A stretch of DNA of 64,000 bases, from positions 42,966,001 to 43,030,000 of the forward strand of contig NC_082714.1 of NCBI RefSeq assembly GCF_030144855.1, in the 5' to 3' direction. This document shows, in pieces, positions 1 through 64,000 of this stretch (positions within the stretch are counted from its first letter, which is position 1; the number at the start of each line of letters is the position of its first letter). The notes under the pieces were generated by a model, which ran no database searches, had not been told where the DNA came from, and saw only the letters and a program-made list of their open reading frames with translations. The translations under genes and the position numbers were made by a program. The DNA comes from Hypanus sabinus. Its lineage: Eukaryota.

Positions 1-947
1 TCTGTCCCTCGACCAAGGCTCTGCGTTCCTGTCTGTCCCTCGACCAAGGCTCTGCGTTCCTGTCTGTCCCTCGACCAAGGCTCTGCGTTCCTGTCTGTCC
101 CTCGACCAAGGCTCTGCGTTCCTGTCTCTCCCTCGACCAAGGCTCTGCGTTCCTGTCTCTCCCTCGACCAAGGCTCTGCGTTCCTGTCTGTCCCTCGACC
201 AAGGCTCTGCGTTCCTGTCTGTCCCTCGACCAAGGCTCTGCGTTCCTGTCTGTCCCTCGACCAAGGCTCTGCGTTCCTGTCTGTCCCTCGACCAAGGCTC
301 TGCGTTCCTGTCTGTCCCTCGACCAAGGCTCTGCGTTCCTGTCTGTCCCTCGACCAAGGCTCTGCGTTCCTGTCTGTCCCTCGACCAAGGCTCTGCGTTC
401 CTGTCTGTCCCTCGACCAAGGCTCTGCGTTCCTGTCTGTCCCTCGACCAAGGCTCTGCGTTCCTGTCTGTCCCTCGACCAAGGCTCTGCGTTCCTGTCTG
501 TCCCTCGACCAAGGCTCTGCGTTCCTGTCTGTCCCTCGACCAAGGCTCTGCGTTCCTGTCTGTCCCTCGACCAAGGCTCTGCGTTCCTGTCTGTCCCTCG
601 ACCAAGGCTCTGCGTTCCTGTCTGTCCCTCGACCAAGGCTCTGCGTTCCTGTCTGTCCCTCGACCAAGGCTCTGCGTTCCTGTCTGTCCCTCGACCAAGG
701 CTCTGCGTTCCTGTCTGTCCCTCGACCAAGGCTCTGCGTTCCTGTCTGTCCCTCGACCAAGGCTCTGCGTTCCTGTCTGTCCCTCGACCAAGGCTCTGCG
801 TTCCTGTCTGTCCCTCGACCAAGGCTCTGCGTTCCTGTCTGTCCCTCGACCAAGGCTCTGCGTTCCTGTCTGTCCCTCGACCAAGGCTCTGCGTTCCTGT
901 CTCTCCCTCGACCAAGGCTCTGCGTTCCTGTCTCTCCCTCGACCAAG
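1..947. repeat. 31-bp minisatellite (TCTGTCCCTCGACCAAGGCTCTGCGTTCCTG)n, about 30 copies, running off the window start
   Basis: Period 31 read directly; units near-identical, with a few TCTCTC variants. Confidence 0.97.
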
Positions 948-1331
948 TCAAGGCTTCAGGGTCTCATCCAGTCCTAGCCACGTCCAAGAACCTTGTCCTG
1001 TCCTAGCCTCGGCTTTGTGTTCTCATCTTGTCCGAGCCTGGTTCTGGAGTCCGAGCCCGAGTCAAGATCCAGGTTCTGGGTCCTTGTCCAGTCTCTGGCT
1101 CGGTCAGACTCCTAGGCCCAGGCTCCTAGTTCCCAGTTCCATGTCCCGGTTCTGCTATCCTCATCAATTCCTAGCCCAGGCCCGGAATCCTTGTCTCATC
1201 CAGGGCCTATGTCATGTCCAGTCTCCTTTCTTCCCCACTTTCCTTGCTTCCTTCTCACACCTAGTCCTGTTCCTGGTAGTTCAGTGTCTGTGTCTTGCAT
1301 TTGGGTCTGCTCCCAACACCCCCCCTTGACA
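1..1331 (+). mobile_element. Probable 3' part of an LTR containing the minisatellite, inserted into the Tx1 ORF2
   Basis: Ends ...TTGCATTTGGGTC...CCCCCTTGACA (LTR-like CA terminus) and abuts Tx1 ORF2 coding sequence. Confidence 0.5.
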
Positions 1332-4300
1332 CAGTGCCTGTTGGTGAGGTCTGGTGATGAGGCATTTTGCTAGATGAACTGGACAGTCTGCTCAGAGAAC
1401 CACCCCACTGTGTCCATCACGTCCTTCTCCTGCAGTGTCTGCAGGACATTACGTGCCAACCACTGCCTGACGGTCCTGTAGTCAAAGACGTTTTTCTTGA
1501 AGAACTTCTCCATGAACGACAGGTAGTGCGGCAAGGACCAGCCGACTGGGGCGTTGCATGGGAAAGGAGCCAGACCCATCCTTTGTAGCCAGTGTGACAT
1601 GTAGAATCTGGGCACATATTTGGGTTCCACACACAACCTAATGCAGCCACACACGAAGCTGGTAATCAGGATGTGGGCGACATTAGGAATGTTTTTGCCC
1701 CCAACATCCAGGGACTTGTGCACAGTGGCCCATCTGACCCACTCCATCTTGGATCCCCAGACGAATCTGAAGATGGCTCGGTGATTTCTGAGCTGGAAGA
1801 GTGGGGGACTGGCCACACCTGTGCCAAGTACAGCAGCCCTGAGAGCACTTCACACCTGATGACCAGGTTCTTGCCCGTTATCGATAGGGAGCGCCCTCCC
1901 CACAGTCCCAATTTCTGCTTTACTTTGCCACCCGCTCCAACCAAATCTTATTGCACGCTATGCTACCCCCCCTTCCCCGAACCAGATCCCCAACACCTTC
2001 ACGTGTTCAAACCTGATGGTGAAAGGGACACTGGATCGGTAGGGCCAGTTGCCAAAGAGCAAGGCTTCACTCTTCGTGCGGTTGACCCTGACCCCCCCGA
2101 TGCCTGCTCAAACTGTTCACAGATGCTGATCAGCCTGCGAACTGACCTCGGATCAGAGCAGAAGACGGTGACATCGTCCATGTACAGGGAGGTTTTGACT
2201 TGGGTCCCTCCACTACCTGGCAGCATCACCCCTCTTATGCCCCCATCCCTCCTGATGGCTTCAGCAAAGGGTTCTATGCAGCACACGAACAAGACGGGAG
2301 AGAGGGCAGCCCTGCCTGACTTCAGACCTGATGGGGAAGCTGTCTGTTTCCCACCCATTGACCCGGACTGCGCTACAGATGTCTGTGTAGAGCAGTTTGA
2401 TCCAATTCCTGATTCCCTCCCCAAATCCCATTTTGGAGAGTACATCTGCCATGTACGTGTGCGATATCCCGTCGAAGGCTTTCTCCTGGTCCAAGCTGAC
2501 CAGGCAGGCGTCCACCCCCCTGTCCTGCACGTAGGCGATGGTGTCCCTCAGCAGCGCGAGGCCGTCCGACATCTTCCTGCCCAGTACAGCACAGGTTTGG
2601 TCCAGGTGGATCACCTGTCCCAGAGAAGACTTAACCTGTTTGGCGATAGCCTTGGACAGGACCTTGTAGTCCACATTCAGGAGTGATATGGGCCTCCAAT
2701 TCCTAAAGTCCTCCCTTTCCCCCTTCTGCTTGTAGATGAGGGTGATGATGCCCTTCCTCATGGATTCTGACATGCTGCCTGCCAGGAGCATAGTGTTGTA
2801 CACTTCCAGCAGGTCGGGGCCCGTCCGGTTCCACAGAGCCGAATACAACTCGACCGGTAAGCCGTCGCTTCCGGGAGTCTTACCCGACTCAAAGGAACGG
2901 GTGGAGCCAGTCAGCTCGTCCAGGGTCAGTGGCTGCTCCAGACTCTTCCACTTGCCGTCGTCTAAGACCTGCGTGATGGACGACAGGAAGTTGCGGGAGG
3001 CTGTGGGGTCTGTGGCCTTTTCTCCGTACAGACCGGCACAGAAGGACCTGCAGATCCTCAGTATGTCTGTCTGTGAGGACGCGACTGAGCCGTCCTCTTC
3101 CTTAAGGTTGTGGATCACAGAGCTCCCCCCGTGTACCTTCTGGAGGAAGAAGCATGAGCACGTCTCGTCCTGTTCAATGGTTTGGACCCTCGATCGGAAG
3201 ATGATCTTGGAGGATTCGACAGTGAAGTGCTAAGCTTGCCAGCTCTTTACCTCCTGTAGTTCCTCCCTGACATCCACCCCCCTCAACTGCAGAAGGAGGA
3301 GTTGCTGCAACTCTGTCTGGAGTTTACGCAGTTCCCCCTGCCCCTGTCTTGCTTTCTGGATACCCTTGCGGATGAAGAACCTCTTGATGTTCTCCTTGGT
3401 GGCTTCCCACCAGTGAACTGGGGAATCAAAGAAGGATTTCAAGTTTCTCCAACCTGTGTACTCCTTCTCTAGTTCCTCGATGTTCTCCGGGGTCAGCAGT
3501 TTGACATTCAGCTTCCACATCCCCCTGCCTGCCTTTTGGTCCTCTCGTAGGTGACAGGTGACTCACAGAAAGCAGTGGTCAGAGAAGAACATCGGCGTGA
3601 TGTCGGTGGATCCGACCGTGAGGGACGCAGAGAGGAAGTCGATCGGGAAGCAGACTGAGCCGTCCAGTCATGTCCAGGTGGCTTGCGGCTGAGCTCCACC
3701 TGTGGGGGTGCCAAAGGCATCGCACAGCTTGGCTGTCTTCACCGTTTCCGTCAGGAGTCTGGAGGTACCGTCCAGCCTGCCGTCAGACCGTCCAGCCGGT
3801 GAATGGTGCAGTTGAAGTTTCCGGCCAGAACGACCGGCCGGGACGTCACCAGCAGCGGTGGGAGCTGCTCGAGGACGGCCAGCCGCTCGCTCCGCACAGG
3901 GGAGGCGTACATGTTGATCAGCCGGAGCGGAGTGCCCTGGTATTTGACGTCAGCTACCAGGAGGCACCCGGCAACCACCTCTTTGACTTTGGTGATTGAG
4001 AAGTTGCCTCCCCGCAGCAGAATCCCCAGGCCAGGAGCGTGACAGTCGTTGCCCCCCGACCACACCGACAAACCCTGGGTCCACCAACACGACCACCTCC
4101 GGTAGTTGCGGAGTTGTGGCAGTCCGCACTCCTGGAGGAAGGTCACGTCGGCCTTTACAGCGTCCAAGTACTGGAGCATGCTGACGCATCGCCCAGTGCT
4201 CTTCAAACTGCGCACAGTCAAGCATGCCAGTTCAAGGTCCACCATCATTTAAAGTTCTTTATTTCGGCTGCTCGCCATCCTTACCTTTGCAGTCCTGAGC

Positions 4301-5641
4301 CTTCATGCCCACCACCCTTGTGACGACTTTAACCTTCTGTGGGCTCAGGTACTGTGGGTAATCCTCCCCCAGATGTGGCAGTTCTGGTTCTGAGCCTGGG
4401 AGCTTGTTGTCTCCTGGGGCTGCTTCCCCTTCTGGCTGCGGGACGCCAGACAAGGCTCTGCTCCTGGATTCCCGGAGCTGGGGGTCTCTGCTGCTCTTCG
4501 CCTCCTGTGCTTGTACTTGGGGGGGATGGCCAGCAGACTTTCTCTGTTACCGGAGGCTGTGTGGTCCCCTGCCCTTTTCTTTGGGTTCTCCTGTTGCCCC
4601 CCCCCCTCTGTCGTTTGGCCAGAGCCTTTGGGGGCTTTTTGCATTTGCCCACGACGCTCCAGCCTTCTTACCCCTCCTCCTTGTCCTGTGGTGGGTTCTG
4701 GAGGGTCTGCGAGGGTGTGGGGGCTCTTGGGGTGGATGCGCCTTCTTCCCTGGTGGTGTCTTCCATTGTGTCAGGTGCCGCCTCTGCAGGGGTGGCGGGT
4801 ACATCCGAACCTGCCGGAGCTCTTTCAGTGCCAGCACCTCCCCTGGTCGCCTGTGCGTAGGTGCCAACACGTCCCGGACAGGCCCTGTACAGGTGGCCAG
4901 CCTGTCTGGAGAGATTGAAGGACTTGGCCTGCGTACAGTCCTTAGTAAGGTGACCCTCTGTTTTACAACCCTGCACTGGGTTGCGATATGCCCCGTTGCA
5001 GCACACCCTGGGTTCCTCAGTTCCCTCCGATGGCGAAGACCGAGGGGGGTGGATGACGCAGCTGTGAGAGTTCACCCTCCGCTTCACCTTGACCTGCCAC
5101 TTGCTGGTCCAGATCCTCAGACTGTCCATCACATCCAGACTACTTCCTACGCTCTCCACATATTGAGCGAGGGGTGTAAGGACGTCCACCACTAGCACGT
5201 ATGGATTAAACACCTGAATCCGTTCCCGCTGGGTGGTGGCGGCAAAGAGGGACTGTGCTCTCAGCAGTGACAGCGGCGCTTTGCTCCTCTTCTCCCGAAA
5301 ATGCCGGTACAACTCCTGCCACCCTGCGGCATGCCGGAAGGTGACATCCAAGAAGCCGGTGAAGTCCTGCACTCAGTCTATGTCCTCGGCCGAAAATCTG
5401 CAGCAGTCTATTAAGACCTCCTCTCTGGTGAAGCCAGTGCCCTTGTTGTGGTCCCACACTGTCAGCCTGACAGTGTTTCCGATTCCCAGACCTCGAACCG
5501 ATGTGCTGATCTCTGCTGCCATCCTCTTCACCGCTGTCTTCGCTGGACGGGGGTGTTAGACTGGGAACCGCTCAGCATTAGGATCGACCCCTGCATCAGC
5601 ACGAAATCTTCCCCTCCACCTTCCGATCGCCGTGAGTTCCC
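1332..5641 (-). mobile_element. Tx1-clade LINE (Keno-like), degenerate; ORF1 zinc-knuckle plus ORF2 APE-RT
   Basis: ORF1 fragments 5372-4329; endonuclease 4248-3751 (FLQEC, LAGNFN); RT 3118-1999 (KTPGSDGLP, NWRPISLLNVDYK, SLDQEKAFD, RQGCPLS, YMDD); C-terminal part 1816-1370. Confidence 0.92.
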
Positions 5642-5678
5642 GAACAGATACTACACTTTTGATCTTGGCTAAAAGGTC
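5642..5678 (-). ncRNA. U2 snRNA 5' fragment fused to the Tx1 5' end (not a gene)
   Basis: Reverse complement GACCTTTTAGCCAAGATCAAAAGTGTAGTATCTGTTC versus U2 GGCCTTTTGGCTAAGATCAAGTGTAGTATCTGTTC, including the branch-pairing GTAGTA. Confidence 0.85.
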
Positions 5679-5679
5679 A

Positions 5680-5728
5680 ATTATCCCCCAACAACCTACT
5701 TACCTGATAATTTTCCACAGCAGCCAAA
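5680..5728 (-). pseudogene. RPS2: Remnant of RPS2 non-coding exon 1 and donor site (duplicate copy A)
   Basis: Aligns with 32440-32491; reverse complement ...CTGTGGAAAATTATCAG|GTAAGT. Confidence 0.6.
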
Positions 5729-6770
5729 CTTCTTCTTGTGCTGTTTTATGGCGGTTGGCAAACCAGCTTTAAGGTGCATTACCGCCACCTACTAGACTGG
5801 AGTGTGGACCATTTGCTAAGCAGGAGGAATGAAAAGGATTGCATTCCCTAAATTCTAAATAATAAACCAGTGTCTTTCAGATACTTCATGATATAGGTAT
5901 GTATTTCTCTTGAAATCCCACTTAAAATGTCTTCTATACCCACAGCAGTTTTTTTTTTGTTCATCTTAAGCACTCCTATCATCTTCACTCTTTCTCTTTA
6001 GTACCTCTTACATTTTATCAATACATGTTCAACTGCTTCTGGTTGATTACAGTATTCACACAACCCAGTTGGATGTTACCCTATTTTGTGTAACCAATTC
6101 TTAAACTACTGATGATCGCTTCTATCTTTCTATGCCCGCCTGATACTCTTTGGTATCTGACTTGCCTTTGTATTTCGTACAGTTGTCTCCCTGTTTCACT
6201 CTCATCCTAGCGCTTCTGCCATGTCCCCTCAATGTGTCTTTTTATAATGATTTTGACCTCTGCTTTGATTAGAGGTTATCTGGACCTCTGTTATAGATGA
6301 TTTGAGTGATTGTTTAGCTATGATATCCACTTTTTAATTACCCTCCACATCACAATGAGCAGGAACCCAAAGGAAGGTTACTTCTACCCCATTTTCGGTC
6401 AGTGTATACAACTTGCATAGAATCTCCAGTAAAGTATCCTGTCTACTTTCTGATTTTCTTGATTTGATAGAGGTTGATGCAGACAAACTGTCTGAACAGA
6501 TCACAGCCTTTTTGACGTTATTTTCTTCTATCCAAGATAATGCACTCAATATTGACATTAATTCTGTTGCATACACTGATAAAATGGTTTGATGTTATTT
6601 TCCTGATACTAGTTTTGCAATGAGGAACGTAGACTGCAATACCGGTGTGGCCAGAACTAGGGCCTTTTGATCCATCCGTAAATATTACAAGTTCGTTTCT
6701 AAAATACAGGTCTATATATTCAGCTACCAGTTCAATTCCACAATCAAACCCAACAGCCTATGGAAATTTA
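5729..6770 (-). mobile_element. Nimb/I-clade LINE 3' fragment: RNase H, C-terminal zinc finger, 3'UTR, GAA tail
   Basis: ORF 6334-6576 (ICSDSLS...FLWVPAHCDVEGN); 3'UTR GGTGGCGGTAATGCACC; (GAA)n tail at 5729-5737. Confidence 0.8.
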
Positions 6771-6983
6771 CGCGACCTCGCGAGATTAACAAACCGAGAT
6801 TAACTGGCCCAGATGGTACTTGAAGGCCCGGACCGAGCATGGAGCAATTGATCGGCCTTAAACAAGCTGGCATTTGTGGGTTATTCAGTGTCAGGGGCGG
6901 GGGAAGAGACGCCATTGAGGCGGTATAAATCGGTAGCGCGGCGGTACTGCGGCCTTTTGTGTCCCAGAGTGAGGAAGGTGAGG
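6771..6983 (+). promoter_or_regulatory. Promoter copy A of the SNHG9-like snoRNA host
   Basis: CCTCGCGAGA 6776-6785, GGGGCGGGG, TATAAAT 6924-6930, pyrimidine start CCTTTT about 6953, donor AAG|GTGAG at 6978; paralogous to 40.66 and 60.03 kb. Confidence 0.75.
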
Positions 6984-7502
6984 TGATTGTGAATGTCTGA
7001 TAGTGCACAGTATAAAGCTACACATTGTAGTGGTTATTTAGCAATGCACTCTGTTATCGAAAACGCTTGTTTGCAGTATCAGGTGCTGCGCAAAAAAACA
7101 TTAAACAACAAAATAGATCATGCAGAATGATAATCATCGGCGGTTCAAAATTTGATCGTGGGGGAGATTTTTTTTAACTAAATCGTTTTTTAAGGCCACA
7201 ATTTGCACCTGTTGAGCTTTAATTAAAGAAATCTATTCTGTTTGTTATCTATCATCTATGTCGTGAAAGGTTCATTTTATGGCAATAGCGTAGTTTAAAG
7301 GTACAGAGTATTGTTATCAATAGTGCAACACAAAACAAAGTAGTGACCATGAACTTTGGAAATCATAGTGTGGGGGGGGGGGATTGTTTCTAATTGTTGA
7401 GTGTGGGCCTCTCCCCAATGAGAGAGAAGAGGGCACATCCCTGATGATGAGGGTCAATGCTGCTGTCATTGTTTATAGTCGGGTGGCTTGCCAGTTTTGA
7501 GT

Positions 7503-7637
7503 GTGGCATACTCTGAAAGTTAACAACAGCATTATCTATTGTTGTTGGTAAGATAAGTGTGCCAAAATTAACTGGTATGCTAAGCTTATTGCCCACTGTT
7601 CTTATTTGTGGCTGATAAAACCCGCATACCAATAAAT
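7503..7637 (+). ncRNA. SNORA78: H/ACA snoRNA, SNORA78(ACA64)-like, copy A
   Basis: Two hairpins (GGCATACT...AGTGTGCC; GGTATGC...GCATACC), H box AAATTA, terminal ATA plus 3 nt; pockets TGAAA/AGAT and AGCT/AAACCC resemble human SNORA78 as recalled; synteny with RPS2. Confidence 0.7.
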
Positions 7638-7826
7638 GGACATCAAGGAACGGATGTTGAAAAATCAAAATGTTAAAACCTAAGTGATGTCTTGATAGGG
7701 AAATGGCTTTAAAGTATCAGATTGACGATTTCTATTAGAACTGACAAAAAATGTTTTGCATAATTGTAGGCACAGAAGCAGTCCTTTTGATTTATTGCTG
7801 ATCAAATATTTTTCATTCCATCTGAA

Positions 7827-7948
7827 TTGCTGAACACTGTCCTGGTTGTGGGCCTAATTTTCTCTTGGACATCCAGCCCTGTTCATGCCCCACAGTACTG
7901 TTCTTTTGGGTACAGCTGCTTGGTTCCTGGCGTTGACAGCTGACAACT
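7827..7948 (+). ncRNA. Candidate second H/ACA snoRNA, copy A
   Basis: Hairpin TGAACA/TGTTCA plus CTGGTTGT/ACATCCAG, H box ACAGTA 7892-7897, hairpin CTGTT/GACAG, ACA 7943-7945; near-identical in copy B. Confidence 0.5.
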
Positions 7949-8419
7949 GGCTTTAAGTCATACAATCTTAGTCTGGACTGGAGTGTGGGTCAGGATATCT
8001 GAATCTTATATGTATGTTTGTTTGAATCAAATTCTATATTTTAAAAAACCTGTATTCTTTAAAAACTGTACTATATATTTAAAGCAATAATCTTGAGATC
8101 CTTTCTGCAAAATACTGTTAGTGTTCTATTCCATAATAACTTTAAAATCAAGCATCCTCTTGATTATATTGGAAACTATCAGTACATACTCAACTATTGA
8201 TTACAGTACCTGCACTTGTCATTGATGTTTATTAGAAACAACATACTAATTAACCCAACACAAAATACTGGAGGAACTCAGCAGGTCAGGCAGCATCCAT
8301 CGAAATGAACAGATAATCGACATTTGACTATTCATTTCCATAGATGCTGCCTGACCGGAGTTCCTCCAGTATTTTGTGTGTTGCTTTGGATTCCCAGCAA
8401 ATGCAGACTTTCTTGTGTT

Positions 8420-8770
8420 TCTTTATGCACCCAAACCTCAAACTCAATATTAATCCCCTCCCATATTTCTCAACCATCACACTTCTTTCTGGATATTATA
8501 AATATGTCTTCCTGTTCTCTCTTAATTCCTTTGTTTTATCAACACTTTTTTTATTCAACTTTTAATGATTTTCAATTCTCCTTTGCTAATTTATCTGCTT
8601 GTTTCGTTTTCTCCATGCCCCGTAGGTTTACCCAGTATGTTAATGCAAGCTGTGTTCTCTGTTCCAGAGGTGTGACTCTTCACTCCACCTGCATTACTGC
8701 CACTAGTGTTGACCTTGTTGCACTGTCCCACACCAGGTTAGATTATCTGTTCAAAGTGCAATTGTTAATT
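8420..8770 (-). mobile_element. Old Nimb/I-type LINE ORF2 fragment (also at about 44390-44730)
   Basis: Minus-strand translation ...TLVAVMQVE*RVTPLEQRTQLALTYWVNLRGH. Confidence 0.55.
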
Positions 8771-9344
8771 CCACACTTGAAAAAAGTTCACCGTTTTGCA
8801 GCTTGTGCTTTGTTCTTGCTGCCCTTATTCATAGCTTCTGTGCTCTTTCCAACTGCACCCATGAATTTGACTGGGTGATCTCTTGGAATTTCAAAGACCT
8901 GAGCCTTGCACTATTATAAACAAGGGTCCTTTGCCCTTCCACCCTCTAACTTAATTTTCTCTTCCCAGAGTCATGTTACCTTTGTTCTGATTTTCCTTGA
9001 GCTGTTGAGCACTTCTATTACACTTCTTGTTCAGTAGTTTAAATTGGTTTATTGTCACGTTTGCTGTTGGATGCTATCTGTACAGGTAAATCCATGGCAT
9101 AATTACATTAAATTAGTACAAGGGAAAACCAATAATGGTGCTGATTAGTGTTGTGATTACAAAGTGCAGTGCAGGTAAATAAGGTGCAAGGTTATAAGGT
9201 CATTTGAACTCATGATTCCAATGTACGCAAGGTCTGATTTATTGTTAAATTGTAATTTGAAGAGAAGTACTTATTTTTTTTATTCTTGTTACAGGTCTGA
9301 AGTTTAGTGGATTGACGTGTGCTCATTGTTTTCACAGGAGCATC

Positions 9345-9790
9345 ACCACACTCTGGCTAATTTGTTAGGTACATCTTCTAACGGTCAAGAGGTCCAGTTC
9401 TGACCAAACGGCAGCATGGAGAAGAAATGTGATCTAAGTGACTTTGAACGTGGAATGATTATTGGTGCCAGGCTGAGCGGTCTGAGCATCTCAAAAACTG
9501 CTGATCTCCTGGGCTTTTCACGCACAACAGTCTCTAAAGTTTATAAAGAATGGTGTGAAAAACAGAAAACCTCCTTTGAGCGGCAGTTCTGTGGGTGAAA
9601 ATGCCTTGTTCATGAGGTCTGGAGATTGGCCAGACTAGTTCAAGCAGATGGAAAGGCAACAGTAACTCAAATAGCTGTTACCACAGTGATGTGCAGAAGG
9701 GCATTTCTGAACATGCAACTCATTGAATCTTGAAGTGGATGGGTTACAGCAGCAGAAGACTGCACTGGGTTCCACACCTGAGTGGATATT
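9345..9790 (+). mobile_element. Degenerate Tc1-like transposon (also 45320-45348 plus 46029-46450)
   Basis: ORF 9416-9598 MEKKCDLSDFERGMIIGARLSGLSISKTADLLGFSRTTVS, a Tc1 HTH. Confidence 0.8.
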
Positions 9791-10614
9791 GAAACAATAT
9801 ATTTACCATTCCTGAAATGTATAATGCTCTTAAAACTAAATTAGAGACTTGTACTGAGATTAGATGAAATATGTTAGCTGTTAGAAGTAAAATAAAACAA
9901 TAGTGGAAATGTTGAATAGCTTGATGTTTTAGCCATTATTCTTTCAATTGAGCTGTATCTTTTGACCACATTGGAAAACAATCTTGAATTAATATGTTAA
10001 TTGCTGCTGATTTTCTGAGTAATGTGGGAAGGAATGATTACTTTGTCTTGATGATCCATTTTTCCCTCTGTTCTGAAAAACTCTTTTAATACATCAAGAA
10101 CTGTTCATAGTCTGGAATGGTGTTTGTAGATATGTCAGGTGTTTAAGATCTAAATTGAGTGTTGCTTGACCAGTGTTTCTGATCATTTTCTGCTTAATTT
10201 CAAATATTAGGCACTTGAAGGTTTTTTTTGCTTTGTACTAATGCAATGGAATACTTGACAATCGCAATGATTTTGCTATAGCTTGGGAATAAAATAAAAC
10301 CTTGGTTCTTGACAGTTGAAAGCCAGGTGCCCAAATCTGTTATTAGATCACGTAGAGCTGGGGTGATGGAATAAATGGACATCAACCTCTGAAGTGCCTG
10401 TTGGATCCCTTTCCAAGCATTCTAAGCTTGCCAAGCCACACTTTATATCAGCAATATCTTAAGTATCGATTCTCAAGCAAAAATGTAGGGATAGGGATGT
10501 CAGAAGTACTGCTAGAACACTATAAGAGTTTTTTTTAGAGCTAATAGTACATGAAACCTGGTTTAAACATGTAGTTGGCATCTACATGCTGTTCAGAAGT
10601 AATTCAATCACAGT

Positions 10615-12100
10615 AGACAAGAAAATCTGTAGATGCTGAAAATCCAAGCAACAGACACAAATCTGGGGCAACTCAGCAAGTCAGGTAGCATCTATGGAAG
10701 AGTACTGTTGACATTTTGGGCTGAGACCCTTTAGTAGGACTGGAGGACAAAGCTGAGGAGGAGTTAAAGGGTTGGGGGTGGTGAAGTAAAAAGCTGGGAA
10801 GTTGATTGGTGACCATGCCTGCCTGTTCATTGGCAGCAGGGCTGTCCCACAATTTTCCTTTGCTACATCGATGACTGCATTGGTGCTACTTTCAACGTCT
10901 ATGTGGAACTCATTGACTTCATCCACTTAGCCTCCAATTTCCATCCTGTTCTCAAATTTACCTGGTCCATTTCTAACACCTCTCCCCCTTTCTCAATCTG
11001 ACTATCTGGAGACAGCTTATCTATTGACATCTATTGTAAACCCATGGACTCACAGCTACCTGGACTGTACCGCTGCCCACCTTTCAGTTGTTTAAAAACA
11101 CTATCCGCTTCTCTCAATTCCTCTTCCCCCACAACTGCTCTCAGGATGAGGCTTTTCATTCCAAAATGAGATGTCCTTCAAAGAAAGGGTCTTCCTTCCT
11201 CCACTATCAACACTGCTCTCAACCATGTCTCTCCCATTTCACGCACATCTGCTCTCTCCCCATCCTCCCACCGCCCCACAAGGGATAGGGTTCTTGACCT
11301 CCCCTACCATCCCAGCATCTTCCACATTCAGCAGATAAATGTCCACAACTGCCATCTCCAATGGGATTCCACCATCTTTCCCTCTCCCACCCCTACACTT
11401 TCTGATTTCCACAACTCCCTGGTCCATTCGTACCTCTGCATTGATCTCTGCTCCCAGCAAGAACAAGAGCTACACCACCTCCCTCACTACTATTCAGTAC
11501 TCCAAATGGGTGCTGGTAAGCTGACCTGTGAGTGTTGGGGTTATGTACTGTGGCTGGTACATCAGTGAGAGGCAATGCAGATTGGGAGACTACTTTGCCA
11601 AGCACCAATGCTCCATCCACCAGAAAAAGTGGGATCTCCAAGTGCCCACCCATTTTACTTCCACTTCCCATTTCGATATGTCCATCCATTGTAGTAATAA
11701 GGACACACTCCAGTAGTAGGAGCAACTCCTTGTATTCTGTCTGGGTAGCTTCCAACCTGATGGCATGAGCATTGATTTCAGCTTCTGGTAATGCCCTGCC
11801 CTTACCACTGCCCATCCCCTTTTTCCTTTATCTTCTTGCCTGCCCAATTGCTTCCCTCTGGTGCTCCTCCCCTTTTCTTTCTTTAATGGCCTCCTGTCCT
11901 TTGATTCCCCCTTCTCCAACCCTGTATCTCTTTCATCAATCAACTTCCCAGCTGTTTACTTCACCCCTCCCCCTCCCAGTTTCCCCTATCACCTTGTTTC
12001 TCACTTTTTAACTTTTCATTTTTTCTCCAATTCTGAAGGGTCTTGGTCTGAAATGTGAATTGTACTCTCTCCCACAAATGTTGCCTGGCCTGCTGAGTCT
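10615..12100 (+). mobile_element. Penelope-like retroelement fragments with GIY-YIG remnants (paralog about 47290-48850)
   Basis: FHPALKFTWSIS, IPFSQFL and YISERQCRLGDYFAKH motifs; flanking ...GGAACTCAGCA... repeats. Confidence 0.7.
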
Positions 12101-13979
12101 CATATTTACATCTTCTGCATATGAAGATTTTCTAAGTAACTTTCATCAAACCCTTTCAGTCAGCAGTGCTGCTACTTGTGGCATTCACTGTCCTGGTCTT
12201 CACTCCTTCACTAAACTTCTGTTCTCTCTACCCTTCCTCATATGAACTGGAAACTTTAGAAGTTCTGAAATTGCAGAAGATCAGCGTTATCAAGCTAAAA
12301 CTTTCATCATCTTCAGACAATCTGTTGCATTTCCAGCATCTGTAGTATTTTGCTTTTGGATTTTCCCCTTAACCATTTAAATTGTTGATACCAGATGATA
12401 GCTCGAACTGCCAAATCTTTATATTCAATTAATCGATGAATCCTTCCCAACTCTCCGTCATCCATTGGTGATATTTTTGCCTTTTCCAAAGCTGATACAG
12501 AGCTCCAAGAATACTGACTTACATTTTCATGGTATTCCAAAACATTAAGTATGTTCCTGTTGCCTTGTTCTTGGCCTTCTGTGGGGTTGCCTGATATATT
12601 TGGAAGAAATTAATCTGGTGAGCTTGTCAGTACTATAAAGGATTCCTGAAGTATGTTTCAACTTCTGACAGGGATATCTAAAGATCATACTTCTTGTTGT
12701 GCATTTAATACTTAAGTAAAACTTGAGTAATTTTGTAAATATATTTGATTAACCATTTTGTTGTCTTGCATAATTCATTCCAGGTTACATTTAAAATGTC
12801 ATGTCATTACACCACCACATAACAGCGCACCTCACTAAAGTAAAAACTAAATGTAGATGAGTTATCCCTGGCTCATGTTTTTCTTTCAATTAGTTTTATA
12901 TTTTGGAATTACAAAATATAACATACCTGTGCTCAAAGACAGTGCATTCTGTAGAGTGAATAGTAACTTCACTAAAGTTGATCTCTTTGCATTAAAACAA
13001 ACTTCAATCACATTACTAATTTTGATCTTTGGTCTGCTTCCATCTCAGTGTCTAACTTGTCTGCCTATCCATCTAAATTGTCCTGTGATTAGGCTATGAT
13101 TAAGCGGGGGGTCGGGGGGAGAATTAGTGGGCGGTGTGGCTCGAAGGGCCTGTTCCACATTGTATGTCAATAAATAATCAAATGGAGCTTCAGCAGGTTT
13201 GCAGATTAATAGAATACATTGAATTCTACTTTGCACAATAAAGATGAACATACATAAACCAAGGAACTTGTATGGATCGTAAGGATGCTGATTCAGGTCA
13301 CCTAGTCATTGATCTATTACAAAATACAGTCCATAAAATAATAATTCCTTGGTTTATTAATTTGCAAATTTAATAACTGCCATTCAACTAAAGTGAATAT
13401 AATCACATGAAAATTCAGAGCACAAAAACCGTGGAGCAATGTAGATAATAGGCATTTTCTGGAGCAAACAAAGGCAGGGTCTGAGGGGTAGCCAATAGTT
13501 AGACTACTCAGGAAAGGGAGAACAGACTTGAGGACTGGAAATAGTTTATTTAGCAGGTCCTTAAAGCCATGCCACCCGATTAACCCTAGCCCATTTACAG
13601 GACTATTCACAATGGCCAATTAACCTACCCAGTACGTCTTTGGACTGTGGGAGGAAACTGGAGCGCCTGGGATAAACCCATGCATTCCACACGGTAGACA
13701 TACAAACTCCTTACAGAGGATGCCAGGGTTGAACGTTGAGCTGTAATAGTGCTGCCCAAAAAGTAGTAAAGAAACATAATACAAGAATGAATAGACCCCT
13801 ATGCCACTGCACTTTACAGTATGTTAAACTTCTTGTCACAAAGTATCCACTATATATATATAGTATGTTCATAATTATTCTGCAGACAGGTTGTTGTGAC
13901 TGACTACAACTGAGCCACAAAGAAGCTGTAACTGGGAAATGAAAGTCTTTATATCATGCAGCAAACCTTCCATTTCCAA

Positions 13980-14813
13980 GATAGTGGTGTGATGCAGCTT
14001 GCAGTGGCCAGTCTGGAGCTGATTATCTGTTATTTGTGAAGTGGGGTGCCGTGCGTAATCATAATCGATTGAAAACGGACGTGGGAGCACGGAGGAACAT
14101 TAGGAAATCTCTAGGAAGACCTTCTTCGTTGCTGCTGCTGTGAGGTCCGGGACTCTGCTGGGAAGAACAGGCCCCCAGTCCTCAGGGTCGCATTGCCGAT
14201 GGCTGTTGGCGGGGCCGTCTTAATACACTCGGCAGAGGATGGTGTTTGGAGAAGCTGTGCCAGAGGGGATGGTCAGAGGTTCGATGGACTCGGAAACCGC
14301 TGCGGTCAGGTCGCTTTCGGTGTCTGCTGCGTCTGCGAGGCTGAGTTGGGCAGCGCCTTGGAAGTCCCTTCTGCCGCCAGCGTGGAATGGCGAGTCTGTC
14401 GGGACCCTCGAGACTTGTGGAAACTGTGTGGTGATTTCTTTTGAACTTATAGTCCTTTAACATCTTTGGACTATTTTTACTGTGCCCATGGTCTGTTTTT
14501 TTTTTTATCAATTATGCTATTGTTTGCACTGTTGTAACTATGTGGTTTTGTGCAGGTCTTGTAGCTTTAGTTTTTGGTCTTGTTTGTCTGGTGGATTTGG
14601 AGCTCCTTTCCAGGGAGCACGCTAAGACGGTAGCGTGATATTAATATGCAGCAGCCTCTCTGGACTCTGGATTGGGGATTGCCAAACGTTATGTGGATTT
14701 CTGGTGTAGTCTGTTTTGTCATATGTTTTTGTGATATCATTCTGGAGGAATGTTGCCTCATTTTTTAACTGCATTGCATTTGTGGTTTCTAAATGGCAAT
14801 AAACTGAATCTGA
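13980..14813 (+). mobile_element. Non-autonomous retroposon-like repeat with AATAAA and CTGAAT tail
   Basis: GC-rich head, T-rich body, ends AATAAACTGAATCTGAA. Confidence 0.4.
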
Positions 14814-15244
14814 AACCTCAAGAAGAGCAAAACATCAGAAGAATCCAAGAAAACCCCTGCCTCAATGTTTTACACTTCAATTAACTAGTTTGAATTGTTA
14901 CAATCACCTAAATATTTCAAATGTACTCAAATAAATTTACATAAATACATACTTACAATGGTAGTACATCACATCTGGCAGAACCCCTTCAAAGGACAAA
15001 CACCCAAAATACACCCTTTTGTTAGTGTTGCAGGAGGCTCCATGAATATACAACTAGGTTAAGTAACTTAAGAGCATTTATGTGTAGTTTCACATTGATT
15101 CCATTGTATCTGTTCTACTGTGAATACCTGCTAGAAAATAAAACTCAAGCTAGTATACAGTGACATATCCGTACTTGGATAACAAATTTAACTATGCCTT
15201 GGCTAACAAACAGCTTTAACAATGTGCTAGTAGTGGAAACATAC

Positions 15245-15840
15245 ATCTTAGCAACACATACATAATGCTGAAGGAACTCAGCAGGCCAGATAACATCTAT
15301 GGAAAAGGCATTTTGGGCTGAGACCCTTCATTAGGACAGGGGAGAAAGATGACAAGTGAGAGTAAGGAGAGGGTCAAGTAGTACAAGGTAGTAGGTGATT
15401 GGTGAAACCAAAAGGGGAGGGATGAAGAGCTAGGAAGTCAATTGGTGAAAGGAGGCCGGAGGAGGAATCTGATGGAGTTCAGAAGGCCATTGAAGTAAGT
15501 GGAGGAACATGGACTGTTAGCCCATGGCTTCCTCTATTGCTATGATGAGGCCACACTCAGGTTGGAGGAGCAACACATTCCATCTAGACATCAGCATCAA
15601 TTTCTCAAGCTTCTGGTGATTGCACCCCCCACCACCATTCCCCTCTCTCATCTCATCATCTGCCTCTGGTTCTCTCCCCCCCCCCCCACTTCCCTTTCTT
15701 CCAAGGCCTTCTATTTATCAATGGATTTCCCCCTTCTCCAGCCCTTTAATCTCCTTCACCAATCAACTTCACTCTTCCCTTTCTCCCAGTTTCACCAATC
15801 GCCTACTTGGCTTTCCAACATCTGCAGATTTTTTTGTGAT
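15245..15840. mobile_element. Penelope-derived fragments in inverted arrangement
   Basis: DEATLRLEEQH motif and GGAACTCAGCAGGCC terminal repeat. Confidence 0.55.
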
Positions 15841-16399
15841 TGGAAACAGTCATCTGTTGTTATTTGCCATGTGTTTTCAATAGGACAGAGAACATCCCAC
15901 ACCCAATTGATTTCACAAGCCACAAAGTATCAGTTGGAAGTTAAATTGTGTACAAGTCTTATTTCCTAAAGATTGGTTATCATTTTTAATCCATAATTAG
16001 TATTTTTTATTTTATTGATACAGTGTAAAGTAGGCCCTTGGAGCCACAGCATCCCAATGACCCCCGAGAAACCCAAATAACCCTAACCCAATCATGGGAC
16101 AATTTACACAGACCAATTACCCTGTCCAAAGGCACGTCTTTGGGCTGTGGGAGGAAACCAGAGAAAACCCATGCATTCCACAGGGAGGACAGAGACTCAT
16201 TTCATAACTCCTGATCTATACCCAACAGGGCCAAAGGGTATTTTATATCAAATTTGATATAAAATGCAACTACATTTGATATTACCTATACACCCATGCC
16301 ATATAAAAATAATTTGACAAATAATTTATAACTTCCCACATGACTTTATTCATAATCTATTTATCATAACAGAACACACTAACACAAGATCATGAGAAA

Positions 16400-16514
16400 A
16401 TGATTTTATTTTATTTCATTCTTTCATAAATGCTTATGTTGCTGGAGCAACAGCAGACTGGGACCTCTGAACAGACACACGGGTGTGAGTTTTGGCCAGG
16501 TGATCAGTGAACTC
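16400..16514 (-). pseudogene. RPS2: RPS2 last exon with polyA signal
   Basis: EFTDHLAKTHTRVSVQR; AATAAA at 16405-16410. Confidence 0.93.
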
Positions 16515-16768
16515 CTAAAAAGGAAAAACATATTTGAAAGCTGGCAATGCTGACCAACGAAACAGATACCACCACTAAATACAAACTAAAGTGTGTTACC
16601 TAGAAGTTAATTTAAAGATGTATTTTATTCTGCACGGTTCAATTTAGTACTGGCATTGAAAGGTTAAGAGTCTGAATTTTTAAAAATTTGCAAATCATTT
16701 TACTTTTATAATCATGTTCCACTAAATTCAGTTTAAGTCAATAATACTAAAACAGACTTATGACTCTA

Positions 16769-20085
<3,317 letters not shown>

Positions 20086-20184
20086 CCACACAATACTGTA
20101 AATAAGCAAAACAAATTATGCCAGTTCAGTTAGTTTCAAAAATGAAAATTGAAATTCAGTGTTCACCTTAAAAAAAAACACCCA

Positions 20185-20255
20185 CATCTGTTATCTCCCC
20201 CATTTCCCTCTCTCATTATTACAGACCAGCAGGTTAATTATGCAGAACTGAGACA
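20185..20255 (-). ncRNA. Possible decayed SNORA64/SNORA10-like intronic snoRNA relic
   Basis: Reverse complement TCTCAGTTCTGCATAATT...GTAATAATGAGAGAGGGAAA...ACAgat resembles the ends of SNORA64 as recalled; RPS2 hosts SNORA64 and SNORA10 in human; 3' hairpin missing. Confidence 0.35.
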
Positions 20256-20477
20256 CACAAAAAATATTTTATACTGAGCACAACTGTTATAAAGTCACAT
20301 AATTTATAATGGTCTCCAAACATTAACTAACATTGGTGTCAGTAAACAAATAATTTCATATTGTTCTACCTTCAAACAATTACAACTCCAACACCAAGTG
20401 ATTCACAACTTTTTCCACAAAAGTTACACATAAAAATAAGCAGAAATGCTTTTGCCAGGATCAGGATTCTGACTTAC

Positions 20478-21467
20478 CAAAGTTGCCCAGTGTAGCTGTG
20501 CAGCCTCTGGCTGAGGTGCAGCAAGCATCACTACCAGCCATCTGGAGTAGTTTCTTCGGTACCGGAGCTGAGACTACAGGCAGTCCCCGGGTTACGAACG
20601 TCCGACTTATGGACAACTCGTATTTACAAATGGATTACCATAAAGCCTTTTCTATTGAAAATTTACAATGGTTCATAATAATGAACACATGCACTACGTT
20701 GTGACACTCATGAAAACATTGTGTGGTTTCAGCAGTTCGTCGGCTTGAGGAAGGAGAACGCCATCCGCCATTTTAAGTCAAATCACATTGCCGTTAACAC
20801 TGTGCTGAGTGTGTAACTTCATACTTGGCTTAAATTTTTCTCTTATTTACCCTTGTAACCATGCCTCCAAAGTGTAAATCCGATGCAAGTGCTGGTGATG
20901 CATCAAAGAAAAGGAAAAAGATCTCGATTGAAAATAAAATGGAAATAATAAACCAATTGGAAAGAGGTAAAACACCATCAGTCATTGGAAAAGCATTAGT
21001 CTACAGTTGGTCAACAAAAAAGGATAAAGTGCTGATAGCATTTAAAGGAAGAAGAGTGGGACCTAAAAACTCCAGAACCAAAAAAGTTTTTGACCAAAGA
21101 GTTAGCTGAAGCCTTTTGTCTCATTGAAGCAGGGATGGTAAAGTTAGAGGAGCAAGATCCTAATACAGAGAGGTTCACCAAAGTTTACTGTACAGTTACT
21201 AAGGGTCTCAGCTGCTACAAGGCCACTTATGACAAGAAAAAGAAAAGCTCTGCATTGAAAGATAAAATATATACTATATACTAAGACAAACATTTAACTA
21301 ACTGACGCTAAATAAGAAGCGTACGTACCTGTTCCGACTTCCCTACAAATTCAACTTAAAGACAGACTTAGGAACGATCTTGTTCATAACCCGGGGTCTG
21401 TCTGTAAACCAGCACCACATGGGGCAGGGATCAGGCGAACCTAAATTGAATCACATCAGCCTGTCAC
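20478..21467 (-). pseudogene. RPS2: RPS2 exon 6, split by a Tigger-like transposon
   Basis: VTG*CDSI*VRLIPAPCGAG (21467-21407) and [32 protein letters not shown] (20574-20478). Confidence 0.93.
20577..21404 (+). mobile_element. Tigger/pogo-like DNA transposon, internally deleted
   Basis: TIRs CAGGCAGTCCCCGGGTTACGAAC / GTTCATAACCCGGGGTCTGTCTG; TA duplications; CENP-B-like HTH ORF 20861-21109. Confidence 0.9.
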
Positions 21468-21829
21468 CTGTATAGAATCCATTTAACAAGTAACATTTTA
21501 TTTTCAACGTATAAATGAAACACTAAGTTTTTGTTTTTAAAAAATCTAACACTTCATTTTACAAGATACTCAATGAAAAATTGACAGTTCACATTTTAGT
21601 CAATTCTCAATGACAAAAACAGAAAGCATTTTTATAGTGCAAAAAGCTTGCTCAGGTTAGTGGGCTCCAGAAAATTTATGCAGCATTGTGTAAAACTAAG
21701 TTTAATATCACAACAAAAATGGGTAATTTGACTGAACGGCACTGAGCAAGATTGCTCCAACTGACCCTGCTCAGTACTAGCATCTTTGGCTTTGACATCA
21801 GTGATGCTGAAGAGTTTCACAGTTTAGTT

Positions 21830-22432
21830 GAAAGATGAAGTTTTATTTAATGCCTAAAGTTTAAAAGGTCATTGCCAGCAGTTTCTTTATATTACTGCTA
21901 GTTGAGAGTCAGTGGAAAGTGAAGATCAGAGTTCGGGAGTTAAAGGATCGAGGAGAATTGATTTCAACAGTGAAACAGGTTTGACTTTGTTTGATCCTCA
22001 TTTGGAAGGAATTCGTTGACTGTTCTTGTGTTAATCCCTGTGAAATAGCAGAAAGGATTGGGAACAGTTCTGTAAAGGAAAGGTCAGTGCCTTTAAGCCG
22101 TTTCATTTGTCCATCTACGTAAATTCTTCGTGGGAAAAGTTCAATTTTGGGAACTGAAGCAACACGGCATGAAAGAGAATTTAAATCGTCTTAAAAAGTC
22201 TCTCCCTTAAATGGACTGTGAGCATTTTGAACTTTTGCAATACTACTTTGAAGAACTGTTTTTGCATCATCGCTTTAAGAACTGTTTAAGCTGCCGCACA
22301 GCAGCTGATTTCCGGTTATGTTAGTGATTTGTTTACTATTGGGGGGCTTGTTTTCAGTGTTTAATAAATGTGTTAATTGTTATAAAAACCCCTGCCTAAC
22401 TCATATATTTATTGTTGCTTGAATCCGTAACA
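21830..22432 (+). mobile_element. Probable solo LTR or LTR fragment
   Basis: AATAAA followed by a ...CCGTAACA terminus; 5' boundary uncertain. Confidence 0.4.
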
Positions 22433-23824
22433 TAAATATGAGCCCTGACTCACCTTACAAATAAATGCAAGATCAGAATAGGGTTCATCAAACAATCTGA
22501 AGAACTCAGCAGCATTGGTGGGCAAAAAGAATTGTCAATATTTCAGGTCAAACTTCTACATGAGCAGAGTCAAGTTTATAACCCAAAACATTAAAAATTC
22601 CTTCCCAACCCCCATAGATGCTGCTCAACCCACTAAGTTCTTCCAGCAGATAGCTTATTGCCACAGATTCAGCATCTGCAGTCCCTTGTGTTCTTCAGAA
22701 ACAGTTTCGATTGATTAATGATCTGGAGCAGTGGTTCCCAAAACAGGTGTGGACACATCCTTGGGGAAGGTGGGAGCTTTCAAGAAGGCAATAAAAGTAA
22801 AGGGGGTGGTGAGTGTGCAATTGGTAGCAAGGGCACAGCTAGAGGATTACAGACTTAATTTAAGAAGTGAATGACTTATAATGTATTTTATTTTGATTAC
22901 AATGATCATGCAATCACCCAATCTCCTGCTAACCCACCATTCTCTTAAGACTTTGGTCAAAGCACTTTACAGTTTAAAAAGGCGTATATGACAAATAAAC
23001 TTTTATTCAGGGATGATGATGGCAGAGCTTGACATCGAAACATTGGTTATAATCAATACCTGTCTCTGGCTGGAAGCATAAGAGTTTATTCACATTATAG
23101 TTGAAAAGCAATGCAACTCTTCAGTATTTGGCATATCACGAGAAATCCGGACTGAAGAGATCTGTCCTTTTCCAGGCCTGGCCCATGCTTTCTGGCTGTT
23201 CACTACTGTAGTACAGAACAATACTTGAGGCTCCTTAGGGCTGTCATAGCAGTGGGGGAGGTAAACTATTAACTGTTTCCAATGACATGTCTTAAATAGC
23301 CTCTGATAACCAAGTCCAGTTCCCGGCCTTCACATGAGGCTTAGCTACTAAGCTTGGCGGAACCGTTCCTACTGAAGGGGCAAAGGCAGGCTACTAGTGC
23401 CTTAAAAACAGTCGCTCTGGGCAGATAGAGCTCATCAGCCATGGTTGGTAGCTCATCATCCAGAAGGAAAACACTGATCTCAAAGCACTGCTGTCTTGCG
23501 ATTATATCCACTCACGGTGAAGGTTTTGGGAATATATTCCAAAGAAAACCTGAGGCAGTCCTGTGTTGAGTTCAACGCCAGTTGGCAACTCCTACATCAC
23601 TGCTGGTGCCAAACTGTATGGATCTCTGCATTCCATTGGATTCAATAGCTTGCTTGCCATATCGTACTGCCTTGGCTTGGGTTATCCAATATAGATAGCT
23701 AAGATTTCCATGGTTGACCTCAACTAGCAGAGGTGCAAAACAAATTGATCTGATTATTTGTCACTACTTTGAATTTTCTTTCAGTGCATCATAAATAAAA
23801 ATATTTTATAGTATTTACGTACTG

Positions 23825-26800
23825 TCAAGTCAAGTCACTTTTTATTGTCATTTCAACAATAACAACCGGTACAGTACACAGTAAAAACGAGACATTTCAG
23901 TACCATGGTGCTACATGAAACAATACAAAAACGACACTGAACTACGTAAAACTACCCTAGACTACAGACCTACCCGGGACTGCATAAAGTGCACAAAACA
24001 GTGCAGGCATTACAATAAATAATAAACAAAACAATTGGCACAGTAGAGGGCAGTAATTTGGTGTCAGTCCAGGCTTTGGGTATTGAGGAGTCTGATGGCT
24101 TGGGGGAAGAAACTGTTACATAGTCTGGTCATAAGAGCCTGAATACTTCTGTGCCTTTTGCCAGATGACAGGAGGGAGAAGAGTTTGTATGAGCGGTGTG
24201 GGGGGTCTTTACGGATGCAGCGTTTAGTATAAATGTCTGTAATGGCAGGAAGAGAGACCCTGATGATCTTCTCAGCTGACCTCACTATCCACTGCAGGGT
24301 CTTGCAATCTGAGATGGTGCAATTTCCAAACCAGGCAGTGATGCAGCTGCTCAGGATGCTCTCAATACAACCTCTGTAGAATGTGATGAGGATGGTGGGG
24401 TGGGAGATGGTCTTTCCTCAGCTTTCGCAGTAGAGATGCTGCTGGGCTTTCTTTGCTGTGGAGCTGGCATTGAGGGACCAGGTGAGATTCTCCGCCAGGT
24501 GAACACCAGGAAATTTGGTGCTTTTAACGATCTGTACCGAGGAGCCGTCGATGTTCAGTGGAGAGTGGTGGCTCCGTGCCCTCTTGAAGTCAACAGCCAT
24601 CTCATTTGTTTTGTTCAGATTCAGAGACAAGTTGTTGGCTCTGCACCAGTCTGTTAGCCGCTGCATCTCCTCTCTGTTTGCTGACTCATCGGTCTTGCTG
24701 ATGAGACCCACCACGGTCACGTCATTGGCGAACTTGATGTGGTTCAAACTGTGTGTTGCAGCACAGTCGTGGGTCAGCAGAGTGAACAACAGTGGACTGA
24801 GCACACAGGCGGTGAGGGGGCCCATGCTCCTTGTGATGGTGTTGGAGATGCTGCTTCCGATCTGGACTGACTGAGGTCTGAGGTCTCCCAGTCAGGAAGT
24901 CATCCAGTTGCAGAGGGATGTGTTCAGACCCAGTAGGCTCAGCTTTCCAATCAGTTTCTGAGAAGTGATTGTGTTGAATGCTGAAGTCTATGAACAGCAT
25001 TTGAACATACGCATCTTTTTTGTCCAGGTTGGTTAGGACCAGGTGATGACAATGGTGTTGTCTATTGAGTGGTTGGGATGGTACATGAACTGCAGAGGGG
25101 GCCAGTGGGGGGGGGGGCAGCAGGGTCTTGATGTGCCTCATAATGAGCCTCTCAAAGCACTTTATGATGGATTGAGTCAACGGGACGGTAGTCATTGAGG
25201 CAGGACACTGAAGACTTCTTCGGCACGGGGACGATGGTGGCGGCCTTGAAGCATGTTGGAACGACGGTGCTGCTCAGGAGATGTTGAAGATTTCAGTGAG
25301 AACATCTGTTAGCTGGTCTGCACATCCTCTAAGCACTTTGCCAGGAATATTGTCTGGTCCAGATCCTTCTGTGGGTTGACCCTGCACAGGGTTCTCTTCA
25401 CATTGGCCACGGTGAGACATAGCACCTGGTCATTTGGAGGAGGGGTGGACTTCTTCACCACCACGTCATTTTCCGCCTCAAAATGAGCACAGAAGTTGTT
25501 CAGCACATCTGGGAGGGAGGCATCACCCACACAGTCAGGTGATGTGGTCCTGTAGTTGATGATGTTCTGAATGCCCTTCCACATGCATCGCGTGTCGCCG
25601 CTGTCCTGCAAGCGGCTGTGGATTTGCTGGGTGTGTGCACGCTTTGCCTCTGATGGCCTGGGACAGTTTGGCCTTCATGGTTGTTAGGGTTGCCTTGTCA
25701 CCTGCCCTGAAGGCAGAGTCACGAGTCATGAGCAGCGCACGCACCTCTGCTGTCATCCATGGTTTCTGGCTAGCACGTATAGTAATGGTCTTGGACACAG
25801 TGACGTCATCTTTGCACTTGATGTAGCCAGTCACTGATGCCGTGTACTCCTCTAAGTTGGTGGAGTAGCCACCGGTTGCAGCCTCCCTGAACATATGCCA
25901 GTCAGTGAGCTCAAAGCAGTCCTGAAGAGCAGAGCTGGCTCCTGCTGGCCAGGTTTTCACCTGCTTCAAAACTGGTCCGGAGCATCTGACAAGCAGTCTG
26001 TCTGCTGTGATTAGCATAACAGAGATGTGGTCTGAGTAACTGAGATGGGGGCGGGGCTCCGCCAAGTATACGTCAGGAATGTTTGTGTAAACAAGGTCCA
26101 ATGCGTTCGCCCCCTCGTTGCAAAGTCCACATGCTGATGGAATTTGGGGAACACTGACTTGAGGTTTGCGTGGTTGAAATCTCCGGCGAGAAAAAACAGT
26201 TCATCAGGTGTGTGTTCTGCAGTTCGCTAATAGCCCCATACAGTTCATAAAGAGCGCCCCCTTAGCAGCACAGAGTTTTGCACCATTCCATATTGATATA
26301 AACACACAAGCCACCACCGCGAGTCTTACCGGAAAGAGCTGCACCCCTGTCCGCTTGAAACAAGGCGAGCCCATCCAGCTGAACAGCGGCGTCCAAGATT
26401 CCATCAGTGAGCCATGTCTCTGTGAAAACATACGCACAGCAGACCTTATACTCCCGCCGAGTGTTTTGTTGGAGTCGGATGTAGTCCAAGTTATTGTCCA
26501 GGGAATGGACATTGGAGAGCAGAATGGATGGGAGAGCCAGCCGGCTAGGGTTTGCTTTTTGCCTGGCACAGACCCCTGTCCGCTTGCCTTGCTTCCTCGC
26601 ACACCGCTTACGATGTACGTACCTACAGCACCAGCATCAGGTTACTCCGAGGACAGTAGGCCCGATCCCCTCAGCAAGCTGAGGTCACATAATTTAACCA
26701 AATCTTCATGAAGGTTTGTTTTTGGGTGATCTTTGTATTGTAGCAAGTATCTGGTGATGGTAGAATGTCCAGAAAGGGAGAAGAAAGTGCTGAGGACATG

Positions 26801-26845
26801 TTCTGGGAGCAAGGAGCCGGCAACCCAAAAAGATTTGGGAGCCAC
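23825..26845 (-). mobile_element. Rex1/Babar-type LINE, near full length, degenerate
   Basis: APE ([17 protein letters not shown]), QKPWM, RT ([42 protein letters not shown]), C-terminal NSFFPQAIRLLN; AATAAA and (CTTGA)n tail. Confidence 0.88.
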
Positions 26846-27039
26846 TGATATTTGGAATTTGGGAATTTTATATTTGGGAATCTTAGCTGAATTGTTTTAA
26901 ATTGCCTGTTTATTAAATATATTAAGGCTCTCAAGAGTGAGGAAAAGGAAACATGGTATGCCAATTTGAGAAGCTTTCATAATTACACTATCTTTTGTCA
27001 ACAAAACTAAAAGTCCCATTCACTGTACCTTTTTACAAT

Positions 27040-29520
27040 TAGACCAAAGACAGAGGAGCAGAATGAAGCCATTCAGCCCATCAATTCTACTTCACCATTC
27101 CATCATGGCCAATTTACTATTCCTCTCAAAGCCATTCTCTGCTTATCCCCGTAACCTTTGACACTGACCAACCAAGAACCTATCAATCACTACTTTAAAT
27201 ATACTCAGTGACTTGGCCTCCACAGCTGTCCATGGCATAGCATTCCAGATTCACAACCCTCTGGCTATAGAAATCCTCTTCTGCATCCTTCTATTCTGAT
27301 GCTCTGCCCACTAGTCCTAAACTCACCCACAATAGGAAGCATGCTGTCCACATCCACTCTATCTAGGCCTTTCAATATTCACCAGGGTTTAACAATATCC
27401 AGTCTTTCTAAACTCAAGCAAGTACAGGTCCTGAGCCAAACATTCCTCATATATTAACCCTTTCATTCACAGAATCATTCTTGTGAACCCTTTCTGCACC
27501 CTCTCCAATGCCAATACACCTACGGAGCCCAAAACTACCCACAGTACTCCAAGTGCTGTCTGATGAATGCCTTATAAAACCTCAGCATCATCTCCCTGCT
27601 CTTATATTCTAGTCCTCTGAAAGTGGATGTTAACATTGCATTTGCCTTCCTTACCACTGACTCAAACTGCAAGTGAATCCTCTATGAGAACTCTCAAGTC
27701 CTTCTGAACCTGATTTTTGAATTCTCTCCCCATTTTATGCCTTTATTCCTTCTGCCAAGTGCATGACTATACACTCCCCTGCACTATATTCCAACTGCCA
27801 CTTCTTTGCCCAAACTCCCAATCTGTTTAAGTCCTTCTGCAGGCTTCCTGTTTCCTCAACAATCTATGTATCATCTGCAAGCTTGGCCACAAAGCCATCA
27901 ATTCCAACTAAATCATTGAAATACAAGGTAAAGTGCTCCCAATGTTGAACGCTGTGGAACACTAATCTTTTGCAGCAAACCAGAATAGGTCCTGTTGTTT
28001 TAACTCTTTGGCTCCTGCCAGTCAGCCATTCTTCTATCCATGCTCATATCTTTCCTATAACACCATATCAAAGGCCTTCTGAAAATCTAAGCAAGCAACA
28101 CCACCAACTCTCCTTTGTCGACCTTGCCTGTAATTTCCTCAAAGAATTCCAACAGATTTGTCCGACAAGATTTCCCCTCAAGGAAACTATGCTGACTTTG
28201 GCATGTTATATGTCTCTGAGTACCCCAAAATCTCATCCTTAACAATGAACTCCAACATTTTCCCAAGCACTGAAGTCAGGCTAACTGGCCTCTAATTTCC
28301 TTTCTCCTGCCTATCTCCCTTCTTAGAGTGGAGTGACATTTACAACTTTTCAGTCCTTTGGAAACATTCCAGAATCTAGTGCATTTTGAAAGATCACTCC
28401 AAAACCTTTTCAAGAACCCTGTGATGTAGTCCATATGGTCCAGGTAACTTACCCACTTACAGACCTTGCAAGCTTTCCAAATACCTTCTCCCTTAGTAAC
28501 AGCAACTACACTGCTGTGCCCTGACACTCTAATTTCTCATATACTGCTTTTGTCTTCCCTAGTGTAGACCAGGGGAAGGCAACCTACGGCCAGCAAAGGT
28601 ATTTTGACTGGCCTGCGAGCAAAAATTGGGATGCTATGCTTATCTGGCACACGAGCGATTTTTCCTTATTTTGAGTGTTTCACGCGACCACACTGATGGA
28701 CATGCATAGCGTCTTGTTACACTGGCCCCAGGTTCTGTTTTGTTCCAAACTAAACACAGGTATATATGAATGACGGGAAGGCAGATTACCTTATTAATAT
28801 GTATTAAATACTCTCCATGCACGCGCAGGTTTTCAGATGGGATCGTTCAAATTTGTAAACAAAAACAGCGTCACTGTGTTTTAACAAGAAATCCATGCTA
28901 AATATCCAGATATTTCCATGTGCTAAGATACTTGTCGAATAACTCATGTTTCCAAATAAAATCAAAGAAAATAATTCCAATGGCAATGAATGCAAAATGC
29001 AGGAAGGTAGACACTGAGTGCCAAAATTTCCAAGACACTTGGACACTAGATTACTTCTTCATTGAGCAAGCTGAGAAACCAGTTTGTCTCATTTGCCTAG
29101 AAAATGTTGCTGTGAAGGTGGTGGCAAATATCAGGCGACATTAGGAGACCCACCATAGTTGAAATTTTAACAAGTTTACTGGGCAAGCAAGGAAAGATGA
29201 AGTTGAGCTAATGAATATTGTTTGTCCTGAAAATAAATTATTTATTTGCATCTATCAGCCTGTCAGCAAGAATGATCACACGGCAAGTTCCAAACAAATT
29301 TGACGAACTCCGCTCTCATGCCTCCGCAATTCTCTTTATTCCATTGAAACATTAACTGTAGCTTCTCTCTTTCAAACTGCAGGGTGAATTATATCATATT
29401 ATAATCACTGATTCCTAAAGGTTCCTTTACTTTAAGCTTCCTAATCAAATCTAACTCATTACACAACACCCAATCTAGAATCACTTTTTCCCCTAGTGGA
29501 CTTGACCATAAACTGCTCTG
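27040..29520 (-). mobile_element. Old CR1 LINE fragments interrupted by a hAT fragment
   Basis: CR1-type 3' end near 27050 and RT-region remnants similar to the 36-38 kb CR1. Confidence 0.65.
28569..29240 (+). mobile_element. hAT (Charlie/SPIN-like) transposon 5' fragment
   Basis: TIR-like CAGGGGAAGGCAACC; RKVDTECQNFQDTWTLDYFF...PVCLICLENVAV...NIRRH (BED-type finger). Confidence 0.75.
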
Positions 29521-30604
29521 GTGTCAGCAAATAAAATATTTCAAGCCATATAGAAAGTACACTTGATTAGAAAGATGCAGTTATTACTTTGGACGCAGGG
29601 ACCTACATTTTACAGCAGGCTTGAGATTTTGCCTGCATTTTGTTTACCACTGCCACATGGTAACTAGTATTTGGCATAAGCAGATGAATAAATGGCTAAG
29701 AAACATTGTGACACTGACATTCATCCTGGCACAGGCAGAAAGTGGACTACAAAAACAGGGTTCACACAAATTAGACTCAATTTGATGCAATTTGCACCAG
29801 GGCCACAGCAAGACGGATACTGTATGAAAAGATGCAACTTCTACAGACTAAAAATCCTTATCAGAAGTCAGCGCTTTTTATGTTTAGGACCAGTGCAGTG
29901 AACAACCAGAAAGTGACACACCAGAAATAAAACCACAAAATACTCCTGTCAGGCTGCATACACGGCAAGAGCAAAAAAGGTTAACATTTCAGAGAAAAGT
30001 TCCTTCATCAGACAGACTGCAGAAGGCAACCACTAAGGAACTGAAAAGGGCAGAAAAGACCATTTAAAAATGGACTTTTAAAATGCATTCACATTAAAAT
30101 ATTGGCAGGGACTGAATCAAAAAAAAAGCTAGAATGGTGGCCTTTCTACACAAAGAACGGGCATTAAACCAAGATATGCAAAGTTTTGTTCAGACTACAA
30201 TGAAAATGATGAGTAATATGCCTGTAATATAGCGTACAAAAGATACATTGGCTTTGGACAGAGGGCTGCATAAAAATAATATGCAGGTAATGCTGCTTAA
30301 CATTACATTATGAGACATGTCAGGTCGATTATTATCTTTCCATAATAGAGTATCATTCCTTTGCTCTGTTTTAAAGGGAGAAAGTATATGCAACTCTCTT
30401 AATGGTAGAACAGCCACTTGGATCCATACATACCCCTTGATTTACCCCTATACATACATTCAATGCAGCCAAAATACTAAACAATTGTCTGAATTAATTA
30501 TTTATGTTGTGCCAGGTATTTGCTATATCACTGCCTTCACAGAACCACAAATATAACTGAAATCTTACGTTAAATGAAGAATGCTTATCAGTACGTGAAC
30601 TTGC

Positions 30605-30778
30605 CTTGCAATGTACAGTATGTAGTTTTCCAATTTTGTTACCCCAATAACCATATTGTACAGGAATGATTGACAGTTTTGCCAGAATGATAGCCCCTCG
30701 AATGGCAGTGGCTACTTCTTTTGAACATTTCACATCCAATCCAATATGGCCATTATAGTCTCCAATAGCAACAAAAAC
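30605..30778 (-). pseudogene. RPS2: RPS2 exon 5
   Basis: [58 protein letters not shown]; GCAAGT donor. Confidence 0.95.
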
Positions 30779-30803
30779 CTGAAAATTTCAAAAAGGAAAT
30801 TTA

Positions 30804-30983
<180 letters not shown>

Positions 30984-31078
30984 CTATACAAAAAAAAGCT
31001 TTAAACTCAGAACAATGTTTCACATGAGGAATTATAAAATCATGTCAAAGTAAGAATATTAAATCATCAGGACTTTAC

Positions 31079-31166
31079 TTTAATAGGAAGGGAGCAAAGG
31101 TAAATTTCTTCCAGAGTCTTGATATTCATATCTTTTACCAAGCGTCCAAGTTGTTACTGGTACCCA
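31079..31166 (-). pseudogene. RPS2: RPS2 exon 3
   Basis: WVPVT/LGRLVKDMNIKTLEEIYLCSLPIK with a 2-nt deletion; AG/GT borders. Confidence 0.92.
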
Positions 31167-31271
31167 CTGCGGAGATTTAAGGAACACATTTCAAAACTAA
31201 TGCCACAAGAGTTTGTGCATATACACACAAAAAAAAAGCCAAGAACTATTTCATTTACTCAATTGTGAATC

Positions 31272-31379
31272 TTATTTATCTTCAGTTTTACCACCACGTG
31301 CACCCCGGCCCCGACCACGGTCGCCAAAACCAAACCCACCACGAAATCCTCCTCTACCAGCGGCATCGTCTGCCTTTTG
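31272..31379 (-). pseudogene. RPS2: RPS2 exon 2 (RGG-rich N-terminus)
   Basis: ADDAAGRGGFRGGFGFGDRGRGRGARGGKTEDK*; ATG changed to AAG, GAA to TAA, donor GT to GA. Confidence 0.92.
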
Positions 31380-34300
31380 CTGTAAAGCAAAAAATAAATC
31401 ACAGGATGTAGTAGCAACACATTCAGATTTCAAAAGCAGAGTAAAATCTACATTCTAGACAGGTCTACATCAATAATTGCCCACAGTAATAAAACGATGA
31501 ATATGCATCATTACATAAATAAAATTGTTCTAGTATAGCAGTCCCTGATCTTAAAATCACATCCTGGTTCCGCACTATGAAAATCATCATCCATTTTTAC
31601 AAAACTCTGAGTACTATTCCTTTTATTTTACGCTTCTCACCAAAGAAACAGATTCAAAACTCCCTGACTCTAAGGGAGTGTCTCTATGGTTGATGTGTAC
31701 AGTAAAAAAAAATACAAGGGGCTAGAATTTTCAGTCACCAATGGATGAAATACTGGCCTACGACCTGAAAGATTTTAATGAAATCGCTATAAGTTATTTG
31801 CCTGTGTCACTATTCTATCATAGACAACAGCAGTAAATTCACTTACTGAAAATTCCCACTTATTACAATATTACAATCAAGCTGGTTGTTCCATCAATTA
31901 TCATCGATCATGACACCAATACCAATTCCACCTGCAATCACTATGTACTCATATGCGCTGTTGTATTTTTAAACAAAATGCTAACAACTGCAAAAACATA
32001 AAGCTTCATCTCATATTCCTGAATATGTTAATAAAGGCGTGGATGTGAAGTTGTTTCAAGTGAAAGCAAAGATTATACAGCTGAATTTCCTTTGATGTAT
32101 CTTTCTACTGAAGCCCAGCCACACGTGAATAGCTCAGACTCTCTTCATAAATCTTAAGTGAAATATAATTCCCTTTAAGGTTAAGGCTGGGAACTGCTTT
32201 TCACGCAAGAAAACAGATATAATCCACTACTGTACAGAAATAAAGGCAGTTGCTAGTTCAGTCCGGCTCTTGGCCTAATTGGGGTATGGAAGCCTCAGTA
32301 GTCGGCCAGTATTAAACTCCTTGCCTTCGATTAGATTCGCATCGGGCACAAAAAAGGCCAGCAAAATAAGCTTTAATAATTAGAGAAGGGTGCTTCCCAG
32401 CCATGGATGGGAGGCCTGGAGGGCAGATGGCCCAATTACCAAGGATCCCCAACAAACTACTTGCATGATAACTTTCCACAGAAGGCCGAACTCTGGTGCA
32501 CACTCTATTAAAGCTTCTTCTATTTCCGGCAGTTTAGATGCACTTGGGCGTATTACTGCCCTCCGCAGGATGTATAGTTAATTATAGAATTTCAAGAAAC
32601 TCAAATTCTCGAATATAAACTAATCGCACATAGAAACTGAATAATAAACTCTTCAATCAGATGGTGGTTCTTTTGGTCGCCAAAGATTTAATAGAAAAAC
32701 AAAATACATTTAAGTCAGACAGCCTCTTGAACAATATGCTTCTTTCAATTTTATATCGATTACAACTCAGTAAAACTTGCTGAACTGTCTCTGGTCTACC
32801 AATCACATAATCCAGTAGGATGTTTTCCTATTATTTTTAAATAATAGTTTAGCCCACAATGCCCCAACCCAAGTCTTGTTAATTTCACCATACCTCTATA
32901 ATTTAGAGACCTTTTTAACTAGTGGGTGACCAGAAAAGAAATGCCTTCCCTTTAATTCATTTTTCCAAATCTCCTGCCACTTCTTCTCTATACCTTTTTT
33001 TTAAAATCCTACTTCTCAATTCTGCTCTGCCTAGGGGTATTCTAATTCCTACTTGCCCACTCTGTAAGGAAGACTTAGCAATGCCATCCACAATTTCATT
33101 TCCCTCCACCCCAGCATGCCCAGGTATCCATGTAAATCTGACTTCACAACCCATCTTCCCTACTCTAAACAAAACTAAGAGAATCTCAATAACTATGTCA
33201 GGACAAGCTTTTGATTTATTCCCTTTTAGCCTCTAAGGCAGCAGCAGAATCCAAACAGATGATAACCCTGCATGGTCGAGAGTCTTCTATCCACTATAAG
33301 GACTGGAGGATTGCTAATAATGCTGTTGCAAAGCCAGAAACACCATCTGAAACCCAGTGACCAATCTCAACTTGTTGAGACACGTACATCCCAAATCCTG
33401 CCTTACTGTTCTCTGGGTCCACTGAGTCATCGGTAAAAATCTTCAGATAAGATCCCCATTTATTATTTAAATATTCATTTATGGTCGATGCTGTTGAAAT
33501 TACTCTGCTTCCATGAAGTTGAAAAAGGATGAATAGGTCTACTTCTGGTTCTGGCAAAAGCCAAAAAGGAATGGGTGGCAAGCAAATTTGGTCAGCTATG
33601 TCTTCCTCAATCAGTTTCAATTTCACAGCCCAGATATTAACCAACTCTAAAAAAGGATATCTTTTAACTTTACTTTGACGCTCCGACATCTCCTGCAAAA
33701 GACACTTTAATGGACGGCTGTGATTGAAGCCATTTTGCCCAATACGCAGGCCTAACTTAACCTGTCTTAAATATGGAGGCACTTCTCCCATTTCCACACA
33801 TAATACAGGGACTGATGTTGCTCTAACTGCTCCACAACTGAGTCTAAGTGCTTTAGACTGCACAGTGTCTAATTTTTCAAGCACTGCTGTAGCAGCAGAA
33901 CCATAAGCAATAAATGATCTAATTATAGCTACATATATTAAGTACATAGTTTCCCGCCCTGCTCCCCAGTCAGATCCAGCAATACTTCTCATAACATTTA
34001 AAACTTTCTCACACTTTCCAGTTGTTTTATCTATTATGAACCCTCCAAGTAAATCTTTATCAAACCAGACACCTAAAAACATGAATACCTTGACTTTTTC
34101 TAATGGAGAATCATATAGACACAATTCACAAGCAGGAATCTTTCTTCTAAAGTCAAAACTCATATATTTGGATATAGAAGCAGAAATCCTGAAACCCCAT
34201 TTATTTGCCCAGTTTTCAACTGACCTTAAAGCCTTTTGTACCTGCTTTAATATATATTTGACATTTCCTCTTTTCCAGATTGCACCATTGTCTGCAAACA

Positions 34301-35863
34301 ACTACTTGCCAAATCCTGTCCCAACGGGCCAATGAAAAATTATCCCTAGCAGCCCTCTCCTCAACTTCTACAATCAAATTTCTACTAAATCTACATATTA
34401 TAGGAAAGTGATCACTTCCTCGTGTGTATCTGTCCATAACATCCCATTCTCCATCCCTGGTTAAATTTGAGGAAGTGATTGATAAGTCTAAATGACTACA
34501 AGTATTCTTTACAATATTAAATCTTGTAGACCTTCTGTCATTTAGAAGTACTATGTTATATTTATCTAGAAACTCCTCTAATACCACTCCATTACTATCT
34601 TTACTTTCACTACCCCATATAGGATTATGGGCATTGAAATCTCCAACCCAAATTACTGGAGATCTTACCTTATTCATAATTTCATCAAAATCTGATATCA
34701 TATTACATGGATTATAAAAGTTAATTAAAGTTGTTTGACCATGAGAGCTCCAAACCTCCACACCCACAATTTCAAGGTTAGATTTAAAATCAAGTCTTCT
34801 AAACTGAAGTCCTGTTTTTACGAAAGTTGCACATCCTCCACCAGATTTACCCGTTCTGTCAGCTCTCTAGCTATCATACCCAGGCACGAGGAAATCTGCA
34901 AATGCTGGAAATTCAAGCAACACACACAAAATACTGGTGGAACGCAGCAGACCAGGCAGCATCTATAGGCTGCCTACAGGAAGAAGTACAGTCAACGTTT
35001 TGGGCCAAGACCCTTCGTCAACCTGAAACGTCGACTGTACTTCTTCCTATAGATGCTGCCTGGCCTGCTGCATTCCACCAGCATTTTGTGTGTGTTGCTA
35101 TCATATCCAGGGATCACAAAATCTAAATGAGGCTTTAACCATGTCTCCTGTATACAGATCAAATCAGGCTTATCTTTAAAAATTCCAACAAATCTTTTTA
35201 ATTCTTGACCATTTCCAATTAAACTTGTTGCATTCCATTGTAATATTAAAAACATACAAATATTAATTATTGGCATCTTTATCCACATAAAGCTCCTCCA
35301 TTCTCTCTGACCCTAACAACTGGGAAGCCGTTCCAGTGATTATTTGTCTGTCATATACTCATGTAATTTTTCCTGTAAAACCCGTTTCATAGTAAGGAAT
35401 CTCTCTGCAGCTCCAACAACAACTTTTATCATATCCAACTTCTTGATTGTAGTTTTAGCTTCGACCAGTACATCAACAACAAAATGCCAAAAAAGACTTT
35501 AGTCTTCAACAACATATCTGATGGAACTATAGTTGGAAAACACAGAATGTGCTGACTCCCCATCGTTCCAATCTTTTCCTTACTTCTCTTTTGTTCTCTA
35601 TCAACTTCCTTTACTGCCTCAGCATGATATTTTTTGTTGGTTACTAACAACCTGAATCTGCTTTGCCTTGATAAAATACTCACATCCTTTGAATGCCACT
35701 ATATGGTCCACTCCACAGTTACTGCATTTAGGTGCCACTGCCTTACACACTTTAATATCATGATCCTCTCCACATTTCACACATCTTCTTTTACCTCAAC
35801 ACGAACCAGCAACTTGTCCAAATCTCTGGTAATTATAACAGCGCAAGAGAGGTCGAATATATT

Positions 35864-38800
35864 ATAACCATATAACAATTACAGTAGGGGAACAGGCCAT
35901 CTCGGCCCTTCTAGTCCATGCCGAACACTTACTCTCACCTAGTCCCACTGACCCGCACTCAGCCCATAACCCTCCATTCCTTTCCTGTCCATATACCTGT
36001 CCAATTTTACTTTAAATGACAATACCGCACCTGCCTCTACCACTTCTACTGGAAGCTCATTCCACACAGTTACCTCTCTAAAGAAATTCCCCATTGTGTT
36101 ACCCCTAAACTTTTGCCCCCTAACTCTCAACTCATGTCCTCTTGTTTGAATCTCCCTTACTCTCAATGGAAAAAGACTATCCACGTCAACTCTATCTATC
36201 CCCCTCATAATTTTAAATACCTCTATCAAGTCCCCCCTCAACTTTCTATGCTCCAAAGAATAAAGACCCAACTTGTTCAACTTTTCCCTGTAACTTAGGT
36301 GCTGAAACCCAGGTAACATTCTAGTAAATCTTCTCTGTACTCTATTTTGTTGACATCTTTCCTATAATTTGGTGACCAGAACTGCACACAATACTCCAAA
36401 TTCGGCGTTACCAATGCCTTGTACAATTTTAACATTACATCCCAACTCCTATACTCAATGCTCTGATTTATAAAGGCCAACATACCAAAAGCTTTCTTCA
36501 CTACCCTATCCACATGAGATTCCACCTTCAGGGAGCTATGTACCATTATTCCTAGATCACTCCATTCTACTGCATTCTTCAATGCCCTACCATTTACCAT
36601 GTATGTCCTATTTGGATTATTCCTACCAAAATGTAGCACCTCACACTTATTAGCATTAAACTCCATCTGCCATCTTTCAGCCCACTCTCCTAAATGGCCT
36701 AAATCTCTCTGCGCTTTGAAAACCTACTTCATTATCCACAACGCCACCCACCTTAGTATCATCTGCATATTTACTAATCCAATTTACCACCCCATCATCC
36801 AGATCATTAATGTATATGACAAACAACACTGAACTCAGTACAGATCCCTGAGGCACACCACTAGACATCGGCCTCCAACCTGACAAACAGTTATCCACCA
36901 CTACTCTCTGGCATCTCCCATCCAGCCACTGTTGAATCCATTTTACTACTTCAATCTTAATACCTAATGATTGAACCTTCCTAACTAACCTTCGTGTGGA
37001 AACTTGTCAAAGGCCTTACTGAAGTCCATATAGACAACATTCACTGCTTTACCCTCGTCAACTTTCCTCGTAACCCGCTTCAAAAAATTCAATAAGATTT
37101 GTCAAGCATGACCTTCTGCGCACAAATCCATGTTGACTGTACCTAATCAGACCCTGTCTATTCAGATAATTATATATACCATCTCGAAGAATACTTTCTA
37201 TTAATTTACCCATCACTGACTTCAAACTGACAGGCCTATAATTGCTAGGTTTACTCTTAGAACCCTTTTTAAACAATGGAACCACATGAGCAATATGCCA
37301 ATCCTCCGGCACCATCCCCGTTTCTAATGACATTTGAAATATTTCTGTCAAGAGCCCCTGCTATTTCTACACTAATTTCTCTCAAGGTCTAGGGAAATCC
37401 TGTCAGGATGCAGAGATTTATCCACTCTTATGTACCTTAAAAGCTCCAGTACTTCCTCCTCTTTAATTGTCATAGTTTCCATAACTTCCTTACCTTACAC
37501 AATTCAATATCCTTCTCCTTAGTGAATACTGAAGAAAAGAAATTGTTCAAAATCTCCCCCATCTCTTTCAGCTCCACACATAGCTGTCCACTCTGATTCT
37601 CTAAGGGACCAATTTTATCCCTCACTATCCTTTTGCTATTAATATAACTGTAGAAACCCTTCGGATTTATTTTCACCTTACTTGCCAAAGCAACCTCGTA
37701 TCTTCTTTTAGCTTTTCTAATTTCTTTAAGATTCTTCTTACATTCTTTATATTCCTTGAGCACCTCATTTACTCCATGCTGCCTTTACTTATCGTAGATA
37801 TCTCTCTTTTTCCTAACCAAGTTTCCAACATCCCTTGAAAACCATGGCTCTCTCAAACTTTTAACCTCCCCTTTCAACCTAACAGGAACATAAAGATTCT
37901 GTACCCTCAAAATTTCACCTTTAAATGACCTCCATTTCTTTGTTACATCCTTCCCATAAAACAAACTGTCCCAATCCACTCCTTCTATAACCTTTCGCAT
38001 CTCCTCAAAGTTAGCCTTTCTCCAATCAAAAATGTCAACCCTGGGTCCAATCCTATCCTTCTCCATAATAATATTGAAATTAATGGCATTGTGATCCCTG
38101 GACCTTAAGTGCTTCCCAACACATACCTCTGTCACCTGACCTATTTCATTCCCCAACAGAAGATCCAACACTGCCACTCCTCTAGTTGGTACCTCTATGT
38201 ATTGCTGCAAAAAACTATCCTGCACACATTTTACAAACTCCAACCCATCCATCCCTTTCACAGTATGGGCTTCCCAGTCTATGTGTGGAAAGTTAAAATC
38301 CCCCAAAATCACAACACTGAGCTTATTACAAATACTTGCTAGCTCCTTGTAAATTTGCTCCTCCAATTCTCGCTCCCAATTAGGTGGTCTATAATACACC
38401 CCTATAAGTGTTACTACACCTTTCCATTCCTCAATTCCACTCAAATAGCCTCCCTAGATGAGCCCTCTAATCTATCCTGCCACAGCACTGCTGTAATATT
38501 TTCTCTGACAAGCAACGCAACACCTCCTCTTGTCCCTCCGATTCTGTCACACCTGAAGCAAAGAAATCCAGGAATATTTAATTGCCAATCACACCCCTCC
38601 TGCATCCATGTTCCACTAATAGCTACATCATCATATTTCCAGGTATCAATCCATGCTCTAAGCTCGTCCACCTTTCTTTCAATGCTCCTAGCATTAAAAT
38701 AAATGCATTCAAGAAATTCTCCACCTCTTCCTCTGTTTATCTCTAACAGTACAAAGAACTTTACTGTCTTCTTTTACTTCCTTCTCCCATACATCTGTTC

Positions 38801-39254
38801 CTACAGTCTGGTTTCCCTCTCCTATCTAGTTTAAATCCACTGGAGCCTCTTTAGCAAACCTATCCGCAAGAATATTTGTCCCCCTCCAGTTCAGATGTAA
38901 ACCGTCCCGCTGGAACAGGTATCACCTTCCCTGGAAAACTGCCCAATTATCTATAAATCTGAAGCCCTCCCTCCTGCACCATGTCTTCAGCCATGTGTTG
39001 ATCTGCACTATTTTAGTTTTTCTAAACCCACCTGCACGTGGCACTGGTAGCAATCCAGAGATTGCTATCCTGGAGGTCCTGTCCTTTAACTTGGCACCTA
39101 GCTCCCTAAACTCACCTTTCAGGACCTCCTCATTCTTCCTACCCACGTCATTGGTCCCTACATGGACTACAACATCAGGCTGCTCACCCTCCTTCTTGAG
39201 AATACTGAGAACTCGATCCGAGATATCACGGACCCTGGCACCAGGGAGGCAACA
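35864..39254 (-). mobile_element. CR1 LINE (ORF1 esterase part plus ORF2) inserted in the Nimb ORF1
   Basis: SGNH-like ORF1 38922-39146; APE GVYYRPP, GDFNFP; RT SGVPQGSVL, KYADDTK; LEYCVQFWSP; TATGGT tail. Confidence 0.92.
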
Positions 39255-39276
39255 GACTCTTCCACAGAACCTAACT

Positions 39277-39990
39277 CAGGAGTCACCAACCTTTTTTGCA
39301 CTGCGGACCAGTTTAATATTGACAATATTCTTGCAGACCGGCCGACAGAAGGTGGGGAGGGGGTGTTAAACACGGCTGGAATACAGCGATACTCAAACGG
39401 GGTTCCTTATGTCCAATCTATTCCATAATTTAGTTTTTGTGGCTCTCAGCACTTAGCTTCTGTCTCGCTTGCTCATGTTTTTTCCACTCCAAAAACTCAA
39501 TGGGTTTGGGTGCTTGGACTCAAAGTACTGAAGCAGCTTTGAGGGCCTCATTACCTCATTAGCCAGCCTCCAGGCCCAAACTCCAGCTTCCTGCCTGCCA
39601 GATGCCTTGGCCAGTCACGGCTGATCATGGGTGGGTGGAGAGGACAAGGTAAGGGCTGAAGGTCCCTGTGCCGGGGTCACGGCGGTCGCAGTCCGGAGAA
39701 AGCAACCGATCGAGTGAGGAGTGAGGCGTGTAGGTAGGTAGGATCTATCGGCCAACAAAAGTTTGTCTCTAGGGATGACTTTCAGTAGATCGCAGCAAGG
39801 TAGCTGCTCTGCTACTTACGAAACCCTGAGCCCGAATGAGGTCGTCTGCAAATATTTTAGCACCGGGTTCCCCAAGAATATTCGGTGTGCTAAACAGGTT
39901 TGGAGGCGGTGCCCATCTATCTGAGCTCCAGGCCGGTACTTCCCGCCGGCTGCGCAAAGCCAACCAGTGACCCCTGGTTGGGATCACCAA
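39277..39990. mobile_element. Non-autonomous hAT-like element containing an rRNA fragment
   Basis: Left end CAGGAGTCACCAACCTTTT; degenerate right end GGTTGGGATCACC; interrupts the Nimb ORF1. Confidence 0.6.
39755..39915 (-). rRNA. 28S rRNA 3'-terminal fragment (pseudogenic, TE-embedded)
   Basis: Reverse complement GGGAACCCGGTGCTAAA...GACGACCT...AGGGTTTCGTAAGTAGCAGAGCAGCTACCTTGCTGCGATCTACTGAAAGTCATCCCT...ACAAACTTTTGT matches the conserved large-subunit 3' end. Confidence 0.88.
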
Positions 39991-40654
39991 TCACCCTCCT
40001 TCTCTCGATCTTAATCGCTTAGCTTCAATCACTCAACCGCTTTTAACATTGTCCAAAATTTCCTTTTCAGTCATGCCAGACCAAATACCATACACTACCC
40101 CCCAACTCCCTTCCTATCTTTCAGAGTAATACACTTCACTGTCACAACCAATTTTTCCCACTGTTTTAGCATCGCTATATTGGTCAACATCTTTGCAACA
40201 AATCTTCAGCAATCCATTATACAAAATCTTGGCCTAGAGTACTCTACCCATTTGGTTCTCTAATGCTGCTACGGCTTTTGAAGGATTAAGGGCTCTAAAT
40301 CCTCCTTCCCCTTCCTTCAGACCTTCAATTTTATACAGAACTATGAATTTCTCCAAGTCACCCATTTTCCTCAATTTGTTGTCCCCTATTACATCGGATC
40401 TTTCACTTGATGCACCTCTACCCTTACTTGTGAAGTATTCCAGTCTCCCTACACTCCCCCCCCCCCCCCCCCCAGAGGCTACTAACCCTTTCAAACTACT
40501 AGGCTGAATAAAGGGAAAGAAAATAAATTAATAAAAGACGTAAAACTAAACAAACTGGCCAACCAAAAGTTAAGGGAAACCACCACTGACCTAACTTCAA
40601 AACAATACTTCCACCCAGCCGGCCCAACCCGCCCGGCTCGCATCCTAGTAACGT

Positions 40655-40852
40655 CTCCGAGGTCTCGCGAGATTACCGGGGCCAGATGGGACGGGATCGG
40701 ACCGAGCATGGAGCAATTCAACGGCCTTAAACAAGCTGGTATATATGTGGTATTCAGTGTCGGGGGCGGGGGACGGGACGACGTAGTGGCGGTTTAAATC
40801 GGTAGCTCGGCGGCGCTGCGGCCCTTTGTGTTCCAGAGTGAGGAAGGTGAGT
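40655..40852 (+). promoter_or_regulatory. Promoter copy B of the SNHG9-like host
   Basis: TCTCGCGAGA 40663-40672, GC box, TTTAAAT, CCCTTT start about 40822, donor AAG|GTGAGT at 40847. Confidence 0.78.
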
Positions 40853-41672
40853 TGATTATGCAAGCCTGGCAATTCACGGTATGAAACTACAAGTTGCAGT
40901 CGTTATTCAGCACAGCATTCTATTATCAAAAATGCTTATTTGCAGTATCAGGTGCTGCGCATACAGACATATTTAACACGTTAAACGACACAATGGTATA
41001 GAATGATGTTCACCAGCGGTTCAAAATTTGATGATGAGCAGAATTTTTTTACAATTTTTTTAAGGTTGCAATGTAAGTGTTTGCACCTGTTGAGTAATTA
41101 AATAATCTATTCTGTTTGTTATCAATCACCTATGACGTGAAAGGTTCATTTTATGGCAATAGCGTAGTTTAAAGGTACAGAGTATTGTTATCAATAGTGC
41201 AACACAAAACCAAGTAGTGACCATGAATTTTGGAAATCTGATAGTGTGGTGATGGGAATGACTGTTTATAATTGTTGAGTCTGGGCCTGAACCAATGGTA
41301 GAGAGAAGAGGGCACATCCCTGATGGTGAGGGTCCTTAATGATTCTTAGCACCGCCTTGAGCAGCAATCTGTTGGAAGAATGATAAAGGATCTTGACCTG
41401 AAAGGTTGTTGATTTTTTTCCTGCCAGCCATTCTGCATGAACCGCTGAGTTCTTCCAGCAAATTGCTGCTCCAGGATTCAGGATTTTGATTTAATAGGAA
41501 GTACGATAAATGCATTTCTATCATCTGGTACCTCCCACCTGGTGTTGATAGGTTTTCACGAGCTAGTGGATACTTCAAATTTTGGATTGATATCAGCAGT
41601 AACTGAAAGGACAACAAGCAGTGTTTCATGCTGCTGTAATTGTTTATATTCAGGTGGCTTGCCAGTTTGAGT

Positions 41673-41807
41673 GTGGCATACTCTGAAAGTTAACAACAGC
41701 ATTATCTATTGTTGTTGGTAAGATAAGTGTGCCAAAATTAACTGGTATGCTAAGCTTATTGCCCACTGTTCTTATTTGTGGCTGATAAAACCCGCATACC
41801 AATAAAT
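41673..41807 (+). ncRNA. SNORA78: H/ACA snoRNA, SNORA78-like, copy B
   Basis: Identical by eye to 7503-7637. Confidence 0.7.
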
Positions 41808-41991
41808 GGACATCAAGGAATGGATGTTGAAAAAACAAAATGTTAAAACCCAGGTGATGTCTTGATAATTGCTTTAATATATTGGATTAACAACTTCTAT
41901 TAGAACTGACAAAAAATGTTTTGCATAATTGACAGCACAGAAACAGTCCTTTTGATCTATTGCTGATCAAATATCCTTCACTCCATCTGAA

Positions 41992-42113
41992 TTGCTGAAC
42001 ACTGTCCTGGTTGTGGGCCTAATTTTCTCTTGGACATCCAGCCCTGTTCATGCCCCACAGTACTGTTCTTTTGGGTACAGCTGCTTGGTTCCTGGCTTTG
42101 ACAGCTGACAACT
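41992..42113 (+). ncRNA. Candidate second H/ACA snoRNA, copy B
   Basis: One difference from 7827-7948 (GGCTTT versus GGCGTT); H and ACA boxes intact. Confidence 0.5.
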
Positions 42114-42183
42114 GGCTGTAAGTCATACAATCTTAGTACCACCTTCTGAACTGGAGTGTGGGTCAGAATATCTAAACCCTATA

Positions 42184-43972
42184 CAGGTTTCCCCCGCTAT
42201 CCGAAGTTAGAGCGTTCCTATGAAATGGTTCATAAGCCAGAATGTCTTAAAGTGAATTAGCAATTACCATTTACTTATATGGGGAAAAATTTGTGAGCAT
42301 TCCCAGACCCAAAAAATAACCTACAAAATCATGCCAAATAACAAATAAAACCTAAAATAACAGTAACATTTAGTAAAAGCAGGAATGATATGATAAATAC
42401 ACAGCCTATATAAAGTAGAAATACTTTTCTGCAATCATTGCAGCACTGTCTAGTGTAGCAAAAATTTCACTATGTAGTACCACTAGTGTAGTGGAAGCAC
42501 TCTCTCCAGTAACCTTTAAGTTATGAAGCTGCCAAATCATACCAAATAACACATAAAAATACACAGCCTATATAAAGTAGAAATAATGTATGTACAGTAG
42601 TTTCAGTTACTGGAATCAGGAAGACAGCGAGCACACTGATGATGGTGTGTTGGGCTGAGTCATCGGAGGTTGGGGTGGTGGGAGGTACAGGAGACTGGGG
42701 GTATCTCATTGTCGTCTGTTGCCGTCAGGGTAGGCAGGTCACTAACATCTTCTATGTCTGCCCGCCTCGATGTCAAAGGTTGAGGTTCATCGGCTGATGT
42801 GGAAGGCTTGAAAAACGACAGTATGCTTGACTGCTTAGCCTCGTGCATTTTTCTACCATACCGTTCTTTGTAAGCACTCAAACCATCCTGCAAATATGCC
42901 CTAAACCTATGTACCCTTTCAAAATTAAAGTCATACTTTTCTGCAATCATTACAGCATTGGCAATTGCAGCAAAAATCTCACACAATCGCTTCATGTTCA
43001 ATTCCTGGATGACTTCACTTTCGGGCCATTCACTACTGGGTTTGGTTTCGATTGTTATCCTTTCCTCTTGCAATTGCATCAGCTCTTCATCTGTCAGTTT
43101 CTTCTATCGAAATAAATGTCTTGCTTGGCAGTTTTTTCCAATAAATTGCAGTTTCGTCACAGTTAAACACTTGCTTATACGAATAACCACTTTCTGTAAT
43201 TATTTTCTTCTGTTCTGCTGCGAACTTCTCAGCAGCTTCAGTATCAGCTGAAGCGCTCTCTCCAGTAAATGTTAAACTATGATGCTGCCCTCACCTCAGA
43301 AACTGATCAAACCACCCATGACTACCTTTAAATTCCACTTGCGCAACACTTTCATCACCATCGTCCAGTGATTTGTTTCAGCTTATTAAAAAGGCTGACT
43401 GATTTCTCCTTAAGTATATGATAACTTAACGGAACACCATGCTTTGTACACCAATCAATCCACTCGAGCAAAAGACTCTCCATTTTATCCATTACTGGAT
43501 GCTGACTAAAAGAGACCACTTTGCTACGAGCAGAACCAACCATTGGCAGCTTTCAAGATTCATACTCTTTGCATGTAAATGATGGACACAGGCAAGTTCA
43601 ACACGTGGACAATGTTCTTACTTCGTTCACCATGATCGAAATACTTAATTATTTCTTGTTTTACGCTAAGTGTAAAACCCTTATGAGCTCTTTTAGGCTT
43701 TTCAGATACCATAGAGCTTATCTTGCTAACGAATGCACAAAGTAAATTGAGATAAATCACAGATGCTCACAGGCACGTGTTTAAGCTATGACGGCTAGAA
43801 TGCAGTTCCGGGGAGGAGCTTGGCTGCTCGAGGTGCGCACTGCCTTTTGTCACGCGCTGTCTTTTTTAGTAAAAGTGAAACACTCTTCTGTTAGCAAACA
43901 CAGGTAACTAATGTAGGTCTTTCGTAACAGCAAGATGTCATAAAGCAAACATTCAAAAAAACAGGGGCCACG
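42184..43972 (-). mobile_element. Tigger-like DNA transposon
   Basis: CAGGTTTCCCCCG left end, TA flanks, CENP-B-like ORF remnants (43560-43760, 43355-43543, 42660-43079); absent at the equivalent site in block A (about 8005). Confidence 0.85.
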
Positions 43973-45348
43973 TATATGTTTATTTGAATCAAATTCTATA
44001 TTTAAAAAAGCCTGTATATTTTAAAAACTGCACTATATATTTAAAGGAATAATCCTGAGATCCTTTTTGCAAAATACTGTTAGTGTTCTATTCCATAATA
44101 ACTTTAAAATCAAGCATCCTCTTGATTATATTGGATACTATCAGTACATACTCAACTGTTGATTACAGTACTTACACTTGACATTGTTTGTTTATTGGAA
44201 ATAATGTACTATTTAACCCAACACAAAATGTTGGAGGAACTCAGCAGGTCAGGCAGCATCCATCGAAATGAACAGATAATCAACATTTGACTATTCATTT
44301 CCATAGATGCTGCCTGACCGGAGTTCCTCCAGTATTTTGTGTGTTGCTTTGGATTTCCAGCAAATGCAGACTTTCTTGTGTTTCTTTATGCATCCAAACT
44401 TCCAACTCAATATTAACCCCCTCCCATATTTCTCAACCATCACACTTCTTTCTGGATATTATAAATATGTCTTCCTGTTCTCTCTTAATTCCTTTGTTTT
44501 ATCCACACCTTTTTATTTCACTTTTAATGATTTTCATTTCTCCTTTGCTAATTTATCTGCTTGCTTCATTTTCTCCATGCCCTGTAGGTTTACCCAGTAT
44601 GCTAATGCAAGCTGTGTTCTCTGTTCCAGAGGTGTGACTCTTCACTCCACCTGCATTACCGCCACTAGTGTTGACCTTATTGCACTGTCCCACACCAGGT
44701 TAGATTATCTGTTCACTTTTAAAGTGCAATTGTTAATTCCACACTTGAAAAAATTCACGATTTTGCAACTTGTGCTTTGATCTCGCTGCCCTTATTCATA
44801 GCTTCTGTGCTCTTTCTAACTGCACCCATTAATTTGACTGGGTGATCTCTTGGAATTTCAAAGACCTGAGCCTTGCACTATTAGAAACAAGGGTCCTTTG
44901 TCCTTCCATCCTCTGTAACTTTATTTTCTCTTCCCAGAGTCATGTTACCTTTGTTCTGATTTTCCTTGACCTGTTGAGCACTTCTATTACACTTTTTATT
45001 CAGTAGTTTAAATTGGTTTATTGTCACATTTGCTGTTGGATGCTATTTATACAGGTAAGTCCATGGCATAATTACATTAAATTAGTGCAAGGGAAAAGCA
45101 ATAACGGTGCTGATTAGTGTTGTGATTACAAAGTGCAGTGCAGGTAAATAAGGTGCAAGGTTATAAGGTCATCTGAACTCTGGATTCCATTTTACACAAG
45201 GTCTGATTAATTGTTAAATTGTAATTTGAAAAGAAGTACTTAACTAATATTTTTTCATTTTTGTTACAGGTCTGATGTTTAATGGATTGAAGTGTGCTCA
45301 TTGTTTTCACAGGAGCAATATCACACTCACAGACCACTTTGTTAGGTA

Positions 45349-46028
45349 CAGTGGCATGCAAAGATTTGGGCACCCCAAGAGATTTGAGCTTTCAGATAAC
45401 TTTTACCAAGGTCTCAGACCTTTATTAGCTTGTTAGGGCTATGGCAAGTTCACAGCCATCATTAGGAAAGGCCAGGTGATGCAAATTTCAAAGCTTTATA
45501 AATACCCTGACTCCTTAAACCTTGTCCCAAGAATCAGCAGCCATGGGCTCCTCTGAACAGCTGCCTAGCACTCTGAAAATTAAAATAATTGATGCCCACA
45601 AAGCAGGAGAAGGCTATAAGAAGATAGCAAAGCGTTTTCGGGTAGCCGTTTCCTCAGTTCGTAATGTAATTAAGAAATGGCAGTTAACAGGAACGGTGGA
45701 GGTCAAGTTGAGGTCTGGAAGACCAAGAAAACTTTCCGAGAGAACTGTTCGTATAATTGCTAGAAAGGCAACTGAAAACCCCCGTTTGACTGCAAAGGAC
45801 CTTCAGGAAGATTTAGCAGACTCTGGAGTGGTGGTGCACTGTTCTACTGTGCAGCGACACCTGCACAAATATGGCTCATGGAAGAGTCATCAGAAGAAAA
45901 TCTTTCCTGCATCCACGCCACAAAATTCAGCGTCAGAAGTTTGCAAAGAAACATCTAAACAAGACTGATGCATTTTGGAAAACAAGCTCTGATTTGACTT
46001 GGGGTGCCCAAACATTCGCATGCCACTG
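45349..46028 (+). mobile_element. Tc1 transposon, internally deleted, nested in an older Tc1
   Basis: TIRs CAGTGGCATGCAAAGATTTGGGCACCCC / GGGGTGCCCAAACATTCGCATGCCACTG; TA duplication; ORF 45522-45968 (GYKKIAK, RSGRPRK); empty site in A at about 9370. Confidence 0.93.
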
Positions 46029-49000
46029 TACGTCTTTTAATGCTCAAGAGGTCCAGTTCTGACCAAATGGCAGCACGGAGAAGAAATGTGATCTAAGTGA
46101 CTTTGAACGTGGAATGATTATTGGTGCCATGCTGAGCGGTCTGAGCATCTCAAAAACTGCTGATCTCCTGGGCTTTTCACGCACACCAGTCTCTAAAGTT
46201 TATAAAGAATGGTGTGAAAAACAGAAAACCTCCTTTGAGCGGCAGTTCTGTGGGTGAAAATGCCTTGTTCATGAGGTCTGGAGATTGGCCAGACTAGTTC
46301 AAGCGGATGGAAAGGAAACAGTAACTCAAATAGCTGTTACCACAGTGATGTGCAGAAGGGCATTTCTGAACATGCAACTCATTGAATCTTGAAGTGGATG
46401 GGTTACGGCAGCAGAAGACTGCACTGGGTTCCACACCTGAGTGGATATTGAAACAATATATTTACCATTCCTGAAATGTATAATGCTCTTAAAACTAAAT
46501 TAGAGACGTACTGAGGTTAGATGAAATACGTTAGCTGTTAGAAGTGAAATAAAACAATAGTGGAAATGTTGAATAGCTTCATGTTTTAGTCATTGTACTT
46601 TCAATTGAGCTCTGTCTTTTGACCACATTGGAAAACAACCTTGAATTAATACTTCCATTGTTGCTTCTTTTGCTGGTTTTCTGACTAATGTGGGAAGAAA
46701 TGATTACACTTTGTCCTGATGATCCCTTTGTCCCTCTGTTCTGGAAAAACTTTTTTAATATATAAAGAACTGTTTATAGTCTGAGGAAAGGTGTTTGTAG
46801 ATATGTCAGATGTTTCAGATTTAAATTGAGTGTTGCTTGACCAGTGTTTCTGATCATTTTCTGCTTAATTTCAAATACTGGGCACTTGAAGGTTTTTCTG
46901 CTTTACACTAATGCAATGGAATGCTTGACAACCACAATGATTTTGCTATAGCTTGGGAATGAAATAAAACTTTGGTTCTTGATAGTTGAAAGCCAGGTGC
47001 CTAAATCTATTAGATCATGTAGAGCTGGGGTGATGGAATAAGTGGACTTCAACCTCTGAAGTGCCTGTTGGATCCCTTTCCAAGCATTGCGAGCTTGCCA
47101 AGCCATGTTTTATCGGCAATATCTTAAGTATCGACTCTCAAGCAAAATTGTAGGGATACAGATGTTTAGAAGTAGTGCTATAACACTTTAGAACACCAGA
47201 GTCTTTTAGAGCTAATCATTATGGTACATGAAACCAGCTTTAAAAATGTAGTTGGCATCTACACGCTATTCAGAAGTAATTCAATCACAATGGACACGAG
47301 AGAATCCTTGGATGCTGAAAATACAAGCAACACACACAAAGCTGAGGAACTCAGCAGGTCAGACAGCACGGAAGAGTACTGTTGAAATTTCAGGCTGAGA
47401 CCCTTTAGTAGGATTGGAGGAGTTGTTAAAGGGTGGGGGTGGGGGTAGGGTTGCAGAGAAAAACAAAATGATAGTTGAAAGCTAAGGGGGGGGGGGGGTG
47501 AAGTTAAAAAGCTGGGAAGGTGATTGGTGACCATGCCTGCCTGTTTGTTGGCAACATGGCTGTCCCACATTGATGACTGCATTGGTGCTCTATATGGAGC
47601 TCGTTGACTTCATCCACTTCGCTTCCAATTTCCACCCTGCCCTCAAATTTACCTGGTCCATTTCTAACACCTCCTTCCCCTTTCTCAATCTGTTGACAGC
47701 TTATCTACTGATGTCTATTGTAAACCCATGGATTCACAGCTACCTGGACTATACCTCCTCCCACCTTTCACTTGTTTAGAAACACTATCCCCTTCTCTCA
47801 ATTTCTCTGTCCCCACAACTGCTCTCAGGATGAGGCTTTTCATTCTAGAATGAAGATGTCTTTCAAAGAAAGGGTCTTCCCTTCCTCCACTACCACGCTG
47901 CCCTCAACCATGCCTCTTAAATTTCACACACGTCTGCTCTCCCCCCATCTTCCCACCACCCTACAAGAGATAGGGTTCCTCTTGTCCTCCCCTTCCACCC
48001 CACCATCCAAGCACATAATTGCTTACAACTGCTATCTCCAATGGGATCCCACCATCAAGCACATCTTTCCCTCTCCCCCACACCTCCACTTTATAATTTC
48101 CACAACTCTGGTCCATTCATCCCTCCACATTGATCTCTGCTCCTGGCAAGAACAAGAGCTACACAACCTCACTACCATTCAGGGCCCCAAACAGTCCTTC
48201 CTGCTGAGCTGACCTGTGAGTGCTGGGGTTATATACTGTGCCTGGTGCTAGTGGTGTGGCTTGAACATCAGTGGAAGCCAATGTAGATTGAGAGACTGCT
48301 TCACCAAGCACCAATGCTCCATCCGCCAGAAAAAGTGGGATCTCCAAATGGTCACCCATTTTACTTCCACTTCCCATTTGATATGTCTATCCATGGCCTC
48401 CTCCACTGTCGTGATAAGGACACACTCTGGTTGTAGGAACAACACCTTGTATTCTGTCTGGGTAGCTTCCAACCTGATGCAATTAGCTTCAATTTCCAGT
48501 TTCTGGTAATGCCCCGCCCTCCCCCTTACCGCTCCCCATCCCCTTTTTCCTTCCTTTATCTCCTTGCCTGCCCAATTGCTTCCCTCTGGTGTTCCTATTT
48601 TCTTTCTTCCATGGCCTTCTGTCCTATCAGATTTCACCTTCTCCAACCCTGTATCTCTCTCAACAATCAACTTCCCAGCTGGTTACTTCGCCCCCCCCCC
48701 CTCCCAGTTTTGCCTATCACCTTGTTTCTCACCACCTTTTAACTCTACTCATCTTTTTCTCCAGTTCAAAAGGGTCTTGGCCTGAAATGTCAACTGCATT
48801 CTCTTCCATAGATGTTGCACGGCCTGCTGAGTTACTCCAGTATCTGGTGTGTTCCTGTGAAGTAACTCCTTGGTAGCTGAAAAAGTAAATTGACTTGATT
48901 ATTGAATATTTTAATAGCTAATTCCATTTGCAAAGACCAAAGTAGAAATTTAATCTTATTGCATCTACTCGCATCTTCTGATTGGTGTTTATTTGGGTTG

Positions 49001-49979
49001 AAATATGATTGAAAAAATGTTCAGTACACCAGTGAAATATTTCATTGCAGAAAAGAATTATGAATTTAGTATAATAACATGCCTGTACCAACAGTGAAGG
49101 CTCCTAATTGAAAAGGATGGCAGAAGCAGGACGAGATCAGAGCAGCTCTAGGACCATGTAGACTGTTGCTAGACCACAAAGGTTACTTTTGTTGAATAAT
49201 GAAACTAATCAAATTCAAACAAGCAGGGAAAAATTGCCTGGTCACAAGACTAACCTATTTGCTTTACTTTTAGGTTTAGCTTGCTTTAATAAAAATGAAT
49301 TAGTTTGCAAATTATAGCCAGATTTGGAAAGATTGATTCTGACAGAATAAAAATGCATCAGATTAAAGTTCTTCTACATGTCCTATGCTGTATCTAATGT
49401 GTCATTTAGTCTCTTGGGAAAAGTTTAAACACAACCAATTACATTCAAAATAAACTTGGGTAATAGCATATACTGAAAAGTTTCAAATCATGCAGTCTGA
49501 ATAACAGAATTCAAAGTAATTAACTCATTGAAGCTGTTTTCAAGTGGTAGTTATCCTTTCTGATGACCATTAGCATAGCTGGATTTGGTGTTGTCTTTGG
49601 AAAATTACTAAGTTTGATTTGCTTCGTCTTCTAAAAAGATAGAGTGGAATTTTAAGCTCTTGCTTCATGACAATATCTAGGTGGATAGGAAAAACGGACA
49701 AATGTGCATTCAATTTGCGAAGCATTTAGGTATTCACTTTAGTACAAACAAAAACTGAGAAAGACAGAAGATCATCTCTAAATATCAGTTGCAAATTTAA
49801 TTTTTTTAATTGGTCCAGTCTATCAAAAATAGATTTGGTTTTTTCTTTCACCAACATTTCAGCATTGTAAAGTCCAGTTTATAATGATAAATAAGATTGA
49901 AAGATCTGCTTTCCACAAACTGGAATATCATCTGCCACTCTACAAGCTTCCCCATCCAGCACTTAATTCTCTAACTTCT

Positions 49980-51215
49980 GACATCTCCAACAAAATCCCA
50001 CCATCAAGCACATCTTTCCCCTCCTCCTTCTCCCTACTTTTTGCTTTCCAAAGGGATTGTTCCCTACATGACTCCCTTGTCCATTCAACCCTCAGTACTG
50101 CTTTCCTACCTGGGCCTTGTCCTTACAAGTGGAACAAGTGCTAGACCTCCCTTACCACCATTCAGGACCCCAAACAGTCCTTCCAAGACAGGTAACACTT
50201 AACCTGAAGTCTGTTGGGGGTCACCTGTATCGGGTTCTCCTAGTGTGATCTGTATATCGGTGAGACTCAATGTAGATTGGGAAACCACTTCACTGAGCAC
50301 CACCAGAAAAAGTGAGATCTCCAACGTTCACCCATTTTAATTCCATTTCCCATTCCAACATGTCCATCCACAGCCTCCTCTGTTACAGTGATGAGGCCAC
50401 ACTCAGGTTGGAGGAGCAGTACCTTATATGCTGTCTGGGTAGCCTCCAACCTGATGGCATGAACATCGATTTCTCAAACTTCTGGTTATACCTAGCCCCC
50501 CCCCCCCCCCACCTTTCACCATTACCATTTCACTCGCTTATCTCATCTCACCTGCCCATCACCTCCCTCTTGTGGATCCTCCCACAGAACCATAGAACAT
50601 TACAGCACAGAAACAGGCCTTTTGGCCCTTCTTGGCTGTGCTGAACCATTTTCTGCCTAGTCCCACTGACCTGGTTTGTGAGTTTTGTTTCTTTTTTTTG
50701 TGTGTGTGTGTGTGGGAGGGGATGTTGATGTAAGGCCTTTCTGTATTTCATGGCCGTCTGGATAAGACAAATATCAGAGTTGTCTTGTACGTGCATACTT
50801 AGGCAATAAAATAAACCTTTAAATCTTGACCCTCTCACCATGAAGATTCAATGAGAACTGGAAGGGCAACATATTAATCTTATTGATTAGAGTTTACACA
50901 CCTCCCCCTTTTCTTTCTTCCTTTCTGTCCTCTTATCAGATTCCCTCTTCTCCAGCCCTTTTATGTCTTTCTCCAATCAACTTCCCAGTTCTTTTACTTC
51001 ACCCTTCCTGGTTTTACCTACCGCCTTGTGCTTCTTCCTCCCCACCCCCCCCCCCACACCTTCATACTGATTTGTCTTTATTTCTGCAGTCCTGATGAAG
51101 GGTCTCGGCCCAAAACGGCAACTGTACTCTTTTCTATAGATGCCTGGCCTGCTGAGTTCCTCCAGCATTTTGTGTGTGTTGCTTAGATTTCCAGCATTTG
51201 CAGATTTTGTCTTGT
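49980..51215 (+). mobile_element. Penelope-like fragment with small nested LINE 3' ends
   Basis: YIGETQCRLGNHF and DEATLRLEEQYLICCLGSLQPDGMNIDFSNF. Confidence 0.7.
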
Positions 51216-51637
51216 TCATTAATGTGTTTGCATCTTAAATACTGGTTAAGTGGTCATTATAGATCACAAGCTCTGAGATTCTGCTAATAATCTTCCCTGA
51301 GGACTGTGATGATGGGCAAGTTCCTCGCCTGAGACAATATTCCCAGTTTTTAACAGTACTTTTCAAAGGTCACAGGCACATAGGTGGCTAACACTTGCAC
51401 AGAACAGTATCTGTGAATGTGAAGCAGAGAGCAAGTTTGTAAATCTGGCAGGAGCAAAAGATGTTGGGAATGGTGCAGGTGGAGCACCACGGGAGGGTTG
51501 TGGGACAAGTGATACAGAAGTCACTTGTTTATTCTATATATTAGAATATACCAAATTGTCCTTGGAAGAGTTTGAATAATTTATAATTTCTCATGCTATT
51601 AATTGACTTCAATTAACAAAATTTTAATGGACAACTA

Positions 51638-53397
51638 CCGTAAATTCCAGACTATAAGCTGCCACTTTTTTCCCACGCTTTGAACACTGCGGCCTATACT
51701 ACGGTGCAGCTAATGCATGTTTTTTTTCATGCCGCCAAAAACATTTTGCCTCGTAACAGTAGACCAATAAAATTGATGAGTAGCTCAGAGGTCCAATGAA
51801 ATTGTACGATAAAACAAGCGCACTTTCACAATTAAATTATTGTAAATCAGTCATTTGTACTCACCCTCATCAACATGGAAAACACTCGAAGAAAAGCATA
51901 TGATGCAGCTTTTAAGTTAAAGGCGATCAATCTGGCGGTTGAAGAAGGAAATCGAGCTGCTGCACATAATCTTGGCATAAATGAATCGATGGTGAGACGG
52001 TGGAGACGCCAGCGTGAAGAACTGAGTCAATGCAAAAAGACAATAAAAGCTTTCAGAGGTAATCATAGCAGATGGCCCGAACTTGAAAACTTTCTTGAAG
52101 ACTGGGTTAACACATAGAGAGCAGGCAGCCGCGGTGTTTCCACCGTGCAGATCAGACTGAAGGCTAAAGCAATCGCCACCAAAATGAAAATCGAAGATTT
52201 TAGAGGTGGGCCATCGTGGTGTTTCAGATTTATGAGACGAAAAGGCCTGTCCGTCAGGGTACGCACGACTCTGTGTCAGCAGCTCCCTCCCGACCACGAG
52301 GAAAAACTTGCTAACTTCCGCACATTCACTCAAACAAAGATAGCGGAGAATTCCATCGGGCCAGATGATATCATAAATATGGATGAAGTACCTTTGACGT
52401 TTGACCTGTCTCTCACTCAGACTGTTAATAAAAAAGGTGACTCGTCCATCACACTGAAAACAAGTGGCCATGAGAGAACGCATTTTACTTGTGTTCTGAG
52501 CTGCACAGCATCCGGACTAAAGCTTCCACCGATGGTGATTTTTAAGCGGCTGACAATGCCAAAGGAAAAATTCCCAAAAGAAATCATGGTGAAAGTCAAT
52601 AAGAAAGGTTGGATGATGGAGAGTCTAATGAAGGATTGGCTGAGAGAGTGCTACGCCAAGCGACCAGGGGGATTTTTTCACAGAAAAAAACGGGGCTGTG
52701 AGTGGGAGGCTTGGATGACGAGCGGCGAGAAATCCTTTACCAAAACAGGACGCATGCGAAGAGCATCTTTAACTCAAGTCTGCCAGTGGATCCTAAATGC
52801 GTGGAGCCGTGTCACAACATCCACCATCACCAGCGGGTTTCGAAAGGTTGGACTGCTGCGTGATGAAGAGGACCGCGTGGCTCAAGAGCGACAATGAGGA
52901 GACTGAAGTGAATGACGAGATCCTGAGGTTGTTCAATTCGGACACTGAAGAAGAGGACTTTGATGGTTTTTGTGCGCAGGAGGAAGATGAAGAAGGCGAT
53001 CAATAACTTTTCCTGGTAGGCTGCAGTATATATATATTTTTTTACCAGTCATTAGGAGATATTGGAATGTTGTTCGTGCACTGTTCAGTAAAAAAGTATA
53101 CGCAATGTAATTTGTGTGTTACCGATACGTATGTATATTTAAAAGTAGCTGTGTTACAGGCACTGTTCGAAAAAAAGCATTTGCAATATGTATTTGTTTA
53201 TGTTACCATACGGATTTAATTAAAAGTTAAAAAATCCTCACGTGTAATATCTTTCTGTGTAAATATCTCATATTACAAGGTGGGACACCTGCGGCTTAAA
53301 ATCCGGTGCGGCCTGTACAAGTACAAAATTGATTTTCTTTCTAAAATTAGAGCGTGCGGCTTTTAATCAGGTGCGCTCTGTAGTCCGGAATCTACGG
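51638..53397 (+). mobile_element. pogo-like (POGK-type) DNA transposon with deleted DDE domain
   Basis: TIRs CCGTAAATTCCAGACTA / TAGTCCGGAATCTACGG; TA duplication; Brinker-type DBD (51875-52117), CENP-B HTH and NMDEVP DDE start (52145-52897). Confidence 0.92.
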
Positions 53398-55122
53398 TAA
53401 ATCTTTAAAAATGTATTTAAGTAGTATAATAATTTGGAATTGTAGCTTTGCCTCCCAAATGATCCCTTAATAAAATTCACAATATATCAAAAAAAACTAT
53501 CACCCCTTCTTTAAATTGAATTGGGATTCAAAACTGCATCTTGGTCATCAAATTGATAGAAGCAGATGTGAACATTAAATTCATATTTAAATCTGGGACA
53601 AAAATAGAACACATAGGGTAACTTCACGTATCCAATCAGAAGGCTATGCATGTCTTTGACAGAATATAGCCTTTGGCACAATTGACTCACAATTTACATT
53701 TGAATATAAATGTGGCATTATACAATTTAGTAATCATCTTATCCGTTTGAAGGTTCCCTAGTAGATTTTCCATTGCACAAGAGGAACTTTTAAACATTCG
53801 AGCAATCTGAAATCTCAAAGCTTATAGGCCTGCTGATAGAGAAATTCAGTTTCAGAAAAAAATACCTTTACTTAAAATTCATTAAACTTAACAAAAATTA
53901 TATTCAAAAGAGCAATGGTGATCAATTACCAGATCCCATTTGTTTTGATTCTGATAATCAATCTGCTCAATCTTTCATGTGTTGAAAAGACGAACAATAC
54001 TTGAATAGATCTCTTCTGCTATTTGTAATGAATCTACTTTTACTATCTTCTTCATATGTAGTTTTTCTTACTAACTTTTATCAAACCCTTTCAGCCAGCA
54101 GAGCTGCTACTTGTGGCATTCATTCGCTTTACTCCTTCACAGAACTTTTGTTCTCTCTACCCTTCCTCATATGAACCGGAAATGCTAGATGTTTTGAAAT
54201 TGCAGAAGATGAGAAGTTATCAAGCTAAACCATAGATTATCTTAAGACAATCTGTTGCATTTCCAACATCTGTAATATTTTGCTTTTGGGTTTTCCCCTT
54301 AACAATGTTGGCATTAGTTTGAATTGTTGATCCCAGATGATAGCCTGAACTGACAATCTTTTATATTCAATGACTTCTTTTTCCCAACTCACTGTCATCC
54401 ATTGGTGGTATTTTTGCCTTCTCCAAAGCTGATACAGAACTCCTTGAATACTGACTTTCATTTTCACAGTATTCCAAAGCATTAAGTATGTTCCTGTTGC
54501 CTTGTTCTTGGCCTTCTGTGGGGTTGCCTGATATATTTGGAAGAAATTAATCTGGTGAGCTTGTCAGTACTATAAAGGATTCCCAAAGTATGTTCCAACA
54601 TCTGATAGGGATACCTAGAGATCATAGTTCTTGTTGTGTATTTAATACTTGAGTATAATTTGAGTACAGTAATTTTGTAAATATATTTAAGCATTGTTGT
54701 CTTGCATAATTCATTACAGAGAATGGCACATGTCATTACACCATATCAAAACAGTGCATCTCACTAATGTAAAAACTAAATGTACATGAGTTACCCATGG
54801 CTGTTTTTCTTTCAAATAGTTTTATATTTTGGAGTTACAAAACATAACATACCTGTGCTCAAAGACAATGCATTCCCTAGAAGTGAATAGTAACCTCACT
54901 AAACTTGATCTCTTCTACTATTTTATTCAGGTACAATTTGCATTAAAACAAACTTCAATCACATTACTAATTTTGATCTTCGGTCTGCTTCCATCTCAGT
55001 GTCTAACTTGTCTGTCTATCCATCTAAATTGTCCTGTGATTAGGCTATGATTAAGTGGGGGAGAGGGGAGGAATTAGTGGGCGGTGTGGCTCGAAGGGCC
55101 TGTTCCACATTGTATGTCAACT

Positions 55123-57200
55123 TAGCAGTATTTCGTCATCAGTGATCCCTCAACATTGAAATTTATCACAATGACAGCTGAGTTCAAGCACTTTTCATCA
55201 AACGTTGTTATAAAATTCTACATTGAAAACTATGTCATTGGTGGCACTCGCAGTACAGTGCCCAGTTTCAGTAGAGTGAATCATCTTATTTTTATAAGAA
55301 TATTTGTTGTTTATTTTGGAAAAGTCAATAAAAACCCTAGGAAATACATAATCATGGATTTGTAGAGAATATATTCAGAAATTCGAATAAGTAATCACTT
55401 TTTGTATATATTCCATATTGACATCAGTATAGCAGAAAATGTTACCCCCCCCTCCAAAAAAGGTAAAAAACCTCATTCAGAGAGATTTCTGGAGTTTTAT
55501 CAATATTATGCTATTTTCCATATTGTTGTATCAAATCAAAACAATCTTAAGCTTTTATCATAGCATATACAATTACAGTACAATAATTCAAATGTGGGGT
55601 TCCACATGGTCATAACCTAGGCCCCATTTGGTTGTAAAATGAATATATTTAATCAAAGACTGATTTCCATACTTTCATAACCTATTAATAATCATAATAA
55701 TTTTCCAAGTCTTCCACATCTTCATCTGAACTTTCCACACTCTCTGAGGTGGATGCCTGTTTCTCACAGTCTGCCAGTCTACACATCAGTACTCCTGAGG
55801 CCATATGCAACATACATACATCTTGTTAGTGAACATTTTTTTTTAGACAGTTACAGGCCAGTAGATCCAGGACAGCATCAGGTGCTGGCTGGCCTTCCAT
55901 CCAGTGCACCACCATCTTCATCTTCCATCCAGTTCATCTTCCTCTGCTCTTTCCACCCTCTGCCAACAGGGCTTGGCACTTATGGGTCCTTATCCATATA
56001 TCAGCCTGGTAGTTGGCTCACTGTGCATTTTTTGTTAAGCAGTCCTTGGATGGTGGGAGTTGATGACTTTCGATTTCACGTTTGTTTTGGCACAGAAAGA
56101 CACCCCATGCCCAAGCCTGTTCAGTGTTTGGATGAGCTCAGTGCTTTTACTGCATAAGGAAGTAGAAGGTGCGTTGGTGGTTTATGTTGACTGTGTCAAA
56201 GCATAGATGTCCCGACTAAATGGGAGCAGTGATCCTCTGTTTGAGTCTTGGTATCAGGATTTCCAGTAAGCAGTCCAATAAGAAACCACTCTAGGTGATC
56301 CAGTATGAAGGTATGAGCACTATCTTTCATATCAGATGGATGGAATGGCCAGGGAGTCACAGTCATTTCCTGTCTAATGATTGATCTGATGTGTGATGAA
56401 GTCTGATCTATGATCTTGTTGACTTAGCCCTCCAAGCTTTGAGTTCCCTCTGTCGAGTTTGATTTTCCAAGGCAACGCCATTAATGATACACTTTCAGGA
56501 ACCATTAACAATTTTCCTTTGCGATCTGGAAATATATCTACTGAATTGCCCAGCTCAGACTCCAGATTTCTACAAATGTGCTTCCTTGTAGAATCTTGCA
56601 GGAGTGTAACTCCACCAGGTAGCATGAAAGATTCAAGTTTTGTGACCAATGAAGTGACTTGTCCAGTCATCTTGACGGGAATGATATCAGTTCTGATATA
56701 GTTGAAAAGGTCTTTACAGGCTCCCCTTTCAATCCTTTTATACAATTCATCACCATCTGTCTCATCATCATTCTCTTTGTACTCAGGTTCCTTTTTCTTG
56801 ATTCTGGTATAATCCTTATAGCATGAAACATGATAGTGGGCCTCTGCAGCAACTATGTCTCTGCTTGTTACTGCTACAATCTTTTTATCTTCCTTTTGGG
56901 TTGCACATTCACGTAGTGAGTTGTACCGCTTGAGTAAGCTTTTCACGTGACTTGGAGCCCTTCAGCAATTTCACCTTATTACAAAAAATGCAGATTTGAT
57001 CACACATCCTTGCTTCTGATGAAGATCTCCTACCTGGCCTTTTTGATGTACAGGTATTCTCACCAGCTTCATCAGTAATGTTTTCCTTGGCTTTCCTTTT
57101 CAGAGTCTCTAAGTCTCTCTTCATGGTGAAGAGACTTCAGCAATTTTGGTGATAGTAGGTTCTTGGGATTTCTTCTTCTCCAAGTTCTTTACCTACATCT
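55123..57200 (-). mobile_element. Academ-like DNA transposon remnant
   Basis: DIVAAEAHYHVSCY (56374-56946); C-terminal PSPVGRGW...VLDLLACNCLKKC...Cys-rich finger (about 55760-56070); TAG terminus where blocks A and B diverge. Confidence 0.5.
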
Positions 57201-59990
57201 GGTTTTACAACCATTTTTTTTAATAAATTGCTTGAATTCCTGGCTATTGGCCAGTAAGCTCCTTGCATTCCATTGTAAAAGAATCACCATAATTAGTATG
57301 AACCAACCCATGACACTTCCTGGTTTGACTGATTAGTGAGGTTCTCCCTCACTTCTTCCTATGTCACTCCTACTAACCCTAAATGGTTCATTGCTGCTTT
57401 GACAACCAGCTGAATTTTTTCACTTTTTGACTTTACCTCAGCTGTACTATTAATCACTCCTGCAATGAATATTACTAGAGCCTTTTTGTGTACATAAATT
57501 CTGTCATTTGTTCTTCGTTGCATCTCTCGCATCCCTCTAGCTCCCTGTTCATTGGAAATATTATTCTGTTCTCTTGACATTCTTACAGCTTCTGCATAAG
57601 TGATTTTTTTTCACTCTTATTTCTTGAATTTTATTCTCCCATCTCATAACCTCACACCCACTATTTGCCACATTATGCGCTCCTCCACAATTACAGCATT
57701 TTGGTTGTACTCCTGTTCCACACTTTCCATACTCATGATCACCCCTACATCTAGCACATCTCCTCCACCTATTACAGTTTTTAGCTATGTGTCCAAACCT
57801 TTGACAATGGCACCTCAATGGCTTTGGCACATACACTGTAACTCATGAAACCCAGTAACACTTTCCTTGGCACTCTTTCTTCTTCAATCAATACCGTCTC
57901 ACTTTCCCTTTTCACTCCATCCTTTGTTGTTTTCAGTCTTTGAACATTCATTATTTTTCCTCTTTAGCTCCTCCATATTTATACTCACGGTACCCCCGTG
58001 ATCACTCCTTTACATCCACCACCATTTCGTGCTCCCACCCTCCCTGTGTATTCCACCTTACATTTCCCTATCTCTCTTAATTTGAGTGCCTTATCAAGCG
58101 GTTCCCCATTCGCACATTTTACGAAGGGGTAATGAAGGGTCTCGGCACGACACACAGTGCTTCCTCCTATAGTTCCACCAGCAATTTGTGTGTGTTGTGC
58201 GCACATTTTACCAATAGGTTGCCATCATTAAGGACATTTGCAAATATTATTTTTTACCCCATCTTATTTGCCAGTGTTGTTGTAGGCACAAACGGGATAA
58301 TTTTCTTCATGTTACCTTGAGCCTTCTCATTAAACGTTTTTCTAGTAACACTGTGGTGACCCATTTCCTGGCATATCCGAACCGGCTCACAATTAGATAG
58401 CCTACAGGGGTTTGCGAGCACAGAGCTTTGGAGCCTCTGCGCCACGGGGGGGGGGGGGGGCAGGTTGAGGGAGGCTTAAAAGTGAGGCTGAGGATTTCGA
58501 ATAGAGTTTTTTCCTTCGACTGCAGTTACCGACTCCGTGTCGTAATTTTAGCGCTGCGTGTAGCACACCGCTACAATTGGTGACCCCGACGGTCCAAACG
58601 ATTTTTGGACCAGAAATGACCGATGCCGCCTCTGTTCATGCAGTTTCGTTGAAACTGCCGGGTTTCTGGACACAGCGACCGAACCTATGGTTTCCAGCAG
58701 GTTCGTTTGGCACGGACTCCGCAAACAGGTCAGTGAATGGGCCAAAACGTGCATGCACTGCCAGACGGCCAAGGTGCAGCGGCACACCAAAGCCCCACCG
58801 CAGCAATTCCATCCGGCCCACCAGCGTTTCGACCACATTCATGTGGATATTGTGGGCCCCCTGCCCGTGTCGAGAGGAGCGCGGCACCTCCTGACTATCG
58901 TGGACTGGTTCACAAGATGGCCAGAGGCGGTCCCGCTCACCGACACCACCTCCGAATCTTGCACCCTAGCCCTGATCACCATCTGAATATCTCGCTTTGG
59001 TGTACCGGCCCACATTACCTCCGACAGAGGCGCCCAGTTCACCTCCAGCCTGTGGTCAGCTATGGCCAGCCTTTTGGGGACAGCTGCACCACACAACTGC
59101 CTACCACCCACAGTCGAACGGGCTAGTGGAGCGTTTCCACCGTCACCTGAAGTCGGCCCTCATGGCCCGCCTGCGAGGAGCCAACTGGGCGGACGAGCTT
59201 CCCTGGGTCCTACTCGGCATCCGCACAGCGCCCAAGGACGACCTGCACGCCTTGTCAGCCGAGTTGGTAGATGGCGCACCCCTGGTCGTCCCCAGGGAGT
59301 TCCTACCAGCCCCACAGGGGCAAGAGGAAGATCCAGCAGCAGTCCTGGGCAGACTACGCGAGAAGCTCGGTAACCTGGCCCCCATACCCACTTCACAGCA
59401 CGGGTGGAACCCAACCTGCGTACCCAAAGACCTGCAGAACTGTAAGTTTGTGTTTGTACGAAGGGGCGGGCATCGGCCACCGCTGCAGCGGCCATACGAG
59501 GGGCCGTTTATGGTGCTCAGGAACAACGGGTCCATGTTCGTGCTGGACGTTGGGGGGAAAGAGGAGGTTTTCACGGTGGACCGCCTCAAACCGGCCCATG
59601 TGGACCTGGCGCAACCGGCCGAGTTTCCGGCACCTCGGCGCAGAGGCCGACCTCCCAAACAGGGTCCGGCCCAGACTGTGGATATTGGGGGGTGTATCGC
59701 CGGTTCTGGGGGGGGGGGTTATGTGGCGACCCATTTCCTGGCACATCTGAACTGGCTCACAATTAGATGGCCTACGGGGGTTTGCAAGCACAGAGCTTTG
59801 GAGCCTCTGTGCCACGGGGGGCAGGTTGAGGGAGGCTTAAAAGTGAGGCTCAGGATTTCGAATAAAGTTTTTTCCTTCGACTGCAGTTACCGACTCCGTG
59901 TCGTAATTTTAGCGCTGCATGTAGCACACCGCTACAACACCTTCTCCGTGAACTTGATCATCTTCTTTACTTCTCCACTACCATTTCACA
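57195..59990 (-). mobile_element. Nimb/I-clade LINE 5' part (ORF1 plus ORF2 start), interrupted by Gypsy
   Basis: YVPKPLRC..CQRFGH..KNC...CARC...CCNCGGAH zinc knuckles; ORF2 start MVILLQWNARSLLAN; ORF1 resumes at 59941-59990. Confidence 0.85.
58352..59936 (+). mobile_element. Gypsy LTR retrotransposon, internally deleted (gag start fused to integrase)
   Basis: LTRs 58352-58575 and 59722-59936 (TG...CA); TSD ACAC; PBS TGGTGACCCCGACG (tRNA-Trp); G-rich PPT; integrase HVDIVGPL, YHPQSNGLVERFH, PYEGPF. Confidence 0.95.
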
Positions 59991-60228
59991 GGCGATCTCC
60001 GGCGCGCACGTCTATTAAAGCTTCTGAGATCTCGCGAGATTAACCAACCGGGATTACCTGGCCCAGATGGGAGGTGAGGGCCCGGACCGAGCATGGAGTA
60101 ATTCATCGGCTTTGAACAAATTCATATTTATATGTTATTCGGTGTCGGGGCGGGGGAAGAGGTGCGGCGGCTAGGGTATAAACCGGTAGTACTGCAGACT
60201 TTGGTGTCGCAGTGTAAGGAAGGTGAGG
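59990..60228 (+). promoter_or_regulatory. Promoter copy C, retaining the RPS2-side TATA-like box
   Basis: TCTATTAAAGCTTCT shared with 32504-32518; TCTCGCGAGA 60030-60039; GC box; TATAAA 60177-60182; donor at 60223. Confidence 0.78.
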
Positions 60229-60559
60229 TGATTATGAATGCCTGATAGATCACTGTATAAAACTGCAAATTGCAGTGGTTATTTAGCAATGCACCTCGTT
60301 ATCGAAAACGCTTGTTTGTATTATCAGGTTCTGCACATACAAACATATTTAACACATTAAACTACAAAATAGTATCGAGTGATATTCACCAGCGGTTCAA
60401 AATTTAATGGTAGAGAGAATTTTTTTTACTAAATCGTTGTTTTAAAGTTACAATGTAAATGTTTGCACCTGTTGAGCTTTAATTAAAGAATCTATTCTGT
60501 TTGTTATTTATCACGTATGTCGTGAAAGATTCATTTTACGGCCATAGCGCAGTTTAAAG

Positions 60560-61569
60560 CAGAGATGACCAACCTATGGCACAGAATTTGGTGTATTGGA
60601 TGATTAGAAGTGGCACATTGCACCACAGTGATAATAAAAAAAGTAAGCCTACTCATGCAAAAAGTATTCACGAAAAACTGATTTGTAGAAAAAATCAATA
60701 ACAGAATTCAAGTAGCTTAGAGCTAGAAATGGGTTGTACTAAGAATAAATCTAAAACTTAGCAATTATTTTGAGTGATTTTATCATTTAATGCACAGCTT
60801 TTTGACAAATGTTATCATCTTTCACGTTAATCTGTTTTCAATTTAAAAAGCATCAAACTAGGAAAGAAGGACTTCTGTTCTGCAGTCATTCCATAACTGT
60901 TCAATATACATTTGATACTTGTTTGATCCTGAGGCGCCAGGTGTCTGCACCAGTGGTGCATCGCAGGTTTTTGCCAGTCAGTTTACAACTGACAGTCGTG
61001 TGCTACGGAGTTGTGCTTTGTTCTTCCTTTGTGAAACATTTGCAGTTTTGTACTTTTTTGAAAATTAAGCCGTATTTTTCAATTCAGTTACCCATCACCG
61101 TGCAAAAGAAAATGAGCAAAAGAAAAGCAGAAAATTATAATAAGTGTATATTCAATGAGCAGTGTGAAAATGAGTTTTTATTTATCGCGGGTCCGTCAGG
61201 AAAACCGTTGTGCATTGTTTGTGAAAACACTTTCTCACATAATAGAAGTCATGATCTTAATACACACACAATATCAGACTGGAATAGAAGGAAAACTGAA
61301 GCTAGTGCTTGGGTCTGAGTTACGGAAAGAATATGTGATTAAGAAAAAGGAAGAAATGAAAAGAAGACAAAATATCTTTGTTAAAAGTCTCATTAAGGTA
61401 AGTAATGTTTATCTTGTTTTATTTTAAATCAATGTATCATGTAAAAATGCTAAATATGTCTATATTAACATATTTTTACAAGAATTGAATGGGGGTGCAG
61501 AGTTCTGTGGCGCATCTGAACGTGCGTGAAAAAATTGATGCATGGAATGTAAAAGGTTGGCCACCCCTG
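60560..61569 (+). mobile_element. hAT transposon derivative
   Basis: 8-bp TSD GTTTAAAG; TIRs CAGAGATGACCAACC / GGTTGGCCACCCCTG; MSKRKAENY...KPLCIVC; empty site in blocks A and B. Confidence 0.92.
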
Positions 61570-61831
61570 GTTTAAAGGTACAGAGTATTGTTATGAACTA
61601 CAAAGTAAGTAGTGCAACACAAAACGAAGCCATGTCCATGAACTGTGGAAATCTGATAGTGCGGGGGGGGGGGGGGTGCGAGAAGAGATTGTTTTTAATT
61701 GTTGCATGTGGGCCTCTCCCCAGTGGTAGAGAGAAGAGGGCACATCCCTGATAATGAGGGTCCTTAATGATCCTTACCACTGCCCTGAGTTGCAATCTGT
61801 TGGAAGAGTGATAAAGGATCTTGACCTGAAA

Positions 61832-62627
61832 GACAATAGACAGTAGGTGCAGGAGTAGGCCATTCGGCCCTTCTAGCCAGCACCGCCATTCACTGTGATC
61901 ATGGCTGATCATACACAATCAGTACCCCGTTCCTGCCCACTCCCCATATCCCTTGACCCCACTATCTATAAGAGCTCTATCTAACTCTCTCTTGAATGCA
62001 TCCAGAGACTTGGCCTCCACTGCCTTCTGGGGCAGAGCATTCCACATATCCACCACTCTCTGGGTGAAAAAGTTTTTCTGCATCTCTGTTCTAAATGGCC
62101 TACCCCTTATTCTTAAACTGTGCCTCTAGTTCTGGACTTACCCATCCATGGGAACATGCTTCCTGCCTCCAGCGTGTCCAGTCCCTTAATAATCTTATAT
62201 GTTTCAATCAGATCCCCTCTCATCCTTCTAAATTCCAGTGTATACAAGCCCAATTGTTCCAATCTTTTAACACATGAAAGTCCCGCCATTCCAGGAATTA
62301 ATCTTGTGAACCTACGCTGCACTCCCTCAATAGCAAGAATGTCCTTCCTCAAATTTGGAGACCAAAACTGCACACAATACTCCAGGTGGGGTCTCATCAG
62401 GGCCCTGTACAGCTGCAGAAGGACCTCTTTACTCCTATACTCAATTCCTCTTGTTATAAAGGCCAGCATGCCATTAGCTTTCTTCACTGCCTGCTGAACC
62501 TGCATGCTTGCTTTCATTGACTGATGTACAAGAACACCTAGATCTCATAGTATTTTCCCTTTTCCTAACTTGATTCCATTTAGATAATAATCTGCCTTCC
62601 TGTTCTTGCCACCAAAATGGATAACCT
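61832..62627 (-). mobile_element. CR1 LINE 3' portion
   Basis: ORF 62113-62517 (RPHLEYCVQFWSP, RGDLIETYKI) and CR1 3'UTR. Confidence 0.9.
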
Positions 62628-62883
62628 TGTGGCGACCCATTTCCTGGCGTAACCGAACCGACTCACAATTAGATAGCCTACGGGGGTTTGCGAGCACAGA
62701 GCTTTGGAGCCTCTGCGCCATGGGGGGGCCGGTTGAGGGAGGCTTAAAAGTGAGGCTGAAGTTTTCGAATAAAGTTTTTTCCTTCGACTGCAGTTACCGA
62801 CTCCGTGTCGTAATTTTAGCGCTGCGTGTAGCACACCGCTACAATTGGTGACCCCGACGGTCCAAACGATTTTTGGACCAGAA

Positions 62884-63570
62884 ATGACCGACGCCGCCTC
62901 TGTTCATGCGGTTTCGTTGAAACTGCCAGGTTTCTGGACACAGCGACCGAACTTATGGTTCCAGCAAGCCGAAGCCCAATTCCACGTTCGCCAGATCACC
63001 TCAGAAGACACCCGCTACTACTACGTGGTGAGCTCCCTCGACCAGGACACAGCGGCCCAGGTCGTGGAGTTCGTACAGTCGCCCCCGGTAGACAGCAAGT
63101 ACACGGAATTCAAAGCCCTGCTCCTCAGGACTTTCGGACTCTCACGGCGCGAGCGGGCTGCCCGTTTACTGCACCTGGACGGCTTGGGCGACAGACCTCC
63201 ATCGGCTTTAATGAATGAGATGTTGTCTCTGGCCGACGGACACACATGCCTCATGTTTGAGCAGGCATTCCTGGAGCAGCTGCCCGAGGACATACTCCTG
63301 CTGCGGTCCGACGCGGATTTCAGCAACCCCCGGAAGGTGGCAGCCCGGGCGGACTTGCTGTGGAAAGCCAAGAAGGTGAGTGGGGCATCCATCTCACAGA
63401 TCACCAGGCCAAGCTCCCAGCAGCAAACCAGTCCAGGCCCGGCCGCAGAGCCCGCCAACCCCCGGCCCAATGAACACTGGTGCTTCTACCACCAGCGGTG
63501 GGGTGCAGAAGCCCGCCGTTGTCGCCTGCCCTGCAAGTTCCCGGGAAATGCCAGGGCCAGCCGCTGCTGA
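62884..63570 (+). CDS. Gypsy Gag
   Basis: VSLKLPGFW...WFQQAEAQF...CFYHQRWG.EARRC..PC; open frame. Confidence 0.85.
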   Translation: MTDAASVHAVSLKLPGFWTQRPNLWFQQAEAQFHVRQITSEDTRYYYVVSSLDQDTAAQVVEFVQSPPVDSKYTEFKALLLRTFGLSRRERAARLLHLDGLGDRPPSALMNEMLSLADGHTCLMFEQAFLEQLPEDILLLRSDADFSNPRKVAARADLLWKAKKVSGASISQITRPSSQQQTSPGPAAEPANPRPNEHWCFYHQRWGAEARRCRLPCKFPGNARASRC

Positions 63571-64000
63571 TGGCTACGGCGGCTGGGCATCGGGATAGCC
63601 TCCTGTATGTGTGGGATAGAAAGTCGGGACGCTGGTTTTTGGTCGACACTGGTGCCGAGATCAGCGTTTTACCTCCGACGAGTTACGACACCCGCAGCAG
63701 GGCACCGGGTCCCCCCCTGAGGGCCGTGAATGGCAGCACCGTAAGGACCTATGGCACCCGTCAGGTGCAGCTACTGTTCGGCTCCAGCAGGTTCACGTGG
63801 GACTTCACACTGGCCGCCGTAGCCCAACCGCTTCTGGGTGTGGATTTTTTGCGGGCTCACAGCCTACTGGTCGACCTGCCCAGGAAGAGACTGGTACACG
63901 CCGAGACCTTTCAGACGTTCTCCCTGGGTGCAGCCCAGTTGCCAGCCCCTCACCTCGGCTCCATCACGCTGTCCGACAACGACTTCACCAGGGTCCTGGC
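63570..64000 (+). CDS. Gypsy Pol N-terminus (aspartic protease), partial
   Basis: -1 frame relative to gag: MATAAGHRDSLLYVWDRKSGRWFLVDTGAEISVLPP...LLGVDFL. Confidence 0.8.
   Translation, partial: MATAAGHRDSLLYVWDRKSGRWFLVDTGAEISVLPPTSYDTRSRAPGPPLRAVNGSTVRTYGTRQVQLLFGSSRFTWDFTLAAVAQPLLGVDFLRAHSLLVDLPRKRLVHAETFQTFSLGAAQLPAPHLGSITLSDNDFTRVL

What the first reader, a model, noticed from the sequence alone, without database searches (positions are those of the whole stretch)
5729..60039. Nimb/I-clade LINEs recurrently inserted beside the TCTCGCGAGA motif of the RPS2/SNHG9 bidirectional promoter: candidate promoter-targeting retrotransposon system
Seen: all three promoter copies have a minus-strand, Nimb/I-type LINE within about 40 bp of the palindrome. 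In B the intact promoter (read in C as TCTATTAAAGCTTCT-GAGATCTCGCGAGA) is split: TCTATTAAAGCTTCT lies at 32504-32518, merged with the LINE's GAA tail, and GAGGTCTCGCGAGA lies 8.1 kb away at 40659-40672. In A (junction 5729) and C (junction about 59990) the insertion point is about 25 bp further out, at the RPS2 start. The B element differs clearly from A (RNase H, 3'UTR) and from C (ORF1, APE start), so there were at least two independent insertions; A and C could be halves of one ancestral event. Known: TCTCGCGAGA is the BANP-bound CpG-island promoter motif, and site-specific APE LINEs are mostly described for R1/Tx1 in multicopy RNA genes or repeats. Inference: these LINEs are tethered to, or prefer, such housekeeping promoters, prime on CTTC via the GAA tail, and may borrow the promoter because they lie in the RPS2 direction of transcription.
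Basis: partly seen in the sequence, partly recalled or inferred. Interest (0 to 1): 0.85.

Follow-up and report, generated by a model that had tools for sequence, protein, structure and literature searches.

The report
LINE insertion hotspot in duplicated RPS2 promoter
In a stingray, three old copies of the promoter shared by ribosomal protein gene RPS2 and a snoRNA host gene were each hit, separately, by jumping genes of one type within about 50-90 bases of the same control motif. This most likely shows that such elements favour very active, open promoters and survive only in spare gene copies, not that they have a dedicated homing system.

Summary
The window holds three diverged copies (A, B, C) of an RPS2/snoRNA-host bidirectional promoter with the CGCG element. 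The only three I/Nimb-like LINE pieces in the 64 kb all sit on the RPS2 side of that element, all on the minus strand. Their junctions lie about 32, 5 and 52-90 bp from it.

A and B are different families with different junctions, so they are separate insertions. C is a third family relative to B. At least two events are certain and three are likely.

Corrections:
- B's 8.1-kb insert is an internally deleted Nimb LINE with a CR1-like LINE nested in its ORF1.
- A's motif is one base off in the assembly but perfect in reads.

Raw reads show that about 100-300 other copies of A's family have unrelated 3' flanks. That rules out R1/Tx1-style site specificity. Tethering to the motif was not tested.

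Three other elements also landed nearby: an unrelated GC-rich LINE, the CR1-like LINE and the LTR element. The likeliest reading is a general preference for an open, highly transcribed promoter, as published for the Drosophila I element, plus relaxed selection on redundant RPS2 copies.

The parts
1000..5606 (-). GC-rich LINE of another clade (ORF1 with ZCCHC3-like RNA-binding domain, endonuclease, RT). It lies in intron 1 of RPS2 copy A, in sense orientation, with its 5' end about 120 bp from exon 1.
   Evidence: Pfam hits. Only 22-25% aa identity to the Nimb relative. Read depth falls to the unique level after ~5606.
5607..5729 (-). Left flank of A: start of RPS2 intron 1 and exon 1, ending about 32 bp before the motif position.
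   Evidence: 39/46 identity to B_left 32447-32492. Unique read depth.
5730..6757 (-). Nimb-A: a 5'-truncated I/Nimb-like LINE. It comprises an AAGAAGAA tail, ~130-nt 3'UTR, the ORF2 C-terminus and RNase H (equivalent to aa ~945-1248 of P0005).
   Evidence: Read depth is 25-157 between 5730 and ~6734, against 1-3 in the flanks. Family contigs continue past 6721 with the same sequence as 6722-6743.
6758..6775 (.). 18 nt of unclear origin between Nimb-A and the motif. It could be filler or a badly diverged promoter remnant; 11/19 bases match C in fixed register.
   Evidence: p about 0.004.
6776..6785 (.). CGCG element of copy A. It reads CCTCGCGAGA in the assembly and TCTCGCGAGA in reads.
   Evidence: table 3, place 6776.
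6786..13170 (+). snoRNA host gene copy A (TATAAA, TOP-like start, GT donor). It contains the ACA64-family H/ACA snoRNA at 7508-7637.
   Evidence: CpG observed/expected is 0.84.
16844..32518 (-). RPS2 (uS5) copy B. Exons lie at about 16844-16909, 20479-20580, 21408-21440, 30629-30772, 30903-30977 and 31100-31135; exon 1 and the TATA-like half of the core promoter are at 32447-32518. Conserved residues are damaged and the exon-1 donor is lost, so it is decaying.
   Evidence: (G>D, RR>QY, P>L, P>H).
32519..35861 (-). Nimb-B, 3' part: GAAGAAG tail, 3'UTR, RNase H, RT C-terminal part, endonuclease, ORF2 start and the ORF1 zinc-knuckle part. The RT core (about aa 250-665) is deleted. A ~210-bp small repeat is inserted at 34894-35102.
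35862..39995 (-). CR1-like LINE nested in Nimb-B ORF1. It has a GDSL-esterase ORF1, endonuclease, RT and a tail of the TGTAATTGTTATATGGTTATA type.
   Evidence: Read depth is 390-4000 here, falling to 12-19 right of ~40057.
39996..40640 (-). Nimb-B, 5' part: ORF1 N-terminus (start about 40371) and ~250-nt 5'UTR with a G14 run. The 5' end lies between ~40620 and 40658.
   Evidence: The ORF1 N-terminal domain aligns to the C LINE. Low-copy repeat depth of 12-19 up to ~40617, then unique.
40644..40658 (.). Possible diverged second copy (CCTAGTAACGTCTCC) of the target-site duplication TCTATTAAAGCTTCT.
   Evidence: 12/19 matches to C in fixed register, p about 0.0009. Not significant as a free local alignment.
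40663..40672 (.). CGCG element of copy B.
40673..55120 (+). snoRNA host gene copy B (ACA64 at 41678-41807). It is interrupted by a B-specific 5.2-kb insert at 48833-54038.
   Evidence: CpG observed/expected is 1.04.
57222..58351 (-). Nimb-C: the first 24 aa of ORF2 (57222-57287) and ORF1 (zinc knuckles 57545-57842, N-terminal domain 58202-58328). It continues across the LTR element into 59941-~59975.
58352..59936 (+). Internally deleted LTR retroelement nested in the 5' end of Nimb-C. LTRs are at 58352-58576 and 59722-59936 (91% alike), with an integrase remnant, flanked by ACAC.
59941..60029 (-). Copy C. 59941-59978 is the 5' end of Nimb-C and/or the first bases of intron 1. 59979-60025 is RPS2 exon 1 plus the TATA-like box, which runs unbroken into the motif.
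   Evidence: Alignment to B_left 32469-32518.
60030..60039 (.). CGCG element of copy C.
60040..61832 (+). snoRNA host gene copy C (partial; no ACA64 hit).
   Evidence: CpG observed/expected is 0.92.

Best explanation
The locus is a tandem array of old duplicates of the head-to-head RPS2 / snoRNA-host gene pair, which is driven by a CGCG-element (TCTCGCGAGA) CpG-island promoter.

MECHANISM
- In each duplicate the snoRNA-host side has stayed an unmethylated, presumably active promoter.
- The RPS2 side became redundant.
- I/Nimb-like LINEs with endonuclease, RT, RNase H and (GAA)n tails integrate by ordinary target-primed reverse transcription. A plus-strand nick exposed ...CTTCT-3' in B and ...AACT-3' in A, which paired with the GAA tail.
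- These elements are not sequence-specific. Like the Drosophila I element, they land more often than average in the nucleosome-free core of very active promoters.
- Such hits are normally removed by selection. Here they persisted because they destroyed only a spare RPS2 copy and left the motif and the snoRNA-host start intact. That selection also explains why every junction is on one side of the motif.
- Other elements (a GC-rich LINE, a CR1-like LINE, an LTR element) used the same permissive spot.

SHOWN: the anatomy, the independence of A and B, the lack of sequence specificity, and the retained CpG-island character.

INFERRED: the open-chromatin preference, the selection filter, and the order of events.
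For: - Three duplicates and their junctions.
- Nimb pieces occur only at the three promoters, all on the minus strand.
- A and B are different families (35-60% aa) with different junctions (-32 and -5).
- B and C ORF1s are 41-46% aa identical, and C is unbroken across B's site.
- The A family is dispersed, at roughly 100-300 copies, with (GAA)n tails and unrelated flanks.
- CpG observed/expected is 0.84-1.04 on the snoRNA-host side of all three copies, and ACA64 is intact in A and B.
- RPS2-B is decaying.
- Other element classes lie within 90-650 bp.
- Chance under uniform insertion is about 3e-7.
- Published work (PMC10018349): new I-element insertions in Drosophila are enriched 1.7-fold in promoters and about six-fold in the most highly expressed ones, while fixed insertions are 7-fold depleted there.
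Against: - No genome-wide count of Nimb junctions relative to promoters could be made, so the preference rests on one locus.
- All three Nimb events fall within about 50-90 bp and share one orientation. That is tighter than the broad 100-200 bp upstream preference reported for the I element.
- No chromatin or expression data exist here for this species.
- The origin of the last 18-32 nt before the motif in A is unresolved.
- The right junction of B is resolved only to about 40 nt.
Confidence: 0.5

Rival explanations
1. One reading: Nimb LINEs are tethered to the CGCG element or its binding protein (BANP or similar), or otherwise specialised for such housekeeping promoters. They insert a few tens of bp from the motif, with the 5' end facing it, so that they can use the promoter.
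For: - There are three junctions at about -5, -32 and -52 to -90, all on one side and in one orientation, in three paralogous copies.
- In C, ORF1 starts within about 100 nt of the RPS2 TATA-like box.
- An unchecked note from the scan reports another LINE inside a CpG-island promoter of this genome.
Against: - About 100-300 other copies of the A family have unrelated flanks.
- A is a dead 1-kb 3' fragment that cannot benefit from a promoter.
- Elements of other classes landed in the same place.
- Selection on the snoRNA-host side explains the one-sidedness without any tether.
- No motif-distance statistic exists beyond this locus.
Confidence: 0.12
2. A damage-prone promoter. Transcription-linked or palindrome-linked nicks and breaks at this very active divergent promoter supply 3'-OH ends, which LINE RNAs of any family use for priming. 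The hotspot would then belong to the DNA, not to the LINE.
For: - Several element classes cluster here.
- The nick sites differ in sequence (AACT|CT and CTTCT|GA).
- A shows a probable target deletion of 13-28 bp.
Against: - Both 3' junctions have intact tails with microhomology, as in normal endonuclease-dependent priming.
- B may have a ~15-bp target-site duplication.
- The LTR element has a normal 4-bp duplication.
Confidence: 0.15
3. Chance plus tolerance. The genome is rich in transposable elements, dead duplicate promoters accumulate insertions like any neutral DNA, and the pattern was picked out after the fact from many windows.
For: - The window is full of LINE, LTR and DNA-transposon pieces.
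- The scan covers about 250,000 windows.
- Only two events are strictly proven to be independent.
Against: - Uniform-insertion probability is about 7e-4 for a second hit and about 3e-7 for a second and third hit in the same 47-bp homologous interval and orientation.
- No other Nimb piece exists in the 64 kb.
Confidence: 0.18
4. One ancestral insertion before the duplications, later reshaped. In its partial form: A (the 3' half) and C (the 5' half) are remnants of one element.
For: - A and C carry non-overlapping halves of a Nimb-type element.
- A's left flank ends at -32 and C's right flank starts at -52 to -90. That geometry would fit a 20-58-bp target duplication.
Against: - The A and B LINE DNA cannot be aligned, while their flanks are 83-94% identical.
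- C is unbroken across the A and B sites, and B_left is unbroken across the A and C sites.
- The A copy is 95-99% like about 30 other copies, whereas the A-C flanks differ by 15-18%, so A's insertion is younger than the A/C split.
- The LTR element nested in C is itself about 9% LTR-to-LTR diverged.
Confidence: 0.05

Closest known systems
Drosophila I element (I clade LINE): insertion preference for active promoters (Cao et al., Nucleic Acids Res 2023, PMC10018349)
   Same: - Same broad clade architecture: endonuclease, RT, RNase H, zinc-knuckle ORF1, trinucleotide-repeat tail.
- New insertions are enriched in promoters, more so in highly expressed ones.
- Such insertions are purged from fixed copies, so they survive only where they are harmless.
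   Different: - The fly preference is modest and broad (about 100-200 bp upstream).
- Here, three hits fall within 50-90 bp in one orientation, in a vertebrate, and are seen only as fixed copies at one duplicated locus.
Sequence-specific endonuclease-bearing LINEs (R1 and Tx1 groups, e.g. R1 in 28S rDNA; Keno, Mutsu and Koshi in U2, 5S and TTC repeats)
   Same: - Repeated insertion at nearly the same place of a repeated target.
- The tail pairs with the target.
   Different: - In those families, essentially all copies share the same flanking sequence.
- Here, other copies of the A family have unrelated flanks, and the two intact junctions differ in position and sequence.
Tethered retrotransposons: Dictyostelium TRE5-A (a LINE about 48 bp upstream of tRNA genes), and yeast Ty1/Ty3 and S. 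pombe Tf1 at Pol III or Pol II promoters (PMC6101501, PMC5911963)
   Same: Insertion at a short, fairly fixed distance from a protein-bound promoter element, which avoids damage to essential genes.
   Different: - Those cases rest on genome-wide profiles and known protein contacts.
- Here there is one locus and no protein evidence.
- A LINE tethered to a Pol II promoter element has not been described, to my knowledge.
CGCG element / BANP motif bidirectional promoters (PMC6192621; PMC2920758)
   Same: - TCTCGCGAGA sits between divergent starts of a ribosomal-protein gene and a non-coding host gene, in a CpG island.
- The motif and CpG richness are kept in all three copies.
   Different: Nothing unusual about the promoter itself, except that the RPS2 half has been cut off or replaced in every copy in the window.

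Membership tests
I/Nimb-type LINE (RNase H-bearing, endonuclease-type non-LTR retrotransposon) | ORF2 with an N-terminal apurinic-like endonuclease, then RT, then RNase H | tested here: met
   - Nimb-B has endonuclease (PF14529, 3e-20) and RNase H.
- It is collinear with P0005, which has Exo_endo_phos, RVT_1 and RNase_H.
- A holds the RNase H part and C the first 24 aa of ORF2.
- B's RT core is deleted.
I/Nimb-type LINE (RNase H-bearing, endonuclease-type non-LTR retrotransposon) | ORF1 with CCHC zinc knuckles | tested here: met
   Read directly from the translations of 57564-57842 (C) and 35613-35828 (B). There is no Pfam hit for these short pieces.
I/Nimb-type LINE (RNase H-bearing, endonuclease-type non-LTR retrotransposon) | RT-domain phylogeny places it in the Nimb clade rather than I, Ingi, LOA or others | not tested
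   - No named reference sequences were available.
- The best relatives are unnamed fish or metagenome proteins at 42-56% identity.
Sequence-specific LINE (R1/Tx1-like) | Most genomic copies share the same flanking target sequence | tested here: not met
   - 56 raw reads, plus contigs of three runs, overhang the 3' junction of the A family.
- They agree only in the TTC repeats and then diverge (agreement 0.46-0.49).
- The B and C families were not tested.
Factor-tethered promoter-targeting retrotransposon (TRE5-A / Ty3 / Tf1-like) | Genome-wide peak of insertions at a set distance and orientation from a bound promoter element | not testable with these tools
   - No searchable copy of this genome was available.
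- Protein databases hold no same-family copies with flanks.
- Both read-laying runs were used on this locus.
CGCG-element bidirectional CpG-island promoter | TCTCGCGAGA between divergent starts in CpG-rich DNA of a housekeeping or ribosomal-protein gene | tested here: met
   - Motif.
- uS5 exons lie on the minus strand, and a TOP-like start plus a snoRNA host lie on the plus strand.
- CpG observed/expected is 0.84-1.04.
- Actual transcription was not tested.

The most novel reading that the evidence does not exclude
In cartilaginous fishes, I/Nimb-clade LINEs have a strong, directional preference for the nucleosome-free core of CGCG-element (BANP-type) housekeeping promoters. They insert a few tens of bp from the motif, in the sense direction of one of the divergent genes. 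Full-length copies, as in C, are then transcribed from a germline-active host promoter. This would be the first Pol II promoter-targeting LINE.
Probability: 0.12. Interest if true: 0.75.

Novelty: new member of a known kind. Interest (0 to 1): 0.42.

Why it matters
Fixed transposon copies rarely show where elements prefer to land, because selection removes hits in promoters. A tandem array of redundant promoter copies acts as a natural trap that keeps such hits.

Here the trap caught two to three independent I/Nimb-type LINEs plus three other elements within a few hundred bases. That suggests the active-promoter preference measured for the fly I element also holds for related vertebrate LINEs.

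If a genome-wide test instead showed a sharp, motif-linked peak, this would be a new targeting mode for LINEs, and a way for them to obtain germline expression.

Tried and rejected
1. I first thought both A and B kept 60-100 bp of exon-1 DNA on the motif side, which would mean giant duplications. Free local alignments against shuffles were not significant. In A, the apparent CTACCAGTTCA match to C is LINE sequence, because family contigs carry it too. Only the last ~19 nt show weak fixed-register similarity.

2. I tested a 19-bp 'TSD geometry' linking A and C as one event. It was dropped because C's junction is only known to lie within 59941-59978, and A's copy looks younger than the A/C split.

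3. Counting in-frame stops to date the C LINE was abandoned. ORF1 there changes frame, so stop counts are unreliable.

4. Protein searches for same-family copies with flanks, intended as a small genome-wide test, failed. The best hits are 42-56% identical, mostly on 1-6-kb contigs of other organisms.

5. The RNA evidence search found no run on record as RNA holding either the promoter/LINE junction of C or the B stretch. This says nothing about expression.

6. Rfam found only the two ACA64 snoRNAs.

7. Searches of earlier scan notes for other Nimb-promoter cases returned only titles.

Full report
LAYOUT

The window comes from a stingray, according to a note from the scan. Exact TCTCGCGAGA occurs twice, at 40663 and 60030, where 0.01 matches are expected by chance. 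A one-mismatch copy, CCTCGCGAGA, is at 6776. In public reads that base is T: three of three Hi-C reads show it, one with no other difference, as do all contigs.

Self-comparison shows three duplicated units that begin exactly at the motif. They are A 6774-13170, B 40668-48832 plus 54039-55120, and C 60028-61832. The plus-strand side has a TATAAA box, a TOP-like start and a GT donor. It hosts an ACA64-family H/ACA snoRNA in A and B.

The minus-strand side is RPS2 (uS5). The exons of one copy run from 16844 to 31135, with exon 1 at about 32447-32493. This copy carries changes at conserved residues (G>D, RR>QY, P>L, P>H) and has lost its exon-1 donor, so it is decaying.

In the first 500 bp right of the motif, A, B and C are about equally distant. 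Substitutions are 16.8-19.9% overall and 13.8-16.1% outside CpG columns. A and B are closer further on, at 5.5-10%. All three keep CpG observed/expected of 0.84-1.04 on that side. They therefore still look like unmethylated promoters.

THE THREE NIMB-LIKE PIECES

A full-length relative, P0005, has endonuclease, RT and RNase H by Pfam. Its tblastn hits of the Nimb type fall at only three places in the window, all on the minus strand:
- 5860-6727 (ORF2 aa 952-1248)
- 32714-35252 (aa 3-249 and 666-1213)
- 57222-57287 (aa 3-24)

Its other hits are distant RTs of CR1/L2-like elements, at 22-32% identity.

COPY A

The left flank, 5686-5729, matches exon 1 and the intron start of copy B at 39/46. It stops at ...CCAAAC, followed by TTCTTCTT and the LINE 3'UTR.

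Hi-C raw reads laid at 80% likeness or better give depth of 2-3 in the flank. Depth is 33-157 over 5701-5794, then 25-100 up to about 6734, and 1-2.6 beyond that. The piece is therefore a member of a dispersed family of roughly 100-300 copies.

Reads that overhang position 5729 (56 reads, plus contigs of three runs) show more TTC repeats and then unrelated letters, with agreement of 0.46-0.49. The family has (GAA)n tails and no common target sequence.

Contigs that stop fitting at 6721 continue with TTGTACTATCAGTTTGATTCCACA. That is the window's 6722-6743 with a 3-nt indel, so the LINE reaches at least 6743. The reading frame AVGFDCGIELVAEY...IFTDGSKG suggests it reaches about 6757.

The last 18-32 nt before the motif match copy C at only 11/19 and 17/32 in fixed register. 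By contrast, identity is 63/71 just right of the motif. A target deletion of about 13-28 bp, with some filler, is the simplest reading.

COPY B

The left flank runs unbroken from exon 1 through TCTATTAAAGCTTCT (32504-32518). It aligns to C 59979-60025. The LINE tail GAAGAAG merges with the target's AGAAG.

The 8.1-kb insert is composite. Nimb-B occupies 32519-35861 and carries RNase H, the RT C-terminal part, the endonuclease and the ORF1 zinc knuckles. About 416 aa of RT core are missing, and a ~210-bp small repeat sits at 34894-35102.

At about 35862 a CR1-like LINE begins with its typical tail. It carries RT, endonuclease and a GDSL-esterase ORF1 up to about 39995. To its right, 40371-40194 encodes an ORF1 N-terminal domain that aligns to the one in copy C. 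The CR1-like element is therefore nested in Nimb-B ORF1.

Read depth supports this. It is 390-4000 over the CR1-like part, 12-19 over 40057-40617 (a low-copy LINE 5' end), and under 1 from 40618 on. The Nimb-B 5' end thus lies between about 40620 and 40658.

The 15 nt before GAGG, CCTAGTAACGTCTCC, may be a diverged second copy of TCTATTAAAGCTTCT. The match is 12/19 in fixed register with p about 0.0009, but it is not significant as a free alignment.

COPY C

From 59979 to the motif the promoter is unbroken. Directly to its left, however, is a plus-strand LTR element at 58352-59936. Its LTRs are 91% alike, it has an integrase remnant, and it is flanked by ACAC.

With it removed, the ORF1 N-terminal domain of a minus-strand Nimb-like LINE lies about 60-100 nt from the exon-1 remnant. 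The LINE/host junction is somewhere in 59941-59978, which is 52-90 bp from the motif. The LINE ends at ORF2 aa 24, at 57222.

INDEPENDENCE OF THE INSERTIONS

The A and B LINEs are collinear at 35-60% aa, but alignable as DNA only in 38-56-bp patches. Their flanks are 83-94% identical. Their 3' junctions are 27 bp apart. These are two separate events.

The B and C ORF1s are 41-46% aa identical. C is unbroken across B's site, and B_left is unbroken across C's site. These are also separate events.

A and C do not overlap, and geometry alone cannot exclude one event with a long duplication. However, about 100 of 705 reads are 95-99% like the A copy. That is too many for segmental paralogs at about 0.5x coverage, so A is within a few percent of many family members. 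The A-C flanks, in contrast, differ by 15-18%. A's insertion is therefore probably younger than the A/C split. Three events are likely and two are certain.

IS THE CLUSTERING MORE THAN CHANCE?

Under uniform insertion in 64 kb, a second hit in the same 47-bp homologous interval and orientation has p about 7e-4. A second and a third together have p about 3e-7. Even allowing for the number of windows scanned, three events would not be chance. Two events would be borderline.

WHAT KIND OF PREFERENCE IS IT?

Sequence specificity is excluded for the A family. The two nick sites, AACT|CT and CTTCT|GA, share little beyond 1-5 nt of pairing with the tail.

The site also attracted other elements:
- a GC-rich LINE of another clade, whose 5' end lies about 120 bp beyond exon 1 of A
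- the CR1-like LINE inside Nimb-B
- the LTR element inside Nimb-C

All junctions lie on the RPS2 side, and the motif and the snoRNA-host start are intact in every copy. That fits selection protecting the snoRNA-host side.

Published de novo mapping in Drosophila shows that the I element inserts 1.7-fold more often in promoters, and about six-fold more often in the most highly expressed ones. Fixed copies are 7-fold depleted there (PMC10018349). The CGCG element marks DNase-accessible bidirectional promoters of ribosomal-protein genes (PMC6192621).

The best-supported reading is therefore an ordinary non-specific LINE with a preference for very active, open promoters, caught in redundant gene copies. 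Tethering to the motif is not excluded, but it has no support beyond this locus.

LIMITS

- No genome-wide test was possible.
- The clade label 'Nimb' was not verified by phylogeny.
- No RNA data could be laid on the junctions.
- An unchecked scan note (s1-216752) reports another LINE inside a CpG-island promoter of this genome. It is a lead only.

Noticed in passing
window 1-947: Near-perfect tandem array: 30.5 copies of a 31-bp unit at 99% identity (it also reads as a 62-bp period). It sits at the 3' side of the GC-rich LINE and is open in all six frames.
   Followed up: partly
window 6786-13170 vs 40673-55120: A-B divergence is mosaic: about 17% in the first 500 bp after the motif, 5.5-6% over 7457-9373 (around the ACA64 snoRNA), and 10% beyond. 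This suggests gene conversion or a later partial duplication around the snoRNA.
   Followed up: partly
window 6776: The assembly has C (CCTCGCGAGA), but all reads and contigs laid there have T, which restores the perfect palindrome. This is either an allele or a close paralog.
   Followed up: partly
window 5560-5755 and 6585-6960: Contigs from three differently labelled runs bridge both junctions of Nimb-A at about 95-96% identity, one with an extra CTT in the tail. The same insertion therefore exists in a paralog or in related samples.
   Followed up: no
window 34894-35102; also 51093-51224, 19650-19717, 44221-44390, 8258-8427, 10617-10699, 15245-15352: A short (~100-200 bp) repeat found in both orientations is scattered through the window. 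One copy is inserted in the Nimb-B endonuclease region. It is possibly a MITE or SINE.
   Followed up: no
window 48833-54038: A B-specific 5.2-kb insert relative to A. It includes a plus-strand ORF (51836-52894) that starts with a pogo/Tigger-like DNA-binding region, judged by eye only.
   Followed up: no
window 62622-64000: A second copy of the LTR element (LTR 62628-62844, gag with DUF7041) sits just after a CR1-like fragment (62116-62544). It cuts off snoRNA-host copy C.
   Followed up: partly
window 21441-30628: The RPS2 copy has an intron of about 9 kb between exons that are close together in mammals. L2/CR1-like RT pieces (24067-26200) lie inside it.
   Followed up: no
window 41179-41365: A small repeat inside snoRNA-host intron B has read depth of about 100 against under 1 around it. 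Loose ends at 41303 and 41343 show that it is a ~40-bp core shared by many loci.
   Followed up: no
window 56377-56961 (-): A 195-aa open frame with no Pfam match lies between the end of duplicon B and the Nimb-C piece. Its origin is unknown.
   Followed up: no
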